Assembly (NCBI GenBank): GCA_963806185.1
Contig: CAWDXE010000007.1
Coordinates: 512,001 to 576,000, forward strand
Reading direction: 5' to 3'
From: an uncultured candidate division Zixibacteria bacterium
GTDB taxonomy: Bacteria; Zixibacteria; MSB-5A5; GN15; FEB-12
DNA: 64,000 bases
Shown here: piece after piece, positions 1-64,000 of the stretch
How the letters are laid out: each line of letters begins with the position of its first letter
Position numbering within the stretch: position 1 is the stretch's first letter
Notes under the pieces: generated by a model
Seen by the model: the letters and a program-made list of their open reading frames with translations, nothing else
Database searches by the model: none
What the model was told of the DNA's origin: nothing
Made by a program: the position numbers and the translations under genes

Positions 1-2
1 CG

Positions 3-578
3 ATCGGCATCAATCTGTATTACGCCGACGCGTATTTCAACCTGGCTCTGGCGAATTTGCAGCAGGCGCTCCTTTTCCCGGACCCGGCCCGGTTTGGTCA
101 GGTGGTGGCCAAGGTAGACGACTATTTGCACAAGGCGGCATTAATCAACCCCCGGCTGCAAGCGGGGACGTACGCCGACGGGGTGAGTGCCATGAAGAGC
201 GATCGACTGCAGGAGGCGATCCGGCTGTTGACGCAGGTGCGGGAGAAGAAAAAAGAGGCCCACCGTCAGGAATTTGCGTCGTTCTACATGAAATTCGTGC
301 TTTTCCCGGAGATGATCAATGAGCGGGCAGTGGCGGACCGAATAGATTTTCTGCGCGGTGAGATTGCCCGCAATCCGAACTACGTCGATCTGCTGGTGGA
401 ACTGGCACAGTGCTATGTGGAACAGGCCAAAATTTCGCTGCAACGAGGCATGGAGCAGTATCAAAAGGCCAGCGACATGAATCCATCCCTTGGGCGGATA
501 CGTATAGCTGCAGAGCAGACGAGCGAAATGTACGCGTCGCTCTGTCAGACAGCGGGCAAGATAATTGAGAAAGGATGA
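3..578 (+). CDS. TPR-repeat protein, 5'-partial
   Basis: The frame is open from the window edge (IGINLYYADAYFNLALANLQQ...). It carries TPR-like motifs such as NPNYVDLLVELAQCY and YQKASDMNPS. Confidence 0.75.
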   Translation: MGINLYYADAYFNLALANLQQALLFPDPARFGQVVAKVDDYLHKAALINPRLQAGTYADGVSAMKSDRLQEAIRLLTQVREKKKEAHRQEFASFYMKFVLFPEMINERAVADRIDFLRGEIARNPNYVDLLVELAQCYVEQAKISLQRGMEQYQKASDMNPSLGRIRIAAEQTSEMYASLCQTAGKIIEKG

Positions 579-587
579 TGGACGACC

Positions 588-1367
588 ATGGCCAGGCCCC
601 CACTATCGATAATTGACTTCTTCAACATGGAATCCGCGGTGGCAACGGAGTTCCGCCGGCTTCTGCACAACCTGCGGACGGCGCGGGACGGTGGCGAGAT
701 CAAATCGCTGCTGATCACGTCGTCAATGCTCAGCGAGGGGAAGTCGACCAACTGTATTCTCCTGGCGTTGACCGCGGCCAAGAAGGGGCTGAAGACGTTG
801 ATTATCGACTGCGATGTGCGCCGCCCTTCGATTCACAAACTGCTGGTAATGCCGCGTGACAATGGCCTGACCGAAGTGCTCGAAGGCAAGATGATGGCGA
901 AGAACGTCGTCAAGAAGACGACTCTCGAGAAGCTGGATGTGATCACGGCCGGTCGGGAGACGGCAATGCCGACCGAAGTCTTCGACGCCCGGCAGATCGG
1001 GGCGCTGGTGTCGGAGATGAAGTTCTTTTATGATCTGGTCCTGCTGGATTGCGCGCCGATCATTCCAGTCTCTGATCCGATGCTTTTGGCCAACGAGGTC
1101 GATGCGATCGTGATTGTCGTCAAGGTGGGTGCGACGCAACGGGAGATCGTCCGGCGGGCGTGCGACATCATGCGCAGCCAGTCCAATCGGTTGCTGGGTG
1201 TGATTCTGAATAATATGGAGGGGGGCCTTCCGTCATACTACGACACCAGTCATTACGGCTATTCCTATCAGGCAAATCCCCCAAAACGGCCCAGTACCAA
1301 ACCGACTGACAGGCCGCACGACCGGCACGCGAATCCGGTCGACGACGTGCGGCCGGCCAAGAAGTAG
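588..1367 (+). CDS. CpsD/CapB-family bacterial tyrosine kinase (EPS chain-length regulation)
   Basis: Walker A TSSMLSEGKST, Walker A' IIDCDVRRP, Walker B VLLDCAP and a C-terminal Tyr cluster SYYDTSHYGYSY. Confidence 0.9.
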   Translation: MARPPLSIIDFFNMESAVATEFRRLLHNLRTARDGGEIKSLLITSSMLSEGKSTNCILLALTAAKKGLKTLIIDCDVRRPSIHKLLVMPRDNGLTEVLEGKMMAKNVVKKTTLEKLDVITAGRETAMPTEVFDARQIGALVSEMKFFYDLVLLDCAPIIPVSDPMLLANEVDAIVIVVKVGATQREIVRRACDIMRSQSNRLLGVILNNMEGGLPSYYDTSHYGYSYQANPPKRPSTKPTDRPHDRHANPVDDVRPAKK

Positions 1368-1379
1368 GACGGAGGACAG

Positions 1380-2267
1380 ATGGCCGAAACCCGACCACCT
1401 TGTCTCAACGTTCTGACGGTTGATCTGGAAGAGTGGTTTGTCGTCGAAGCGCTGGCCGAGCGTATACCCCAAAGCGAATGGCATGAGCACAAGTCGACGT
1501 TGATCCCCAATGTTCGTCGGCTTCTGCATATGTTTGCCCGGCGCAATGTTCGCGCGACCTGGTTTGTCCTGGGCTGGTGTGCGGAACTTCAACCGGCCTT
1601 GATGCGCGAAATTGTCGACTACGGCCATGAGATTGCCTGTCATAGTTACAAGCATACGCGGGTGGACACGATGACCGCCCAGCAATTCCGGGAAGACACC
1701 AAGCGGGCGACAGGTGCGATTGCCGAAGCCTCGGGTCTGCGCCCGATCGGTTTCCGGGCGCCGAGCTGGTCGATCAATCAATCGACTCCGTGGGCTTTTG
1801 AAATCCTGGCCGAACTGGGGTATATCTACGACAGCTCGATATTTCCGATCAAGCATGACATTTATGGAATTCCCGAGGGTCCAAGGGAGGCGTTCAAGAT
1901 GACACTTCCGAACAATCGGACATTGTGGGAGATCCCGGCTTCGACGGTTCGATTTATGGGGCAGAATTTGCCCGTTGGTGGCGGGGGATATCTCCGGCAC
2001 TCACCGTATTGGTATTCGCGGTCGATGGTGAAGCGGTTGAATAGCATAGGTCGTCCGGCGATCGTGTATATGCATCCCTGGGAGTTGGACCCTGATCCGC
2101 CGATTGTGCCCGGGTTGAGCGCGACCCAGCGTTTCCGGATGTACGGATCGACCGATACATTTGCGCTCAAGCTGGACCGTCTACTCAGCGAGTTCGAATT
2201 TGCGACGATGAGTGCATACCTGGGGTCGATCAGTCGGCGGCCGATCGGATTCGAACAGGCGGTCTAG
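1380..2267 (+). CDS. Polysaccharide deacetylase, XrtA/PEP-CTERM-locus type (with DUF3473)
   Basis: Motifs LTVDLEEWF, ATWFVLGW, GHEIACHSYKH, GFRAPSWS, YDSSIFP, PVGGGGYLR and YMHPWELDP. Confidence 0.9.
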   Translation: MAETRPPCLNVLTVDLEEWFVVEALAERIPQSEWHEHKSTLIPNVRRLLHMFARRNVRATWFVLGWCAELQPALMREIVDYGHEIACHSYKHTRVDTMTAQQFREDTKRATGAIAEASGLRPIGFRAPSWSINQSTPWAFEILAELGYIYDSSIFPIKHDIYGIPEGPREAFKMTLPNNRTLWEIPASTVRFMGQNLPVGGGGYLRHSPYWYSRSMVKRLNSIGRPAIVYMHPWELDPDPPIVPGLSATQRFRMYGSTDTFALKLDRLLSEFEFATMSAYLGSISRRPIGFEQAV

Positions 2268-2381
2268 GCTATCTCCTTGTCTTTTCGGCACATCCGGCTC
2301 ATCTTTTGTTAATAAATCCTTGACTCTCCCGGGTATAACTATACACATTAGAGCGAGTTCTGAATTACTGAGGAGTACGCA

Positions 2382-3050
2382 ATGAAAAGGCTGCTTGTTA
2401 TCACGATGGCTTTGTTAATGGTCGCGCCGCTCGCCTTCGGCAAGAAGAAACGGGATAAGGCCGGGATGCTGGACGGATCGACGTATCAGGATGAATCTTA
2501 CGGATTTTCGATGAAAGTGAGTGAGAACTGGAAAGTGCGGATCGGAGATGAAAAGGACAAGCTCCGGCTCGTCATGACCCAGAAAAATTACACGACGCCG
2601 CCGCGGTATTTGAATGCCAAGGATTACACCAAGGTGCCGCGAATAGTCATGTTTGTGGATACCACAAACCTTCCGCCGATGACCTTCATCGATTCGCTGA
2701 CGTCGTCGCAGTACAAGTCGGAGTTCAAATCGACGCTGCTCAAGGAGTTTGAGATACTGGCCGAACCCGAGCTCGTGCCGCGCAGCCGGAATCCGATAAC
2801 AATCGGCGAAATCTCGGGTGCAGTCTGGGCCGGGCAGGCGAAGTATGTGCGCGAAATCTCCGAGTCTTCGTCGTCGTCCGGGGGCGTCCGCGTCAATGGT
2901 TCCTACGGTGGCTCGATTGCTGCCGTCAAGGTGGGCAACGTGATGGTGGTTTTTCATATGATGTGCGAGTGGGAGTATTTCGACGCGGTGCAGGGTGAGT
3001 TAATGCAAATCGTCAATTCGATGCAATTGTCGCAGCCCAAAGGGGAATGA
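2382..3050 (+). CDS. Secreted hypothetical protein (possible PsbP-like fold)
   Basis: GAGGAG RBS and an N-terminal signal peptide. The segment YQDESYGFSMKVSENW resembles PsbP-like domain starts. Confidence 0.65.
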   Translation: MKRLLVITMALLMVAPLAFGKKKRDKAGMLDGSTYQDESYGFSMKVSENWKVRIGDEKDKLRLVMTQKNYTTPPRYLNAKDYTKVPRIVMFVDTTNLPPMTFIDSLTSSQYKSEFKSTLLKEFEILAEPELVPRSRNPITIGEISGAVWAGQAKYVREISESSSSSGGVRVNGSYGGSIAAVKVGNVMVVFHMMCEWEYFDAVQGELMQIVNSMQLSQPKGE

Positions 3051-3124
3051 AGCATTCCCGGCGCACATTAATGAAGATAGGCAGGAAGTCCGGCGAATTC
3101 GCCGGTTAGGACGAGGGTAGTGTT

Positions 3125-3502
3125 ATGTGGGCGATACGCGCAGTACTGATCTTCTTTGTGATTATCGTGGTGGTGGCGTTTGCCTATAACAACTCGGGTC
3201 AGAACCAGGTTGTCGACGTGTTTCTGGATCCGTTATATCACGACTTTGTCGATGTTCCGCTGGTGACAGTGGTCTTCTGGGCCTTTATGGCGGGGGTTAT
3301 TCTCTCGGTGCTGTTTTTCATAACCTCGTACGTGAAGCAGATGGTGCAGATGTCGAACGCCCGCAAGCGGGTCAAGGCGCTGGAATCGGAGTTGGCAATT
3401 TTGCGCAACCGACCGATCGAGGAGTCGGCCTCGCTTCTGCGTGGGGCGGACGAGCGCCAATTTCTGTCCGAATCACCGTTTGAGCAGGAGCGTCCGCGAT
3501 GA
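3125..3502 (+). CDS. lapA: LapA-family LPS assembly membrane protein
   Basis: Two TM helices (VVAFAYNN...VPLVTVVFWAFMAG), then the coiled coil RKRVKALESELAILRN. It lies upstream of a LapB-like gene. Confidence 0.75.
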   Translation: MWAIRAVLIFFVIIVVVAFAYNNSGQNQVVDVFLDPLYHDFVDVPLVTVVFWAFMAGVILSVLFFITSYVKQMVQMSNARKRVKALESELAILRNRPIEESASLLRGADERQFLSESPFEQERPR

Positions 3503-4590
3503 GCGACTATCTGCTGGTCTTGTTGATACTGTTCCTGGGGGCGATTGCGTTCTACCTGGTGTATGAGCGGTTTTTGAATCGTCCGCAGGAATCCCAGCAA
3601 TCGCAGTACATCGAGGCGATGCGCGATCTGCTGGATGGGCGGTACGAATCGGCGTTCACCAAATTTCGCCAGGTTGTTGCTGAAAACTCGGCCAACACCG
3701 ACGCCTACTTGCGCCTGGGGCAGATTCTTCGAGAGAACAATCAAGCCGGGCGAGCTCTGCAAGTGCACAAGGATCTGACTTTGCGCACCGGCCTATCAGT
3801 GGCTGAGAAGACAGCCATCCTGCGGCAACTGGCGCTCGATTATCTGGCGGTGGACGACGGTGTGACGGCGGAGGCCGCGCTCAAGGAACTGCTGTTGCTG
3901 GCGCCGCGGAATCGCTGGGCACACATCAATTCGTTGAAGCTCCAGGAGAAGAACCAGCAGTGGGGGGCAGCATACGAGACGGCGGCGCAGATTCTGAAGC
4001 TGGAGGGCAACAAGTCGCGGCAGCCGTTGGCCCGGTACAAGTATATGGAGGGGGAGCAGCTCTACAAGCAGCGCGAATATCACAAGGCTCGGGTGGTTTG
4101 GAAAGAGGCGCTCGGACTGGACCCCAAGTATGTTCAGGCGTATCTGATGATTGGTGATTCGTACTATGACGAACAGCGGTTTGAAGACGCGGTAACGTTC
4201 TGGGGCAAGTTGATCGGGGCGGTTCCGGAGCAGAGTCATCTGGTGATCGATCGATTGAAGCGGATTCTGTTCGAGATGGGCCGATTCGGCGACATCGTGG
4301 AAATCTGTGAGAATATCCTGCAGGTCAATCCGGGTAACGTTTACGCCCGCCGCACACTGGCGGAATTTTTCATCAAGAAGGGTGATCTGGACGCTGCCTC
4401 CGAGGTACTGGAGCAGGTGGTCGAGGAACATCCCGAGGACTATCCGGTAGTGCTCGAACTGATTCGCCTCTATCTCGAGAAGGGGGAGCGCAAGAAGCTC
4501 AATGACTTGCTTCGTAAACTCGAACGGAAGCGCGAAAAACAACAGCAGCCGTCGGCCGATCGAACGGCCGCCGCGGTCATGCGACCCTGA
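3499..4590 (+). CDS. LapB-like TPR protein
   Basis: N-terminal TM, DAYLRLGQILRE..RALQVHKDLTLR and multiple TPRs. No C-terminal rubredoxin CxxC pairs were seen. Confidence 0.75.
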   Translation: MSDYLLVLLILFLGAIAFYLVYERFLNRPQESQQSQYIEAMRDLLDGRYESAFTKFRQVVAENSANTDAYLRLGQILRENNQAGRALQVHKDLTLRTGLSVAEKTAILRQLALDYLAVDDGVTAEAALKELLLLAPRNRWAHINSLKLQEKNQQWGAAYETAAQILKLEGNKSRQPLARYKYMEGEQLYKQREYHKARVVWKEALGLDPKYVQAYLMIGDSYYDEQRFEDAVTFWGKLIGAVPEQSHLVIDRLKRILFEMGRFGDIVEICENILQVNPGNVYARRTLAEFFIKKGDLDAASEVLEQVVEEHPEDYPVVLELIRLYLEKGERKKLNDLLRKLERKREKQQQPSADRTAAAVMRP

Positions 4591-4627
4591 GACGGTCAGG
4601 TTTTCCCCTGACCGTAATTCGTATTCC

Positions 4628-5630
4628 ATGTTGTATGTGCTATGGTCGTTTTTCCTGTTGGTGACTTTGGCCCAGGCCGGTCGCGGACAGGACGTCGTGT
4701 CACTGCTCAGAGCCGGCAATATTGACAGCGTCCGAGCTGTGCTCAACGGCCGGGAGCCAATGACCCTCACGGACGGCAATCTGTTGTATTGTGCCGGCGT
4801 GCTGGAGAGCAATGCGGAAAAGTCGGCGCGGCTTTTCGAGCGGGCGCTCAACTATTCGCCGAGTGAAAGTTGTCGGGAAGAGATGATCGCGCGGATGGTG
4901 GAATATTATTGCCTGATTCGCAATCTTGACCGGATGGCCGAGAAGATCGCCATGTATTTCAAGCAGTACCCCGACGGCGAGCGCCGGTTGGAAGTGGAGC
5001 GATATTCCGTGCTGCTGGCCCAATTGCGGAAAGACAACGACACGGCGATCCGGCAGGCGGATCGTTTTCTGACCGAAAACAAGAGCGGCGAGACGGTGCA
5101 ATGGCTGACGATCGACAAGGCGCGGTCGTTGCAGAAGATGGGTAAGCATATCGGCGCGGAGTAAGATCCTGCGCGACTTGTCCAAAGAGAAGGCGGGACC
5201 GGGCGTGCCGGTGAGTCTCTACATGCTGGCGGTCTCCTCAGCGGAGACCAAGAAGCCGGATGACGCCGTCCTCTACTTCAACATTCTGCAGGAGGGATAC
5301 CCGCTGGCGGTAGGGGTGGACGCGTTGATGGAGCGACTGTCGGGATCGACGGACGAGACTTCATCCGACAATCGGGCCGAACGGTTGACCAGCACATACT
5401 ACTCGGTCAAGGTGGGGGTTTTCTCCGACAAGGATAACGCCGCGGCACTCGTGCGACGGATCAACGGGCTCGTCCGGTCGGCCAAGGTGGAAGTCGAGCC
5501 AAAGGTAATCTCGGGGAAGTCGTACCAGGTGGTGTATGTGGGCCGGTTCAGTTCGTTCAGCGCCGCCACCGCTCTCAAACAGCAGCTCGAAAAAGAACTC
5601 GATGAACCACTTCAGGTAGTTGCGCGATGA
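4628..5630 (+). CDS. TPR-like + SPOR-domain protein, split by a +1 insertion at ~5162
   Basis: ORFs 4502-5164 and 5178-5630 join if T5162 is removed (GAG[T]AAG ATC CTG). C-terminal SPOR motif [14 protein letters not shown]...YQVVYVGRF. Confidence 0.75.
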
Positions 5631-8237
5631 CCTGCACGGGTCCCGAGCAATCGATCACGCCGCTGATGCGGCAGTATCACGCTATCAAGGCCCAACATCC
5701 CGATAAGATTCTTTTCTTCCGCATGGGCGACTTCTATGAGATGTTCGGCGACGACGCGGTCAAAGCGGCACCGATCCTCGGTATAGCCCTTACGTCGCGC
5801 TCGCACGGGAGCCGCCGAACGGATTCCGTTGGCGGGCGTACCTTATCATTCGGTCGACCGATATCTGGCGCGGCTGTTGGCCCGAGGCGAGAAAGTGGTT
5901 GTCGTGGAGCAGGTGGAGGATCCCAAAACGGCCAAGGGGCTGGTGAAGCGGGAGATCGTCGAGATTCTCACGCCGGGAACGGCCACCGTCGAGGCGACCG
6001 ACTCACCCACTGCGCACGCTTTGCCTGGCGGCGGTATTGCCAAGAGCAGAATCGGACGATGGGTATGGCGCTCCTGGATTTGTCCACCGGAACGTTTCTC
6101 GTCGATGAAGGTCCCCTGCATCTGGTCGTCGAGCGACTGCGAGTCATGGAACCATCGGAATTGCTCTACCCCGCATCCGTGGGACAGGATCAAATTCTGC
6201 AGATCACGGGTGTCAGCAAGCAGGGGATGGCGCTGACGCCGCTCGACGACTGGCAGTTTGACGCCAGTTCGGCACGAACGCGAATTGAATCATCAGTTTG
6301 GAACGTCGACGCTCGAAGGGTTCGGCATAGCGGGTCAGCAAGGGGCGATCGCGGCGGCCGGAGCGGTGCTTCAGTATTTGAAAGAGAATCATCGCGACAA
6401 ACTTTCCCACGTCCACCGGCTGGTACCGTTCGACGATGCCGAGGAGATGTCGCTTGATTACAGCTCAGTGCGCAATCTGGAGCTGGACCGTAATCTGGCC
6501 AATGGCACGGACGAGAATACCCTGTTTTCGGTAATCAATCGTTGCCACACACCGGCAGGAGCGCGGCGGCTGAAGCAGAATCTGTTGCACCCGTTCAAGT
6601 CGAAAGCGAGGATTGATCTTCGCTTATCCGGTGTGACCGAACTGGTGAAGAATCGCGATTTCTGTTGGAAAATTCGAGAACAGACCAGGCTCCTGCCCGA
6701 TCTGGAGCGGTTGGCGGGAAGGCTGGGCATAGGGCGGCTTGCGCCGCGGCAGATGCAGGCGATGGGGCAAGGGTTGGCGATTGCGGTAGAGCTCAAGATA
6801 GGGCTGGATGAGTCAAACGGGCCGCTGCTCAAGCAACTTGGCAACGCACTGCCGCGGGAACAACCGCTGGCCGAGACGATCGCACGGGCGTTGGTCGAGG
6901 ATCCTCCGTTGGTGAGCAACAAGGGACATATCTTTCGTCGAGGGTACAGCGACCGTTTGGATGCGCTCAATGATTCGATCCGCGAGGCGAGAGACTACAT
7001 TGGGTCGTTGCAAGCGCTGGAGCGGGAACGGACGGGAATATCGACACTCAAGGTCGGATTCAACAAGGTCTTCGGATACTATCTCGAGATCACCCGTGCC
7101 AACGCCCATCTGGCGCCTCAGCAGTACATTCGCAAACAGACGCTGGTCAATGCCGAGCGATACATCACGCCGGAGCTGAAAGAGAAGGAAGAACTGATTC
7201 TGGCGGCGGAGGAGAAAATCTTCTCGCTGGAATCGGAGTTGTACCAGGCGTTGGTGGAGCATCTCAACACCGAGATTGCCGGTATCGTGCATACGGCCGG
7301 CGTACTGGCGGAAATCGATGTGGTGAGCGGACTGGCGGATCTGGCGGTCGCGGGTGGCTATTGTCGACCGGAGATATACGAGGATCGGCGACTGAAAATC
7401 ACGAACGGACGTCACCCGGTCATCGAATCGGTTTTGCCGGCCGGCGCGTTTGTCGCCAACGACGTGCAGATCGAGGAATCATCGGCGCGAATCATCATTC
7501 TCACCGGCCCGAACATGTCGGGCAAGTCGACGTATCTACGGCAGATCGGTTTGATTGTGATCATGGCGCAGATCGGATCGTATGTGCCTGCGGACAAAGC
7601 TGAGATCGGCATTGTCGACCGAGTCTTCACGCGGGTCGGTGCGCTCGATAATCTGGCCCGGGGACAATCGACCTTTCTGGTTGAGATGGTCGAGACGGCC
7701 AATATTCTCAACAATGCGACGGAGCGGTCGTTGGTGTTGCTCGACGAGGTGGGGAGAGGGACGTCGACGTTCGACGGCCTGTCGGTCGCCTGGTCGGTGG
7801 TGGAGTACATCAACGAATCGGTGAAGGCGCGGACAATATTTGCCACCCACTATCATGAATTGACCGGCATGGCGGCGATTTACCCAAGTGTCACCAATTG
7901 TCAGGTGGCGGTGAAGCGGTGGGAGGACCAGGTGGTCTTCCTGCACAAGATCATTCCGGGCGGATGCGATGATTCGTACGGGATCGAGGTGGCGAGACTG
8001 GCCGGGCTTCCTCGCACGGCGCTGTCGCGCGCCAAGCAGATTCTACGGCTGCTCGAATCGGGCAAGTTCTCGCAGAGCGAACTGGGCAAAGGGATTTACA
8101 AGGACAAGGTGCAGGCTAATTTGTTTGAGGCGCAGCCGTCGGCGGTTGAATCGCATCTGCGCGAAGTCGACCTGGACAATCTGACGCCGGTGGCGGCGTT
8201 TGATCTGCTGCGCAAATTGAAAGAGGAATCCTCGTGA
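5627..8237 (+). CDS. mutS: DNA mismatch repair protein MutS (frameshifted at ~5812, ~6020-6036 and ~6275; probable sequencing errors)
   Basis: [60 protein letters not shown] and ATHYHEL are spread across consecutive frames. Confidence 0.95.
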
Positions 8238-10120
8238 CACTTCCACGGCCGGGCGACAAAGGACAGCGCTGGATTCGACCGCTTCCGGACCGATTGATCA
8301 ACAAGATCGCGGCCGGTGAAGTGATCGAACGTCCGGCGGCGGTCGTCAAAGAACTGGTGGAGAACTCGCTCGATGCGGACGCCACGCGCGTTGACATCGT
8401 CGTCGAAAAATCCGGCGGGAAGCTGATCAAAATAATCGACAACGGGTGTGGCATTTCGGCCGAGCAGATCGAGGTGGCTTTCGGGCGCCACGCCACGTCG
8501 AAGATTTCCGACTTTGCCGACCTGGAGCGAATCATGTCGTACGGTTTTCGCGGCGAGGCGCTGCCGTCGATTGCCTCGGTATCGCGTCTGCGCATGATTT
8601 CCCGGGTGCGAGAGGCGGATGCGGCGACGGAAATCATCTATGAGGGAGGAGTGCTGCAGTCCAAGCGACCGACCTCGGGCGCGCCGGGAACGACAATCGA
8701 AGTGGAAAATCTCTTTTACAATACTCCGGCGCGGCGGAAATTTCTGAAAGCAGAAGTAACGGAAGCCCGGCACATTTCGCGAGTGGCGATGGCGCTGGCG
8801 ATGGGTCGATTCGACGTCGGCTTTTCGTATCGTCAGAACGACCGGAGTCATTTTCGCTTGCCCACCGGGCAGGATCTGGGTGAGCGCGTGGCCGGGCTGT
8901 TCGCGCCGGGGAAAGAGTTCATTCCGATTGACGGTGAGGCCGGGCCGGTGAAGGTGCACGGGTTTATCGGACATCCCGGGTTGGCCCAGACTTCGCGTTG
9001 GGGGCAGTTTCTCTTCATCAACAATCGGTACGTGACGTCGATGACGTTATCGCACGCGTTTGCCGCCGGGTACGGCGAATTGCTGCCAAAGGGAAATTAT
9101 CCAATCGGCGCACTATTGCTGGCGGTGGATCCGGCGGAAGTTGATGTCAATGTTCATCCGGCCAAGACGGAAGTACGGTTATCTCGTGAGCGCGACATTC
9201 ACGACGCCGTCTATTCGCTGGTCAAAGAGGCGCTGCGCAGTCATGGCGTAATCCCGAATTTCACGCCGGGCATCGAGCCCAACGTGTTCACGCCGTCGCG
9301 GATGGCCGATCAATCATACGCGCCGAATCAAGGCGGCCAACGACCGTCGAATTACATCCCCGGCATCGGGGCGTCGCGAGGCGATGTTGCGGATTATCTC
9401 GATGCTTTGCATCGGGCGAAGTCGATCGACGTGCCGTCGATTCAGGAAGAGATTGTCGACACGCAGACGGGCGAGATTATCTCAAACCGACCGCCCATGG
9501 AACGAATGTCGACGGCCACAGAGGCATCCACGGGGAGTCCGGCGCCTATCGGGTCGATTCGACTGCTGGGGCGATTGTCAAATCTGTACCTGTTGTTTCA
9601 ATCGGACGAGGATCTGCTGATACTTGATCAGCACACGGCGCATGAGCGGGTGCTCTTTGAACAAACGCTGGCGCAGCTCGAAGCGCAGGGGAGCGTGGGG
9701 CAGCACCTCCTCATACCGGTGCAGATGGAATTGTCACCGGAGCAGTTGACGCTTTTTGATGAGGCATTGGAAGTCCTCAACAAGTCGGGGTTCGGGGTAA
9801 GTGAGTTCGGCGGGAGGACGGTGCGTATCGAGGCGGTGCCGGCGGCGTTGACGCGCAAGTCGCCGGAGAAGATGTTTTTGAAGATTCTCGACGATATCGG
9901 GTCCTTGCGAAAAGCCGGGTACGACGTGCGCAAGGCGGTCGCCCAATCGGTGGCCTGTCGATCGGCGGTAATGGCCGGTGATTCGCTCACGGAACAGGAA
10001 GCATACGCGCTGGTGAAGAGCCTGTTGCAGTGTCAAAACATGTATTCGTGTCCTCACGGACGGCCGACTTTCGTACGGGTTCGCCGTGCCGATCTGGACC
10101 GTCAATTCGGCCGTGCCTGA
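8234..10120 (+). CDS. mutL: DNA mismatch repair endonuclease MutL
   Basis: NKIAAGEVIERPAAVVKELVENSLDA, GFRGEALPSI, DVNVHPAKTEVR, endonuclease motif DQHTAHERV, ACRSAV and CPHGRP. Confidence 0.97.
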   Translation: MTLPRPGDKGQRWIRPLPDRLINKIAAGEVIERPAAVVKELVENSLDADATRVDIVVEKSGGKLIKIIDNGCGISAEQIEVAFGRHATSKISDFADLERIMSYGFRGEALPSIASVSRLRMISRVREADAATEIIYEGGVLQSKRPTSGAPGTTIEVENLFYNTPARRKFLKAEVTEARHISRVAMALAMGRFDVGFSYRQNDRSHFRLPTGQDLGERVAGLFAPGKEFIPIDGEAGPVKVHGFIGHPGLAQTSRWGQFLFINNRYVTSMTLSHAFAAGYGELLPKGNYPIGALLLAVDPAEVDVNVHPAKTEVRLSRERDIHDAVYSLVKEALRSHGVIPNFTPGIEPNVFTPSRMADQSYAPNQGGQRPSNYIPGIGASRGDVADYLDALHRAKSIDVPSIQEEIVDTQTGEIISNRPPMERMSTATEASTGSPAPIGSIRLLGRLSNLYLLFQSDEDLLILDQHTAHERVLFEQTLAQLEAQGSVGQHLLIPVQMELSPEQLTLFDEALEVLNKSGFGVSEFGGRTVRIEAVPAALTRKSPEKMFLKILDDIGSLRKAGYDVRKAVAQSVACRSAVMAGDSLTEQEAYALVKSLLQCQNMYSCPHGRPTFVRVRRADLDRQFGRA

Positions 10121-10127
10121 ATCTACC

Positions 10128-11054
10128 ATGACAGCTATTCCGATATTATGCGGGCCAACCGGGTCGGGGAAGACTTCGGTGGCGATGGAACTGGCGAAGC
10201 GCTTCCCGATCGAAATCATTTCGGCCGACTCGCGCCAGATAATCCGTCAGCTCAACATCGGTACCGCCAAGCCGACGCCCGACGAGCGCGCTCGCGTGCC
10301 GATGCACCTGTTTGACCTGATCGATTTGGGGGAACGGTACACGGCCATGCGCTTCATTGCCGATGCCTCGACGGCGATAGGGGAGGTATTGGCGCGGGGG
10401 CGAATCCCACTGGTAGTCGGGGGGACAGGGTTATATCTCCGGGCGTTGTCCGAAGGTGTGGTCGAGATCGAGAGCGAAGACATGGCGTTGCGTGAGCGTC
10501 TGGAAGAAGAGGCGAAGGCGCATGGCGCCGACATGCTCTGGTACCGTCTCAACCAGATTGACCCGCTCGAAGCGGCGAAGATTCATCCGAACAACATGAT
10601 TCGTTTGATTCGCGCGCTGGAGATATTTTACCTGACGGGGAAGACAAAGTCGGAGATTACCTCGACAGGGGCATATAGAAGATCACCCTGGTCGTTCGTC
10701 TATCATTGTCTGGAACCGGATCGGGACATCCTGTACGGAAGGATTAACGAGCGCGTGGAAGAGATGTGGGCCGGAGGGTTGGTACAGGAGGTAGAGGGGC
10801 TCTGCTCAGACGGATGGCGCGAACGACTAGAATCGGCGAATGTTATGGGGTATAATGAGGTGTTGGCCTATCTGGATAAGAACATGTCGGTAGACGAGGC
10901 CATTGCCATGCTGAAACAGAACCATCGGCGATACGCCAAGCGTCAGATGACCTGGTTTCGACATCAGGTGAAGTGCCAGTACTTCCGGGATTCGGGGGGT
11001 GCCATGCAAGGACTTGAGACTTCAATTGCGTCGTTTGGTCGGGGTTCACCGTAA
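10128..11054 (+). CDS. miaA: tRNA dimethylallyltransferase
   Basis: GPTGSGKT, ISADSRQ, IGTAKP, VGGTGLY and YAKRQMTWF; located after mutL. Confidence 0.96.
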   Translation: MTAIPILCGPTGSGKTSVAMELAKRFPIEIISADSRQIIRQLNIGTAKPTPDERARVPMHLFDLIDLGERYTAMRFIADASTAIGEVLARGRIPLVVGGTGLYLRALSEGVVEIESEDMALRERLEEEAKAHGADMLWYRLNQIDPLEAAKIHPNNMIRLIRALEIFYLTGKTKSEITSTGAYRRSPWSFVYHCLEPDRDILYGRINERVEEMWAGGLVQEVEGLCSDGWRERLESANVMGYNEVLAYLDKNMSVDEAIAMLKQNHRRYAKRQMTWFRHQVKCQYFRDSGGAMQGLETSIASFGRGSP

Positions 11055-11080
11055 AAAAGTAACAAGCGGGCTCAAAAAAC

Positions 11081-11110
11081 TTGACATGGAATTTCGATGT
11101 TCGTTATATA
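11081..11110 (+). promoter_or_regulatory. Putative sigma70 promoter
   Basis: TTGACA-N18-TATATA in the intergenic region before the MltD-like gene. Confidence 0.45.
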
Positions 11111-11135
11111 GCAATGAGTTAGCGGGGATTCGCGT

Positions 11136-11163
11136 TAAAGCGGGCTTCCTTTTACGCCGATAC
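11136..11163 (+). promoter_or_regulatory. Putative sigma28 (FliA/SigD)-type promoter
   Basis: TAAA-N16-GCCGATAC ending 46 nt before the ATG at 11210. Confidence 0.55.
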
Positions 11164-11209
11164 TACTTGTAGTAGTATATTGTTGGATCGACAGTTATGA
11201 AGGGTTGGT

Positions 11210-13378
11210 ATGATGGTACAAGGCCTCTTTAGAACGATTTCCTTAAAACTTCTGGTCGTAACAGCCATTGCTGCGGTGTGCTTCGCAGGCTGTGGCGCAA
11301 ACAAGAACTCAAGAATCGCTGAAGAGGGCGGCCGTCAACCATATGCCGCCGACAACTCATCAGACTCGGAATCCGATACCCTTCTGACTCCCCTGGGACA
11401 AATTCAGGACGATGACTCAGACGAGACGGCCGGGGCTGAGGCGGCTCGAAATTCTGAGCCGACCGTCAGTTCCAATCGCGAGGATCGTCAGGCCGACCAA
11501 TCCGTGGCGGCGAAACGTGTTCCGTCGGGGAAGAAATCGTCACGAACAGGGACGACTCCGGCGGAACAGGATTCGAACTGGTTCCAGCAGATCTTTGGAA
11601 CGACCAATAACGAGGATTCGGCGGCGGCCGTTGACGACGACATCTGGCGTCAGTTTGACTTGGCCGAGGAATACCACTCCATGGGGGTGACGGCCAATCG
11701 GGAAGGGGGCTGGGAAGAAGCCCAGTACTACTTCGAAAAGGCGCTGAAGATACTCGCCAATCTTGATGTCGAGACGGATACGATTCCAACGCCGGAAGCG
11801 GTGAAATACAGTGCCATCATCAACAACGTGGTGGCGGACTACCGGGTGACATTGCGATCGTTGGGTAAACTGGAAGACGACGCCGCGCCGTCGGTTCTGC
11901 TCGAGCGGTTCGGTGATCTGGAAGAAGGGCTGGAGAGTGACTCCATCCAGGTATTTAAGCAGGACATCGGGCCGGTGGTTCACGACCTCCCGATAGTGAT
12001 GAACGAGCGGGTGCGCAGTTCGATTGTTTATTTCCAGACGGTGGCGAAAAAGGCGTTCGCCCGCTACCTGTCGCGGATAAATCTCTACCGCCCGTTGTAC
12101 AGCAAGGTGCTGGCCGAATACGGCCTGCCCCAGGACCTGGTCTATCTGTCGCTGGTTGAATCGGGGTTTAATCCCAATGCGTATTCGTGGGCGCGAGCGA
12201 TGGGGTTGTGGCAGTTTATCGCGTCGACCGGCAGAATGTATGGACTGGAGCGCGACTGGTGGATCGACGAACGGAAGGATCCGACGAAATCGACCGATGC
12301 GGCGGCTCGTTTCCTCCGCGACCTCTACAATCAGTTTGGAGACTGGGAACTGGCCATGGCGGCTTATAACGGCGGACCGCGCCGGGTCGAGAATACAATT
12401 CGCGACCAGCGGACGCGCGATTTCTGGCGGATGAAGCTGAAACGTCAGACCATGGATTACGTACCGCTGATTTATGCCGCTGCTATTATAGCCAAGGAGC
12501 CGCAGAAGTACGGTTTCCGTGACGTAGCCTACGAACCGTCGCTCAAGTGGGAAGAAGTTACCATCAAGAAGTGTCTCGATCTCAAGACGGTGGCTGAGGC
12601 GATAGGGTGCGGGCTTGAAGAGTTGAAGGCGCTCAATCCGGAGCTGCTTCGCGGGTGCACGCCACCCGGCGGGCGGGAATATGTGCTGAAGATTCCGACC
12701 GGACGGAAGGACGTCTTCATGGCGTCGTACGAGGATATGGCGTCGCCGCGCGAGACGCAGATGGTGCGGCACACGATTCGTCAGGGAGAATCAGTCAAAG
12801 CGATCGCCTCCCGGTACGGTGTTTCTCAATACGCGCTGTTGGAGGCCAATCACCTCACCAAGAAGAGTAAAATCATCGCGGGTCGCGAGTTGATCATTCC
12901 GGTGCCGCTGGATCGATCGACACGGGTTGCGGCCAAAGCTAACGCTGACGCCGGGCCGTATGAATCATCAAATGGCGTGTATAAAGTTCGGTCGGGCGAC
13001 ACGATGTGGGACATCGCCAAGGCCTTCAATACCTCTATCGATGCCATCCGACGACTCAATTATCTGGAACGGGGCGCCCGGATTTACGTGGGGCAGAGTC
13101 TAAGAATCCCGGGTTCATCCGAAAAGTCCAAGGGTAAGAAGACCGGCAAGGTGATAGCGCCGACGTACGCGCAGTCGGGCGATGGGAAATCGGGCGACAA
13201 CGATTCCGGAGGCGGGTCGACCAAGGGTGTAATAGGCAAGCACACGGTGCGACGCGGGGACAATCTCTGGACGATCGCGCAGCGGTACAACACGACTGTT
13301 GACGCGGTTCGGGCGCTGAATGGATTGTCACGGAGTGCGCAGATCTATCCGGGTCAGGTATTGAAAGTTAAGATGTAA
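11210..13378 (+). CDS. MltD-like lytic murein transglycosylase lipoprotein with three LysM domains
   Basis: Lipobox FAGC; SLT motifs VESGFNP, AMGLWQFI and AAYNGG; LysM repeats HTIRQGES, YKVRSGDT and HTVRRGDN. Confidence 0.9.
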   Translation: MMVQGLFRTISLKLLVVTAIAAVCFAGCGANKNSRIAEEGGRQPYAADNSSDSESDTLLTPLGQIQDDDSDETAGAEAARNSEPTVSSNREDRQADQSVAAKRVPSGKKSSRTGTTPAEQDSNWFQQIFGTTNNEDSAAAVDDDIWRQFDLAEEYHSMGVTANREGGWEEAQYYFEKALKILANLDVETDTIPTPEAVKYSAIINNVVADYRVTLRSLGKLEDDAAPSVLLERFGDLEEGLESDSIQVFKQDIGPVVHDLPIVMNERVRSSIVYFQTVAKKAFARYLSRINLYRPLYSKVLAEYGLPQDLVYLSLVESGFNPNAYSWARAMGLWQFIASTGRMYGLERDWWIDERKDPTKSTDAAARFLRDLYNQFGDWELAMAAYNGGPRRVENTIRDQRTRDFWRMKLKRQTMDYVPLIYAAAIIAKEPQKYGFRDVAYEPSLKWEEVTIKKCLDLKTVAEAIGCGLEELKALNPELLRGCTPPGGREYVLKIPTGRKDVFMASYEDMASPRETQMVRHTIRQGESVKAIASRYGVSQYALLEANHLTKKSKIIAGRELIIPVPLDRSTRVAAKANADAGPYESSNGVYKVRSGDTMWDIAKAFNTSIDAIRRLNYLERGARIYVGQSLRIPGSSEKSKGKKTGKVIAPTYAQSGDGKSGDNDSGGGSTKGVIGKHTVRRGDNLWTIAQRYNTTVDAVRALNGLSRSAQIYPGQVLKVKM

Positions 13379-13483
13379 TCAATTGACGAGTTTTATGCTG
13401 GACAGGGATCGGCGACCGGCGCGATCTTGGCACGTTCAGAAATAACGGTTTCCGGCCTGACACTCAGGAAGAAATTGGGCACC

Positions 13484-14380
13484 ATGGCACGACGCCGCGA
13501 TCTGGTTATTGCAATTATCATTGGACTTGGACTTATCCTCGGTTTTGTCTTACTCGCCATTGTAACGGTCGGCCTCTTTGGTGAGAACGACGGCATGTCG
13601 TTTTCCGGTGGTGATATCGGCCTGGTGGAAGTATCCGGCACGATCGACGAAGCGAGCGGCCGGGAGTGGATTCACCAACTCGATAAATGGCAGAACAACG
13701 GGGCCATCAAGGCCGTGGTTGTTCACGTCAACTCACCGGGAGGTGAGGTTGCCATTTCCCAGGAATTGTACAGCGCGATACAGCGATGCAAGGCGGAGAA
13801 GCCGGTAGTCATATCGATGGCCGGCGTAGCTGCTTCCGGCGGGTACTACATCGCGTGTGCGGCGGACAAGATTGTTGCCAACCCGAGCACGATCACCGGC
13901 TCAATTGGTGTTATTTTCCAATTCCACACGTTCAAGGATTTGATGGGGAAGGTGGGGATTGGGACGGAGACGGTCAAATCAGGTGAGCTGAAGGATGTTG
14001 GATCTTATAGTCGCGAGATGACGGAGAATGAAGAGCTAATGCTTCGATCAGTGGTCATGGACACCTACGAGCAATTCGTCGAGGTGGTGGCTGAGAGTCG
14101 GGGCATGGACAAGGATGCGGTCTATCCTTTGGCTGACGGATCGATCTTTACCGGCTTGCAGGCCTATAACTTAGGCTTGGTTGACACGCTCGGGGGGCTG
14201 AAAGAGGCGGTTGATCTGGCCGGAAGTCTGGGGCATATCGAGGGTGAGCCGAAGCTGGTAATTCCGCCTAAGCGTGAGCCAGTCAACGTGTTCGACCTGT
14301 TGGGTGGGGCGGTGAAGACGTTCACGAAGTCGGTGGAATCCAACACCTCCGGACCCCGGTTGCTCTTTCTGTACCAATGA
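13484..14380 (+). CDS. sppA: Signal peptide peptidase SppA (36K type)
   Basis: VNSPGG, AASGGYYIA, TGSIGV, KSGELKD and GLVDTLG. Confidence 0.93.
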   Translation: MARRRDLVIAIIIGLGLILGFVLLAIVTVGLFGENDGMSFSGGDIGLVEVSGTIDEASGREWIHQLDKWQNNGAIKAVVVHVNSPGGEVAISQELYSAIQRCKAEKPVVISMAGVAASGGYYIACAADKIVANPSTITGSIGVIFQFHTFKDLMGKVGIGTETVKSGELKDVGSYSREMTENEELMLRSVVMDTYEQFVEVVAESRGMDKDAVYPLADGSIFTGLQAYNLGLVDTLGGLKEAVDLAGSLGHIEGEPKLVIPPKREPVNVFDLLGGAVKTFTKSVESNTSGPRLLFLYQ

Positions 14381-14563
14381 TTTGGCAGTCTCAAGCGGCC
14401 AAAAAAAATCGCAAAATAGTTGTTTTTTCTTTGTTTTTTCCTTTGCCGGTCATTATCTTCCCATCTGCCAAAGGCTTATCGAAACCAACCGTCAGCCTTG
14501 GCCCATGCGGGACATCTGAGGAAGAAAAGAAATGAGATATGATACTTGTCGAGGGAGGACACA

Positions 14564-14848
14564 GTGACTAAGGCTGATTTGGTCGAAAAGGTGGCCGAAA
14601 AGACCGGTCTAACCAGAACCGACGTGGCCGTGGTTGTGGACTCGTTTCTCGATGTGGTGAAGAAGTCGGTAGAAAGCGGCCACAACATCGAGATTCGCGG
14701 ATTCGGGACATTCAAGATCAAGTTGCGCAAGGCCCGCAAGGCACGGAATCCTCGCACGGGCGATGTGGTCCCGGTGCCGGATCGTAAAGTCCCGGTGTTC
14801 AAGCCGTCGAATGAGTTCAAGAACCTAATTACCAAGCTCTCGTTGTAG
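14564..14848 (+). CDS. hup: HU-family DNA-binding protein
   Basis: GGAGG RBS before a GTG start; TKADLVEKVA...IEIRGFGTF...ARNPRTG...PVFKP. Confidence 0.93.
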   Translation: MTKADLVEKVAEKTGLTRTDVAVVVDSFLDVVKKSVESGHNIEIRGFGTFKIKLRKARKARNPRTGDVVPVPDRKVPVFKPSNEFKNLITKLSL

Positions 14849-14865
14849 GGAAAAGCGGAGGATTG

Positions 14866-14961
14866 ATGCCGAGCGGAAAGAAGCGCAAGCGTCAGAAGAT
14901 CAAAACGCATAAGCGTAAAAAACGCAGACGCGCTGATCGTCATAAAAAGAAATTACGCTAA
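14866..14961 (+). CDS. 31-aa basic protein, AURKAIP1/COX24 (ribosomal bS22/mS38-like) family; absent from the ORF track
   Basis: MPSGKKRKRQKIKTHKRKKRRRADRHKKKLR with a GGAGG RBS. It closely resembles FCB-group bS22. Confidence 0.88.
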   Translation: MPSGKKRKRQKIKTHKRKKRRRADRHKKKLR

Positions 14962-15106
14962 GAGATACGGCGGTCGTTTCCCGGCTGGCTGGGAAGCGGT
15001 TTCCGTACTCAAGCGGGCGAATAGACGGTTGGGATTGAAATTGCGTGTAGTCCGTCTACATCAATCGTTATTCTGACAACGACTTACCTGCACATAGCGA
15101 ATTTGT

Positions 15107-15132
15107 AATGCCCACTCGTCAGAGTGGGCATT
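15107..15132 (+). terminator. Hairpin, probable terminator of the hup-bS22 transcript
   Basis: Perfect 11-bp inverted repeat AATGCCCACTC-gtca-GAGTGGGCATT; the U tail is weak. Confidence 0.5.
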
Positions 15133-15174
15133 CGTATTGATATAGGTCGAGTGGTGAATTACGCTCGACTGACA

Positions 15175-18003
15175 ATGCACGTGGCCGCGCTGACCCTGGC
15201 GACCCTTATGGCCAAGCCTCATTTCGTTGAGGCTGCGGACTTCCAGATTAACACTGACGGTACAACCTCGGAACAGAGCCATCCGCGACTCTCCGTGGCC
15301 CCGGACGGGACCTTTGCCGTAGCATGGCAGGATTTCCGAAACGGGAACGGTGACATTTACTTGCAGAGACTGTCAGACGCAGGTGAGCTATTGGTTGCCG
15401 AGCAACCGATCAATTCAGATACCTTGGCGGGGTATCAGTCGTCGCCGTCTCTCGCCGTAGATAAAACCGGACAATTCATTACTGTTTGGCTGGACTATCG
15501 ACTTGGAACGTACCCGCTTGATCCGGAGATCTATCTGCAGAGACTTGATTCGACCGTTATGCCGGTGGGTGCGAATAGAAACTTAACCTCCGTTACTCCG
15601 GATTCATTGAAGGCCTCGCCGGATGTGGCGTTGTCGCCGTTCGGTGGCGGCGTAGTCGTGTGGGAAGATTGTCGTAACAAATCGTGGGATATCTGGGGGC
15701 AGCGGATTGCAGCCACGGGGGCGCCTGTTGGGAGTCAATTCAGGATCAACGACGACGTCGGGACGGCACAACAGCACTCACCCCGGGTGGCGTACTCAAG
15801 CGAGGGTTGGTTTGTGGTGGTGTGGTACGATAACCGCTGGGGGGACGACGATATCTATGTGCAGCGGTTCGACTCGGTCGGCAACAAGCGCAGTGTGAAT
15901 ATTCGCGCGAGCGGGGCGGCGACAGGGACGCGGCAGGCATTCCCGGACGTTGCTGCCGACGATGCGGGACATTTTACGGTAGTCTGGACGGATTGGCGCA
16001 ACGGCACCTATCCTTCCAATCCCGACATCTATGCGCGGCGCTATGACACCATGATGGTGGCGGGAGAGGAGCGCAAGGTCAACACCGACGCAAGTACGAG
16101 GGCACAGCTCAGTCCGAGCATAGCCGCCGACCGACGCGGAAACGTCGCGATTGTCTGGGCGGATTCCGGGTCGGTGTCATGGGATATCCGAGGGCAGATG
16201 ATCGATGCCGACGGGCAGATTCGCGAATCGAATTTCCGTGCCAACACCGTGACTGACAGCGCGCAACTCCAACCGGATGTGGCCCTCGACGGCCGCAACC
16301 GATATGTCACCTGGGCCGATAAGCGGAGCGGCCACTTTGACATCTTCGGATCAATCACGCAGTACAACGATCCCCACGTGACAGCAACTCCAAGCGTCGT
16401 TCAGTTTTCAATGCTCATCAACGGGAGCCTGCCGGCATCGCAGTCGATCGGCTTGCAGCAGGTCGGTTACAATCCGATACACTATAAAGCGGTTTCATCG
16501 GCTGCGTGGCTCGCGGTGACACCGTTGTCAGGCGTGACGCCCGATTCAGTTGTACTGGCTGTGACGGATCCAAGTCTTGCGGCCGGACTTCACTCGGCAG
16601 CAATTACGATTATCGATACCGATAATGATGATTCCAGTTGTGTGGTGCTGGTGCGCCTGGAGGTGCAAAGTCCGCTGCTGGGGTTGGTGCCGGACACGCT
16701 TCTCATCCGCGCTTTCGCCGGGGTGAAATATCCGGTGTCGGGAGCATTTCAGGTGGTCAACGCGGGGACGGGGAATCTGGCCTGGAGTGCGTCGGAGTCT
16801 ACGTCCTGGCTCGACCTGACCAAAGCGGACGGCGTTCAGGGCGAGGTCACAGAGGTAGCTGTGACGGCCGAATCGCTTGCTGTGGGCAGTTATTACGCTC
16901 CAATAGAGATTATCTCGTCCGAAGCAGCTAATTCGCCTGAGACCGCCTGGATAGCGCTGGAGGCGATTGACGATCTGCCGTACATCGCCGCCATACCCGA
17001 CACCGTATTCGCCGAAATCGTGGCTGACACCGTACAGCATTTCGGGGCGGAGATCGTGAATCTCGGCAACGGGGAACTCAACTGGTCGGCTGTGGCAACA
17101 GAACCCTGGATCATCGTCGAGACCGCATTCGGCGTGGCCGGTGATTCGGTCCGCTGTGCAGTTGATCCTTCGCAACTCGCTTTGGGAGTCAATGCAGCGC
17201 AGATTGTCCTTACCGACAGCTCGGCATTGAATATCAGTTTTTATCTGCCGGTCATAATCGACTACGAACCGCCGCCGCAGGCCACTGTGCGGTTCGGTTC
17301 GGCCCAAATGCAAATGGGGGAATCAGCGCCGATTGCGGTTACGCTCGTTGCCTCGGATGCCATAGCAGGGGCGAGGATTCCGGTGGCATTTGACTCGACT
17401 TCATTGACGCTTGATTCAGTGACGTTTGGGTCGCCACTACCGTCGGGGACGGTGTCCACACGGGTCGATTGCCCGACGGGGAATGTCGTGACAGTAAGTT
17501 TTGACAGCGGATTATTTGTCCCCGGTGAGTACCTTCTGGCCAATCTCTATTTCGGCGCACGGGTGGAAAATGCGCTATGTCCGATCGACACTGCTCGATG
17601 TGACTCCGGTGGAGTGTCCGCGACGCTGGCGGCCGGAGGAGGGGCACGGATGGCAGTCGAGGCGGGCGAAGTGCTCATATCGCCAACGACTGATGTCGGC
17701 GACCATGGAGGAGCCGATCTTCCCACACAATTTGCGCTGCATGAGAACTACCCGAACCCATTTAATCTCAATACGATCATCACCTTTGACCTGCCCGTCT
17801 CGGCCGAGGTACAGCTAGAGGTTTTCAACATCCTCGGTCAGTCGGTCGCGTCTTTGGTGAAGAGACCGTTCCCTGCCGGGCATCACGTAATCGAGTGGAA
17901 CGGCCGGGGCGTCAATGGGGGAGAACTTTCATCCGGAGTTTATTTCTACCGTCTGCAAGCCGATGACCGGGCTATGGTCAAACGGATGGTCCTGCTGAAA
18001 TAG
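15175..18003 (+). CDS. Large secreted modular protein: propeller-like repeats, BACON-like Ig domains, cohesin-like domain and FlgD-Ig/T9SS-like C-terminal domain
   Basis: About seven repeats of Q..P.VA....G.F.VVW.D.R....DIY.QR; three W-L-x-V-type Ig repeats; C-terminal LHENYPNPFN...SSGVYFYRL...KRMVLLK. The start is uncertain, since the ORF-track start at 15124 lies inside a hairpin. Confidence 0.8.
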   Translation: MHVAALTLATLMAKPHFVEAADFQINTDGTTSEQSHPRLSVAPDGTFAVAWQDFRNGNGDIYLQRLSDAGELLVAEQPINSDTLAGYQSSPSLAVDKTGQFITVWLDYRLGTYPLDPEIYLQRLDSTVMPVGANRNLTSVTPDSLKASPDVALSPFGGGVVVWEDCRNKSWDIWGQRIAATGAPVGSQFRINDDVGTAQQHSPRVAYSSEGWFVVVWYDNRWGDDDIYVQRFDSVGNKRSVNIRASGAATGTRQAFPDVAADDAGHFTVVWTDWRNGTYPSNPDIYARRYDTMMVAGEERKVNTDASTRAQLSPSIAADRRGNVAIVWADSGSVSWDIRGQMIDADGQIRESNFRANTVTDSAQLQPDVALDGRNRYVTWADKRSGHFDIFGSITQYNDPHVTATPSVVQFSMLINGSLPASQSIGLQQVGYNPIHYKAVSSAAWLAVTPLSGVTPDSVVLAVTDPSLAAGLHSAAITIIDTDNDDSSCVVLVRLEVQSPLLGLVPDTLLIRAFAGVKYPVSGAFQVVNAGTGNLAWSASESTSWLDLTKADGVQGEVTEVAVTAESLAVGSYYAPIEIISSEAANSPETAWIALEAIDDLPYIAAIPDTVFAEIVADTVQHFGAEIVNLGNGELNWSAVATEPWIIVETAFGVAGDSVRCAVDPSQLALGVNAAQIVLTDSSALNISFYLPVIIDYEPPPQATVRFGSAQMQMGESAPIAVTLVASDAIAGARIPVAFDSTSLTLDSVTFGSPLPSGTVSTRVDCPTGNVVTVSFDSGLFVPGEYLLANLYFGARVENALCPIDTARCDSGGVSATLAAGGGARMAVEAGEVLISPTTDVGDHGGADLPTQFALHENYPNPFNLNTIITFDLPVSAEVQLEVFNILGQSVASLVKRPFPAGHHVIEWNGRGVNGGELSSGVYFYRLQADDRAMVKRMVLLK

Positions 18004-18034
18004 GCGGGAATATGCGGGCAAAATTGCCTGCTGT

Positions 18035-18062
18035 GACAACCTTTCGCCCTAACCCTCGTATA
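18035..18062 (+). promoter_or_regulatory. Putative ECF sigma promoter
   Basis: GACAAC-N16-CGTATA, matching the AAC/CGT ECF pattern, about 40 nt before ATG 18101. Confidence 0.45.
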
Positions 18063-18100
18063 GAATTCCAGTGTTGAGAACGAATTTTTGCGAGGGCTCT

Positions 18101-19321
18101 ATGCGCAATTTCACAATTACCATTCTGGCGGTGATTTTCGGCCTGGCGGCCTCCGGGTCGACGGCGGATTCATCGGCTCGCGTCTATGGAAAGATCACCA
18201 CGACTGACGGTGACGTGCTGGAGGGACTCATTCGCTGGGACAAAAATGAAGCCTGCTGGGTCGACATACTGAACGGCAACAAGGATCTGGAGAGCAAGAA
18301 TCGCCATCGCAGTACCGACGAGCGACGCAAGAAGGTCAAGATTTTTGGACTGCAAATCGGCGAAACCTATGAGTTCGGTAACTCGGCTGAGTCGGGCATG
18401 CGGGTGGGACATATCCGCTCGATCATTCCGGAAGATGATGACGTGGCCCGAATCATACTGAAAAGCGGCAAGGAAGTGGAACTGAGCGGCGGCTCGACGG
18501 ATATCGGTGAGGACATTCGTGAACTGATCATCGAGGATAAGAGCGAGGGGGAAGTTGAGCTTTCTTGGGATGAGCTCGAGCGGGTGGATTTCATGGATAC
18601 GCCGCGCGATCTCAACTCCACCTTTGGCGACCGGCTCTACGGCACGCTCACGACACGGCGGGGAGACGAGTTTACCGGGTTCGTGTGCTGGGATGTCGAC
18701 GAGGTATTCACGACGGATGTACTCGACGGCGAGGACGGGGGCAAAACGCGCAAGATCAAGTTCGGCAAGATTGCTTCGATTGAGAGGTATAGCTCCAGCG
18801 GAGCAACGGTGAAGCTTACGGCGGGCGATGAATTTGTGCTGCGCGGTACCAACGACGTCGATCAGAGCAATAGTGGCATCATCATCTCCGACCCTTCGTT
18901 CGGTCAAGTGACCATACAGTGGGATGAATTCGAGAAGCTGGTCTTCAAGCCGTTGCCGACGAGTCTTCCCGGGTATTCCTTTTTTGACGGTGGGAGACAG
19001 CTTGCGGGCACGGTAACCACGGAGGAGGGGGACACGTATACCGGTGACATACTCTGGGACAGCGATGAAGAGTTTACGTGGGAAGTCCTCAACGGCGATA
19101 GCCGGGGCATAGAGTTTGATATTGAATTGGGAAGCGTGAAGTCAATAGAGAAAGCGTCGGGACGATCATCGGAAGTGACGCTTCAGGACGGGCGGGTCTA
19201 TCGGCTGCGGGGCTCAAACGATGTGGACGAGGACAACAAGGGAATCCGGATCACTCAGAAAAACGGTGACGACGTCTGGGTGGACTGGGATGAATTTGCC
19301 AAGGTTGAGTTTAGCAAGTAA
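18101..19321 (+). CDS. Secreted hypothetical protein with three tandem internal repeats
   Basis: Signal peptide; repeats YGKITTTDGDVLEGLIRWD, YGTLTTRRGDEFTGFVCWD and AGTVTTEEGDTYTGDILWD, each followed by a GSTDI/GTNDV/GSNDV motif. Confidence 0.75.
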   Translation: MRNFTITILAVIFGLAASGSTADSSARVYGKITTTDGDVLEGLIRWDKNEACWVDILNGNKDLESKNRHRSTDERRKKVKIFGLQIGETYEFGNSAESGMRVGHIRSIIPEDDDVARIILKSGKEVELSGGSTDIGEDIRELIIEDKSEGEVELSWDELERVDFMDTPRDLNSTFGDRLYGTLTTRRGDEFTGFVCWDVDEVFTTDVLDGEDGGKTRKIKFGKIASIERYSSSGATVKLTAGDEFVLRGTNDVDQSNSGIIISDPSFGQVTIQWDEFEKLVFKPLPTSLPGYSFFDGGRQLAGTVTTEEGDTYTGDILWDSDEEFTWEVLNGDSRGIEFDIELGSVKSIEKASGRSSEVTLQDGRVYRLRGSNDVDEDNKGIRITQKNGDDVWVDWDEFAKVEFSK

Positions 19322-19345
19322 GCTTTGACATTCCTTTCGACTCCA

Positions 19346-19385
19346 AAAGAAAAAGGCCTCGAGTGTACTCGGGGCCTTCTTCTCT
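19346..19385. terminator. Bidirectional intrinsic terminator
   Basis: AAGGCCTCGAG-tgta-CTCGGGGCCTT flanked by A and T tracts, between convergent genes. Confidence 0.75.
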
Positions 19386-19415
19386 AATCAGCCATTTTTT
19401 TTGCGCCGGGACTGA

Positions 19416-20330
19416 CTAATTGCCGCCGGCCGAGAGCTTGGACTTTCGATCCTTAAGATCCTGAACATGCTTCTGGGCGATTTCGAGGTTCTGCTTGGCC
19501 TGGGCGTTGCCGCGGGCAAGCTTGATGAAGCGTTCCCAGTTGGTGATGTTCTGATCCAGGTTATCCTGGTTGAGTGTTTCCATCGCGACCGCGTAGTTGT
19601 AGGCGGCGAGGTGTTTGGTCGGAGAGGCTTTCAGCGCGCTCTGAAAGGCGTCGGCGGCCTCTTTGTACTTGAGATCTTTCAGGTAGATATTGCCGAGGGT
19701 GAAGTACGCGTTGTAATTCTTGCCCTCAAGCTGGATTGACTTATTGAGGGCCGCAATGGCCTCGCTTGATTTACCGGTCTTTTCGTACCCTTTGCCGAGC
19801 AAGAACCAGGTCTGATCATCGCTGGCGCCCTTTTCGTGGGCCTGCTGGAGAGTGGAGATCATTTCCGGATACGCGCCGCGCGCGTAGTAGACTTTTCCCA
19901 AATCCTTTAACAGCGAATTGTCGGCCGGGTTGAGAGCGATGGCCTGTTTGAGGGCCTGTTCGGCCTCGACGTAGCGTTGCAGCTTGTTCTGGACGCGGCC
20001 AAGGTTGGCCCAACCGTCGGCATTCTTCGGAGCCTTCTCAGTGGCCTGCTTCAGATTGGTGAGAGCCTCCTCATATTGACCCTGCTCGAACAGCATGGCG
20101 CCGAGATTGAGGTAGGCATCGACGTAACTCGGGTCCAACTTGATGGCAGCCTGATAGGCCATGGTTGCGCCGGCGAAATCCTTCTTCTGCTGGGCGGTCA
20201 CGCCCTGATTGAACATCTCTTTGGCTTTCTCGGTGTCGGCCATGGCCGGACTCTGGCCAAGAGCGGCGATAGTGAGAACGATATAGAGGACTGACCAAGC
20301 GGAGGGCTTGATGGGACAAACCAACTTCAT
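19416..20330 (-). CDS. Secreted TPR-repeat protein
   Basis: Signal peptide and AGGAG RBS; TPRs AIKLDPSYVDAYLNLG, ADGWANLG and NAYFTLGNIY. Confidence 0.85.
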   Translation of the reverse strand: MKLVCPIKPSAWSVLYIVLTIAALGQSPAMADTEKAKEMFNQGVTAQQKKDFAGATMAYQAAIKLDPSYVDAYLNLGAMLFEQGQYEEALTNLKQATEKAPKNADGWANLGRVQNKLQRYVEAEQALKQAIALNPADNSLLKDLGKVYYARGAYPEMISTLQQAHEKGASDDQTWFLLGKGYEKTGKSSEAIAALNKSIQLEGKNYNAYFTLGNIYLKDLKYKEAADAFQSALKASPTKHLAAYNYAVAMETLNQDNLDQNITNWERFIKLARGNAQAKQNLEIAQKHVQDLKDRKSKLSAGGN

Positions 20331-20413
20331 GAAGGCTCCTTTCACACTTCCCGAAGACATGGGACTAACAATACTGCTCAATTCTACACATTTAGGCCCG
20401 AAACATTCCAAAA

Positions 20414-20866
20414 TCAGAGCGACAGGCGGTGAGCCAGGACGGCGGCCTTTACCTCGGGGTATTTCAGGGCCAGGATTCGGCCGGCGAGGATGGCGGCGTT
20501 CTTAGCTCCTGGCATGCCGACGGCGACAGCCGCAACCGGAATACCCGGCGGCATTTGCGCAACGCTGAGAAGAGCGTCGAGCCCGCCCAGGGCGGCCGGC
20601 AGCGGAACGCCAATCACCGGGAGATTGGAGTGAGCGGCAACTACACCCGGGAGTGCCGCTGAAAGGCCCGCCATAGCGATAATCGCGTCAAAGCCGTTTG
20701 CCTCCGCTTCAGCGGCCAGCTTGGCGGTACGTTCCGGATGGCGATGAGCCGATGAAACCTCGATTATCACTGTAATGCCCAGTTTGTCGGCCTGATCCCG
20801 GCAAGCCGTGGCAAACTCCATATCGGAGTTTGATCCCAGTAGTATCAGCACTTTTGGCATCGTCAC
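20414..20866 (-). CDS. purE: N5-carboxyaminoimidazole ribonucleotide mutase
   Basis: GSNSD, SAHRHP, AGLSAALPGVVA, PVIGVP and QMPPGIPVA. Confidence 0.95.
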   Translation of the reverse strand: MTMPKVLILLGSNSDMEFATACRDQADKLGITVIIEVSSAHRHPERTAKLAAEAEANGFDAIIAMAGLSAALPGVVAAHSNLPVIGVPLPAALGGLDALLSVAQMPPGIPVAAVAVGMPGAKNAAILAGRILALKYPEVKAAVLAHRLSL

Positions 20867-22146
20867 TTACTCCCGTTGGTTCGAAAGGCGCGGAATCCGA
20901 TATCCTTCCTGAAAATGGCCCCGTCGAAACGAATCTTCTTGACCAGGCTGTAGGCGCGTTCCTGCGCTCCCTTGAGGTCGGAATCCATACCCATGACGTT
21001 CAGCACGCGGCCGCCGTTGGTAAAAAACTGATTCCCGTCGCGGCGAGTGCCGGCATGGAAGACGTAGCTGTTGTTATCGAATTGCTGCGGCAACCCCTGA
21101 ATGCGCTGACCGGTGGAGTACTTGCCGGGGTACCCCCGGGAGGCCATCACGACGGCGACCGCGGATCCCTGGCGCCATTCCAACTTACCAATGTTATTCA
21201 GCCGTTTGTCGACGACAGCCATGAGCAATTCGGCCAAATCAGATTTCAGAAGCGGGAGGACGACTTGCGTCTCGGGGTCGCCGAAGCGGCAGTTGAATTC
21301 AAGTACTTTTGGTCCGGCCTCGGTGAGCATCAAACCGGCGTAGAGAATTCCCCGGAAGGTAATGCCTTCATTCCTCAATCCGGCAAGGGTTGGCTGAAAG
21401 ATGTGGTCCATTATTTGTTCATTGAGGTCCGCATTGAGGAATGGCGTGGGCGAGTAAGCACCCATGCCGCCGGTGTTCGGTCCCCGATCACCGTCAAAAG
21501 CCTGTTTGTGGTCCTGGCTGGAAACGAGAGGGATAATCGCTTTGCCGTCGGTGATCGCCATTAACGACACTTCTTGTCCGATTAAGCAAGCCTCGACGAT
21601 GACTTTCGCGCCGGCGCTTCCGAACAGGCGTTTTTCCATCATGTTGACGATGGCCTGGGTCGCTTCGTTCATATCATGGGCGACAGCGACACCTTTGCCG
21701 GCCGCGAGTCCGTCGGCCTTGATCACCACGGGAAATTCGACTGATTTGCAGAAGCCGATTGCCTCGGCAAAGGTGGTGAAGACGCGAAAGGGGGCAGTGG
21801 GGATATGGTATTTCTGCATGAAGGTCTTGGCGAAGACCTTGCTGGCTTCGAGTTGCGCCGCTTTGCGTTCGGGGCCGAAGATTTTGAGTTTACGTTTCTG
21901 GAAATCGTCGACAATGCCTGAGGCGAGTGGTTGTTCGGGGCCGACGATGGTGAGGTCGATTTTATTGCGCTGAACGAACTCGATAAGCGTCTTAGTATTT
22001 TCGGGTTTGATATTGACGCACTTGGCGACTAAGGACATGCCGCCGTTGCCGGGCGCGCAGTAGACGCGTTCGACCTTTTTTGACTGTTTGAGTTTCCAGG
22101 CAAGGGCGTGCTCTCGGCCGCCGGAGCCAATAACGAGTACATTCAT
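20863..22146 (-). CDS. purD: Phosphoribosylamine-glycine ligase
   Basis: MNVLVIGSGGREHAL, VGPEQPL, KADGLAAGKGV, GPNTGGMGAY and EFNCRFGDPE. Confidence 0.97.
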   Translation of the reverse strand: MNVLVIGSGGREHALAWKLKQSKKVERVYCAPGNGGMSLVAKCVNIKPENTKTLIEFVQRNKIDLTIVGPEQPLASGIVDDFQKRKLKIFGPERKAAQLEASKVFAKTFMQKYHIPTAPFRVFTTFAEAIGFCKSVEFPVVIKADGLAAGKGVAVAHDMNEATQAIVNMMEKRLFGSAGAKVIVEACLIGQEVSLMAITDGKAIIPLVSSQDHKQAFDGDRGPNTGGMGAYSPTPFLNADLNEQIMDHIFQPTLAGLRNEGITFRGILYAGLMLTEAGPKVLEFNCRFGDPETQVVLPLLKSDLAELLMAVVDKRLNNIGKLEWRQGSAVAVVMASRGYPGKYSTGQRIQGLPQQFDNNSYVFHAGTRRDGNQFFTNGGRVLNVMGMDSDLKGAQERAYSLVKKIRFDGAIFRKDIGFRAFRTNGSK

Positions 22147-22244
22147 ATTTTGAACATCAGGTTGCGCGCGAAAACATGCAAAGATACAGGGTTGGAGAGG
22201 TTTATCAACTCCTTTTTTGTAAAGAGCGAGAGACAATTCCTCTA

Positions 22245-22274
22245 TTGACAAGGGCAACGGGCAGTTGGTATACT
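22245..22274 (+). promoter_or_regulatory. Putative sigma70 promoter
   Basis: TTGACA-N18-TATACT with an extended TG. Confidence 0.5.
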
Positions 22275-22376
22275 GTCGGCCTGACTCGAAGGAAGTCATT
22301 GGGACGTGGGAAATTTGACTCGTCGGCCGCATCAAACGATGGCGAGGGACGAGCAACGTACGGTGAGGGTGTGATC

Positions 22377-23036
22377 ATGAAGAAGGTGTCAACCATTCTG
22401 GCGGTTTGCGCGCTGGTTTTCGCGTCAACAGTCCTGGCTCAAGAAGAATCCGAAGAAAGAGATTTCCTGGAGGTATCGATCAGCGGCGGTGTTGCCATTC
22501 CCTCGGGCGGCATATCCGACTGGCACGATTCTCTGGGTGCCAAAACGGGCTGGCTGCTCGGGTTTGAATTCGGATATTTTGTAAAGCCGGAAATCGTGGT
22601 TGGCCTTTCCTTTGACTACAACCAGCACAAGATCGACACGAAATCTGCTGCGGAGGCGTTGAATCATCGGGTGTATAGCCCGGCGCTGTACGGCAAGTAC
22701 TACTTCATGGGTGAGTCCAACTTCGTGCCGTATATCAAGGGACAGATAGGCATCGATTTTCCGAAATTCACGACGATTGTGACGGACATGAATATCGGCG
22801 GCCAGGAGCGGTTCCGCGAGTTATCCTACGATCCGTCGCTTGCGTACGGTCTTGGCGTCGGGGCGTTCTATTATACGTCGGATTACTCCGGCCTCTTTGT
22901 CGAGGCGGACTATCGGATGGCCAAGACGAGCAATACACACGGCGGTTTCCAGGGGACCGACTATCCCTTTGAGGAGAATATCGGCATGATTTCCCTTCGT
23001 GCAGGCATTCATGTCTTTTTCAGCAAGGGTCAGTAA
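22377..23036 (+). CDS. Outer-membrane beta-barrel (OmpA/OmpW-like) protein
   Basis: Signal peptide, amphipathic aromatic-rich beta strands (FVPYIKGQIG, LFVEADY) and C-terminal AGIHVFF. Confidence 0.8.
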   Translation: MKKVSTILAVCALVFASTVLAQEESEERDFLEVSISGGVAIPSGGISDWHDSLGAKTGWLLGFEFGYFVKPEIVVGLSFDYNQHKIDTKSAAEALNHRVYSPALYGKYYFMGESNFVPYIKGQIGIDFPKFTTIVTDMNIGGQERFRELSYDPSLAYGLGVGAFYYTSDYSGLFVEADYRMAKTSNTHGGFQGTDYPFEENIGMISLRAGIHVFFSKGQ

Positions 23037-23059
23037 ATTCATTCAGCGATGAAGTTTGG

Positions 23060-23090
23060 ACCCCGCTCCCGTGAGCGGGGTTTTCTTTTT
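23060..23090 (+). terminator. Intrinsic terminator
   Basis: ACCCCGCTC-ccgt-GAGCGGGGT followed by TTTCTTTTT. Confidence 0.8.
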
Positions 23091-23130
23091 GGGGTTGCCG
23101 TCACCGCTTACTCAGTATAGCTTTCGACAT

Positions 23131-24483
23131 ATGCATCGTACCAAATTGCTGATCGTCGACGACGAATCCAGTCAGCGGGAGTTGCTCGCGGGATTTTTGA
23201 ATCAGAAGGGGTTTGACGTTACCCAGGCGTCATCCGGTGAGGACGCGTACGACAAGTATCCGCAGCTGCTCACGCCGGTCGTGCTGGCGGATATGAAGAT
23301 GCCGGGGATGAGCGGGCTGGAACTGCTCAAGCGGCTGCGCGAAATCAATCCATTTGTGCAGGTGATCGTGTTGACCGCTTTCGGGTCGGTAGAGTCGGCG
23401 GTCGAAGCGATGCGGGCGGGGGCGTACGACTTTCTCACCAAGCCGGTTCAGGACCTGAACGAGTTGCTGGGGGTGTTGAACAAAGCGGCGCAGCAGAATC
23501 AACTGGTGGTTGAGTATCAGGTGATGGCGACGCGGCTGGCGGAGTCGTTTCCCGATTCGGAGATCATCGGCAATTCGCCGGCGATCCGCAAGGTGAAGGA
23601 GATGATCGCGCTGGTGGGGCCGAAAGAGGCGACCGTGCTGATCCTGGGAGCGTCGGGTACGGGCAAGGAGCTGGTCGCACGCGGAATTCACGCGACCTCG
23701 GAGCGGGTCGGGAACCGACTGGTGGCGATCAACTGTGCGGCTTTTCCGGAGACACTCCTCGAAGCGGAGTTGTTCGGTTTCGAGCGGGGGGCGTTTACCG
23801 GCGCGGACCGGATGAAACAGGGGCGGTTTGAATTGGCGGAAGGGGGGACACTCTTCCTTGATGAGATCGGTGAGATGCCTCTGCCGATGCAGGCGAAATT
23901 GCTGCGGGTGCTGGAGGAGCGCAAGATTCAGCGGCTGGGTGCGGTGAAGGAGATCACGCTCGACACGCGACTGATTGCGGCGTCGAACAGGAATTTGGAA
24001 CAGATGGTGCGGGAAGGAAAATTCCGCGAGGATTTATATTATCGTCTCAATGTGATAAGTATCGAATTGCCGCCGTTGGCCGAGCGCGGCGGCGACATTC
24101 TGCTTTTGGCAAAGGCGTTCATCGATCGTTACGCGCGCAAAATGGGTAAAGAGATTACCGGGTTGGATCCGCGTGCCGCCGATCTGCTGTTGCACTACGC
24201 CTGGCCGGGCAACGTGCGCGAATTGGATCACATTATCGAGCGAGCGATGATTCTCGCGCGCGGGAATTCGTTGACCGCTGATCAGTTTGACACGCTCGGA
24301 GGCGGGAGACAGGCCGACCCGACCGAGGTGCGCCCGTTAGCTGATGTTGAGCGCGACGCTATCGAGAATTGTCTGCGTTTGTACGATTGGAATATGACTG
24401 CTTGCGCCGAGAAGCTCGGCATTCACCGCAATACGCTCCGGTTGAAGATCAAGGAATACGGGCTGGTGCAGCCGAAGGGGTGA
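23131..24483 (+). CDS. Sigma54-dependent two-component response regulator (NtrC/ZraR/PilR family)
   Basis: REC domain ([14 protein letters not shown]), AAA+ [14 protein letters not shown] and LDEIGE, and a Fis-type [14 protein letters not shown]. Confidence 0.95.
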
Positions 24484-24610
24484 GGCAGGTGAGTGGGGTG
24501 GGGAAGCGCCGGTAATTGCACAAATCAGCGCCGAGTGTCTCAGCAAGAGTCATCGCGAGGCTCGCTTCGAGCCGTGGCGATCTTTCAGTTCTCCTCTCTG
24601 ATATGGAAAA

Positions 24611-24643
24611 CCCGTACCTCACCGTAAAGCGGTGAGGTACGGG
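24611..24643. repeat. Perfect 14-bp inverted repeat (REP-like or terminator hairpin)
   Basis: CCCGTACCTCACCG-taaag-CGGTGAGGTACGGG. Confidence 0.7.
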
Positions 24644-24728
24644 GTGGAAAGCGTTCGAGAACCTTCATTTGCGCCCGATCAATGCTCGACTCCCACGCAT
24701 CAAATTAGGACAGTACCCCAGACTGCGG

Positions 24729-24745
24729 TGCACAAAAATCGTGCA
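24729..24745. promoter_or_regulatory. NtrC-type enhancer (UAS) palindrome
   Basis: TGCAC-AAAAATC-GTGCA, matching TGCAC-N7-GTGCA. Confidence 0.55.
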
Positions 24746-24809
24746 TCGGCGCTGATACTCCTATCGTCTAATCACCCTAATCAATTGTATAACTGTATGT
24801 TAGCTGATC

Positions 24810-24825
24810 TGGCACGCCGATTGTT
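24810..24825 (+). promoter_or_regulatory. Putative sigma54 -24/-12 promoter
   Basis: TGGCACGCCGATTGTT (GG-N10-GT, one mismatch at -12), 51 nt before ATG 24877. Confidence 0.55.
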
Positions 24826-24876
24826 ATATCCTATAGCGATGATAGCATTTTGGTACTCTGAAGATTGGAGATAGAT

Positions 24877-25759
24877 ATGAAAAACATACTGAAAGCAACC
24901 CTCCCAATCTTGCTGGCCTTAGGCATAGCCGGCTGTGATGACGAAAACGACATTCTGATTGAGGATGCGGTTCCCGCGGCCCCTCAGAACGTCTTCTCGG
25001 TCACGGGCGACGGATACGTGGATATCTATTGGAATGCACCGTACGAAGCTGATTTGGCGGAATTCGTCATATTTCGCTCGATCGATTCGCTGACCGGTTA
25101 CACGGAAATCGGCTCGGTGCCGGCAGAGGCCAATCAGCATCTCGATCTGCTGCAATATACTTTCGAGGATCATCAGATTTCGAACGGACAGACGCGCTAC
25201 TATGCCGTGATGACCGTCGACGATGCCGGGCAGGAATCGGATCTGTCAGCGGAAACCGTCTACGACACGCCGCGCCCGGAAGGGGTCGACGAGTTGTATT
25301 CGCTGTACTCCCAGCCGTCGCTGTCGGGGTACGTGTTGTCGAACCGACAGAAAGTCTGCCTACACCAGTCCGCTGGCGGATATCGTCATCGACACCCTTG
25401 ACGGTGTCTTCTGGCTGAACGCGGCCAATTTTGATACGGACATTCAGGATGCCGGGTATACACCGGACTTCACCTGGATCGACTATGCACCTACAGATGG
25501 GTGGAGTCAGGTGGGGTACCTTGAGATTATCAGATACCATACCTATATCATTTGGACGGACGACGATCATTATGCGAAGATTCGTGTCCTGTCGACCGAT
25601 CTGGCGACCGGCCGGATCACGTTCCAATGGGCGTATCAGACGTCGCAGAGCGACCTGGGCCAGCGCGAGTTGAGCCCGGCGCAACCGAAGGAAAAGCCGG
25701 TGCACGGCAGCGATTACCTCAGACGGCCGGTGATGATCAGCAACGTCGAGGCACGCTAA
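24877..25759 (+). CDS. Lipoprotein with a fibronectin-III-like domain, split by a +1 insertion at ~25357
   Basis: Lipobox IAGC; FN3-like PAAPQNV..GDGYVDIYW..YYAVMTVDDAGQESDLS. It continues in ORF 25223-25759 (YIIWTDDDHYAKIRV). Confidence 0.75.
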
Positions 25760-25778
25760 GCGTGAAAATTACGAAAGG

Positions 25779-27377
25779 ATGGCAAATATGAGACACAGAT
25801 GGGCCAAGATGAGCTGGACGGCGATCGCTCTCCTGCTGGCGAGCGCCCTGTCCGTATCCGCACAGCAAAGTCAGCGGGACTACGACAGCAACAACGGTCG
25901 CGCCGACGATGTGGACAACTACCGGTCCGGCGAGGCGCGCGACGTCCGCATTGACCGGTATCTCGACGCCGACGTCTGGACTGACCGTTCCGACGCCGAG
26001 TACTACGAAGGGGATGCGATCACGATCCATTTCCGGGTGAATCGCGACGCCTTTGTGGCGGTCTATTCGATTGATTCGCGCGGGCGGGTGAACCTGATTT
26101 TCCCGTCGGATCCGAGCGACGACAATTTCGTGACGGGCGGTGTGACGTATAATCTGCCCGATGGTCGGGACAATTACGACCTGGTGGTGTCCGGCCCGAA
26201 GGGGACGGAGAACCTGCAGATTATCGCCTCGCGGGAGCGATTCCCGATCCCGAACTGGTATCGCAATTCCGGTTTGATTTGCGATTGGGAAGATCGCAAC
26301 GAATACATGGATGACTTGAACGGACGGTACTTCGTCCGGTATGACGGTCAGCGGTTCGCCTACGATCGGGCGGCTATCCTGGTCGATGAATGGGAGCCCG
26401 ACTATTTCCACCCGATCTATACCCCGTATTATCCGGGGTGGGCGGTGTGCGGCAACGTGTACATCGACTATCCGTGGGGCGGCGCCGTGTATGTGAACGG
26501 CATTTACTGGGGCTGCGCGCCGCTGTACATCCCGCGCCTGCTGGTGGGATGGCACACGCTGACCGTATATGATCCGTGGGGGTATTGCTGGGAGAACGAC
26601 GTCCATGTCAGCCGGTACAACACGCTGATTCTGGACCGGACGATCATCAAGACCCGCCAGACGGTGGTGTCGAAGTACAAAGAAGTGCGCACAGTCGGGT
26701 ATCGCGATCCGGCGAAGAACGGGTATCCGGACTACGATAAGCGTGCGCAAGTTATCAAGAGCAAGACCACGCGTACTGAATCGCCGGTGATCGGAAGCTT
26801 TGGTGCGGGCAAGCAGAAGACAAACATCACGCGGAGTGACGATGTTCAGCCGGTGTTTGAGAAGAAGTTCGTGCGGGGCGACGCGAAAGTCGTGCAGACC
26901 GACCGCGGGATTGAGACGAACGGCACGGTGACGTACAAGGACCGCGGACAGCGCTCAACAGACGCGAACACCAATTCGTTTGGCAACCGCAAAGGCGCCG
27001 ATCGTCGCGATGGCTCGACCACGACGATTGACAATCAAACGTCGCAGGGGAAGAGCACCCGTACCAATCAAGGATCGAACACCGTTCGCCAGCGTACTAC
27101 GGAAACGAACAACGGTAACACCGCAACGACGCGCCGGAAGAGCGGCAGCACCACTACGCAGCCGTCGACTACCAATCGTCAGCCGGCAATAGAGAAGCGT
27201 CAAGGCGGCGAAACGCGGAAAGCGGATCGTCCGGCCGAACAGCCGAAAGCGAAACCGGCCGAGACTAAACAGAGCAATCCGCCGGCGGTGAAAGAGAAGC
27301 CGGCGCAGAGTGCACCGGCCCCGGCCCCGGCGCCGTCGAGTGGCGACAAGAGCAAGCGCGGCCACGGCCGCGGTTGA
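25779..27377 (+). CDS. Secreted DUF4384-domain protein with a PEGA-like segment and a long disordered T/R/Q/P-rich tail
   Basis: Signal peptide; VWTDR...YYEGDAITIHFRVNRDAFVAVYSIDSRGRVNLIFP...GPKGTENLQIIAS; GGAVYVNGIYWG. Confidence 0.75.
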   Translation: MANMRHRWAKMSWTAIALLLASALSVSAQQSQRDYDSNNGRADDVDNYRSGEARDVRIDRYLDADVWTDRSDAEYYEGDAITIHFRVNRDAFVAVYSIDSRGRVNLIFPSDPSDDNFVTGGVTYNLPDGRDNYDLVVSGPKGTENLQIIASRERFPIPNWYRNSGLICDWEDRNEYMDDLNGRYFVRYDGQRFAYDRAAILVDEWEPDYFHPIYTPYYPGWAVCGNVYIDYPWGGAVYVNGIYWGCAPLYIPRLLVGWHTLTVYDPWGYCWENDVHVSRYNTLILDRTIIKTRQTVVSKYKEVRTVGYRDPAKNGYPDYDKRAQVIKSKTTRTESPVIGSFGAGKQKTNITRSDDVQPVFEKKFVRGDAKVVQTDRGIETNGTVTYKDRGQRSTDANTNSFGNRKGADRRDGSTTTIDNQTSQGKSTRTNQGSNTVRQRTTETNNGNTATTRRKSGSTTTQPSTTNRQPAIEKRQGGETRKADRPAEQPKAKPAETKQSNPPAVKEKPAQSAPAPAPAPSSGDKSKRGHGRG

Positions 27378-27387
27378 GATGAGCTCT

Positions 27388-27419
<32 letters not shown>

Positions 27420-27474
27420 GTGAGGTATACTAGAACTGGCGCACGAGACGTACGCCTGCCACGGCTCAGATGAT

Positions 27475-27514
27475 GGCAGAGCCGCCCGCGAAAAACCGGG
27501 GGGTTCTGCCCTAC
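27475..27514 (-). repeat. GTAG-type REP-like hairpin
   Basis: Minus strand reads GTAG-GGCAGAACC...GGCTCTGCC. Confidence 0.5.
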
Positions 27515-27565
27515 AAGTTAAGGGCAGTGGTGATGACGAAAGCACGTGGGACAATGGATTCAATC

Positions 27566-27594
27566 TTGACTCGTTCTACGGTGGGTGGTATTAA
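27566..27594 (+). promoter_or_regulatory. Putative sigma70 promoter
   Basis: TTGACT-N17-TATTAA, followed directly by an AGGAGG RBS. Confidence 0.45.
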
Positions 27595-27609
27595 GGAGGA
27601 CGAGGCACT

Positions 27610-27924
27610 ATGAAACGTTACCTTATCATGCTGGTGTGCGGCGTCTGGATCGTCGGTGCGGTAGCGCCGGTTCTGGCCGTGGAGAAGAAGGAGAAGTCTG
27701 CCACGACTCAGGCGGCGCCGAAAAAGGGACAGTCGACGGCGAAACGGCCGACAGTCAACAAGGGCAAAGCAGCGCCCAAGTATGATGATTTTGTCGACAA
27801 GAACAAGAACGGTATTGACGATCGCAAGGAAACGACGAAGATCAAAGATGATCAGCGAGTGAAGCCCAAGGCGGAAGAGAAAAAGGATGAGGACAAGAAG
27901 ACGGACGAGAAGAAGCCGGGCTGA
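27610..27924 (+). CDS. Small secreted Lys-rich protein with a DxNxNGxDD Ca-binding-like motif
   Basis: Signal peptide, FVDKNKNGIDDR and a strong RBS. Confidence 0.7.
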   Translation: MKRYLIMLVCGVWIVGAVAPVLAVEKKEKSATTQAAPKKGQSTAKRPTVNKGKAAPKYDDFVDKNKNGIDDRKETTKIKDDQRVKPKAEEKKDEDKKTDEKKPG

Positions 27925-27957
27925 TACTGCGCCACACAGTAGCAGGATGAGATTTTG

Positions 27958-27991
27958 ACCGCCGATCCGAAAGGAGCGGCGGTTTTTGTTT
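27958..27991 (+). terminator. Intrinsic terminator
   Basis: ACCGCCG-ATCC-gaaa-GGAG-CGGCGGT followed by TTTTGTTT. Confidence 0.75.
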
Positions 27992-28005
27992 ATGACGTTG
28001 TGCGA

Positions 28006-28035
28006 CGTCGCACTTCGACTTCGCTCAGTGCGACG
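28006..28035. repeat. REP-like element (CTTCGACTTCGCTCAG family)
   Basis: CGTCGCACT-TCGACTTCGCTC-AGTGCGACG: a 9-bp IR around a widespread intergenic repeat core. Confidence 0.6.
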
Positions 28036-28252
28036 GTGGGTGGGGTGAGTGCGGCAAGTCAGGTTCACTGCGAGCCTGAACTTCTTCGATAAAAAGAAGA
28101 TGGCAGAACCCTTGACCAGTGGAAGATGGGTTTGCCCTGCAAGCAATATCATTCCCGCGATAGCGGAGACGTTTGTTAGAAGCAATGCAGTTCGATTATT
28201 CAGGTAGCCGGGTGAGACGGGGAGGAAGCGCTTTCGGGTGAATCATTTGTCC

Positions 28253-28281
28253 TTGATTTACGTTATAAGTTATTGTATCAT
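28253..28281 (+). promoter_or_regulatory. Putative sigma70 promoter of the hrcA operon
   Basis: TTGATT-N17-TATCAT with an extended TG. Confidence 0.5.
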
Positions 28282-28335
28282 ATGCGAGTTGGCAGTTTGC
28301 TTCTGCCATTTTGGCAGTGATTTCCGGAGTCAGAT

Positions 28336-29370
28336 ATGTCGTTTGAGAACTTGTCAGAGCGTGAAAAACAGGTCCTGGCTCATCTTGTGGACTACTATGT
28401 CCGGTCGGCTGATCCGGTCGGTTCGCGCATGATTGCCAACAAGTTCCACATGGGGCTGTCGCCGGCAACGATCCGGAACACGCTGCAGGATCTCGAAGAA
28501 CTGGGACTGGTCGAGCAGCCGCATACGTCGGCCGGGCGGGTTCCCACCGATACCGGGTACCGGTTTTATGTCGACATGCTGCTCCGTCCGGAGCCGTTGA
28601 ACCCGGCCGAGAAGCAGATGATTCGGGACACGATTCTTCGCGAAGGGCGGGGGATCAGCGATATTCTGGGTCAGACGGCGCGGATTCTGGGAGATATCAC
28701 CAGCCAGCTGGGCGTTACGGTGGCGCCTAAATTCGAATCGGGGATGCTGCACTCATTGCGATTGATCCCGGTGGCCGACGGCAAGCTGATGGTGATCGTG
28801 ATTGTCGATTCAGGGCTGGCGCGGTCGGTGATTCTTGAGGTTGAGACCAGCATGTCTGATCTCCAATTGGTGGAGGTCGAGACGATTCTTAACGAACGTC
28901 TGGCCGGGCTGGCCTTGTCGGAGATACGTGACACAGTATCGCAGCGGCTGGAGGGGGTGAGCGGCAACGCGCGGTTGATCCAGTTGGTCATCGACTCGAA
29001 AGCGAAGATCTGGTCGGATGATCGGGCCGGGCTGTTGCACGTGGCGGGGGTTGATCGGTTGCCGACGATTCCGGAATTTGCGGACAAAGAGAAGTTATCG
29101 AAGCTGATCAAGGTGCTCGAAGAGGGGCGTGTCCTCACTGAGTTTCTGAGCAACGCCGATCACGAGGGGCTGGTGATCACGATTGGGCGGGAGAACCGAA
29201 TCAGTGAGATTGTCAATTGCTCGCTGGTGACGGCCTCGTACAAGGTGGGCAATATCACGGGTACCATTGGGATTATCGGTCCGACCCGCATGCCGTACGG
29301 CAAGCTGGTGTCGGTGGTCGAATACACGGCTCGGAGCATTTCCGAGGTCCTGTCAGGTATGAATGAATAA
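28336..29370 (+). CDS. hrcA: Heat-inducible transcription repressor
   Basis: PVGSR, LSPATIRN, QPHTSAGRVPTDTGYRFYVD and GIIGPTRMPY. Confidence 0.97.
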   Translation: MSFENLSEREKQVLAHLVDYYVRSADPVGSRMIANKFHMGLSPATIRNTLQDLEELGLVEQPHTSAGRVPTDTGYRFYVDMLLRPEPLNPAEKQMIRDTILREGRGISDILGQTARILGDITSQLGVTVAPKFESGMLHSLRLIPVADGKLMVIVIVDSGLARSVILEVETSMSDLQLVEVETILNERLAGLALSEIRDTVSQRLEGVSGNARLIQLVIDSKAKIWSDDRAGLLHVAGVDRLPTIPEFADKEKLSKLIKVLEEGRVLTEFLSNADHEGLVITIGRENRISEIVNCSLVTASYKVGNITGTIGIIGPTRMPYGKLVSVVEYTARSISEVLSGMNE

Positions 29371-29387
29371 GAGAGGGGATCAGATAG

Positions 29388-30029
29388 ATGGCTGACGAAA
29401 AAGAAAGAACAATTCCGGTGGGTGACGGCGGAAGTCCGCAGGGGAAGGAACCGATCGGGGTTGAAGATTCGTTTTCTGAGAACCTTGATCCGGAGACGGA
29501 AGCGATTCGAGACGAAGCGTTGCGACTGCAAGATCAGATTCTGGCCGGGGTGTCGGAAGCGGACCTACTGCGTACCAAGGTCACCGAACTCGAGGACCAG
29601 AAGCTCCGTATCATGGCCGATTTCGACAACTTCCGACGTCGCACGGCGAGGCAGATGGACGAGACAGCGCGAGCGGCGACCGACAAGCTGATTCTGGAAG
29701 TGATTGAGATCGCGGACAATTTCGATCGTGCGCTCAAACATGCGAGTGAGGCAGTGGACGTGGAATCGTTGCGCAAGGGGATGGAACTGATACAGAATCA
29801 GATCCTGGCGATGCTGGGGCGGTACGATATTAAGCCGCTGGAGTCGGTCGGCCAGCCGTTCGACCCGAACAAGCACGAGGCGCTCCTGCAGGTGGCGACA
29901 ACCGATTTCCCCGAGGGGACGGTGGCGCTGGAGGTGAACAAGGGATTTGTGCAGGGTGACCGGGTGGTACGCTACGCCAAGGTGGGTGTCAGCACCGGCA
30001 GCGAGGATAAGGGCCAGAAGATCACGTGA
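29388..30029 (+). CDS. grpE: Nucleotide exchange factor GrpE
   Basis: ADFDNFRRR, DNFDRAL, GQPFDPNKHEA and VVRYAKVGV. Confidence 0.96.
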   Translation: MADEKERTIPVGDGGSPQGKEPIGVEDSFSENLDPETEAIRDEALRLQDQILAGVSEADLLRTKVTELEDQKLRIMADFDNFRRRTARQMDETARAATDKLILEVIEIADNFDRALKHASEAVDVESLRKGMELIQNQILAMLGRYDIKPLESVGQPFDPNKHEALLQVATTDFPEGTVALEVNKGFVQGDRVVRYAKVGVSTGSEDKGQKIT

Positions 30030-30078
30030 GGCCCGTTGAAGTGAAGAAGAACGTTGAAAATAAAGGAGTGATGCAATA

Positions 30079-32013
30079 ATGGGAAAGATAATCGGCATCG
30101 ATCTGGGGACGACCAATTCTTGTGTAGCGGTCCTGGAAGGCCAGGATCCGGTCGTCATTCCGAATCTTGAAGGGGGCCGGATTACGCCCTCGGTGGTGGC
30201 ATTCACCAAAGATGGCGAGCGGTTGGTCGGGGCGGCGGCAAAACGTCAGGCGGTGACCAATCCGGAGAACACGGTGTTCTCGATCAAGCGGTTCATGGGG
30301 CGCAAACACAGCGAGGTCGCGTCGGAAGAGAAGCTGGTGCCCTACAAGGTGACCGAAGATTCGAGCGGCAGCGTGATTGTCGAAGTACAGGGACACAAGT
30401 ACACTCCGCCGGAAATCTCGGCCATGATTCTTCAGTATCTGAAGAAGACGGCGGAGAATTTTCTCGGACAGGAAGTGACCCAGGCGGTGATAACCGTACC
30501 GGCCTATTTCAACGACTCGCAGCGCCAGGCGACCAAGGACGCCGGCAAGATCGCCGGGCTGGAAGTCCTGCGAATCATCAACGAGCCGACGGCGGCGTCA
30601 TTGTCGTATGGATTGCAGAGGAAAGCCAACGAGAAGATCGCCGTTTACGATCTGGGCGGCGGTACGTTTGACATTTCGATTCTGGAGATCGGCGACGGCG
30701 TGTTCGAGGTTCGTTCGACCAACGGCGATACGCACCTGGGCGGTGACGATTTCGACCAGGTGATTATCGACTGGATGGCGGACGAGTTCCTGAAGTCGCA
30801 GGGGATCGATCTGCGCAAGGACCGGATGGCATTGCAGCGACTGAAAGAGGCGGCGGAGAAGGCGAAGATCGAGCTGTCGTCGACCATGCAGACCAATATC
30901 AATCTGCCGTTTATCACGGCCGATCAGTCGGGGCCGAAGCATCTGGACCTGATGTTGACGCGCGCCAAGCTCGAGCAGCTGACGGACGCACTGATTCAGC
31001 GGACGGTCGGTCCGGTGAAAGCGGCGCTGGCGGACGCCAAGTTGTCGTTCAGCGACATCGACGAAGTAGTGATGGTGGGCGGTATGACGCGCATGCCGAA
31101 AGTGGTGGATACAGTGCGCCAGTTGTTCGGCAAAGAGCCGCACAAGGGGGTCAATCCGGATGAAGTCGTGGCGGTCGGAGCTGCGATTCAGGCGGGTGTG
31201 CTGGCGGGCGACATGAAGGATATCGTGTTGCTCGACGTGACGCCGCTGTCGCTGGGTATTGAAACGCTTGGCGGCGTGATGACGAAGCTGATCGACCGAA
31301 ACACGACGATCCCGACGAAGAAGTCGCAGATTTTCTCGACCGCGTCCGACAATCAGCCGGCCGTGTCGATTCATGTTCTTCAGGGCGAGCGGCCCATGGC
31401 GCTTGACAACCGAACGCTGGGGCGGTTTGACCTCGTGGGCATTCCGGCGGCGCCGCGCGGGTTGCCGCAGATCGAGGTGACATTTAATATCGACGCCAAC
31501 GGCATCGTGCACGTGAGCGCGAAGGACCTGGCGACCGGCAAAGAGCAGTCGATCAAGATCGAGGTGTCCTCGGGGTTGTCCGAACAGGAAATCGATCGAA
31601 TGGTGAAAGACGCGGAGAAGTTCGGCGAAGAGGACAAGAAGAAAGCGGCGCTGATTCAGGCGCGTAACGAGGCCGACGCGCTGTTGTATCAGAGCGAAAA
31701 GACGGTCAAGGAACATGGCGACAAGGTGTCGGCCGACGACAAGAAGCGCATCGAGGAGGCAATCGAGAATTTGCGCAAGGCGATCGCCGGCGAGTCGGTG
31801 GAGGCGATCAACAGCGCGAAAGAGCAGTTGACGCAAGCGTCGCACAAGCTGGCCGAGGAGATGTACAAGGCGGCGCAGGCCGCCGGAGCGCAAGGACAGC
31901 CGGGTGCGGGTCCGCAGCAGGCCGGTCCGACCGGTGATGCGGGTGGGCAGACAACCGGCAAGTCGGGTGCTGTCGACGCCGATTTCGAAGTTGTCGACGA
32001 GGACAAGAAGTAA
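30079..32013 (+). CDS. dnaK: Chaperone DnaK (Hsp70)
   Basis: [33 protein letters not shown] and VDADFEVV. Confidence 0.99.
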
Positions 32014-32022
32014 GCAGGCCCG

Positions 32023-33195
32023 ATGGCAGCGACCAAGAGGGACTACTACGAGATCCTGGGCGTTGATCGAGGCGCCGACGACGCCTCGATCAAATCGGCC
32101 TACCGGAAGAAGGCGTTCGAGTACCATCCCGATCGCAATCCGGGGAACAAGGACTCGGAAGATCGCTTCAAAGAGGCCACCGAGGCGTACGAGATTCTCA
32201 AGGATCCGGAGAAGCGGCAGATGTACGACCAGTACGGTCATGCCGGAGTCGGCCAAGGGGGCGGTTTCGGCGGCGGTTATGGCGGCGGCTTCGAAGGGTT
32301 CGATATCGGTGACGCTCTGCGGGCGTTTATGCGTGACTTCGGCGGCGGCGGGAGCGGCAGTCCGTTTGACGATTTCTTCGGCGGTTCATCAGGACGCCGA
32401 CAGTCGAACCGGGGTGAGGACCTTCGCGTTCGCATTCCGCTGACGCTGGAAGAGATTGCCACGGGGACGGAGAAGACACTGAAGGTCAATAGGCTGGTGC
32501 GGTGCGACACGTGCGACGGTTCGGGGGTTGCGGCAGGTTCATCGCGGCGAACTTGTCCTCAATGCAAGGGGCACGGGCAAGTCCGCTCGGTGACGAGAAC
32601 ATTTCTCGGGACTATCCAGCAGGTGACGACCTGTTCCGTTTGCCGAGGAACGGGAGAAATCATCGCTGATCCGTGTCCGTCGTGTCGTGGTGAAGGGCGC
32701 CACCAGGGATCATCAAAGGTTACCATGAAAGTACCTCCGGGGGTGGCGAGCGGCAATTATATGACGGTCGAGAGTATGGGGAACGCAGCTCGACAGAATG
32801 GCGAGCCGGGGGATTTGGTGGCCGTGTTTGACGAGATTGCACACGAGTCGTTTTCGCGCCATGGTGATAATATTCTTCTGGAAATGCCCATTTCATTCAC
32901 GATGGCGGCCATGGGGGGCGAGATCGTCGTGCCGACGCTGGCGGGTGAGACGACGCTGAAGATTCCGTCGGGTACGCAATCCGGGAAGATGCTCAAGCTG
33001 CGCGGTAAGGGCATCCCGCATCTTCACCAACAGGGGAAGGGGGATCAGCTCGTGCAGGTGGTCGTGTGGGTGCCGACCAAGTTATCAGGGGAGGACAGAA
33101 AGCTTCTGGAGAAACTCGATCAAGCCGAGTCATTTCGACCGCCAAAAGCAGATCGTTCATTTTTCGAAAAGCTCAGGGAGACATTGGGGGTATAG
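32023..33195 (+). CDS. dnaJ: Chaperone DnaJ
   Basis: J-domain HPD, G/F region and four CxxCxGxG motifs. Confidence 0.98.
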   Translation: MAATKRDYYEILGVDRGADDASIKSAYRKKAFEYHPDRNPGNKDSEDRFKEATEAYEILKDPEKRQMYDQYGHAGVGQGGGFGGGYGGGFEGFDIGDALRAFMRDFGGGGSGSPFDDFFGGSSGRRQSNRGEDLRVRIPLTLEEIATGTEKTLKVNRLVRCDTCDGSGVAAGSSRRTCPQCKGHGQVRSVTRTFLGTIQQVTTCSVCRGTGEIIADPCPSCRGEGRHQGSSKVTMKVPPGVASGNYMTVESMGNAARQNGEPGDLVAVFDEIAHESFSRHGDNILLEMPISFTMAAMGGEIVVPTLAGETTLKIPSGTQSGKMLKLRGKGIPHLHQQGKGDQLVQVVVWVPTKLSGEDRKLLEKLDQAESFRPPKADRSFFEKLRETLGV

Positions 33196-33200
33196 GCAGT

Positions 33201-34076
33201 ATGACAACGACGGCGCAGCGATATATAGAAATGAAACTGGACGTGCCACGCGCCCAATCGGATGCGGTGTGCAATTTCATAATCGATAACATCACCAATG
33301 GCATTGTGCTGGAAGAGGAAGATGGCGCGACGACGGTAGGGATCGGATTCTATGTCGGGGCCGACGATCCCACCGACCACAAAGGAGCCCTGCGAGATTA
33401 CCTTGCCCAGGTTCTCGGGCCGGGGAGCGAAGTACCGTTTATCCGCGAGAAACTGGTCGCGGAAGTGGAGTGGGTGGAACAATACAAGCAATCGGTGCAT
33501 CCGGTCGTGATCGGCAAGGATGTCGTTGTGCGGCCTACCTGGCATGAGGCGCCGTTCCAGACGCCATACGATATTGTGATCGAGCCCAAGATGGCGTTCG
33601 GCACGGGGACGCATGAAACGACGCGCAGTTGTCTCATTATCATTCGTAATAATTTTTCGACCGGGATGCGGTTCCTGGATTTTGGCTGTGGCTCCGGTAT
33701 TCTCTCCGTGCTGGCCGATAAAATGGGTGCATCGTATATTAAAGCCATAGACTACGATGTGGTGGCAGTCGAAAATTGTGTCGAGAACTTCGGCATCAAT
33801 AAGGTCAAGGCGCCGAACGACGTGAAGTTCGGTTCGCTCGAAAAGGCGATGGGCGATCCGGTCTATCAGTTCGTGTGCGCGAATATTATCAAGAGCACAA
33901 TTCTCCCGCAACTGTCGAATCTCCGGAATCTGACAGCCGACGGTGGGTGTCTGGTCTTGTCCGGGCTTCTGGATCAGGACGAAACAGACGTGAATGCCGC
34001 TCTGGCCGCGCTGAATATCACCGCATATGACATCCTTCGTGATGAAAAATGGCTGACCTACACTATTCGTAAATGA
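33201..34076 (+). CDS. prmA: Ribosomal protein L11 methyltransferase
   Basis: EPKMAFGTGTHETT, LDFGCGSGILS and ANI; located after dnaJ. Confidence 0.93.
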   Translation: MTTTAQRYIEMKLDVPRAQSDAVCNFIIDNITNGIVLEEEDGATTVGIGFYVGADDPTDHKGALRDYLAQVLGPGSEVPFIREKLVAEVEWVEQYKQSVHPVVIGKDVVVRPTWHEAPFQTPYDIVIEPKMAFGTGTHETTRSCLIIIRNNFSTGMRFLDFGCGSGILSVLADKMGASYIKAIDYDVVAVENCVENFGINKVKAPNDVKFGSLEKAMGDPVYQFVCANIIKSTILPQLSNLRNLTADGGCLVLSGLLDQDETDVNAALAALNITAYDILRDEKWLTYTIRK

Positions 34077-34082
34077 GCCGAC

Positions 34083-34832
34083 ATGCCGCAAACGCCGTTA
34101 CTTTACGCCCCGCCGGAAGCCGTACGCGATGATTTGATTTTGTTACCGAGCAGCGAGGCGCATCATGTGGCGACCGTGCTCCGCATGGGCATCGGCGAAC
34201 CGGTGACGGTTGTCGACGGGCTGGGGGTGGCCTACGACGGCGAAATCCGATCCATCGAAAAAAAGGCGGTTACCGTGGCCGTGCGGACAATCGTTCGCAA
34301 TTACGGCGAGCCGTTCGTACGGTTGACGCTGGCAGCGGGGATGTCGGCCGGGGAGAAGTTTGACACGGTTGTGGAAAAGGGGACGGAGGTCGGTGTCAGC
34401 CGATTCGTGCCGGTCATCTCTGAAAAGACGAAAGTGAGATTTGACGACGACAAGCGCGTCATCAATCGAGTTGAGCGTCTCGAAAAAGTCGCGCTGGCGG
34501 CGATGAAGCAGTGTCGACGATCGTATCGTCCCGATATTTCCCAGCCTCTCACGATGCGTGAATACCTGCAGGAGAGTGTTGACGCCGAGCTGAAATTGAT
34601 CTTTCATCCGTCGGAACGGGCAATGGCACTGTCCAAAGTGGTCCCCAAAGGAGCGCCGAAACGGGTGGCCGTGCTGGTAGGGCCGGAGTCCGGATTTTCC
34701 CCTGTCGAGGTCGAATTGGCGACGGAGTCCGGATTTCTGCCGGTACATTTGGGCCGACGAATCCTGCGGGCTGAGACGGCTGGTCCGGTGGCAGTGGCGC
34801 TGGTGATGTATCGCCTGGGCGAGTTCAGCTAA
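34083..34832 (+). CDS. rsmE: 16S rRNA m3U1498 methyltransferase
   Basis: HHVATVLRM, EKGTEVGV, VGPESGFS and LGRRILRAETA. Confidence 0.95.
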   Translation: MPQTPLLYAPPEAVRDDLILLPSSEAHHVATVLRMGIGEPVTVVDGLGVAYDGEIRSIEKKAVTVAVRTIVRNYGEPFVRLTLAAGMSAGEKFDTVVEKGTEVGVSRFVPVISEKTKVRFDDDKRVINRVERLEKVALAAMKQCRRSYRPDISQPLTMREYLQESVDAELKLIFHPSERAMALSKVVPKGAPKRVAVLVGPESGFSPVEVELATESGFLPVHLGRRILRAETAGPVAVALVMYRLGEFS

Positions 34833-34851
34833 AACCGTTCATTGCCGATAA
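34825..34851 (+). promoter_or_regulatory. Putative sigma28-type promoter of pilD
   Basis: TCAG-N15-GCCGATAA (perfect sigma28 -10), 10 nt before ATG 34862. Confidence 0.55.
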
Positions 34852-34861
34852 TCTATCTATC

Positions 34862-35644
34862 ATGGAATCATATCATCTGGTGCTGGTGGGGCTGTTTGGC
34901 CTCGTGATCGGTTCGTTCCTAAACGTGCTCATTTACCGCCTTCCGCGTAAGAAGGGGCTGGTGCTGGAGCGGTCGATCTGTCCTCACTGCTCGACCCAAT
35001 TGCGGTGGTATCACAACGTGCCGGTGCTCAGTTACCTGGCGCTTCGCGGAAAGTGCGCCTTCTGTCACAAATCCATTTCGCCAAGATACCCACTGGTGGA
35101 GCTGCTGAATGCCGTCGGGTATGTGTACTTCTTCCTGGGCTCAGGACCGACGCTCGGCTTCATGGTGGGCGCATTTCTGACGTCGGCTCTGCTGGTCGTC
35201 TTTTTCATCGATCTGGATTTTCAGATTATACCCGACGTGATCACGTTGCCGGGAATAGCTCTCGGCCTGCTGGTCTCGTTTCTGCCGAACGGCATCGGTA
35301 TCGTGCAGTCAATCATCGGCGTTCTCGTGGGTGGCGGATCACTCTACCTGATAGCCATGCTGGGCGACTGGCTGTTCAAGAAGGAATCAATGGGTGGCGG
35401 TGATATCAAGCTGACGGCCATGCTCGGGGCCTTCCTGGGATGGCAAAAGGTTGTGTTCATATTCATCGGTTCCGCGGCCATCGGGCTCGTGGTGTCGGTT
35501 GTTATCCTGGCTTTCTCGAAGGCGCTGCGGGAACATCGAATGATACCATTCGGCCCGTTCCTGGCGACCGCGGCCGTCATTGCCATTATTTATGGCGACC
35601 GGATTATCGAATTCTATATCTCCCACTTCCTGATGGGCAGATAG
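34862..35644 (+). CDS. pilD: Prepilin peptidase/N-methyltransferase (A24)
   Basis: GSFLNVLIYRLP, CPHC..CAFC, IDLDFQIIPD, MGGGDIKL and IPFGPFL. Confidence 0.95.
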   Translation: MESYHLVLVGLFGLVIGSFLNVLIYRLPRKKGLVLERSICPHCSTQLRWYHNVPVLSYLALRGKCAFCHKSISPRYPLVELLNAVGYVYFFLGSGPTLGFMVGAFLTSALLVVFFIDLDFQIIPDVITLPGIALGLLVSFLPNGIGIVQSIIGVLVGGGSLYLIAMLGDWLFKKESMGGGDIKLTAMLGAFLGWQKVVFIFIGSAAIGLVVSVVILAFSKALREHRMIPFGPFLATAAVIAIIYGDRIIEFYISHFLMGR

Positions 35645-35657
35645 CGCAATCTCCGTC

Positions 35658-35684
35658 TAAACGAGGACCTGTTTCTTCCGATAC
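35658..35684 (+). promoter_or_regulatory. Putative sigma28-type promoter of the histidine kinase
   Basis: TAAA-N15-TCCGATAC, 10 nt before ATG 35695. Confidence 0.5.
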
Positions 35685-35694
35685 TACGAGTATC

Positions 35695-37530
35695 ATGTTG
35701 AAGCAGGGTAAGAAGTTTGAGCACGAGGTTCACCTGGGATTTCTGGTGATCGTTTTCGTGTTGCTTCTGCTCAATGTCGTTGCCAACTACGTAGTCTACC
35801 GGGCGCGGGCGACGCAGCATGAAACGTGGTCATCCCAGTTCGGAACGGCGGCACTGGCGGCCAGCCGTGAAGTGGCACAGCAGTGGCCGGCTCAATTGAC
35901 CAATGAACAAATCGCCCGACTCACCGGACAGTATGAGTTGACCGGAATTGTGGTAGTGCGCTCCCAGCCTCAGGCGGACAGCCTGGAGGCGCGGCGGGAG
36001 TGGTTTGCCTCGGTCGTGTGGCAACTTCCTCATGACCAGGTGCCGCAGTTTGTCGAGAAGCTGATCCTGTCGGACTACTCGCGAGTGACCCGAGGGAGCA
36101 AGAATGAGTACTTCTTTGTGTATCCGACGGCCGGCGCAGGGGGGAGCCTCGTAATTCTCTCCGCGAATATCCCAGAGTTGGCGTTTCTTGATGATTCGGC
36201 AAACGTGCTTTTGTATTTCGGTCTCGGAGCGCTCGCCCTGGTGACCCTCGTGTATCTGGTGCTGTCGCGCTATATCTTTTCGCCGTTCAGACGGATCAAG
36301 GCCGAAGCGCTGAAAGCCGGGAGGAGTGTGGATCTGGGCGATGACGACGCCGAAGCGCTGGTGGCGGAGTATCGTTCGATCATCAGGGAATTGCAGCGAA
36401 ACGAGACGGAGCTGCGGCGGCTCAATGACGAAATTACCCGGCGCGCCGACTCGCTGGAACATCTCCATCAATCCATGTTGCGGTCTATGCAAATCGGATT
36501 AGTGACGCTGAACGCCAGGGAGACCGTGATCGAGGTAAACGAGGTAGCGGCGAGGATGCTGGGGACCGATGACAGTGCCGTGGGCAGACGTTTCGAGGAC
36601 GTAGTGCCAAACCTGGAGCCGCTTCACAAATCTGCCCGGCAGGCGTTACAGGCGGGTGTCGTTGGCGGGTACCGCGAGCTGGCCGTGGGAGCGCACATGG
36701 ACCGTCGAACGGCGACGTGGGGAGTGACGCTTTCACTGATAAAAGATCAGGATGACAAGCTGATGGGGCTGTCAATCTGGATGGCCGATATCAGCGAACT
36801 GGTTCAACTTCGCGGCGAAGTCGAAAGCAAGAACCGGCTGGCGGCATTGGGCGAGATGGCCTCCGGGCTGGCGCACCAATTGCGAAATTCACTGGGGGCG
36901 ATTTCCGGTTACGGGACCTTGGTGAAGAAGCGGCTGGTGAAGGCGGAGATTCCGGTTGACCAGGCGGAGTCGCTGCTGGACGAATCGCGCCAGGCGGAGA
37001 GCCTGATCAGTCGCTTTCTGACCTTTGCCCGACCGTTCGACTATTCACCAACAGGGGTGAGGCTCGATGATCTGTTGGTTCAGATTGTGGAATCGTTCAC
37101 TGTCCGTGATGACTGTCGGTTAGTGACAGTGGAGACGGATCTCAGGGCAAAGGCGACTATCGCGGCTGACGCCCTGCTGCTGAAGCAGGCGATTGGGAAT
37201 CTTCTGGACAATGCGGCCAACGCCTACGCCGATCGTCGAGGTGTGATCCGCGTCACGTCAACGCTGCAGAACGGCGGCGTGTCGATATGTATCGCGGATG
37301 AAGGCGAGGGAATCGCCGCTGACAAACTGGACCGGATTTTCACGCCGTTTTACTCCTCACGCTCGCTGGGGACCGGACTGGGGTTACCACTGGTGCGCAA
37401 GATCGTCGATCTGCATCAGGGTCGAATCACGGTTGAGAGCGCAGAAGGCCGGGGCACGCGCTTCACCCTGATATTCCCTGTGGCCGAGTATAGCGAATCG
37501 GTTTCGCCTTCCCTTCATTCTACGCGCTAA
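35695..37530 (+). CDS. Membrane PAS-domain sensor histidine kinase (NtrB/PilS-like)
   Basis: Two TMs, a PAS-like region, H-box LAHQLRNSL, N-box NLLDNA, and G-boxes DEGEGI and GTGLGL. Confidence 0.92.
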   Translation: MLKQGKKFEHEVHLGFLVIVFVLLLLNVVANYVVYRARATQHETWSSQFGTAALAASREVAQQWPAQLTNEQIARLTGQYELTGIVVVRSQPQADSLEARREWFASVVWQLPHDQVPQFVEKLILSDYSRVTRGSKNEYFFVYPTAGAGGSLVILSANIPELAFLDDSANVLLYFGLGALALVTLVYLVLSRYIFSPFRRIKAEALKAGRSVDLGDDDAEALVAEYRSIIRELQRNETELRRLNDEITRRADSLEHLHQSMLRSMQIGLVTLNARETVIEVNEVAARMLGTDDSAVGRRFEDVVPNLEPLHKSARQALQAGVVGGYRELAVGAHMDRRTATWGVTLSLIKDQDDKLMGLSIWMADISELVQLRGEVESKNRLAALGEMASGLAHQLRNSLGAISGYGTLVKKRLVKAEIPVDQAESLLDESRQAESLISRFLTFARPFDYSPTGVRLDDLLVQIVESFTVRDDCRLVTVETDLRAKATIAADALLLKQAIGNLLDNAANAYADRRGVIRVTSTLQNGGVSICIADEGEGIAADKLDRIFTPFYSSRSLGTGLGLPLVRKIVDLHQGRITVESAEGRGTRFTLIFPVAEYSESVSPSLHSTR

Positions 37531-37590
37531 ATTTCCTCTTGGGGAATCGACCAAAGCTGTTATATTACCGGTCGCTTTCCAGGAGGTTAC

Positions 37591-38151
37591 ATGTATTCGG
37601 TATCAGATTTTAGACGCGGCCTGCCCATATTGGTCGAAGACCAGCCCTATTACATTGTTGAGTATCAGCACTTTAAGATGGGGCGCGGAGGGGCCAACAT
37701 TCGTACCAAGCTCAAACACATTATCACCGGACAAGTGGTTGAAAAGGTGTTCGGTACCAAGGATACGTTTAAACCGCCCGATCTGGAAAACCGGAAGTTT
37801 CAATACATGTACGAAAGCGGCGGCGAATACGCTTTTATGGACAGCAAGACGTTTGATCAGATCACGATTGCCGACGAAGGTCTGGGCGATTCCAAGTGGT
37901 ATCTGCTTGAACATCAGGAATACATCATTCAATTCCTCAACGGCCGTCCGATCAATGTCGACCTGCCGGCCTCTGTCGTGCTGAAGGTTATCGAGACCGA
38001 GCCGATCGTGCGCGGTGATACGGTGAGCAATGTGACCAAACCGGCAAAACTGCAGACCGGTCTGGAGGTGCGCGTGCCGCCGTTTATCAAAGAGGGCGAC
38101 ATGGTCAAAGTCGACACGCGCAGCGGTGAATACCTGGAGCGCGCCAACTGA
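37591..38151 (+). CDS. efp: Elongation factor P
   Basis: HFKMGRGGANIRTKLK, RGDTV and KPAKLQTG..VPPFIKEGD..VDTRSGEYLER. Confidence 0.97.
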   Translation: MYSVSDFRRGLPILVEDQPYYIVEYQHFKMGRGGANIRTKLKHIITGQVVEKVFGTKDTFKPPDLENRKFQYMYESGGEYAFMDSKTFDQITIADEGLGDSKWYLLEHQEYIIQFLNGRPINVDLPASVVLKVIETEPIVRGDTVSNVTKPAKLQTGLEVRVPPFIKEGDMVKVDTRSGEYLERAN

Positions 38152-38807
38152 TGAAGGCATCCCCGCCGCGGATCATCGGGGTCGATGAATCGGGCAAGGG
38201 AGACTTTTTCGGACCGCTGGTGATTGCCGGCGTGCTGGTTGCGGCCGAAGACCACGAGGCGCTAAAAGCGCTCGGAGTTCGCGATGGCAAGACCATTGCC
38301 GACAAGAAACTGATGGGGATCGATGAGCAGATTCGCTCGTCGTATCCCCATTCGCTAGTCTGCTATCCCCCAAAAGACTACAATGCGAAGTGGCAGGCAA
38401 TTCGCAATTTGAATCTGCTGCTGGCCGAAGGGCACGTTGCGGCGATCACGAAGATCCTGGAGTCCCATGAGGCGGACCTGGCGATTTCCGACAAATTCGG
38501 CAAGCCGGAGTTGATCGAGAAAGAGATGCGGCGGCGGAAGTGCGAACTGCCGATCGAGCAAATTGTCCGTGGTGAGGCGGAATTGGCGGTGGCGGCTGCC
38601 TCGATCGTGGCGCGAGCCGGGTTCCTGCGATTGCTTGCCGCTCTGTCGAAGCAGTATGATATGGCCCTGCCCAAAGGGGCCGGAGCGCCGGTGGATGCTG
38701 CGGGGCGGCAGTTTGTGCATCGTTACGGTGCTGCGGAACTGGAGCAGGTTGCCAAGGTGCATTTCAAGAATTTCGTCCGCGTCGCCAATCCCTCGCTGGC
38801 CATCTGA
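38151..38807 (+). CDS. rnhC: Ribonuclease HIII-like (catalytic domain only)
   Basis: IIGVDESGKGDFFGPLV, NLNLLLA..H, AVAAASIVAR, LPKGAG and AKVHFKN. Confidence 0.85.
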   Translation: MKASPPRIIGVDESGKGDFFGPLVIAGVLVAAEDHEALKALGVRDGKTIADKKLMGIDEQIRSSYPHSLVCYPPKDYNAKWQAIRNLNLLLAEGHVAAITKILESHEADLAISDKFGKPELIEKEMRRRKCELPIEQIVRGEAELAVAAASIVARAGFLRLLAALSKQYDMALPKGAGAPVDAAGRQFVHRYGAAELEQVAKVHFKNFVRVANPSLAI

Positions 38808-38808
38808 A

Positions 38809-38837
38809 TAAAAAAGCCGGGTTGAACCCGGCTTCTT
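38809..38837. terminator. Bidirectional intrinsic terminator
   Basis: AAAAAAGCCGGGT-tga-ACCCGGCTTCTT between convergent genes. Confidence 0.75.
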
Positions 38838-38862
38838 ACAACGCTACAGCAGATACAACGAT

Positions 38863-39579
38863 CTAGCGACTGTAGCTGATCAATTCTCCATTTATCTGAC
38901 CGTTAGGCAGCGTCGGCGTCGCTCCCAGAACGTATTTGACAATGCCGATGCCGGGTGCGTACCAGTAGTAGTTTGAGGTGCCATTGCTGTTGTCGTTTCT
39001 CACTTTGACGGTGCCGGAATAGTAACTGCCGTGCACCAGTTGAATGCCCTCGATCGAAGCAACGGTCAAGGTTGAGTTCCCCTCGACAAAAAAGTTCGAC
39101 GAAAGGGTGACGCCTCCTCCGCCGCCACCGCCGGTGCCGGACGTATCGATGCCGGTGCCGATGGTAATGGTGTCCTGAACCTCATCAGAAAGCGACCAGG
39201 AGTTGCCGACCGTAGGCGGGTAGGCCAGCATCCTCTCCGTCGATGCGCCAAGCCACTCAACGAAGAAGAGCCCGTTTGCCGCCTCAAAGAAATAGCTGGT
39301 GTCAATAGCGCCGGTCGATTCTTTCTTAATCCAGCGATAGGTCTGACGCCCCTTGTAGTCGAGCGGCTTGCCGACCGTGTAGGAAAGCGTGCTCGATGAG
39401 CCGTTGGCATTATCGATGCGGTAGGTTGTCGTCAACCCCGGATCAAGGGGGAAGTACTGATTGACGGCAGTCTGGTCTTCACCAGGCTTGGAAACGTTTT
39501 CCACCGGGCTCGAGCAGCCGAGGTATAGGGCAATGGCGGCGATGAGCAAAGTGGAACAGTAGATGAAACGCGCAGTCAT
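38863..39579 (-). CDS. Hypothetical lipoprotein (DUF3108-like beta-rich)
   Basis: Lipobox YLGC, YFPL...YWYAPGIGIVK and a GGAGG RBS. Confidence 0.75.
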   Translation of the reverse strand: MTARFIYCSTLLIAAIALYLGCSSPVENVSKPGEDQTAVNQYFPLDPGLTTTYRIDNANGSSSTLSYTVGKPLDYKGRQTYRWIKKESTGAIDTSYFFEAANGLFFVEWLGASTERMLAYPPTVGNSWSLSDEVQDTITIGTGIDTSGTGGGGGGGVTLSSNFFVEGNSTLTVASIEGIQLVHGSYYSGTVKVRNDNSNGTSNYYWYAPGIGIVKYVLGATPTLPNGQINGELISYSR

Positions 39580-39638
39580 GTGTGTCCTCCGTGTTCCGCC
39601 GAGGGCGGTTCGAAACGAATGTTATCGAGGGCAAGGAG

Positions 39639-39655
39639 TGCAAGTCGGATGCCCG
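39639..39655 (-). promoter_or_regulatory. Putative sigma54 -24/-12 promoter
   Basis: Minus strand CGGGCATCCGACTTGCA (GG-N10-GC), about 60 nt before ATG 39579. Confidence 0.55.
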
Positions 39656-39791
39656 GAAATCGACCCTCTCATAACCGATTTATCAACAATCGCTTGCGCA
39701 GAGGGAGGGGAATTGACGAAGTTAGGTCTGCAGACTAACCTGTTGGATCGTGACCATGCTGGCTTGGCCGGGGTCTTGTCGTGAAGCCGGC

Positions 39792-39818
39792 TAAGCGTCT
39801 ATGGGATTTTGCCGATAC
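39792..39818 (+). promoter_or_regulatory. Putative sigma28-type promoter
   Basis: TAAG-N15-GCCGATAC, 41 nt before ATG 39860. Confidence 0.55.
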
Positions 39819-39859
39819 TTTGGTTGGATAGGCCTGTGTTCCAACCATTTGAGGACGTG

Positions 39860-41890
39860 ATGAGATTTGAGCAAGCGTACTGGGCAGCGGCCGTATTCCT
39901 GGTAACGGCGCTCGTGCTGATCCTGAGATTTCGCAGACAGATTTCGGAGATAGATCGTCGCAGTTATGCCTTAATTGTCGCCGGCGTAGGGCTGCTTCTT
40001 CTGGCGTCGATAATGCAGATCGGCCGTGATTACCTGCCGGTTACCGCCGCGACTATGATGCCGCCGGCACTGTTTGTCCAACTGGTGTGGGGTATCATCG
40101 GCATCACGGGCCTTTCGTTAATGCTGATCGGCGTGACGAACTGGGTGCCGCTGGTGCGACGTCATCGCCAATTCAACGATGAGCGGTTCGGGCGGCTGAA
40201 TCTGCTTCGCCATCTGGAGCAGTTACTCACGGTGGAGCATCGCCTCGACGTCATTCTGACCAACACCCTCGAGAGTATTATCACACAGTACAATTTCTCT
40301 GCCGGATCGGTGCACAAGATAAGCGCCCGCGGCCGGAGAGTGCAGTTGACCGGGGCGAAGGGGATGTCATTCGAAGATGAGACGGAACTGCTGACGATGG
40401 CTTTCGAAGAGGATCGTTGGCTCGAATCCCGATCGAAACAATCGGCGCAGACGGTGACCGGTTTTTCCGGATTTCCCGAGGCTCTCGGACTACCCTGGAA
40501 GTGCCTGCCGGTGCTGGTCGATGATCGCGCCGTGGTCGTGTTTCTGTTCTGGGTTGATCGCTCATCATCTTTCACCGGTGAAGACGCACAGATCTTTTCG
40601 ATCATCGGAGACATTCTCTCTCGCAAGATCGCGGCCGATAGAGAGAGCTTCGCGCATCTCAATGCGATTTCCCGATTGTCATGGCGCAACCGGTTGGACG
40701 GCTGCTATAGCGGACGGCGTGACCTCAAGGAGAATCTGAAGGCGCTGGTCGAGCGACTGAGAGAGCAGCTCACGGTGGAGATTGCGTCACTGACCATTTT
40801 GCGCGATGATCGATCGGCCGCCCGGGCGACGGTCACGGCGAACGGCGCCTCGCTGATAGAACCGCGCGTCGAAGTGGGCGGTACCCGATCGCTGACGAGG
40901 CACGTGCTGTCGGGTGGTGAACCGGTGCTCATCACGGATACGAGAAAGAAAATGACGCTGGCGATTGAATCAGCCATGGGCGGCGAGTCGGTGCGATCCT
41001 TGATCGCGCAGCCTATCTCGGTGGATGCCGAGCCGTGCGGCATGCTCGTACTGGCCTCCACTGAGACGGATCGGTATACAAAATCGGACATTGGCATGCT
41101 CTCGACAATCGGGCCGGTGCTTGCGATGATGATTCGGGACTGGCGGCGCGCCGAGCGAGAGAGCAGAATTGTGGCGGCGGTCGGGCGGCTGGTGGCCGCG
41201 ACTGACGTGGCCGTCGTGGACAGCGAAACTGATCCGGTGTTCGGCGAAATGGCCGAGACGCTGCACGATATGCTCGGCATCGCGGCTGTGCGGATCATGA
41301 CGGTGAAAGACAATCGGGAAGCGCTGGAATCGCAGTCGTTGTATACTTCCGGGGATCTGAGGCTGGCTTTGGGGGCGACTGAAAGCATCGACATGGCATT
41401 GCTGCCGGCACATGGTGATGTGGTGAAGCGCGCGGCCATGCTGACCGCCATCCCGGCGATGCGGATCGACAGCGTCGAGGCGCGGCAGGTATACGGGTGC
41501 GAGGTTCAGCTGGCCCGAATCGAACCGGTGTTGTTGCATGGACGGGTGATTGCCCTGATCTCAGTCGGTGTTCAATCAGCCGTGCTTCCGGCCCACACCG
41601 ACAAATGGCTTCATATTGTGTCGCGGCTTCTGACCATTGCCGTGCTCACGGCCCGAAGACCGGGAGCGGGCAAATTGTCAATGTCTGATCGGATTCTGCG
41701 TGCCAAAAGCGGCGAACTGCGCATGCGCAGCAAGATGAAATCGTCGCTTACAGGGATCCTTGGATCACTGGAGATACTCAAGTCACAGTCGGGTCAGGAA
41801 GAGGGGAATCTGGAGAGGTACCTGTCGATTATTGATCGATCGGCCCGTCGACTCCAGACCTACCTGGAGGGGGCGCGAGAGACTGAGTAG
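39860..41890 (+). CDS. Membrane multi-GAF-domain protein ending in a degenerate HisKA-like helix pair
   Basis: Three N-terminal TMs, GAF motifs (VRSLIAQPI..CGMLVLAS..YTKSDIGML) and C-terminal MKSSLTGILGSLEIL...YLSIIDRSARRL. Confidence 0.75.
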   Translation: MRFEQAYWAAAVFLVTALVLILRFRRQISEIDRRSYALIVAGVGLLLLASIMQIGRDYLPVTAATMMPPALFVQLVWGIIGITGLSLMLIGVTNWVPLVRRHRQFNDERFGRLNLLRHLEQLLTVEHRLDVILTNTLESIITQYNFSAGSVHKISARGRRVQLTGAKGMSFEDETELLTMAFEEDRWLESRSKQSAQTVTGFSGFPEALGLPWKCLPVLVDDRAVVVFLFWVDRSSSFTGEDAQIFSIIGDILSRKIAADRESFAHLNAISRLSWRNRLDGCYSGRRDLKENLKALVERLREQLTVEIASLTILRDDRSAARATVTANGASLIEPRVEVGGTRSLTRHVLSGGEPVLITDTRKKMTLAIESAMGGESVRSLIAQPISVDAEPCGMLVLASTETDRYTKSDIGMLSTIGPVLAMMIRDWRRAERESRIVAAVGRLVAATDVAVVDSETDPVFGEMAETLHDMLGIAAVRIMTVKDNREALESQSLYTSGDLRLALGATESIDMALLPAHGDVVKRAAMLTAIPAMRIDSVEARQVYGCEVQLARIEPVLLHGRVIALISVGVQSAVLPAHTDKWLHIVSRLLTIAVLTARRPGAGKLSMSDRILRAKSGELRMRSKMKSSLTGILGSLEILKSQSGQEEGNLERYLSIIDRSARRLQTYLEGARETE

Positions 41891-41974
41891 TCACACATGT
41901 ATCTTGTTGTTGTTTAGCGTATTGCGTCAATCAATTAGAGTTGATTGTCCGTTGAAGCCGCCGGTGAATCGATC

Positions 41975-42003
41975 TTGCCCTGGCGGCTGTTTCATAGTAT
42001 ATT
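41975..42003 (+). promoter_or_regulatory. Putative sigma70 promoter of the rib operon
   Basis: TTGCCC-N17-TATATT, placing +1 just before the riboswitch. Confidence 0.55.
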
Positions 42004-42011
42004 GATCAGAC

Positions 42012-42133
42012 AAATTCTTCGGGGCGAGGTGAAATTCCTCGATCGGCGGTACAGCCCGCGACTCGGCAGAAATGGCCGACTGAGCCTGGGAAGTTCAGGC
42101 GCCGACGGTAATAGTCCGGATGGGAGAAGATAT
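42012..42133 (+). ncRNA. FMN riboswitch (RFN element)
   Basis: ATTCTTCGGGGCGAGGTGAAATTCCTCGATCGGCGGT..AGCCCGCGA..GCCGACGGT..AGTCCGGATGGGAGAAGA upstream of the rib genes. Confidence 0.95.
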
Positions 42134-42161
42134 CGACGCGCCGGTCGTGGTGTGTCGGCTT

Positions 42162-42198
42162 GCCATACCCCGAGGAACGTCCGGGGTTTTTTTATGGC
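42162..42198 (+). terminator. Riboswitch expression platform (terminator/start-codon sequester)
   Basis: ACCCCG...CGGGGT followed by a T run; GCCATA can also pair with TATGGC over the ribD ATG. Confidence 0.65.
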
Positions 42199-43303
42199 GA
42201 CCTCTGTGGACAAAGTATACATGAAACGAGCGCTCGACCTCGCTGCGCGAGGCCGCGGAATGACATCGCCTAATCCGATGGTGGGCGCGGTCGTAGTGCG
42301 GCATGGGCGGATTGTCGGGGAGGGGTATCACCACGGTACGGGCAAACCGCACGCGGAGATTCTTGCTCTGAAGCAGGCGGGGGAGAGGGCCAAAGGCGCC
42401 ACGATTTATGTGACGCTGGAGCCATGCTGCCACACCGGTCGAACCGGTCCGTGCACGGAGGCCTTGATTGCGGCAGGTATCGCGCGGGTTGTCTACGCCA
42501 CAAAAGACCCTGATCCTCGGGTGAATGGGCGCGGCGCCGCCCGACTCCGTCGCGCAGAAATAGTCACCTCTGGCGGCATCCTGTCGAGTGAAGCCCAAGA
42601 TCTCAATGAGTATTATTTCACGTACCACAAATATGGCCGACCGTTTGTCATTCTAAAACTGGCGCAATCGCTCGACGGACGAATTGCCACGTCGACCGGC
42701 GATTCGAAATGGATCTCCGGGCCGGAATCCCGTGAGTGTGTTCACCGGCTCAGGGCCGAGGTTGACGCTGTGGTGGTTGGCATGGGGACGGTGCGGCAGG
42801 ACAATCCCGCGTTGACGGTGCGACTGGTCCGTGGTGGTAACCCGCACCGGATAGTGCTCACCAATTCGCACAAGTTTCCTCCGAGGAGCAAACTGCTGAG
42901 TCAGGCAGGCGACGGCCGGACCATCATTGCCTCGTCACGGGAGAGCAACGAGCGCTTTGCCCGGCGCAATCGAAACCGTGATCTGATTTATTGGGACGTG
43001 AGGATGAGTGAAGAGGGGCAGGTTGATCTCAAAGTTTTGTTGAAGCGAGCGGGGCAATTCGGATTCCGATCGATGCTGGTGGAAGGTGGGGCGGAGGTGG
43101 CAACGCAGTTCTTGAAGCAGCGTCTGGTCGACAAAGTGTTGTTCTTCACGGCGCCGATGGTAATTGGTGCCGGTAGGGACGCGATTGGTGAGCTGGGTGT
43201 GCGGCGGATTGCAGAGGCGATGACATTTGAGAGGAGCCGTTTCGAAAAGCTGGGCAACGACAATCTGTTTGTTGGTTATCCCGCGAAACGAACGGGCATC
43301 TGA
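42194..43303 (+). CDS. ribD: Bifunctional pyrimidine deaminase/reductase
   Basis: PNPMVGAV, HAE, TLEPCCH..GPC, SLDGRIA, DNPALTVR and LVEGGA. Confidence 0.96.
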   Translation: MATSVDKVYMKRALDLAARGRGMTSPNPMVGAVVVRHGRIVGEGYHHGTGKPHAEILALKQAGERAKGATIYVTLEPCCHTGRTGPCTEALIAAGIARVVYATKDPDPRVNGRGAARLRRAEIVTSGGILSSEAQDLNEYYFTYHKYGRPFVILKLAQSLDGRIATSTGDSKWISGPESRECVHRLRAEVDAVVVGMGTVRQDNPALTVRLVRGGNPHRIVLTNSHKFPPRSKLLSQAGDGRTIIASSRESNERFARRNRNRDLIYWDVRMSEEGQVDLKVLLKRAGQFGFRSMLVEGGAEVATQFLKQRLVDKVLFFTAPMVIGAGRDAIGELGVRRIAEAMTFERSRFEKLGNDNLFVGYPAKRTGI

Positions 43304-43935
43304 TGTTCACAGGATTGATAGAAACTGTCGGTACACTGGTCGAGTCCGGTGCGCGGAGCAATTACCGGGTGTTGACCATTGAAGCGCCGGCATTCGAGAA
43401 GGTGGCGCTCGGGGAGTCAATTGCCTGTGACGGCGCGTGCCTGACCGTGACGGCGGTGGCCGGAACCAGGTTCACGGTGGAGGCCTCGCAGGAGACGGCG
43501 AAGCGAACGACACTCGGCGGATACAAGCTGCGCGACCGGATTAATCTGGAGCGGTCGCTCCGGGTGGGTGACCGGATGGGGGGGCATTTCGTCACCGGGC
43601 ATGTCGACGACCGGGGGGCTGTCGATTATCTCCGACCAATTGGGGGATCGCTGGAACTGGCGGTGAATTTTGACCCTGCTTATGATAGGCTGGTAGTTGA
43701 AAAGGGTTCGGTGGCAATCAACGGCGTATCGCTCACCATCAATGCGGTGCGCGCCGGATGGCTCAGCGTGAATCTGATTCCCCACACAGCCAAAGAGACC
43801 ACGCTGGGAGCATTGACTTCGGGACAGCAGGTCAATCTGGAATTTGATTTGATAGGCAAGTACATCGCACGATATACCGGTCACGGCGCCCAGGCCGGCG
43901 TGACCGCGGAGATGTTGTTGAAGAACGGATGGTGA
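43303..43935 (+). CDS. ribE: Riboflavin synthase (alpha chain)
   Basis: [28 protein letters not shown] and NGVSLT. Confidence 0.96.
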
Positions 43936-45158
43936 TCATGCACGACGAGATCATAAAGTACAACACTATTGAAGAGGGCATAGCGGACATTCGCGACGGG
44001 AAGTTCGTGATAGTCGTGGACGATGAGGATCGTGAGAACGAAGGCGACTTCCTCATGGCGGCAGAGAAAATCACGCCGGAGACGGTGAACTTCTTTGCCA
44101 TGCACGGCCGGGGGCTAATCTGCGTGGCGATCACGGATGAACGCATGGAGGCGCTGCGACTGCGACAGATGGTAGAGCAGAGCACGGCCAAGTTGGGAAC
44201 GGCATTCACGGTTTCGGTGGATGCGATCGAGGGAACGACCACCGGCATATCGGCGTATGATCGTGCTCTCACCATCAAGCTTCTGGCGGACGATCGTACC
44301 CGGCCGGAGGAGCTGGCCCGGCCGGGTCATGTCTTTCCACTGCGGGCGGCCAAAGGGGGCGTGTTGACGCGGGCCGGGCATACGGAGGGGGCAGTTGACC
44401 TGGCGCGGCTGGCCGGCTGCAAACCCGCGGGCGTACTTTGTGAGATCATGTCACCTGACGGCAGTATGGCGCGGGCGCCGGAGTTGTACCAGGCGGCAAA
44501 AACATACGGCGTCAAACTCATAACCATTCGTGATCTGATCGCCTACCGGCACCGGACGGAATTACTGGTGAAGAAAATGGCGGCTGTCGACTTCCCGACT
44601 CGATACGGCGATTTCACCCTGCACATGTATCATTCGGAAGTCGACGACCACCACCATCTGGCGATTGTCAAGGGAGATATCAAGGAGCAGAAGAATGTCC
44701 TGGTGCGGGTGCATTCGAGCTGCCTGACCGGCGACGTGCTCGGATCGTGCCGTTGCGACTGCGGGACGCAGTTGCACAGCGCGCTTCGACAGATCGAAGC
44801 GGAGGGGAAGGGAGTAGTCCTGTACATGCGCCAGGAGGGGAGAGGCATTGGCCTGGCCAACAAGATCCTGGCCTATGAATTACAGGACAACGGCCACGAT
44901 ACGGTGGAGGCGAACGAAAAGCTGGGATTTCGGGCCGACCTGCGCGATTACGGGATCGGTGCTCAGATCCTGGTCGATTTGGGACTTTCGTCCATCCGGC
45001 TGTTGACGAACAATCCGAAAAAGGTTATTGGTCTCCAGGGGTATGGACTTGAAATCGTGGAACGAGTGCCGATTCAGGTGGAGCCGACAAAACATAACGC
45101 TCGGTATTTGGAGACAAAGCGAGATAAGCTCGGGCATTTGCTCGATTTTACGAAATAG
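43929..45158 (+). CDS. ribBA: Bifunctional DHBP synthase / GTP cyclohydrolase II
   Basis: [41 protein letters not shown] and LLTNNP. Confidence 0.97.
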
Positions 45159-45170
45159 GAAGAGGCAGGA

Positions 45171-45635
45171 ATGAATATCCTTGAGGGAAAACTGAATGCC
45201 ACCGGGCTGAAGTGTGCTCTGGTGGTCAGTCGTTTCAACAACTTCTTCACCGACAAACTTCGCGACGGGGCGCTGGATTGTCTGGTGCGGCACGGCGGCC
45301 TTGAAGCTGACCAGACGGTTGTGTACGTGACCGGATCATTTGAAATTCCGGCGGTAGCCGCGCGGCTGGCGAAGGCAGGGCGGTACGACGCCGTTATCTG
45401 CCTCGGCGCTGTAGTCCGGGGCGATACGCCGCATTTTGATTTTGTGGCCGGCGAGAGTGCCAAGGGAGTTGCCGCGCTGGCGATGCAGGCGCAGATTCCG
45501 GTGGTCTACGGCGTGATCACGACGGACAATCTGGAGCAGGCGATTGAGCGGTCCGGCACCAAGGGGGGAAACAAGGGATGGGATGCCGCCATGACGGCGA
45601 TCGAGATGGTCAGTCTTTACCGGGCGATAGGGTAG
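45171..45635 (+). CDS. ribH: 6,7-dimethyl-8-ribityllumazine synthase
   Basis: SRFN, GSFEIP, LGAVVRGDTPHFD and GNKGWDAA. Confidence 0.97.
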   Translation: MNILEGKLNATGLKCALVVSRFNNFFTDKLRDGALDCLVRHGGLEADQTVVYVTGSFEIPAVAARLAKAGRYDAVICLGAVVRGDTPHFDFVAGESAKGVAALAMQAQIPVVYGVITTDNLEQAIERSGTKGGNKGWDAAMTAIEMVSLYRAIG

Positions 45636-45639
45636 ATCG

Positions 45640-46068
45640 ATGATAGAACTACAACGTCGGCATGCCCGCGAGCTGGTGCTCAAGGCGCTATATGCAAATG
45701 AAACCGGTGAGGTCGCCGAGAGTGATGCTTTGCGGACCATCATCACGGACCCGGAGTTGGCTTCGAAAGCACAGGAATTCGCCATCAACCTGTTCAAGGC
45801 GACGCGAAAATACCGCCTTCAAGCGGACACGGCAATCAGCAACCTGGCAACCAACTGGTCGCTGGAGCGGATTGCCGAACTGGACAAGCACATCATGCGG
45901 ATGGCGATGGTTGAGCTGACGGTGATGCCGGACGTGCCGGCCAAAGTGGTCCTGAACGAGGCAATCGAGTTGGCCAAGACCTATTCGACGGCGGAATCAT
46001 CGTCCTTTATTAACGGAATTCTCGACCAGTTCCTGAAGAAAGTGGAGCGGCTGGCCGAGCCGGTCTGA
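45640..46068 (+). CDS. nusB: Transcription antitermination factor NusB
   Basis: RRHARE, NWSLERI, VVLNEAIELAK and FINGILD. Confidence 0.95.
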   Translation: MIELQRRHARELVLKALYANETGEVAESDALRTIITDPELASKAQEFAINLFKATRKYRLQADTAISNLATNWSLERIAELDKHIMRMAMVELTVMPDVPAKVVLNEAIELAKTYSTAESSSFINGILDQFLKKVERLAEPV

Positions 46069-46173
46069 GCCGGACTTCGGAAAACAGAACTGGACTTAGT
46101 TCGGCCAAAAGGGTATTTTGCCGACCGTTGCCGCGTATAAGATTGCGGCGCGCAGTGGATTGCTCCTTTTGGG

Positions 46174-49137
46174 ATGAAGCTCTATTTTGGCGACAGATTT
46201 GACCGCACCAATGCCCTGGTAGCCACGGGCGTTTGGTTGTTTATTCTGGTCATTTTTACCCTTACCAAAGCCCCGACCGTTTCATTTTGGGATTGCGGAG
46301 AGTTCATCGCCGCGGCCAACATTCTCGGGGTGCCGCACCCGCCGGGGACGCCGTTATACGTGATGGTATCGCGGCTGTTTATCCTCAATCCGTTTATTGC
46401 CGACATGGGCGCGCGGATCAACTGGCTTTCCTCCCTCACATCGTCGCTGGCCGCCCTTTTCGGGTATCTTGCAGCAGTGCGGATTCTTCGGCCGTGGCTC
46501 GGCAATCCGAGCGACACGTATGGCCGTTTTATCATGTACGCCGGGTCGGCGGCGGGGGCAATGTTCCTCGCGTTTAATCTGACGCAGTGGTCAAATTCGA
46601 TCGAAGCGGAAGTCTATGGCTTCTCGATGACGATCCTCGGAGCGATTTTCTGGCTGTCGTTGGTCTATCACCAGCTGCCCGAAACGCGCACAGCGTATCG
46701 GATCATGTTGCTCATCGTATATCTGGCCTTTCTGGGAATCGGCGTTCACATGACAACGTTTCTCATTTTCCCGGTAGCAGCGCTCTTCTTCGTTCTCAAG
46801 AAGGGATCGCCCGTCAAGGTCTGGTTCCTGATGGCGACCTTTGCCTTTCTCGAGTTGTATTACATTTTCGGCTTGTCGTCTCGCCCGGGAGAGATCCCGG
46901 CCTACTTCCCGGCCCTGGTGGCGCTGGTGTTGTTTCTGTTCTATGCTCTGTCTGCGGAGCGGGTGTCGACCGTCATGCTGGGGCTGGCGGGCGCTCTGGC
47001 CCTAGCGGCCAGTCCGATTCTATCGGCCATCCTGCCTGAGCAACAGGTTCTGTTTACGGTGCTTTCCTACGCCGGCCTCGTCATATGCAACGGACTCGCG
47101 ATCTGGTTCGTGATTTTGCACGTGAGGTCGCGTCGGATCGGCGAATCGACTGGTGACCACTTTATCATACCGGCGTTGTTTGTGCTGGTGGTCGACTTGC
47201 TGATGCTGATGCACCTGAGTCACCTGCACGGATACCGAGCGTTCCTGATCGTCACAGTGATTTTCGGACTGCTCATCGGGCTGTTGATCCGGCGGCACAT
47301 CAACTGGCCGGTCTTGATCGTCATCGCGGGCACGTCGCTGGTTATCATCGGCGTGTGGCAATTCGTGTACGGAACGCTGGCCGTTATTGTGGTCGCTCTG
47401 GCCCTTTGGGGTATTACCCGCAACGTTGCATGGGCGGCCGCGGCCCTTATTGCGATCGCGGCGATGGCCGGGTACTCAAATCATCTGTACATCCCGATCC
47501 GGTCGGACCAGAATCCATATATCAACGAAAATAGTCCGGGGCAGAGTGTGGCGGCGACCGTTGGCTACCTGGAACGAAAGCAATACGGTTCGGAATCGAT
47601 GGTCGAGCGAATGTTTGATCGTCGCGCCGAGTGGACGAACCAGTTCGGGATGCATCGCCGCATGGGGCTTTGGGGCTTCTTTCACCAGGAGTATGGTGTG
47701 CCTGGCGGCCGCTTTGCGGTCGTCCTTTTACTTGGGCTGGTTGGCGTGTGGGAGGCAATCCGGCGAAAGCCGGAGACCGGCCTGTTTCTGGCGTTGCTGA
47801 TCATCATTGGGTCTGTCGGACTGGTCTTGTACATGAATTTTGCCGACGGCACAAGGTACAATCCGTCGGCCGGCGGGAACGACTACCTGGAGGTCCGCGA
47901 CCGGGATTATTTCTTCACCCCGGCGTTTATGTATTTCGGACTGGCCATCGGCATCGGGATGACGATGCTCATATACTTGATTCGTCAGGGAATTGCGAAG
48001 TTCCATGCGGCGCCGCGACGAATCATACTGGCGGCCGTTTGCGTGTTGTTTCTGCTGCCGGGAGTAACTATCGCCGCCAATTGGACTTTGTCGGACCGCT
48101 CCAATAATTATATACCGTACGATTATGCGTGGAATCTGCTGCAGTCGGCTGATCCAAATGCCGTGCTTTTCACGGCCGGCGACAACGACACATTCCCTCT
48201 GTGGGCGCTGCAGGAAGCGTACGGCATACGCAAGGACGTTCGCATAGTCAACCTGTCGCTTGGAAACACCAAGTGGTACATCAAACAGGTGCGCGACTAT
48301 ATGGGACTGGACCTGAAAATGTCGGACGATGAGATAGACAAGATGGTGCCGTACCGGTATCCCGATGGGCGCACGTTCCGGATTCAGGATCAGTTAATCG
48401 ATGCGATCATCACCAACAATGCCGCGAGCGTGCCGATTAATTTCTCGATCACGGTTGATGCAGCCTCGCGGCGATATCTCGGAACACAGCTTGACTCAAT
48501 GATGATACTCCGTGGTGCGGCGTTCCGTTTGCGCGACCGCAAGGGGCCGGCGATCGATATGGAAGCGACCGAGGACCTGTTGACCAACACGTTCCGCTTC
48601 CGGGGTCTGAATGATCCTGCGGTCTACAAGGACGAGGCGACGTTGCGGACGTTGACCAACATCCCGCAGATCTTTCTGGCCGTGGCGGACAGCTTGCTGG
48701 GCGCGGGCGAGAAGGAGAAGTCGCTGGAGTTCACCAGGAGAGCGGTCGATTTGATGCCCTTTTCCACTGATGCGGTCAATGCGCTCACGGCTCGATACGC
48801 GGATGCGGTGATGATCCCTGAACTGAAGGGGCTGTTGGGTCGGTCGTATATCGACGAAAAGCGAGTGAACGTCGCAATTGCCCGCGCTTATCGGAAAACA
48901 GGGCAAACGGCCGAAGCGGAGGCGCTACTCAAGAATGTACTGGCGGCGAATCCAACGTATCGGCAGGCGCTGGATGAACTGATGCGAATATACGTCCAGA
49001 GTGACAATACTTCGGCATTCAAGGAAACGCTCCGTAACTGGATTTCCGCAAATCCCACGGATAATCAGATGATCCAGTTGTTTAGACAACTTGAAGATGC
49101 CGAGCGCCAGGCCCGAGACAGCGGGAAGTCGAAATGA
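46174..49137 (+). CDS. DUF2723 (TMEM260-like, GT-C-fold) polytopic membrane protein with C-terminal TPR
   Basis: PTVSFWDCGEFI..GVPHPPGTPLY, EAEVY, EVRDRDYFF and FTAGDNDTFPLW. Confidence 0.88.
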   Translation: MKLYFGDRFDRTNALVATGVWLFILVIFTLTKAPTVSFWDCGEFIAAANILGVPHPPGTPLYVMVSRLFILNPFIADMGARINWLSSLTSSLAALFGYLAAVRILRPWLGNPSDTYGRFIMYAGSAAGAMFLAFNLTQWSNSIEAEVYGFSMTILGAIFWLSLVYHQLPETRTAYRIMLLIVYLAFLGIGVHMTTFLIFPVAALFFVLKKGSPVKVWFLMATFAFLELYYIFGLSSRPGEIPAYFPALVALVLFLFYALSAERVSTVMLGLAGALALAASPILSAILPEQQVLFTVLSYAGLVICNGLAIWFVILHVRSRRIGESTGDHFIIPALFVLVVDLLMLMHLSHLHGYRAFLIVTVIFGLLIGLLIRRHINWPVLIVIAGTSLVIIGVWQFVYGTLAVIVVALALWGITRNVAWAAAALIAIAAMAGYSNHLYIPIRSDQNPYINENSPGQSVAATVGYLERKQYGSESMVERMFDRRAEWTNQFGMHRRMGLWGFFHQEYGVPGGRFAVVLLLGLVGVWEAIRRKPETGLFLALLIIIGSVGLVLYMNFADGTRYNPSAGGNDYLEVRDRDYFFTPAFMYFGLAIGIGMTMLIYLIRQGIAKFHAAPRRIILAAVCVLFLLPGVTIAANWTLSDRSNNYIPYDYAWNLLQSADPNAVLFTAGDNDTFPLWALQEAYGIRKDVRIVNLSLGNTKWYIKQVRDYMGLDLKMSDDEIDKMVPYRYPDGRTFRIQDQLIDAIITNNAASVPINFSITVDAASRRYLGTQLDSMMILRGAAFRLRDRKGPAIDMEATEDLLTNTFRFRGLNDPAVYKDEATLRTLTNIPQIFLAVADSLLGAGEKEKSLEFTRRAVDLMPFSTDAVNALTARYADAVMIPELKGLLGRSYIDEKRVNVAIARAYRKTGQTAEAEALLKNVLAANPTYRQALDELMRIYVQSDNTSAFKETLRNWISANPTDNQMIQLFRQLEDAERQARDSGKSK

Positions 49138-50250
49138 ACATCCTGGCCCTGAACTGGAACGACCTGGAGAATCCGTATGGCGGCGGAGCAGAGGTACACC
49201 TGGAAGAACTGCTGCGGCGGCTCGTGACTTAGCGGTCACACGGTCACGCTTTTCTGTTCCGGGTGGCCGGGGTGTGCGCCGGAAGAGGTCATCGAAGGAG
49301 TTCGCATCATTCGCCGGGGCGCGCGTTCGACCTTCAATCTGGTCACGCCACTGCACCTGCCGGGGATAGTCAAGTCCGGGAACTTTGATCTGCTGATCGA
49401 GGACATCAATAAGATTCCATTTTACACGCCGTTGTATGTGAAGATCAGGACGCTGGTGGTGGTTCCGCACCTGTTTGCCTCGACGGTGTTTCAGGAGATC
49501 AACCCGATAGTCGGCTCGTATATCTACCTGGCGGAAAAGCCGCTCGTGCCGGTGTATCGCGGTCGGATGTTTAATGTGATCTCGGAATCGACGGCGCAGG
49601 ATATCATCGCCCGGGGAATTCCACGGGAGGACATGTCAGTCATTCACTGCGGTATTGACCGCACGGTGTATTTTCCTGACCCCAAGGTCGCCAAGTACGA
49701 TCGGCCGACCATTCTGTACCTCGGCCGGATAAAGAAATACAAATCAGTGCAGCACTTGCTGGTGGCGTTTGCGAAAATCAAACGGAGTGTGCCGGACGCC
49801 CGGCTGATGGTAGTGGGGGCAGGGGATTACCTGCCGGAATTGCAGAAGCTGGCGGCGGCATTGGAGTTCGGCAGTAATGTCGAATTTCCGGGTTTTGTAT
49901 CACAGGACGATAAGGTAGACCGGATGCGCCGATCCCACGTCAGTGTGCTGCCGTCGATCCGTGAAGGGTGGGGGTTGACTAATATCGAAGCCAATGCGGT
50001 GGGCACGGCGGTGATCGCGGCCAATTCGCCCGGACTTCGAGATTCCGTCGTCGACGGCGAGACCGGTTTTCTTTATGAGTACGGTAATACCGATCAACTG
50101 GCGGAACGTTTATTGCGCGTGCTGACCGACCAGGCGTTGCGTGAATCACTGGAGCGGGGGGGGCTGAAGTGGGCGGCGCGATTTGACTGGGATATCGCCG
50201 CGAAGGCGTTTGAGAAGTTGTTATTTGACGTCATGAAGCGAGCGAAATGA
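49134..50250 (+). CDS. GT4-family glycosyltransferase, split by a +1 insertion at ~49230
   Basis: MNILALNWND..GGAEVHL in frame 1; GHTVTLFC...YLGRIKKYK..EGWGLTNIEANA in the next frame. Confidence 0.88.
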
Positions 50251-51266
50251 TAACGAGTCAGAAGAAGCGGCTGTACGTAGCGTTTGGCATACTGGTATCG
50301 GTGGTGCTGATCTGGGTGTTGTTCCGCAACATTGATGTCGTGGAACTGGTACGCGTCCTCAAGGGAGCGAATTATTGGTGGCTCTTGCCCAATATAGCGA
50401 TGGCCATGTTTGCCATGTACCAGCGAGCGTATCGCTGGCAGGCGATGATGGCGCCCATCAAGAAAGTCGCGTACAAGAACCTCCTGGCGGCAACCTGTGT
50501 CGGTTTTATGGCGAACAATGTGCTGCCGCTGAGGTTGGGCGAATTTGTTCGCGCCTACTCGCTCGCTTATCAGGACAAGGGGGTGACCAAGTCGGCCTCG
50601 CTGGCGACGATATTTGTTGAGCGGATGGTGCTGGACTTGGTGGCCCTCCTGCTGATTTTTGGCGCTGTGCTCGGGCTGAGCCATAAGACCCTGCCCGAGT
50701 CGATCGTAGTGGGAACTTTCATTTGCATCGGCATTGCCTTGGTTGGTCTGGGGCTCATGTTAACACTGGCGCTCCGGCCGCAGCAATCGGGCAACATGCT
50801 GGCCAAGTGGCTGTTTTTCGCACCGGATACCGCCAAGGAGTCCGTTCGGAGTATCATCCTGAAATTTTCCAGAGGGCTGGAGTTCATGACCAAACCAGGC
50901 CTTCTGACGTGGGTGCTGGTGCAAACAATCGTCCTCTGGATATTCATGGGGGTATCGAACTACTTCGTATTCCTCGCTTTTGGTTTCGACCTGCCCCTGT
51001 GGGCGTCCTTTGTTCTGCTGGTTGTGGTATCCATATCGATCCTGATTCCGTCGTCTCCGGGCTTTATTGGAGTGTACCATGCCGGTACGGTGCTGACCCT
51101 TCAACTCTACGCCGTGCCTGACGTCGACGCCCGGGCTTTTTCACTCGTGCTTCACGCCGCGCAGTTCATCCCTATCACCCTGATGGGATTCTACTTCCTG
51201 AGGAAAGAACACCTGTCGCTCAAGAATCTGGAAGACAGCGCGGTCGAAGGCATCGGGTCGAACTGA
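50247..51266 (+). CDS. UPF0104 / lysylphosphatidylglycerol-synthase TM (flippase-like) protein
   Basis: RAYRW, ANNVLPLRLGEFVRAY, ERMVLD and PSSPGFIGVYH. Confidence 0.88.
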   Translation: MITSQKKRLYVAFGILVSVVLIWVLFRNIDVVELVRVLKGANYWWLLPNIAMAMFAMYQRAYRWQAMMAPIKKVAYKNLLAATCVGFMANNVLPLRLGEFVRAYSLAYQDKGVTKSASLATIFVERMVLDLVALLLIFGAVLGLSHKTLPESIVVGTFICIGIALVGLGLMLTLALRPQQSGNMLAKWLFFAPDTAKESVRSIILKFSRGLEFMTKPGLLTWVLVQTIVLWIFMGVSNYFVFLAFGFDLPLWASFVLLVVVSISILIPSSPGFIGVYHAGTVLTLQLYAVPDVDARAFSLVLHAAQFIPITLMGFYFLRKEHLSLKNLEDSAVEGIGSN

Positions 51267-51326
51267 CATTCTCATCCCAAAAAGTTCAAACTTGACTGCC
51301 GTGAGCCGCAAGTCTACCGTAATGGC

Positions 51327-51860
51327 ATGATGCGTGTATTGGGAGCAGTCTGTCTGGCCCTGGTAGTAATCGGGGTCATTTATCTCAGTCAATCGCGAAG
51401 CAAGGATCGCCAGACGCAGGCCTTCAGCGAGGGTCTGAAGAAGGGATCAGTCGAGGTTTCCGCGCAGAAAAAACACGCCGACTCGCTGGCCGCCCGATAT
51501 CAGGAAGAACGGCAGATGTGGCGCGACTCTGTGGCGCTCGTCCGCGCTCAATCGGATACCGTTATCGATTCGCTCACCCAACGAGTGGAGCAACAGAGCG
51601 ACCAGATCCAGAAGTACGCCGCTGAATTGAAGAAGCGGCCCAAGACAAAATCGCTGGCCAAGTCTCCAACTACTCAGACCAACCGCCACAAGGAAATCTT
51701 GTCGTACTACAAGAATCGGTACGAGACGCTGCCGAAAGATCTTTCGGAATACGAAATGCGCGTCGCGCTGACGGAGATTCGTGAGGAAACGGCCACCAAA
51801 TTTGCTATTTCCGTGGCCGACCTGGAGACCATCCGCCGCAATAACGGCCTGACCTACTAA
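51327..51860 (+). CDS. Hypothetical membrane-anchored coiled-coil protein
   Basis: N-terminal TM, coiled-coil middle section and normal codon usage. Confidence 0.65.
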   Translation: MMRVLGAVCLALVVIGVIYLSQSRSKDRQTQAFSEGLKKGSVEVSAQKKHADSLAARYQEERQMWRDSVALVRAQSDTVIDSLTQRVEQQSDQIQKYAAELKKRPKTKSLAKSPTTQTNRHKEILSYYKNRYETLPKDLSEYEMRVALTEIREETATKFAISVADLETIRRNNGLTY

Positions 51861-51877
51861 GCACACGGACGCGTTGC

Positions 51878-52198
51878 ATGAAGCGACGTAAAGAGGAATT
51901 TGAATTTGCGGAGATTCCGGTCGACCGTCTGTTTCTGGAATCATTCGCCAATGAGCACTCCGCATACCATCAAGCCGGTCTTGCCGCGTCGGCCACGGAT
52001 CGTGTCGATCAAATTCGCCGCAAACTAATCTGGCACATTGCCCACTCTCTCTCCGATCGTCAGAAGCAGGTGATTCGATTTTACCTGATCGGGAAAAAGG
52101 AGAGGGAAATTGCCGAGATTTTAGGGGTGAGGCAGCAAGTGGTTCATACGTATAAGCATAGAGCAATCAAAAGGTTGCACGAATTGCTCACGAAGTAG
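51878..52198 (+). CDS. Small sigma70 region-4 (HTH)-only protein
   Basis: LSDRQKQVIRFYLIGKKEREIAEILGVRQQVVHTYKHRAIKRL; no sigma region 2 fits in 106 aa. Confidence 0.8.
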   Translation: MKRRKEEFEFAEIPVDRLFLESFANEHSAYHQAGLAASATDRVDQIRRKLIWHIAHSLSDRQKQVIRFYLIGKKEREIAEILGVRQQVVHTYKHRAIKRLHELLTK

Positions 52199-52228
52199 GT
52201 GTATGTCAAAAAGCTAATATATAGGAAA

Positions 52229-52425
52229 GTGATGTGCCGTTTTTGCACAGACGGCTGGATCGAGAACCTTTAAACCGTCAGGTTGAGGAGGTGAAACCAG
52301 AGATAGTCGGCATCCCAAACCCTGCTTACTTCACCGGATCAAGGAAAAGATCGAACTGCCATGAGAAGTAAGGGTAACTAACAACTCCGCCTGGTGATCA
52401 AGAATGCAAGAAATGGGAGTTCGTT
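52229..52425 (+). ncRNA. Candidate structured leader or ncRNA (unassigned family)
   Basis: Consecutive stems 52236-52255, 52265-52284, 52325-52372 and 52379-52426, with three GATCRAGRA motifs. Confidence 0.4.
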
Positions 52426-52599
52426 ATGCCCAAGAGAAAAGAAGCAGAGAAGTTCGCCGATCCAGGTCCAAAAGACTGTTACCAGTTGTATAGTCTTCAA
52501 GTTTTGGCGCCCAACAAATTTGCTGCCGTGGTGGCCAAGGTTCTTGACGGACGGTACATGTTGGTGAATACGAGACCGGGAGAGCGGCTGTCGGCTTGA
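52426..52599 (+). CDS. 57-aa hypothetical small protein (below the ORF-track cutoff)
   Basis: GGGAG RBS; MPKRKEAEKFADPGPKDCYQLYSLQVLAPNKFAAVVAKVLDGRYMLVNTRPGERLSA. Confidence 0.5.
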   Translation: MPKRKEAEKFADPGPKDCYQLYSLQVLAPNKFAAVVAKVLDGRYMLVNTRPGERLSA

Positions 52600-52667
52600 G
52601 TCAGGATGAGTCCGGGGCTTGACAAGGGCGCGAGAGCAAGTTCGAGGTGAATCTCCTCGCAAAGTGT

Positions 52668-52700
52668 GGGTCTGTCGTTGGCGACAGGCCCTTTCTTATT
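52668..52700 (+). terminator. Intrinsic terminator
   Basis: GGGTCTGTCG-ttgg-CGACAGGCCC followed by TTTCTTATT. Confidence 0.75.
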
Positions 52701-52757
52701 GTGGTTCAGAGTTTTTCGCTTGACAGTGTGCTGCCCGGCCCGCTTGTTTGACCCGCC

Positions 52758-53537
52758 ATGTATATGCAATTAATCTGGCAGTCGTCTCTTCTGTTTGCCC
52801 TGGCATTTCTGGGCGGTCTGGCGACGTTAGCCCGGCCCTGGTCGGATGTCCATCTACATCGGTTTGTCTCTTTTGGTGCAGGGATTTTTCTGGGTGCTGT
52901 CTTCATCCATCTCTTGCCGGAGACCATGGCTGGGGACGGAGCCACCGGGGTGGGGATTATGGTACTGACCGGGTATCTCGGGATATTCTTTATCGAGCGA
53001 TTTCTGGTCAGCCGGAAGGGGAACGAGGGGTATGATCACAACCACCTGGTCGTTTCGCTGGCGGCGTTCATCGGCATGTCGGTGCACGAGTTGTTTGACG
53101 GCCTGGCTTTGGCTGTGACGAATACCGATTCAGAGAAGGGGTGGGTGACTTTTGTTGCGATTCTGGCCCACAAGCTTCCCTCGGCCGTAGCGCTGGCTTC
53201 GCTGTTTATTCTCGCCAAGATGCGCCCGCGGCGGATTGTGGGATTTCTGCTGGTGTTTGCCCTGATGACTCCTCTTGGAGCGCTGTTGATGGCGCCTTTT
53301 TTCAGTCAGAGTAACGGTGCGTTGACGGCTCTTTTGACCGGTTTGGTGACCGGATCCTTCTTGTATGTAGCAACGGGAGACCTGCTTCCGGAAGTTTTTC
53401 ATACCCGCGACGACCGGTGGGTGAAGCTGGCGCTGCTCATTCTGGGCATCCTATTGATGGCTTTGTTTGGATTCGCCATTACCGAGCCCGGGCACGAGCA
53501 TACATCCCGCGAACTGATTGGCCTTCAGTGCGTATAA
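52758..53537 (+). CDS. ZIP-family metal transporter
   Basis: FIHLLPE, VHELFDGLAL, AHKLP and YVATGDLLPE. Confidence 0.9.
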   Translation: MYMQLIWQSSLLFALAFLGGLATLARPWSDVHLHRFVSFGAGIFLGAVFIHLLPETMAGDGATGVGIMVLTGYLGIFFIERFLVSRKGNEGYDHNHLVVSLAAFIGMSVHELFDGLALAVTNTDSEKGWVTFVAILAHKLPSAVALASLFILAKMRPRRIVGFLLVFALMTPLGALLMAPFFSQSNGALTALLTGLVTGSFLYVATGDLLPEVFHTRDDRWVKLALLILGILLMALFGFAITEPGHEHTSRELIGLQCV

Positions 53538-53568
53538 GACTCAAACCTTTACGTGAGAGCGAACACCG

Positions 53569-54084
53569 ATGATTCGACAGGCACTCGTTCTGCTGATTGT
53601 CTCCACCGTTTTCGGCCTGGGGGTGAATCTCGTTTCTCCCAACAAGATCGATTATATCGGGCAGTACCGATCCCTGCATACGGGAGAAGGTCCAGTCGTG
53701 CCGCCGGCGGCGATGGAAGGAGACCCGCCGTTCATAGACATAAATCTGGCGCAACTTGAATTTGCCACCAAGTCGTCGCTTTTCGTGGACGCGCGCGATC
53801 TTTCGGAATGGGAATGCGGGACTATCCCGGGGGCGGTTGACGTTCCGTTCGAGGGACTTCCGGAAGGCGAATTGGGGCCGTATCTCGATTCCGCCTTGAC
53901 GTATGCCCCCAAAGACAAGGCGATAATCATATTCTGCTCCGGAGAGGAGTGTGACCTTTCGCTGATGTTGGGGCGCCTGCTTCAAAAAGAAGGGTACACG
54001 AACCTCTCGATTTTCTTCGGGGGGGCGCGCGAGTGGGAGAAGGCTGGCTTTGAAATGGAACGGAGGCAGAAATGCGGCGGCTGA
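53569..54084 (+). CDS. Membrane-anchored rhodanese-like protein
   Basis: FVDARD..GTIPGAVDVP, IIFCSGEECDLS and GGAREWEKAG. Confidence 0.85.
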   Translation: MIRQALVLLIVSTVFGLGVNLVSPNKIDYIGQYRSLHTGEGPVVPPAAMEGDPPFIDINLAQLEFATKSSLFVDARDLSEWECGTIPGAVDVPFEGLPEGELGPYLDSALTYAPKDKAIIIFCSGEECDLSLMLGRLLQKEGYTNLSIFFGGAREWEKAGFEMERRQKCGG

Positions 54085-54518
54085 TAGACAACGATTATGT
54101 GACGATGGCCTCACGTCTCATACTGGGGATCATGTTCATATACGCCTCGTTTTACAAGATCATTGAGCCGGCGTCGTTCGCCAAATCGATCTGGTTCTAT
54201 CAAATGGTGCCGGGGAGTCTGATCAATCTGATGGCCCTGATCCTGCCCTGGCTGGAGCTGCTGGCCGGGTTGGCGCTGATTTTCGGAGTGACGTATCGTG
54301 GCGCCGTTCTCTGGATGAATGTCATGCTGGTCATCTTTATAGTCGCCTTGGCGAGCACGATCGCCCGGGGTCTGAGTGTCGATTGCGGCTGTTTTAAGCA
54401 AGCCAGATCGGCAACCGGGCCGGCTTGGGAGGCGCTGATCCGTGATCTCGGTATGATAATTCTCGGGGCGCAACTCTGGTTCAGCCGATCGCGACGATGG
54501 ATGATCGGCCGCAACTGA
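54072..54518 (+). CDS. MauE/DoxX-family membrane protein
   Basis: RLILG..FIYASFYKI, LPWLEL, RGLSVDCGCF and LIRD. Confidence 0.88.
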   Translation: MRRLIDNDYVTMASRLILGIMFIYASFYKIIEPASFAKSIWFYQMVPGSLINLMALILPWLELLAGLALIFGVTYRGAVLWMNVMLVIFIVALASTIARGLSVDCGCFKQARSATGPAWEALIRDLGMIILGAQLWFSRSRRWMIGRN

Positions 54519-55826
54519 TCATTTCAGAATATGCGGCGTAATCAGGATGATGAGATCGGTCGTCGTCTTTTCTTTGGACTTATTGGTGAACAGCAGCGAA
54601 CCGAGTATCGGAATATGGCCGAGCAGCGGTACGCGTTGGATGCGCTCGATCTGATTTTCCTTCAATAATCCGCCCAGAGCTATTGACTCACCATCTTTCA
54701 CCGTAATTCTCGTTTTCAGCGACCGTTCCGTCGTGATCGGGCGTTGATTGTCGATCGGTCCGGTATAGCCGATGATGTCCTCGATGTGCGGGGCGACTTC
54801 GAGAGTGAGCGTGCCTTCTTCATTGATGCGCGGCGTCACCTTAAGCGAGATGCCTACCTCTTCGTCCTGGAACGAGACGATGTCCTGAATGACCGCTCCT
54901 TCGCTGAAGCGATTGAGCGTCTGGATCGGTATGACCGTGGCGATTTTGATTTCGGCTTCCTGGTTTTCGGTAGTGGTGATTTTCGGGTCGGAAATCAGTT
55001 TGCTGTTGCCGTCACGACTCAGCAGATTCAGCACGAGGTTCATTTGCTGGATTGAGAGTTTGCCCCAGGTCCAGCGTTTTTGCTCGAGGTCAAAAGCGCC
55101 GAGATCATTCTGTGAAGTCGTGGTGGTGGACGTTTCGGTGGAGGTCGTACCCGCTACGTCGCCGCCGCGAGTGGTGACGGTACTGGGCCAGAGGAACCCC
55201 AGGTCGCGATCTGAATCGAGCTGGGTTTCAATGATCTTGGCTTCAATCAGGATCACTCGTTCGGCCACGTCAAGTTGAGAGATGACTTTCAAGGCTTGTT
55301 CGATGACCGCCGGGTAGTCGGTAATGATGAGGCGGTTGGCCTGATAGGTGCTTTTCGCCGCTTGCGCGTCGGCGCCTTCGGCGACCTTGTCCAAGACAAC
55401 CACTTTGCCGCCGGCCGACAGGCACGACGTCAACGCTTTAGCGACCATGGTAGGGTCGGCGTAACGGAGCGTGATAACACGCGACGACAATTCGGCGCCC
55501 ATGCCCTCAGCGGCGCTCTTGATGATGATCACGTCACCTTTCAAATAGTAGGTCATGCCGTTGGCCGACAAAATTGCGTCAAGGGCAGTGGCCAGGTCGA
55601 CACTGTCGAGGCGAAGGGTGACCTGCTCTTTCAGGTCCGGTGAGAAGACCATGTTCAAGCTATGTTGCTGAGCGATTGAACTCAGTACCGAGGTCAGCGG
55701 TACCCCTTTGAGATCGAGGGAAAGAGTCTTGCCGTCGTCCAGCGGTCCCGCGGCTGCGGTGTCAAATTGCATTGCTGAAAAGAAGAGTATCAGCAGAGGC
55801 GCGAGTAGGATTATGGTGCGTTTCAT
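54519..55826 (-). CDS. Secretin (PilQ/GspD family)
   Basis: STN/N0-like N-terminus, ILIEAKIIE, GISLKVTPRI and GGLL..RVPLLGHIPILGSLF..LIILITPHI. Confidence 0.92.
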   Translation of the reverse strand: MKRTIILLAPLLILFFSAMQFDTAAAGPLDDGKTLSLDLKGVPLTSVLSSIAQQHSLNMVFSPDLKEQVTLRLDSVDLATALDAILSANGMTYYLKGDVIIIKSAAEGMGAELSSRVITLRYADPTMVAKALTSCLSAGGKVVVLDKVAEGADAQAAKSTYQANRLIITDYPAVIEQALKVISQLDVAERVILIEAKIIETQLDSDRDLGFLWPSTVTTRGGDVAGTTSTETSTTTTSQNDLGAFDLEQKRWTWGKLSIQQMNLVLNLLSRDGNSKLISDPKITTTENQEAEIKIATVIPIQTLNRFSEGAVIQDIVSFQDEEVGISLKVTPRINEEGTLTLEVAPHIEDIIGYTGPIDNQRPITTERSLKTRITVKDGESIALGGLLKENQIERIQRVPLLGHIPILGSLLFTNKSKEKTTTDLIILITPHILK

Positions 55827-55838
55827 TATGCGTGCCCT

Positions 55839-56312
55839 TTAGCGCGGGGTGACAGTCAATTGTTTACCGGCCGCTTCCAGCGTCACCGACGACTTGGTTA
55901 TCGCTATGACCCTGGCATTGTCAATGGTTTGGCCAACTGTGACCGCTTTGCCGTTTATGTATGCAATCGGATTGGTATCGTTGTAGAGTATGCCGCTGAC
56001 GATCCAGCCGGCTGACTTTGGGGCGGTTGGCGCGTCTCCAGCTTTGAGCCGGCGCTCGGTGCGCTGTGGTAGAGGACGTGAGCCGTAGCGAAAGGGATCG
56101 CGGCCCCATGGAGCGGCCAGGCGGGCAGGTCGATTATGGACGGTCGCATTGACTGCCGGCGATGGAATCGCAGCCGCAAGTGAGGCGACGGCCGCCGGCT
56201 GGTTGTTCACGGTCGGAGCGGCCGGCTCATTTGTCTGCCAATTGTACAGGGCATAGAGCAAGGCCAGGGGTAGAGTCAGGAATACCAGCTTCTTTCGGAG
56301 GGAAGCACTCAT
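55839..56312 (-). CDS. PilP/GspB/MshK-like accessory protein
   Basis: TM, WGRDPF and VSGILY..IAYINGKAVTVGQTID; ATGA-coupled within the operon. Confidence 0.7.
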   Translation of the reverse strand: MSASLRKKLVFLTLPLALLYALYNWQTNEPAAPTVNNQPAAVASLAAAIPSPAVNATVHNRPARLAAPWGRDPFRYGSRPLPQRTERRLKAGDAPTAPKSAGWIVSGILYNDTNPIAYINGKAVTVGQTIDNARVIAITKSSVTLEAAGKQLTVTPR

Positions 56313-56869
56313 GACGATCCCTCCGACTCGCCCAGTAAGGCGCGGAAGCCGAAGGTGCATTGTAGACGATCGGGTTCGGCGTTTTCGTCGAGAATCTGAC
56401 AGGCGGTGGCTCCGCGGAAATAGGGAGCGGTTTCCAGGTTGAGCACGAAGCGCGAGAAGCTGTAGTAGTCGCCCCGCAGTTTCATCGTGATGTTCAGGAA
56501 TGCCGGATCACCCTGATTCTGCACTGATCGATTGAGTGTCAGCAGTTCCTCAATGGGCGGCGTGATGGCAGTGACGGAGAGGCCCTGCAAGCGTGCGTCG
56601 GCCTCAAGTTTGTCAAACAGCTTCGAGTAAGTCGCCTTTGCGTACAGACTGGAGCGTTGGTGCCGCTTTTGTTATCCAAATCCCCTTGGCCATCATGAGA
56701 GTCGGGAGCTGCGCGATCGTGGAATTATAGTCGGCGATTTCGGCCTTGGCCGCGGCAGTTTGCGCCGAAGTATCGGCCATCTGTCGGGTGAGTGGCATCC
56801 AGGCGAAGAAGAGCCAGGCGAGAGTCAGGCCGACGGCGCCGATTATGATGGTGGTAGTTTGTGTTTCAT
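56309..56869 (-). CDS. PilO-like protein (frameshifted)
   Basis: The pieces MKHKL.., TIIIGAVGLTLAWLFFAWMP, ..QGLSVTAITP and ITMKLRGDYYSFSRFVLNLE lie in different frames. Confidence 0.65.
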
Positions 56870-58515
56870 AGCCCGGCCTTCATTTCCAGTTCAAAGTCGA
56901 GCAGCATCACGCCGTCCACGTTGCGCGGCGCATAGTGGATGATGTGTGACGTCGTCGAAAAAGTCAGATCCGCCAAGATTCTCGACAAACTCAGCCAGAA
57001 CGACTTCCGGGGGCACGCCGTCAGCCAGCACGGAGCCGTAGATAGAGAAATTACGGCCATGGTCGGCGACTGCTGTCCTATCTGGACGAAAGCGAACGGC
57101 CGGAGGCGTGATCGTGGTGAGTTCTTTGAGTACCACCCGAGATAGCTGGGCTGGGCTTTGGCCTGTTCGAGGTAATTCTGGCTGGCGGCGATCTGCAGTT
57201 TTATCGTTGATAACTGCTGTACAGATCAGACGCCTTGAAGTCGGCCAGCCTGCGTGATGAAGCTCGGCTAGTTGCTTGTGTTCGTTCGCGAGCAGGATAG
57301 ATCGCTGGGCCCAGAAGAGCGCCATGACGGCCAGGCAGGCGGCGATGCCGGCTGATGATACGCCTTTCCAGTCGAATGACGCCGCAGAGAGTACCTTTGT
57401 CTGCGGTCGGGCAGGAGGTCCGGCATTACGGCGGTGTTGACCGCGGCGGCGACGACGGGACAAGCAGACGCCGAGCGGCGTTTCGGTCTCGACGGGGTGG
57501 TTTTTGAGGAATTTCAGCTGCTCGACGGGAAAACGCTCTGAATTCCAGTTCAAAGCGGTTGTCGAGAAGCTCGATGAGGTCGTCAGAGTAGGCCAGATCG
57601 CCATAGATGTAGAGCTGGCTGCCGAACCGGCTGGCAAATTGCCCGGAATAATAGTCGAGCGAGTTCTGAATCTCGGAGGCCAGTGATTCAGCAAAGTACT
57701 CGAACATGGTTGGATCGGTTCGGTTGGCCAGGAAGGATGAACCGACCGACAATATGTGGGAAAACTCGAGGTTTGATCCCTTGAAGTACGATATCTTCGG
57801 AGCGCGTGCGTTCGATGTTTATGAGGGCATAATTTGCCTGTGCCGAGAAATCAGGCAGTTGCCGCATTAATTGCCCAATGACATCCTGTGCCAGGACGCA
57901 CGCCTGGACAGGCAGGCCCAACGTCCTAAAGGGCTGCAACCGGTCGTCGATGAGCTGCCGAGTTGCACCGACCAATGAGATGCGGAATTTCTTCGACTCG
58001 GCAGCAGCGTATTTCCATGTGACGCGATGGTCAAACCAGCAGTCGGTGATCGGAAAGGGAAGAGTCTTGCGCGCTTGGAAATTGACGGAGGCGGCCAAGG
58101 CTTTCCGGCCGAGGGCCGGGAGAGTCAGTTGGCGAAAAGCGGTCTCAGGACCGCCAATGGCAATCGTGATCATCGATGGACGGCCAAGTTCCTGAACAAT
58201 CTCGTCCACGGTCCGGGTGATAAAGGCTTGGCGCAATTCCGAAGTGGCTATCGCCGCGGACGGAAAGTAGATCTTGCGCACGTCAATGATTTTGCTTCGC
58301 TTTCCGAAACGGGAGGCCATAGCCACCTGAATGGCCTGTTCGTCGACGGCGACAGCCATCTGGCAGCCGAAAAGAAGAAGATGTCGCGGGTTCACCGGAA
58401 CCTCAGGCGTGCCGCCATTCGGTTCGGCTGGGCCGTTCAAATCCCCATGGGGAACGGAGGCCGCATCTTCGGTCGGCCGTATCCGCGAGAGAAGGTGTTT
58501 AATAGCCGTTGTCAA
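56866..58515 (-). CDS. PilM(-PilN)-like fusion protein (multiple frameshifts)
   Basis: PilM-like FRQLTLPAL..KTLPFP, ALINI, EIQNSLDYY and LYIYGD; then a TM and PilN-like LKELTTITPPAV..IYGSV..FVENL, across shifted frames. Confidence 0.65.
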
Positions 58516-58979
58516 AACGTCACAATAATGCTGTCGCTGCCGCCGATCGAAATGATGCGGCGACTGGCGGGTTGATAGACGTAATTGACGCCCCAGGCGT
58601 CCTTCAAGTATTCCCCCCCGGAACTATCGACATACGGTCCGTTCCAGCCGAGACGAGAGAGCCGGTTGTAGGCGGACAACGAATCCGGCCGACGGGCGAG
58701 ATCCCGCAACTGAGCGGGGAGGAATCCGACGTCGCCCTCGAAGCCGCGATCGATGTACTCGCCGCCGGCGACGACGGCCGGATTGCCGATGATGGCACCC
58801 TTGAGGGAATTCAATTCCTCTCTGGTCGCCGTCACTTTTGAACTCGAAAAGAGGGTTCCGAATTTGGGCAAGGCGACGGTCGCAACTATGCCGAGAGCCA
58901 CAATTACGATAACAAGCTCGATCAGGGTGAAACCTCCCTGGTCGAGCTTGTCAGCGACTTGACGTCGACCGTGTTGCAT
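58512..58979 (-). CDS. Type IV pilin / GspG-like pseudopilin
   Basis: G|FTLIELVIVIVALGIVATVALP; W.GPY...DAWG..YVY GspG-like tail. Confidence 0.9.
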   Translation of the reverse strand: MQHGRRQVADKLDQGGFTLIELVIVIVALGIVATVALPKFGTLFSSSKVTATREELNSLKGAIIGNPAVVAGGEYIDRGFEGDVGFLPAQLRDLARRPDSLSAYNRLSRLGWNGPYVDSSGGEYLKDAWGVNYVYQPASRRIISIGGSDSIIVTF

Positions 58980-58996
58980 ATTGCTGCTGCGCCGGT

Positions 58997-59428
58997 CTAG
59001 AAGTTGTTCTCACCCGCGACGTTGGTGTTGGGCCATATTTCGCCGGTGGAAGCCAGGTAAGCCCAGCCGCCGCGCGCGCCGACAACGACGCCCTTCGTGA
59101 CGCCGGTGACGATTGAATCAGGAGCGTTGGCTTCGCTCTGATACGGATTCGGCGGAAGGGACTGCTGCATGACCGTGCCGCTGGTCCGGAGTTCCGCAAC
59201 TGTCGGCCAGGTGGCCGTGCCGGTGGTCACCGCCTTGTTGGCGTAGAAGATGGTGATGCCCGAACGGAGCGCGCCGAGCGAACCTTTGCAGGCAGCTTCT
59301 TTCGCCTCGCCGGTAATGTCCTGGTACTTGGGAATTGCGACGGCCGCGAGAATGCCGAGCACGACAATGATGATGACGAGCTCAATCAACGTAAAACCGC
59401 GCGACCCATTCAGTTTATTAGACCGCAT
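58997..59428 (-). CDS. Type IV major pilin (MshA/PilA-like)
   Basis: GGAGG RBS and RG|FTLIELVIIIVVLGILAAVAIPKY. Confidence 0.9.
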   Translation of the reverse strand: MRSNKLNGSRGFTLIELVIIIVVLGILAAVAIPKYQDITGEAKEAACKGSLGALRSGITIFYANKAVTTGTATWPTVAELRTSGTVMQQSLPPNPYQSEANAPDSIVTGVTKGVVVGARGGWAYLASTGEIWPNTNVAGENNF

Positions 59429-59483
59429 GTCGTCCTCCATAGTCCGCAAGAGGGGCTATAATTGTTTATTGTTCTCCATGAGA

Positions 59484-59511
59484 GTATCGGCCTGATCCCG
59501 TATTCTCTTTA
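59484..59511 (-). promoter_or_regulatory. Putative sigma28-type promoter of the pilin genes
   Basis: Minus strand TAAA-N16-GCCGATAC in the pilC-pilin intergenic gap. Confidence 0.55.
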
Positions 59512-59517
59512 GGGCGG

Positions 59518-60732
59518 CTATTTGCTGAAGACGTGGATTAAGTTCCACATTGGCAGGAAGATGGCCAGAGCCAGAATCAGGACAAGGGCGCCGAGAACGA
59601 GAGTCAGAATAGGCTCGATAATAGCCGTCAGGTGACGCGAGGTATACATCACCTGCTTGGTATAGTGGTCGCCGGTCTCCTTAAGCATCGTCTCCAGATT
59701 TCCGGATTCGAGACCGATGGCGATCATTTGCAGTGCCTGCTGCGGGAAGTGCCTGAATTGACCTTCGACCTCGTTCAATTCCTTGCCACGGCGGAAAAGT
59801 TCATCCAGGCTTTTCACCTCGAGCGCGAAGGCCGTGTTCCTGAGTGTTGCGGTGAGGATATCCAGACAACGAATGACCGGCAGACCGGCGTTGAAGAGGA
59901 TTCGGAACATCAGGCAGAAGCGAGCGGTGTTGCCCCGAATGACGAGGTCTCCCAGAACCGGTAACGTGAGCATCTTGCGATCCCACCACAGTCTGCCTTT
60001 GGGCGAGGCGAGCAGTCGGCGAAAACCGTAAAAAATCAGTCCGAGGGCCGCCAGCATCACCATCCAGTAAGTGGAAGCAAAGTGACTGACGGCAATGATC
60101 AGGCGCGTCGGCAGCGGCAACTGGGATCCGAACGCGGCGTAAAACGAGACGAAACGGGGGACGACGAAGATCATAAGGACGGCAATGGCCGCAAAGATGA
60201 CGCTCATGACAATCAAGGGATACCGCACGGCCGACTTGATTTCGCGGGTCAACTCGAGTTCGCGTTCCAGCATGAGCGCCATTTCATCGAGGGTCATATC
60301 GAGCTTGCCGGACTCTTCGCCGGCGGCAATACTGGCGGTATACACCTTGTTGAAGTACTGCGGATGTTCCGCCATGGCTTCGGAGAGGGACTTGCCCGAT
60401 TGCACGGCCGTTCGGATAGTTTCGATGGTTTGATTAAACGGGCCGATGGCACGGCCGATCCGGACGATCGAGAGGATGCGAAGGAGCGGGATGCCGGCTC
60501 GATACATGGTAGCCACGGAATTGGTGAACATGATGAGCAGTTCGTAATCCTGCTTTCGGCTAAATGCGAAAACCGAAAATGGCCTTGCGTCGCGGACGGC
60601 CGTGATGGACACAGGCAGGAGCTGCTGGCCGCCCAGATACTCTTCGACCTGTTCCGACCCTACGGCGGTGATAGTGCCGGTCCGCTCGCGTCCCTCGGCA
60701 GTAACCGCCCGGTACTTAAATCGGGTCTGCAT
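59518..60732 (-). CDS. pilC: Type IV pilus/T2SS inner-membrane platform protein (PilC/GspF/MshG)
   Basis: AGIPL, GKSLSEAM, AGEESGKL, SAVRYP, LPLPTR and IEPILT..AIFLPM. Confidence 0.9.
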   Translation of the reverse strand: MQTRFKYRAVTAEGRERTGTITAVGSEQVEEYLGGQQLLPVSITAVRDARPFSVFAFSRKQDYELLIMFTNSVATMYRAGIPLLRILSIVRIGRAIGPFNQTIETIRTAVQSGKSLSEAMAEHPQYFNKVYTASIAAGEESGKLDMTLDEMALMLERELELTREIKSAVRYPLIVMSVIFAAIAVLMIFVVPRFVSFYAAFGSQLPLPTRLIIAVSHFASTYWMVMLAALGLIFYGFRRLLASPKGRLWWDRKMLTLPVLGDLVIRGNTARFCLMFRILFNAGLPVIRCLDILTATLRNTAFALEVKSLDELFRRGKELNEVEGQFRHFPQQALQMIAIGLESGNLETMLKETGDHYTKQVMYTSRHLTAIIEPILTLVLGALVLILALAIFLPMWNLIHVFSK

Positions 60733-62458
60733 GAGTCACCTCGGTCGAGCGCGGCTGGCCGTAGCTGGCAAAGTAATCTTCGATGTTGGATGTTTCCTTG
60801 AGGAGTTCTTCGAGACAGACGCGCCCCTCGTTCACCGATTGCAGTCCGGCTTCGAAGAGTGGAAGGTACCCGTGGCGGCGGCCCACATCGCGAATAAGGC
60901 GAAGCGAGCTATTGCTGAGAATCAGTTCGGCAATCGGCTGGCTGATTTCCAGATATTCAAAAACGCCGGTCATCCCGGAGAAACCGGTGCCCTTGCATTG
61001 CGCGCAGCCGATCCCTTTGTAAAACGTGATCGTGCCGGCGATTTCGCGGATGCCGGCGCGATCGAGTAAGGTTTCCGATGGGGTGTAGGTTTCGTTGCAG
61101 TGAGGGCAATTGGTCCTCACCAGGCGCTGCGCAAGCACCCCTTTGATGGCCGCGGCCAGAAGGTACGGCTCGACACCCATGTCGATAAGGCGGGTGATGG
61201 CGGACGGTGCATCGTTGGTGTGAATGGTCGAGAAGACCAGGTGTCCGGTGAGGGCCGACCGGATGGCCATCCGGGCCGTTTCCGTGTCGCGGATTTCGCC
61301 GATCATGACGACATCGGGATTCTGGCGGAGAATGGCACGCAGGGCAGAGGGGAATGTCAGGCCGGCTTTCTCGTTGATCTGAATCTGGTTGATCAACGGA
61401 AGGGAATACTCCACCGGGTCTTCGACGGTAATGATGTTCTTCTCTATGGAATTGATTTCCTGCAGAGTGGTGTACAGGGTCGATGTCTTTCCGCTCGAGG
61501 TCGGTCCCGAGATGAGGATGAGTCCTTCCGGTTTGCGAATGATATGGCCCCAAAATTCAATCAAACGTTCGGTGAAGCCGAGCTGGCGGAAATTCAGGCG
61601 CAGATTGCGGCGATCGAGAATGCGGATGACGATTTTCTCGCCGTGGATGGTCGGCAGGGTGGAAATGCGAAGGTCGATCGGGGTGCCTTCGACTTTCATG
61701 ATGAAGCGACCGTCCTGCGGCAGTCGTTTCTCCGAGACGTCGAGATCGGCGGCGATCTTGATGCGCGAGATGACTTCGCTCTGCATCGATTTGGGAGGCG
61801 CGGCTTCCTCGCGCATGACGCCGTTGATCCGGTAGCGGATACGCAGCGTGGCCTCATCCGGCTCGATGTGAATGTCGCTGGCCCGTTCGGATACCGCCCG
61901 CGCGATAATCAGGTTGACCAATTTGATGATCGGCGACTCAGCTTCGAGTTTTTCCTCGATCGCTTCCTTCTCGGCCAGATCAATTTCGGTGGTGTCACGA
62001 TGTCCGCCGATGAGATGGTTCAGGGAGTCGGCCACCGAGTAGTACTGATCAATGGCGTGTCGTATCTCCTGACTGGTGGCGATGGCGCGCTTGATATCGC
62101 TGCGGGTCTGGTATTTGATTTCGTCGATAGCGATAATGTTGAGCGGATCGGCCATGGCGAGCGTCAGCGTATTGCCGATGGCGAAGATGGGGATGACGGT
62201 ATAGCGCCGCGCGACGTCGACACTGACGCGCTGAATGACAGCGGGATCGATGACCATCTGGGCGAGTGAAACCTTGGGAATGTCCAGGCGTTCGCTGACG
62301 GTGTCCATCAACTGATCTTCACTGATCAGCCCGCTCTCGACGAGAATCTGTCCCAATCGCTTGCCGGTCGCGGCCTGAAGTCGCAATCCTTCTTCAAGTT
62401 GATTCGAGGAGATCAGGCCCCGGTCGACGAGCAAATCACCGATCTTTTTTCTTGCCAT
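60716..62458 (-). CDS. pilB: Type IV pilus assembly ATPase (PilB/GspE/MshE) with N-terminal MshEN motifs
   Basis: KIGDLLVDRGLI..LRLQ..RLGQILVESGLI; ASDIHIEP, PQDGR, GPTSSGKT, EDPVE, LRQNPD, GEIRD, TGHLVFST and a tetracysteine motif. Confidence 0.92.
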   Translation of the reverse strand: MARKKIGDLLVDRGLISSNQLEEGLRLQAATGKRLGQILVESGLISEDQLMDTVSERLDIPKVSLAQMVIDPAVIQRVSVDVARRYTVIPIFAIGNTLTLAMADPLNIIAIDEIKYQTRSDIKRAIATSQEIRHAIDQYYSVADSLNHLIGGHRDTTEIDLAEKEAIEEKLEAESPIIKLVNLIIARAVSERASDIHIEPDEATLRIRYRINGVMREEAAPPKSMQSEVISRIKIAADLDVSEKRLPQDGRFIMKVEGTPIDLRISTLPTIHGEKIVIRILDRRNLRLNFRQLGFTERLIEFWGHIIRKPEGLILISGPTSSGKTSTLYTTLQEINSIEKNIITVEDPVEYSLPLINQIQINEKAGLTFPSALRAILRQNPDVVMIGEIRDTETARMAIRSALTGHLVFSTIHTNDAPSAITRLIDMGVEPYLLAAAIKGVLAQRLVRTNCPHCNETYTPSETLLDRAGIREIAGTITFYKGIGCAQCKGTGFSGMTGVFEYLEISQPIAELILSNSSLRLIRDVGRRHGYLPLFEAGLQSVNEGRVCLEELLKETSNIEDYFASYGQPRSTEVTHADPI

Positions 62459-62496
62459 TACTGCAGCGCCAACTATGGTTACAGGTTGTTCCTCCT

Positions 62497-62524
62497 GTAT
62501 CGGTAGGGGCAGTTGACCCCTTGA
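62497..62524 (-). promoter_or_regulatory. Putative sigma28-type promoter of the pilB operon
   Basis: Minus strand TCAA-N16-ACCGATAC, 38 nt before ATG 62458. Confidence 0.5.
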
Positions 62525-62603
62525 GCCGGTCAAGGAGACGGCGTTAAGGGGCCGACAGGCCGGTTGGGCTGGGGCGGGAAATTTCGAACTGCTATAAGGG
62601 TCT

Positions 62604-64000
62604 GTGGCGATACGTACTTACCTGATCGCGCTCTCATCTTTGCTGGCGCTGCATAGCGGCGGCTTCCTAAAAGTTCAGGCACAGCCGCAAGCTGGGCGAG
62701 TTGATCGAACGCCCATGTATCGAGCGGCTGAGGGCATGCCTATTGACAGCATCATTATCGAGACACGAAACATCTACAATCTGGACGATCCGAGATACGA
62801 CAACTTCTTGTTCCGCACCGCCAATCGGCTGCACATCGTAACCAAGAGCGGGGCTGTTCGCCGGGAACTGCTGTTTCACGCCGGCGAGCCGTTTTCGGCC
62901 GACGCGGCCGAGGAAACGGCGCGCAATCTGCGGACTCGACTCGCGGTCAACACGGCTTGGATTGAACCTGAGCGATTACCCAACGGCCACCTTCGGGTTC
63001 GCGTTATCACCGTCGATCAATGGAGCCTGCTGGCATCGCTGGATATCGCCCGCGAAGGGTATGGGACCAATTATCGAATTGGCTTTGAGGAACGGAATTT
63101 TCTCGGCAACCACCAGTTCTGGTCGTTTGATTACAGCGTCCAGGCGCGTGACGACAACTTTCATGTCGCCACTTTCCGGGACTCGCGATTTCTCGGGTTG
63201 CCTATGCAGGTGGTGTTCACCGATCAGAATGATCCGATCAACTCCATTCGCCAGGTGACGCTGGCTCATCCGTACTACAATCTGACCCAGCGTTTTTCCG
63301 TCTCGGGAACGACGGCCAGTACAAGTGCCCGCGAGGACGTGTATCGGGAAGGGGAGCTGATAGCCCAATGGTACGATCAGGGCGAGTTCACGACGCTCAA
63401 CGGCGACTACCGATGGGGACCGCGGTACGTAAAAATTGGCGTCGGCGGGGGATATACTTATCGCCATACGGGGATTTCCGATCGGCGCGTTCGCGTCGGC
63501 ACCGATCCGACGTCGATTCACTTTCCGGAGGATTCCACATATCATCTCTTCATGTCGAGTGTGTCGCTATCCACGGTGAAGTTCGCGATCGTATCGCGAA
63601 TTCAGCGGGCCGTGTATCCGGAGGACATCACCTTGGGCGTCAATCTGCAGGCGGGGTACGGCCGGGCGTTTACGCCCGACTTTGACAAGTACTACTACGA
63701 CGTTGTCACACTTGACGGATCCACGCTGCAGAAGTTCGGCTCCAATCTGATTGGGTGTGGACTTGCCCAGGAGTACCAGTTCAAAGGCGCCAGGTATTTC
63801 CGGCGGGAGACCAATTATTCGCTGAAGTTCTACAACAATGGTCTGTCGTGGTTTACCCTGGCCTCGCAGGCAAGATATTCGAGAGAATGGCGATCAGACG
63901 GGCTGGGTACTTTGCAGCTTGGCGGGCGAACCGGGATCAGGGGGTATGATCCGTTTTACCGGACCGGTTCTTCGCTGGCCGTCCTGAACCTCGAAGGGCG
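62604..64000 (+). CDS. Omp85/BamA-TamA-family outer-membrane protein with POTRA-like domain, 3'-partial (absent from the ORF track)
   Basis: Read by eye as open to the window end: ANRLHIVTK..VRRELLF..EETARNLR, VITVDQWSL, EERNFLG and GGRTGIRGY. Confidence 0.85.
   Translation, partial: MAIRTYLIALSSLLALHSGGFLKVQAQPQAGRVDRTPMYRAAEGMPIDSIIIETRNIYNLDDPRYDNFLFRTANRLHIVTKSGAVRRELLFHAGEPFSADAAEETARNLRTRLAVNTAWIEPERLPNGHLRVRVITVDQWSLLASLDIAREGYGTNYRIGFEERNFLGNHQFWSFDYSVQARDDNFHVATFRDSRFLGLPMQVVFTDQNDPINSIRQVTLAHPYYNLTQRFSVSGTTASTSAREDVYREGELIAQWYDQGEFTTLNGDYRWGPRYVKIGVGGGYTYRHTGISDRRVRVGTDPTSIHFPEDSTYHLFMSSVSLSTVKFAIVSRIQRAVYPEDITLGVNLQAGYGRAFTPDFDKYYYDVVTLDGSTLQKFGSNLIGCGLAQEYQFKGARYFRRETNYSLKFYNNGLSWFTLASQARYSREWRSDGLGTLQLGGRTGIRGYDPFYRTGSSLAVLNLEG

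Follow-up and report, generated by a model that had tools for sequence, protein, structure and literature searches.

We consider it highly probable that a single FliA factor reads six sigma28-type promoter sites in the window, a stretch of 64,000 nucleotides likely derived from a zixibacterium, and that late flagellar genes, chemotaxis genes, both pilus systems, the prepilin peptidase PilD, and signaling genes form one motile-phase program, whose circuit was likely kept in several lineages that lost the flagellum. A first-pass annotation of this DNA had pictured a sigma28 factor that co-regulates pili, their peptidase, a peptidoglycan enzyme, and sensors. This core stood, with conserved sites and one FliA, but flagellar genes have to be included and a regulon of six genes proved too small. 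With about 60 to 100 sites predicted genome-wide, the FliA regulon likely consists of 60 to 100 promoters that cover both pilus systems.

The six sites had been claimed to lie 10 to 55 nt before start codons, on the coding strand. A pattern search of the whole window returned exactly these six matches, at the same coordinates and on the same strands. Between the -10 box and the called start there were 46 nt (mltD), 10 nt (pilD), 10 nt (kinase), 41 nt (GAF protein), 55 nt (pilin), and 38 nt (pilB), some starts and distances being approximate, as genes were called with a simple ORF caller on a frameshift-rich assembly. The sites and the genes around them are as follows.

11136..11163 (+), sigma28-type site before the mltD-like gene (pattern; 15.2 bits)
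11210..13378 (+), lytic transglycosylase, MltD-like, bearing LysM repeats (SLT and LysM; NF008050 under its cut-off)
34083..34832 (+), rsmE, the last housekeeping gene before pilD (profile match, sequence)
34825..34851 (+), sigma28-type site for pilD, 10 nt ahead of its ATG (pattern; 21.3 bits)
34862..35644 (+), pilD prepilin peptidase, sole match in the genome (A24_N_bact and Peptidase_A24)
35658..35684 (+), sigma28-type site for the PAS histidine kinase, 10 nt ahead of its ATG (pattern; 16.9 bits)
35695..37530 (+), PAS-HisKA-HATPase sensor kinase (domain matches)
39792..39818 (+), sigma28-type site for the GAF protein (pattern; 17.4 bits)
39860..41890 (+), GAF-domain protein (domain matches; C-terminal HisKA match weak)
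54519..55826 (-), secretin, PilQ/GspD/MshL-like, at the end of the pilus operon (every model under cut-off)
55839..58515 (-), PilM-like gene and following assembly genes (fragmented in this assembly)
58512..58979 (-), second pilin (N_methyl motif)
58997..59428 (-), first pilin, likely the major one (profile and motif matches)
59484..59511 (-), sigma28-type site before the pilins, operon-internal (pattern; 14.3 bits)
59518..60732 (-), PilC/GspF platform protein (profile match)
60716..62458 (-), PilB/MshE-type extension ATPase (N-terminal c-di-GMP-binding, MshE-related domain)
62497..62524 (-), sigma28-type site at the head of the pilB operon (pattern; 15.2 bits)

Domain searches agreed with the gene labels given earlier: SLT and LysM domains, peptidase A24 (PilD), a PAS-HisKA-HATPase kinase, a GAF protein, two N-methyl pilins, and a PilB/GspE-type ATPase. 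The N terminus of the GAF protein looks hydrophobic in translation. The PilB of the window passes NF053729, the MshE-related c-di-GMP domain (67 bits; cut-off, 38), and fails the PilB equivalog TIGR02538 (592 bits; cut-off, 676), which is passed by the PilB of the second pilus system in five out of five relatives; the window operon is therefore best called MSH-like. The PilM-like protein and the next two assembly proteins are intact in relatives (538, about 187, and about 156 amino acids), and their fragmentation here likely reflects assembly indels. In the second pilus system of the same genome, the pilM and pilT sites score 16.8 and 14.0 bits, respectively.

The pattern is rare by chance and specific in its spacing. 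Dinucleotide shuffles of the window (n = 300) contained a mean of 0.23 matches and a maximum of 2. The whole genome holds 48 matches, and for 29 of these a start on the same strand is no more than 150 nt away, a zone that takes in only 6.6% of positions; this is the enrichment upstream of genes that the first-pass annotation had asked to see. Spacers of 15 and 16 nt accounted for 31 matches (19 near starts) and 17 matches (10 near starts), respectively, whereas every other spacer from 8 to 25 nt gave 4 to 15 matches, with 0 to 2 near starts.

A FliA/WhiG gene had also been called for. Exactly one (G000:C4:17957-18829) exceeds the TIGR02479 cut-off, at 263 bits versus 189.6, among 14 sigma region-2 matches; as the genome sequence is 82% complete, a second sigma28-like gene might have escaped detection. 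The solved structures nearest to its product are 6pfv/6pfj and the FliA structure 6pmi. The fliA gene is located in a flhA-flhF-flhG-fliA cluster, the flagellar gene set is full, and CsrA-FliW adjoins flgKL. The notion that this promoter type points away from flagella is thus wrong for this genome: the flagellin, fliA, flgN (14.1 bits), flgM-like (11.4 bits), cheW, and MCP genes share it, and motA has a weak site (8.5 bits). Among relatives, the fliA site was found in 27 of 29 genomes, mostly at 17 nt, and the fliC site in 25 of 29, at 181 to 219 nt upstream, with none on the reverse strand. The flagellin site had been missed earlier because its -10 box ends differently, with GCCGATGA.

These data bear on the idea that sigma28 is devoted here to pili and sensors only, flagella being left to sigma54 or another sigma factor. 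The strict pattern indeed misses fliC, flgN, flgM, and motA; fliC-style sites combine a TAAAG-type -35 box with a -10 box of GCCGAT(T/G), while pil genes have T(A/C/G)A(A/G) and GCCGATAA; and flgB and flgF are preceded by sigma54-like sites. Nevertheless, the conserved fliC site, the position of fliA within a flagellar cluster, and the recovery of pil sites by a matrix built from fliC and fliA sites alone make such a division of labor extremely improbable.

That matrix was trained on 56 sites, and all six window sites were its best upstream match. At 8 bits or more it detected sites in relatives before pilB (22/29), the pilin gene (25/28), pilD (21/29), and the kinase gene (12/24), compared with reverse-strand counts of 3, 1, 1, and 2, respectively, and with only 5 of 69 pilB genes from other phyla. 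In the window, it gave 18.3 bits for the pilin site and 14.6 bits for the mltD site. The mltD site is present in three of five relatives, and the GAF gene site scores 19 bits in both orthologs found among five genomes examined; the motif is hence conserved before orthologs of all six targets. Three outcomes had been named beforehand as contradicting the regulon, namely, no enrichment, no sigma28 gene, and no motif at orthologs, and none of them occurred. Since one site type stands before flagellar and pilus genes, and flagellar training sites recover those of the window, FliA likely reads both.

A second matrix, derived from the pil and kinase sites of relatives, found 67 of 2,189 upstream regions of this genome at 14 bits or more (shuffles, 6.4) and 102 at 12 bits (shuffles, 17.8); shuffles are the fairer control, the reverse-complement count being inflated by divergent genes. 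Same-order counts for the pilB, pilin, pilD, and kinase genes obtained with a matrix trained on those very sites, including the pilD and kinase counts given below for relatives, are circular. Conservation fades outside the order, to 11 of 20 for pilB, 7 of 19 for the pilin gene, and 9 of 40 for pilD at 11 bits. In families f2, f10, f11, and f12, a strict pattern showed no genome-wide excess over its reversed control.

It is also conceivable, though quite unlikely, that FliA reads the flagellar sites only and that pilus-type sites are read by another sigma factor (such as the RpoD-like second match of relatives or an ECF factor) or are bound by a transcription factor that recognizes a similar motif. 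The two site classes do differ at the -35 box and at position 7 of the -10 box, and TIGR02479 finds a second protein, with a weaker score below the cut-off, in most relatives. The pilB -35 box, moreover, is GCAAG in family f7 and CAAAG in family f15, while that of fliC stays TAAAG. On the other hand, the sigma28 consensus -10 box (GCCGATAA) is matched more closely by pil sites than by fliC; the pil sites are also specific for strand and spacer, and they persist with FliA in genomes without flagellin, where FliA would otherwise have few targets. Co-variation of sigma factor and promoter was considered as a line of evidence and rejected, given that only the pilB box shifts in these two families; FliA of f7 differs just by Y112F, K254R, and A274S, and region 4 of f15 FliA is without such a change.

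The pilD site, whose -35 box falls within the final codons of rsmE, was found in 27 of 29 relatives, 26 of those at 7 to 11 nt, and the kinase site was found in 18 of 24. From this spacing, the pilD mRNA is predicted to be near-leaderless. A Shine-Dalgarno match was seen at 2 of 30 pilD genes and 1 of 30 pilB genes; because pilB lacks one too, its lack at pilD alone does not prove a leaderless mRNA.

Across the phylum, 161 genomes were compared: FliA was found in 159, flagellin in 133, FlhA in 134, and the FlgM-like protein in 145. The two genomes lacking FliA are both fragmented assemblies, and 158 of the 159 FliA-positive genomes have a single match. In 28 genomes without a flagellin match, FliA was kept in 26 and the FlgM-like protein in 21; where promoters were inspected, all 9 genomes had the pilT site and 6 of 7 had the pilM site. 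Placed on the FliA tree, flagellin state changed five times, at least four of them forced. The suggestion of pili without flagella, which fails for the flagellated genome studied here, therefore holds for these relatives, because FliA and pilus sites are kept there without flagellin. In them, what had been a switch for the flagellum was likely retained after its loss to control pili.

We regard it as very unlikely that the regulon is real but that FliA and the FlgM-like protein of flagellin-less relatives are leftovers, or act on non-pilus targets, with the losses partly due to incomplete assembly. The relatives are metagenome-assembled genomes, families f10 to f12 show no motif excess, and the FlgM-like protein varies in length and was not found in f12, all of which fits that account. 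Against it, whole families are without flagellin and FlhA (except for FlhA in two of four f11 genomes), and some of these genomes (G070, G104, and G055) are assembled in just one or two contigs. A remnant gene order surrounds fliA and flgM, with structural genes gone from between kept neighbors; FliA is 62 to 70% identical, and the pilT sites remain.

Profile matches of the FlgM-like protein, a likely inhibitor of FliA, are weak. Of 24 members, 19 match PF04316 (best E value, 1.5e-6) and 14 match TIGR03824 (best, 5.8e-7) at E values up to 0.1; 10 members scanned singly were all under the Pfam cut-off, and the PDB FlgM chain 9wsf_B matches at an E value of 0.27. In this genome, the gene, whose product has 102 amino acids, lies behind fliC-fliD-fliS with its own sigma28-type site, and in relatives it occupies the same place, before HDOD/thrS. 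Its product spans about 57 to 145 amino acids across relatives, that of G071 being a 57-residue C-terminal piece. A match was absent in 7 of the 28 flagellin-less genomes, including those of f12, and most flagellin-less relatives that have one are without a detected export gate. An RsiG-type partner was sought among the 3,159 called proteins of this 82% complete, frameshift-containing genome and not found: the motif E(X)3S(X)2R(X)3Q(X)3D matched once, in a protein of 1,225 amino acids, and in no small protein.

In the mechanism that we propose, sigma54-like sites before flgB and flgF would start the basal body, whose export gate would secrete FlgM and free FliA. Freed FliA would then amplify itself and transcribe fliC, pilB-pilC, the pilin genes, pilT, pilMNOQ, and pilD. 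The pilins would be boosted by their own operon-internal promoter; pilD and the kinase gene, sited behind heat-shock and methyltransferase genes, would obtain near-leaderless transcripts of their own. Several lineages would have lost flagellar structural genes while keeping FliA, the pilus promoters, and usually the FlgM-like protein; in such lineages, pili and signaling are likely all that the circuit still controls. More tentatively, and on balance doubtfully, Zixibacteria FliA may be a phylum-wide master switch for surface appendages, kept with FlgM through at least four flagellar losses, in which sigma28 is freed by a flagellum-independent route that times type IV pili. Such release might involve proteolysis or a partner switch via the FlgN, PilZ, and PAS-GAF kinase genes retained beside fliA, and genus g88 might be an intermediate, its stripped export gate retained for FlgM alone. 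How sigma28 is set free where FliA and FlgM persist but the export gate does not is a testable question.

Late flagellar genes are under a FliA-FlgM checkpoint in Escherichia coli and Salmonella and under SigD in Bacillus subtilis, and a sigma54 middle tier is typical of Vibrio and Pseudomonas. The zixibacterial arrangement resembles this canon in fliA lying behind flhA-flhF-flhG, in the FlgM-like gene, in the sites at fliC, flgN, flgM, and chemotaxis genes, in the sigma54-like sites at flgB and flgF, and in CsrA-FliW next to flgKL. It differs in a regulon that takes in pili as well as dozens of non-flagellar genes and in a circuit that persists in relatives without flagellin, mostly without FlhA.

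By analogy, a FliA program covering both pilus systems is likely here, as in Bdellovibrio and Actinoplanes. The Bdellovibrio reports describe TTAAG-N16-CCGATA in 92 of 140 attack-phase promoters (PMC3627812) and FliA (Bd3318) of Bdellovibrio bacteriovorus controlling flagellin jointly with a pilus operon (PMC3627812, PMC5430801), i.e., a near-identical motif, a large regulon, and joint control. That operon, however, encodes a Tad (type IVb) pilus, and FliA is said not to regulate pilA there (PMC3627812, PMC5430801), whereas sites here precede an MshE-type system, a type IVa system, and PilD. The parallel with the global attack-phase regulator of Bdellovibrio, which acts in a predatory, biphasic life cycle, extends here to regulon size (about 60 to 100 predicted sites) and near-universal retention (159 of 161 genomes). 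In Actinoplanes missouriensis, as described in later accounts, type IV pili and flagella are both transcribed by flagellar-clade WhiG/FliA-family sigmas, and FlgM is missing from almost all actinobacterial flagellar clusters (PMC8325347, PMC12871210); several sigma paralogs are present there, compared with one FliA and an FlgM-like gene here. The closest parallel to the flagellin-less relatives is WhiG-RsiG of Rubrobacter radiotolerans, where WhiG has promoters both within the cluster for type IV pili and upstream of c-di-GMP enzyme genes; its anti-sigma factor is c-di-GMP-armed RsiG (PMC8325347), whereas the partner retained here is FlgM-like.

Pilus-controlling sigma28 factors known so far keep flagella (Bdellovibrio and Actinoplanes) or use RsiG (Rubrobacter), and no paper on sigma28 control of pili in Zixibacteria was found in the open-access literature, supplements excluded. 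The newer point would be the phylum-wide retention of FliA, pilus sites, and usually the FlgM-like protein without flagellin, a repeated natural experiment in the reuse of a flagellar checkpoint after flagellum loss. For an uncultured, widespread phylum, the predicted regulatory map has swimming and pilus gear made together, in a motile or dispersal program.

A search of the entire window with the pattern T(A/C)A(A/G)-N15/16-(G/T/A)CCGATA(C/A) returned the six sites listed in the first-pass annotation, before mltD, pilD, the PAS kinase gene, the GAF gene, the pilin gene, and pilB, and no others. Shuffled windows contained a mean of 0.23 and a maximum of 2 matches (300 shuffles). The window corresponds to G000:C7:512001-576000. 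In G000, the genome under study (3.65-Mb assembly, 82% complete), the pattern occurred 48 times. Positional enrichment over background was confirmed: 29 of the matches had a same-strand start no more than 150 nt away, versus a background of 6.6%. Enrichment near starts was restricted to spacers of 15 and 16 nt. The six-site feature is real, and its sigma28 reading is sound. Among 14 sigma region-2 matches in G000, one represents the postulated FliA/WhiG-family factor (263 bits; cut-off, 189.6).

Orthologues of pilB, pilin, pilD, and the kinase gene within the same family and order carry the motif upstream as well. A matrix was built from 104 such sites of relatives, leaving out G000. At a threshold of at least 11 bits, it recovered sites for pilB in 27/29, pilin in 28/28, pilD in 27/29, and the kinase in 18/24 cases (reverse strand: 1, 2, 0, and 1, respectively), counts which are circular, as the same sites trained the matrix. 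Independently of training, the mltD site was present in three of five relatives, and both GAF orthologues found in five genomes carried one. Outside the order, the numbers were lower (pilB, 11/20; pilin, 7/19; pilD, 9/40; sets of 20 and 40 loci picked by hand to span families), partly because the -35 box drifts. Of 69 pilB homologues from other phyla, 7 had a site (reverse strand, 3). The best 10 named relatives of the window PilB (57 to 73% identity) are labeled Zixibacteria/Zixiibacteriota (4), uncultured Ignavibacteriales (5), and "bacterium" (1); G000 is probably a member of Zixibacteria. In related families f7 and f15 (loci L270-L274 and L390), pilB and pilin have GCAAG or CAAAG as the -35 box, and fliC keeps TAAAG. 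Divergent from pilB lies a 502-amino-acid (aa) open reading frame (window positions 62736-64000), the first 421 residues of which had no NCBIfam or Pfam match.

The annotation's view that the regulon points away from flagella proved wrong for G000, which has a flagellar gene set with the same promoter type before flagellar genes. The organism is flagellated: its genome encodes flagellin, FliD, FliS, FlgK, FlgN, CsrA, and FliW, with matches to two MotA proteins, CheW, and five MCPs, and fliA comes after flhA-flhF-flhG (translations read; flhA confirmed separately). With the pil-trained matrix, 25 of 29 relatives had a fliC site, 181 to 219 nt upstream (reverse strand, 0), and 27 of 29 had a fliA site, in most cases at 17 nt. 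Scores in G000 were 11.7 bits for fliC (at 192 nt), 15.3 for fliA, 14.1 for flgN, 11.4 for the flgM-like gene, 15.3 for cheW, 13.9 for the second motA, about 13 for MCP-region sites, and 8.5 for the first motA. The strongest line of support is the converse test. With a matrix derived solely from 56 fliC and fliA sites, each of the six window sites was the best upstream match (10.9 to 18.3 bits), and sites of at least 8 bits preceded pilB in 22/29, pilin in 25/28, pilD in 21/29, and the kinase in 12/24 cases, compared to 3, 1, 1, and 2 on the reverse strand and 5/69 for foreign pilB. Flagellar and pil sites share one recognition code. The fliC sites favor a TAAAG -35 box with GCCGAT(T/G) at -10, and pil sites combine a looser -35 with the full GCCGATAA at -10; because of these differences, the original pattern would miss flagellin.

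Upstream regions scoring at least 14, 12, and 11 bits numbered 67, 102, and 134 of 2,189, versus 6.4, 17.8, and 30.4 in shuffles, an excess that suggests a regulon of about 60 to 100 promoters. Most target genes of the 74 top-scoring sites, about a tenth of which are expected by chance, were scanned against Pfam. Targets included pilM, which heads pilMNO-secretin, and another pilin; several response regulators and kinases, a GGDEF, a PilZ, and two HDOD proteins; and hemerythrin, Lon, signal peptidase, an ECF sigma factor, and some housekeeping genes. A pilT site (14.0 bits) lies inside a pilB-pilT-pilC cluster adjoining Roadblock and small-GTPase genes, which we take to be MglAB-like. Together, the pilM, pilT, window, and pilD sites cover both pilus systems and their single shared peptidase.

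Beyond the observed sites, their conservation, the single FliA, and the gene inventories, we infer a sigma54-FlgM-FliA sequence. A sigma54 tier would build the basal body (sigma54-like sites precede flgB and flgF, and a sigma54 activator gene precedes motA), FlgM export would free FliA, and freed FliA would turn on the genes for filament, chemotaxis, pili, and signalling as one set. At the protein level, c-di-GMP is predicted to act as a further input through the window ATPase.

Across 161 genomes of the phylum, all in one class (160 at least 85% complete, plus G000), the numbers of positive genomes were 159 for FliA, 157 for PilD, 133 for flagellin, 134 for FlhA, and 145 for a FlgM-like profile. 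The 28 flagellin-less genomes, some in one or two contigs, comprise all members of families f6, f10, f11, f12, f16, and f17, along with five genomes from f7 and one from f14. Of these 28, 26 kept FliA and 21 had FlgM-like matches with E values of about 1e-4 to 1e-8. At the 19 flagellin-less fliA loci retrieved, fliA is not adjacent to flhF and flhG, and the genes after it encode DUF2225, PilZ, or kinase proteins. FlgN, CsrA, FliW, and FlgM-like genes often come next, ahead of HDOD and thrS, with fliC and fliD absent. In three f16 genomes, fliA adjoins pilMNOQ. A site preceded the pilB-linked pilT in all nine flagellin-less genomes in which the gene was retrieved (12.6 to 18.5 bits; in G104 it lay outside the retrieved DNA) and pilM in six of seven. 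FliA likely drives pili in these lineages. In a midpoint-rooted, single-gene tree of 45 hand-chosen FliA proteins, FliA follows the families, and the flagellin-less label changes five times, at least four of them forced by well-supported branches. In 151 of 161 genomes, a strict pattern was more frequent than its reversed control; no overall excess was seen in f2, f10, f11, and f12, which may therefore have a small regulon.

In genus g88 (L425:23-12356, G133:C139; L426, G107:C246; L459-L466), which has no flagellin match, a stripped flagellar export gate directly precedes fliA. It consists of a 425-aa FliF N-terminal part fused to the FliG middle domain, FliH, I, J, M, N, O, P, Q, and R, FlhB, and FlhA. 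In both genomes, FlhB (257 to 258 aa) stops short of the NPTH site; in L463, the region before fliF has no flgB, flgC, or fliE. The gate could be kept for FlgM or another substrate.

FliA has been shown to control Tad pili together with flagella in Bdellovibrio (PMC5430801), where the FliA regulon is likewise large with an almost identical motif (PMC3627812). The same type of control is reported in Actinoplanes, and RsiG-dependent pilus control is described in Rubrobacter and predicted for other actinobacteria (PMC8325347, PMC12871210). Taken alone, the window is a further case of this known control. For a variant of it, the repeated retention of FliA and a FlgM-like gene following loss of flagella, no published account was found in the literature searched. 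Sigma28-type sites also precede PilB/MshE-like genes in Gammaproteobacteria (L252, L254, L256, and L257, two labeled Thiohalophilus; 12.6 to 16.8 bits, 41 to 55 nt before the gene) and a pilin gene in L252 and L257, perhaps an independent instance of this wiring.

The pilD and kinase genes lie downstream of hrcA, grpE-dnaK-dnaJ (read from translation), prmA, and rsmE, and internal promoters had been suggested for both. Site position supports this proposal, the transcript itself being a prediction: the distance from the end of the pilD site to the ATG is 7 to 11 nt in 26 of the 27 relatives having the site. Sigma28 transcription starts 5 to 7 nt behind the -10 box; if this applies here, pilD mRNA would be nearly leaderless. 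A Shine-Dalgarno match was found at pilD in 2 of 30 cases, and pilB likewise lacks one.

Several further observations concern the flagellar loci. Directly after fliA in G000, DUF2225 and three PilZ genes follow (L337, G000:C4:18845-27149), part of which remains linked to fliA in almost all of the flagellin-less genomes examined and may regulate it. A third, short flagellin-family gene (254 aa; L339, G000:C3:291889-292653) lies far from the flagellar clusters and has counterparts of about 260 to 290 aa in most relatives. Within the fliC leader of roughly 190 nt (L062 and L049-L078), short blocks with GGA cores are conserved among relatives; with csrA and fliW nearby, this looks like CsrA control. 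Many genes in G000 are frameshifted relative to relatives (flhA, flhB, fliR, the C3 pilB cluster, and window positions 55839-58515), most likely reflecting sequencing indels of the assembly rather than decay.
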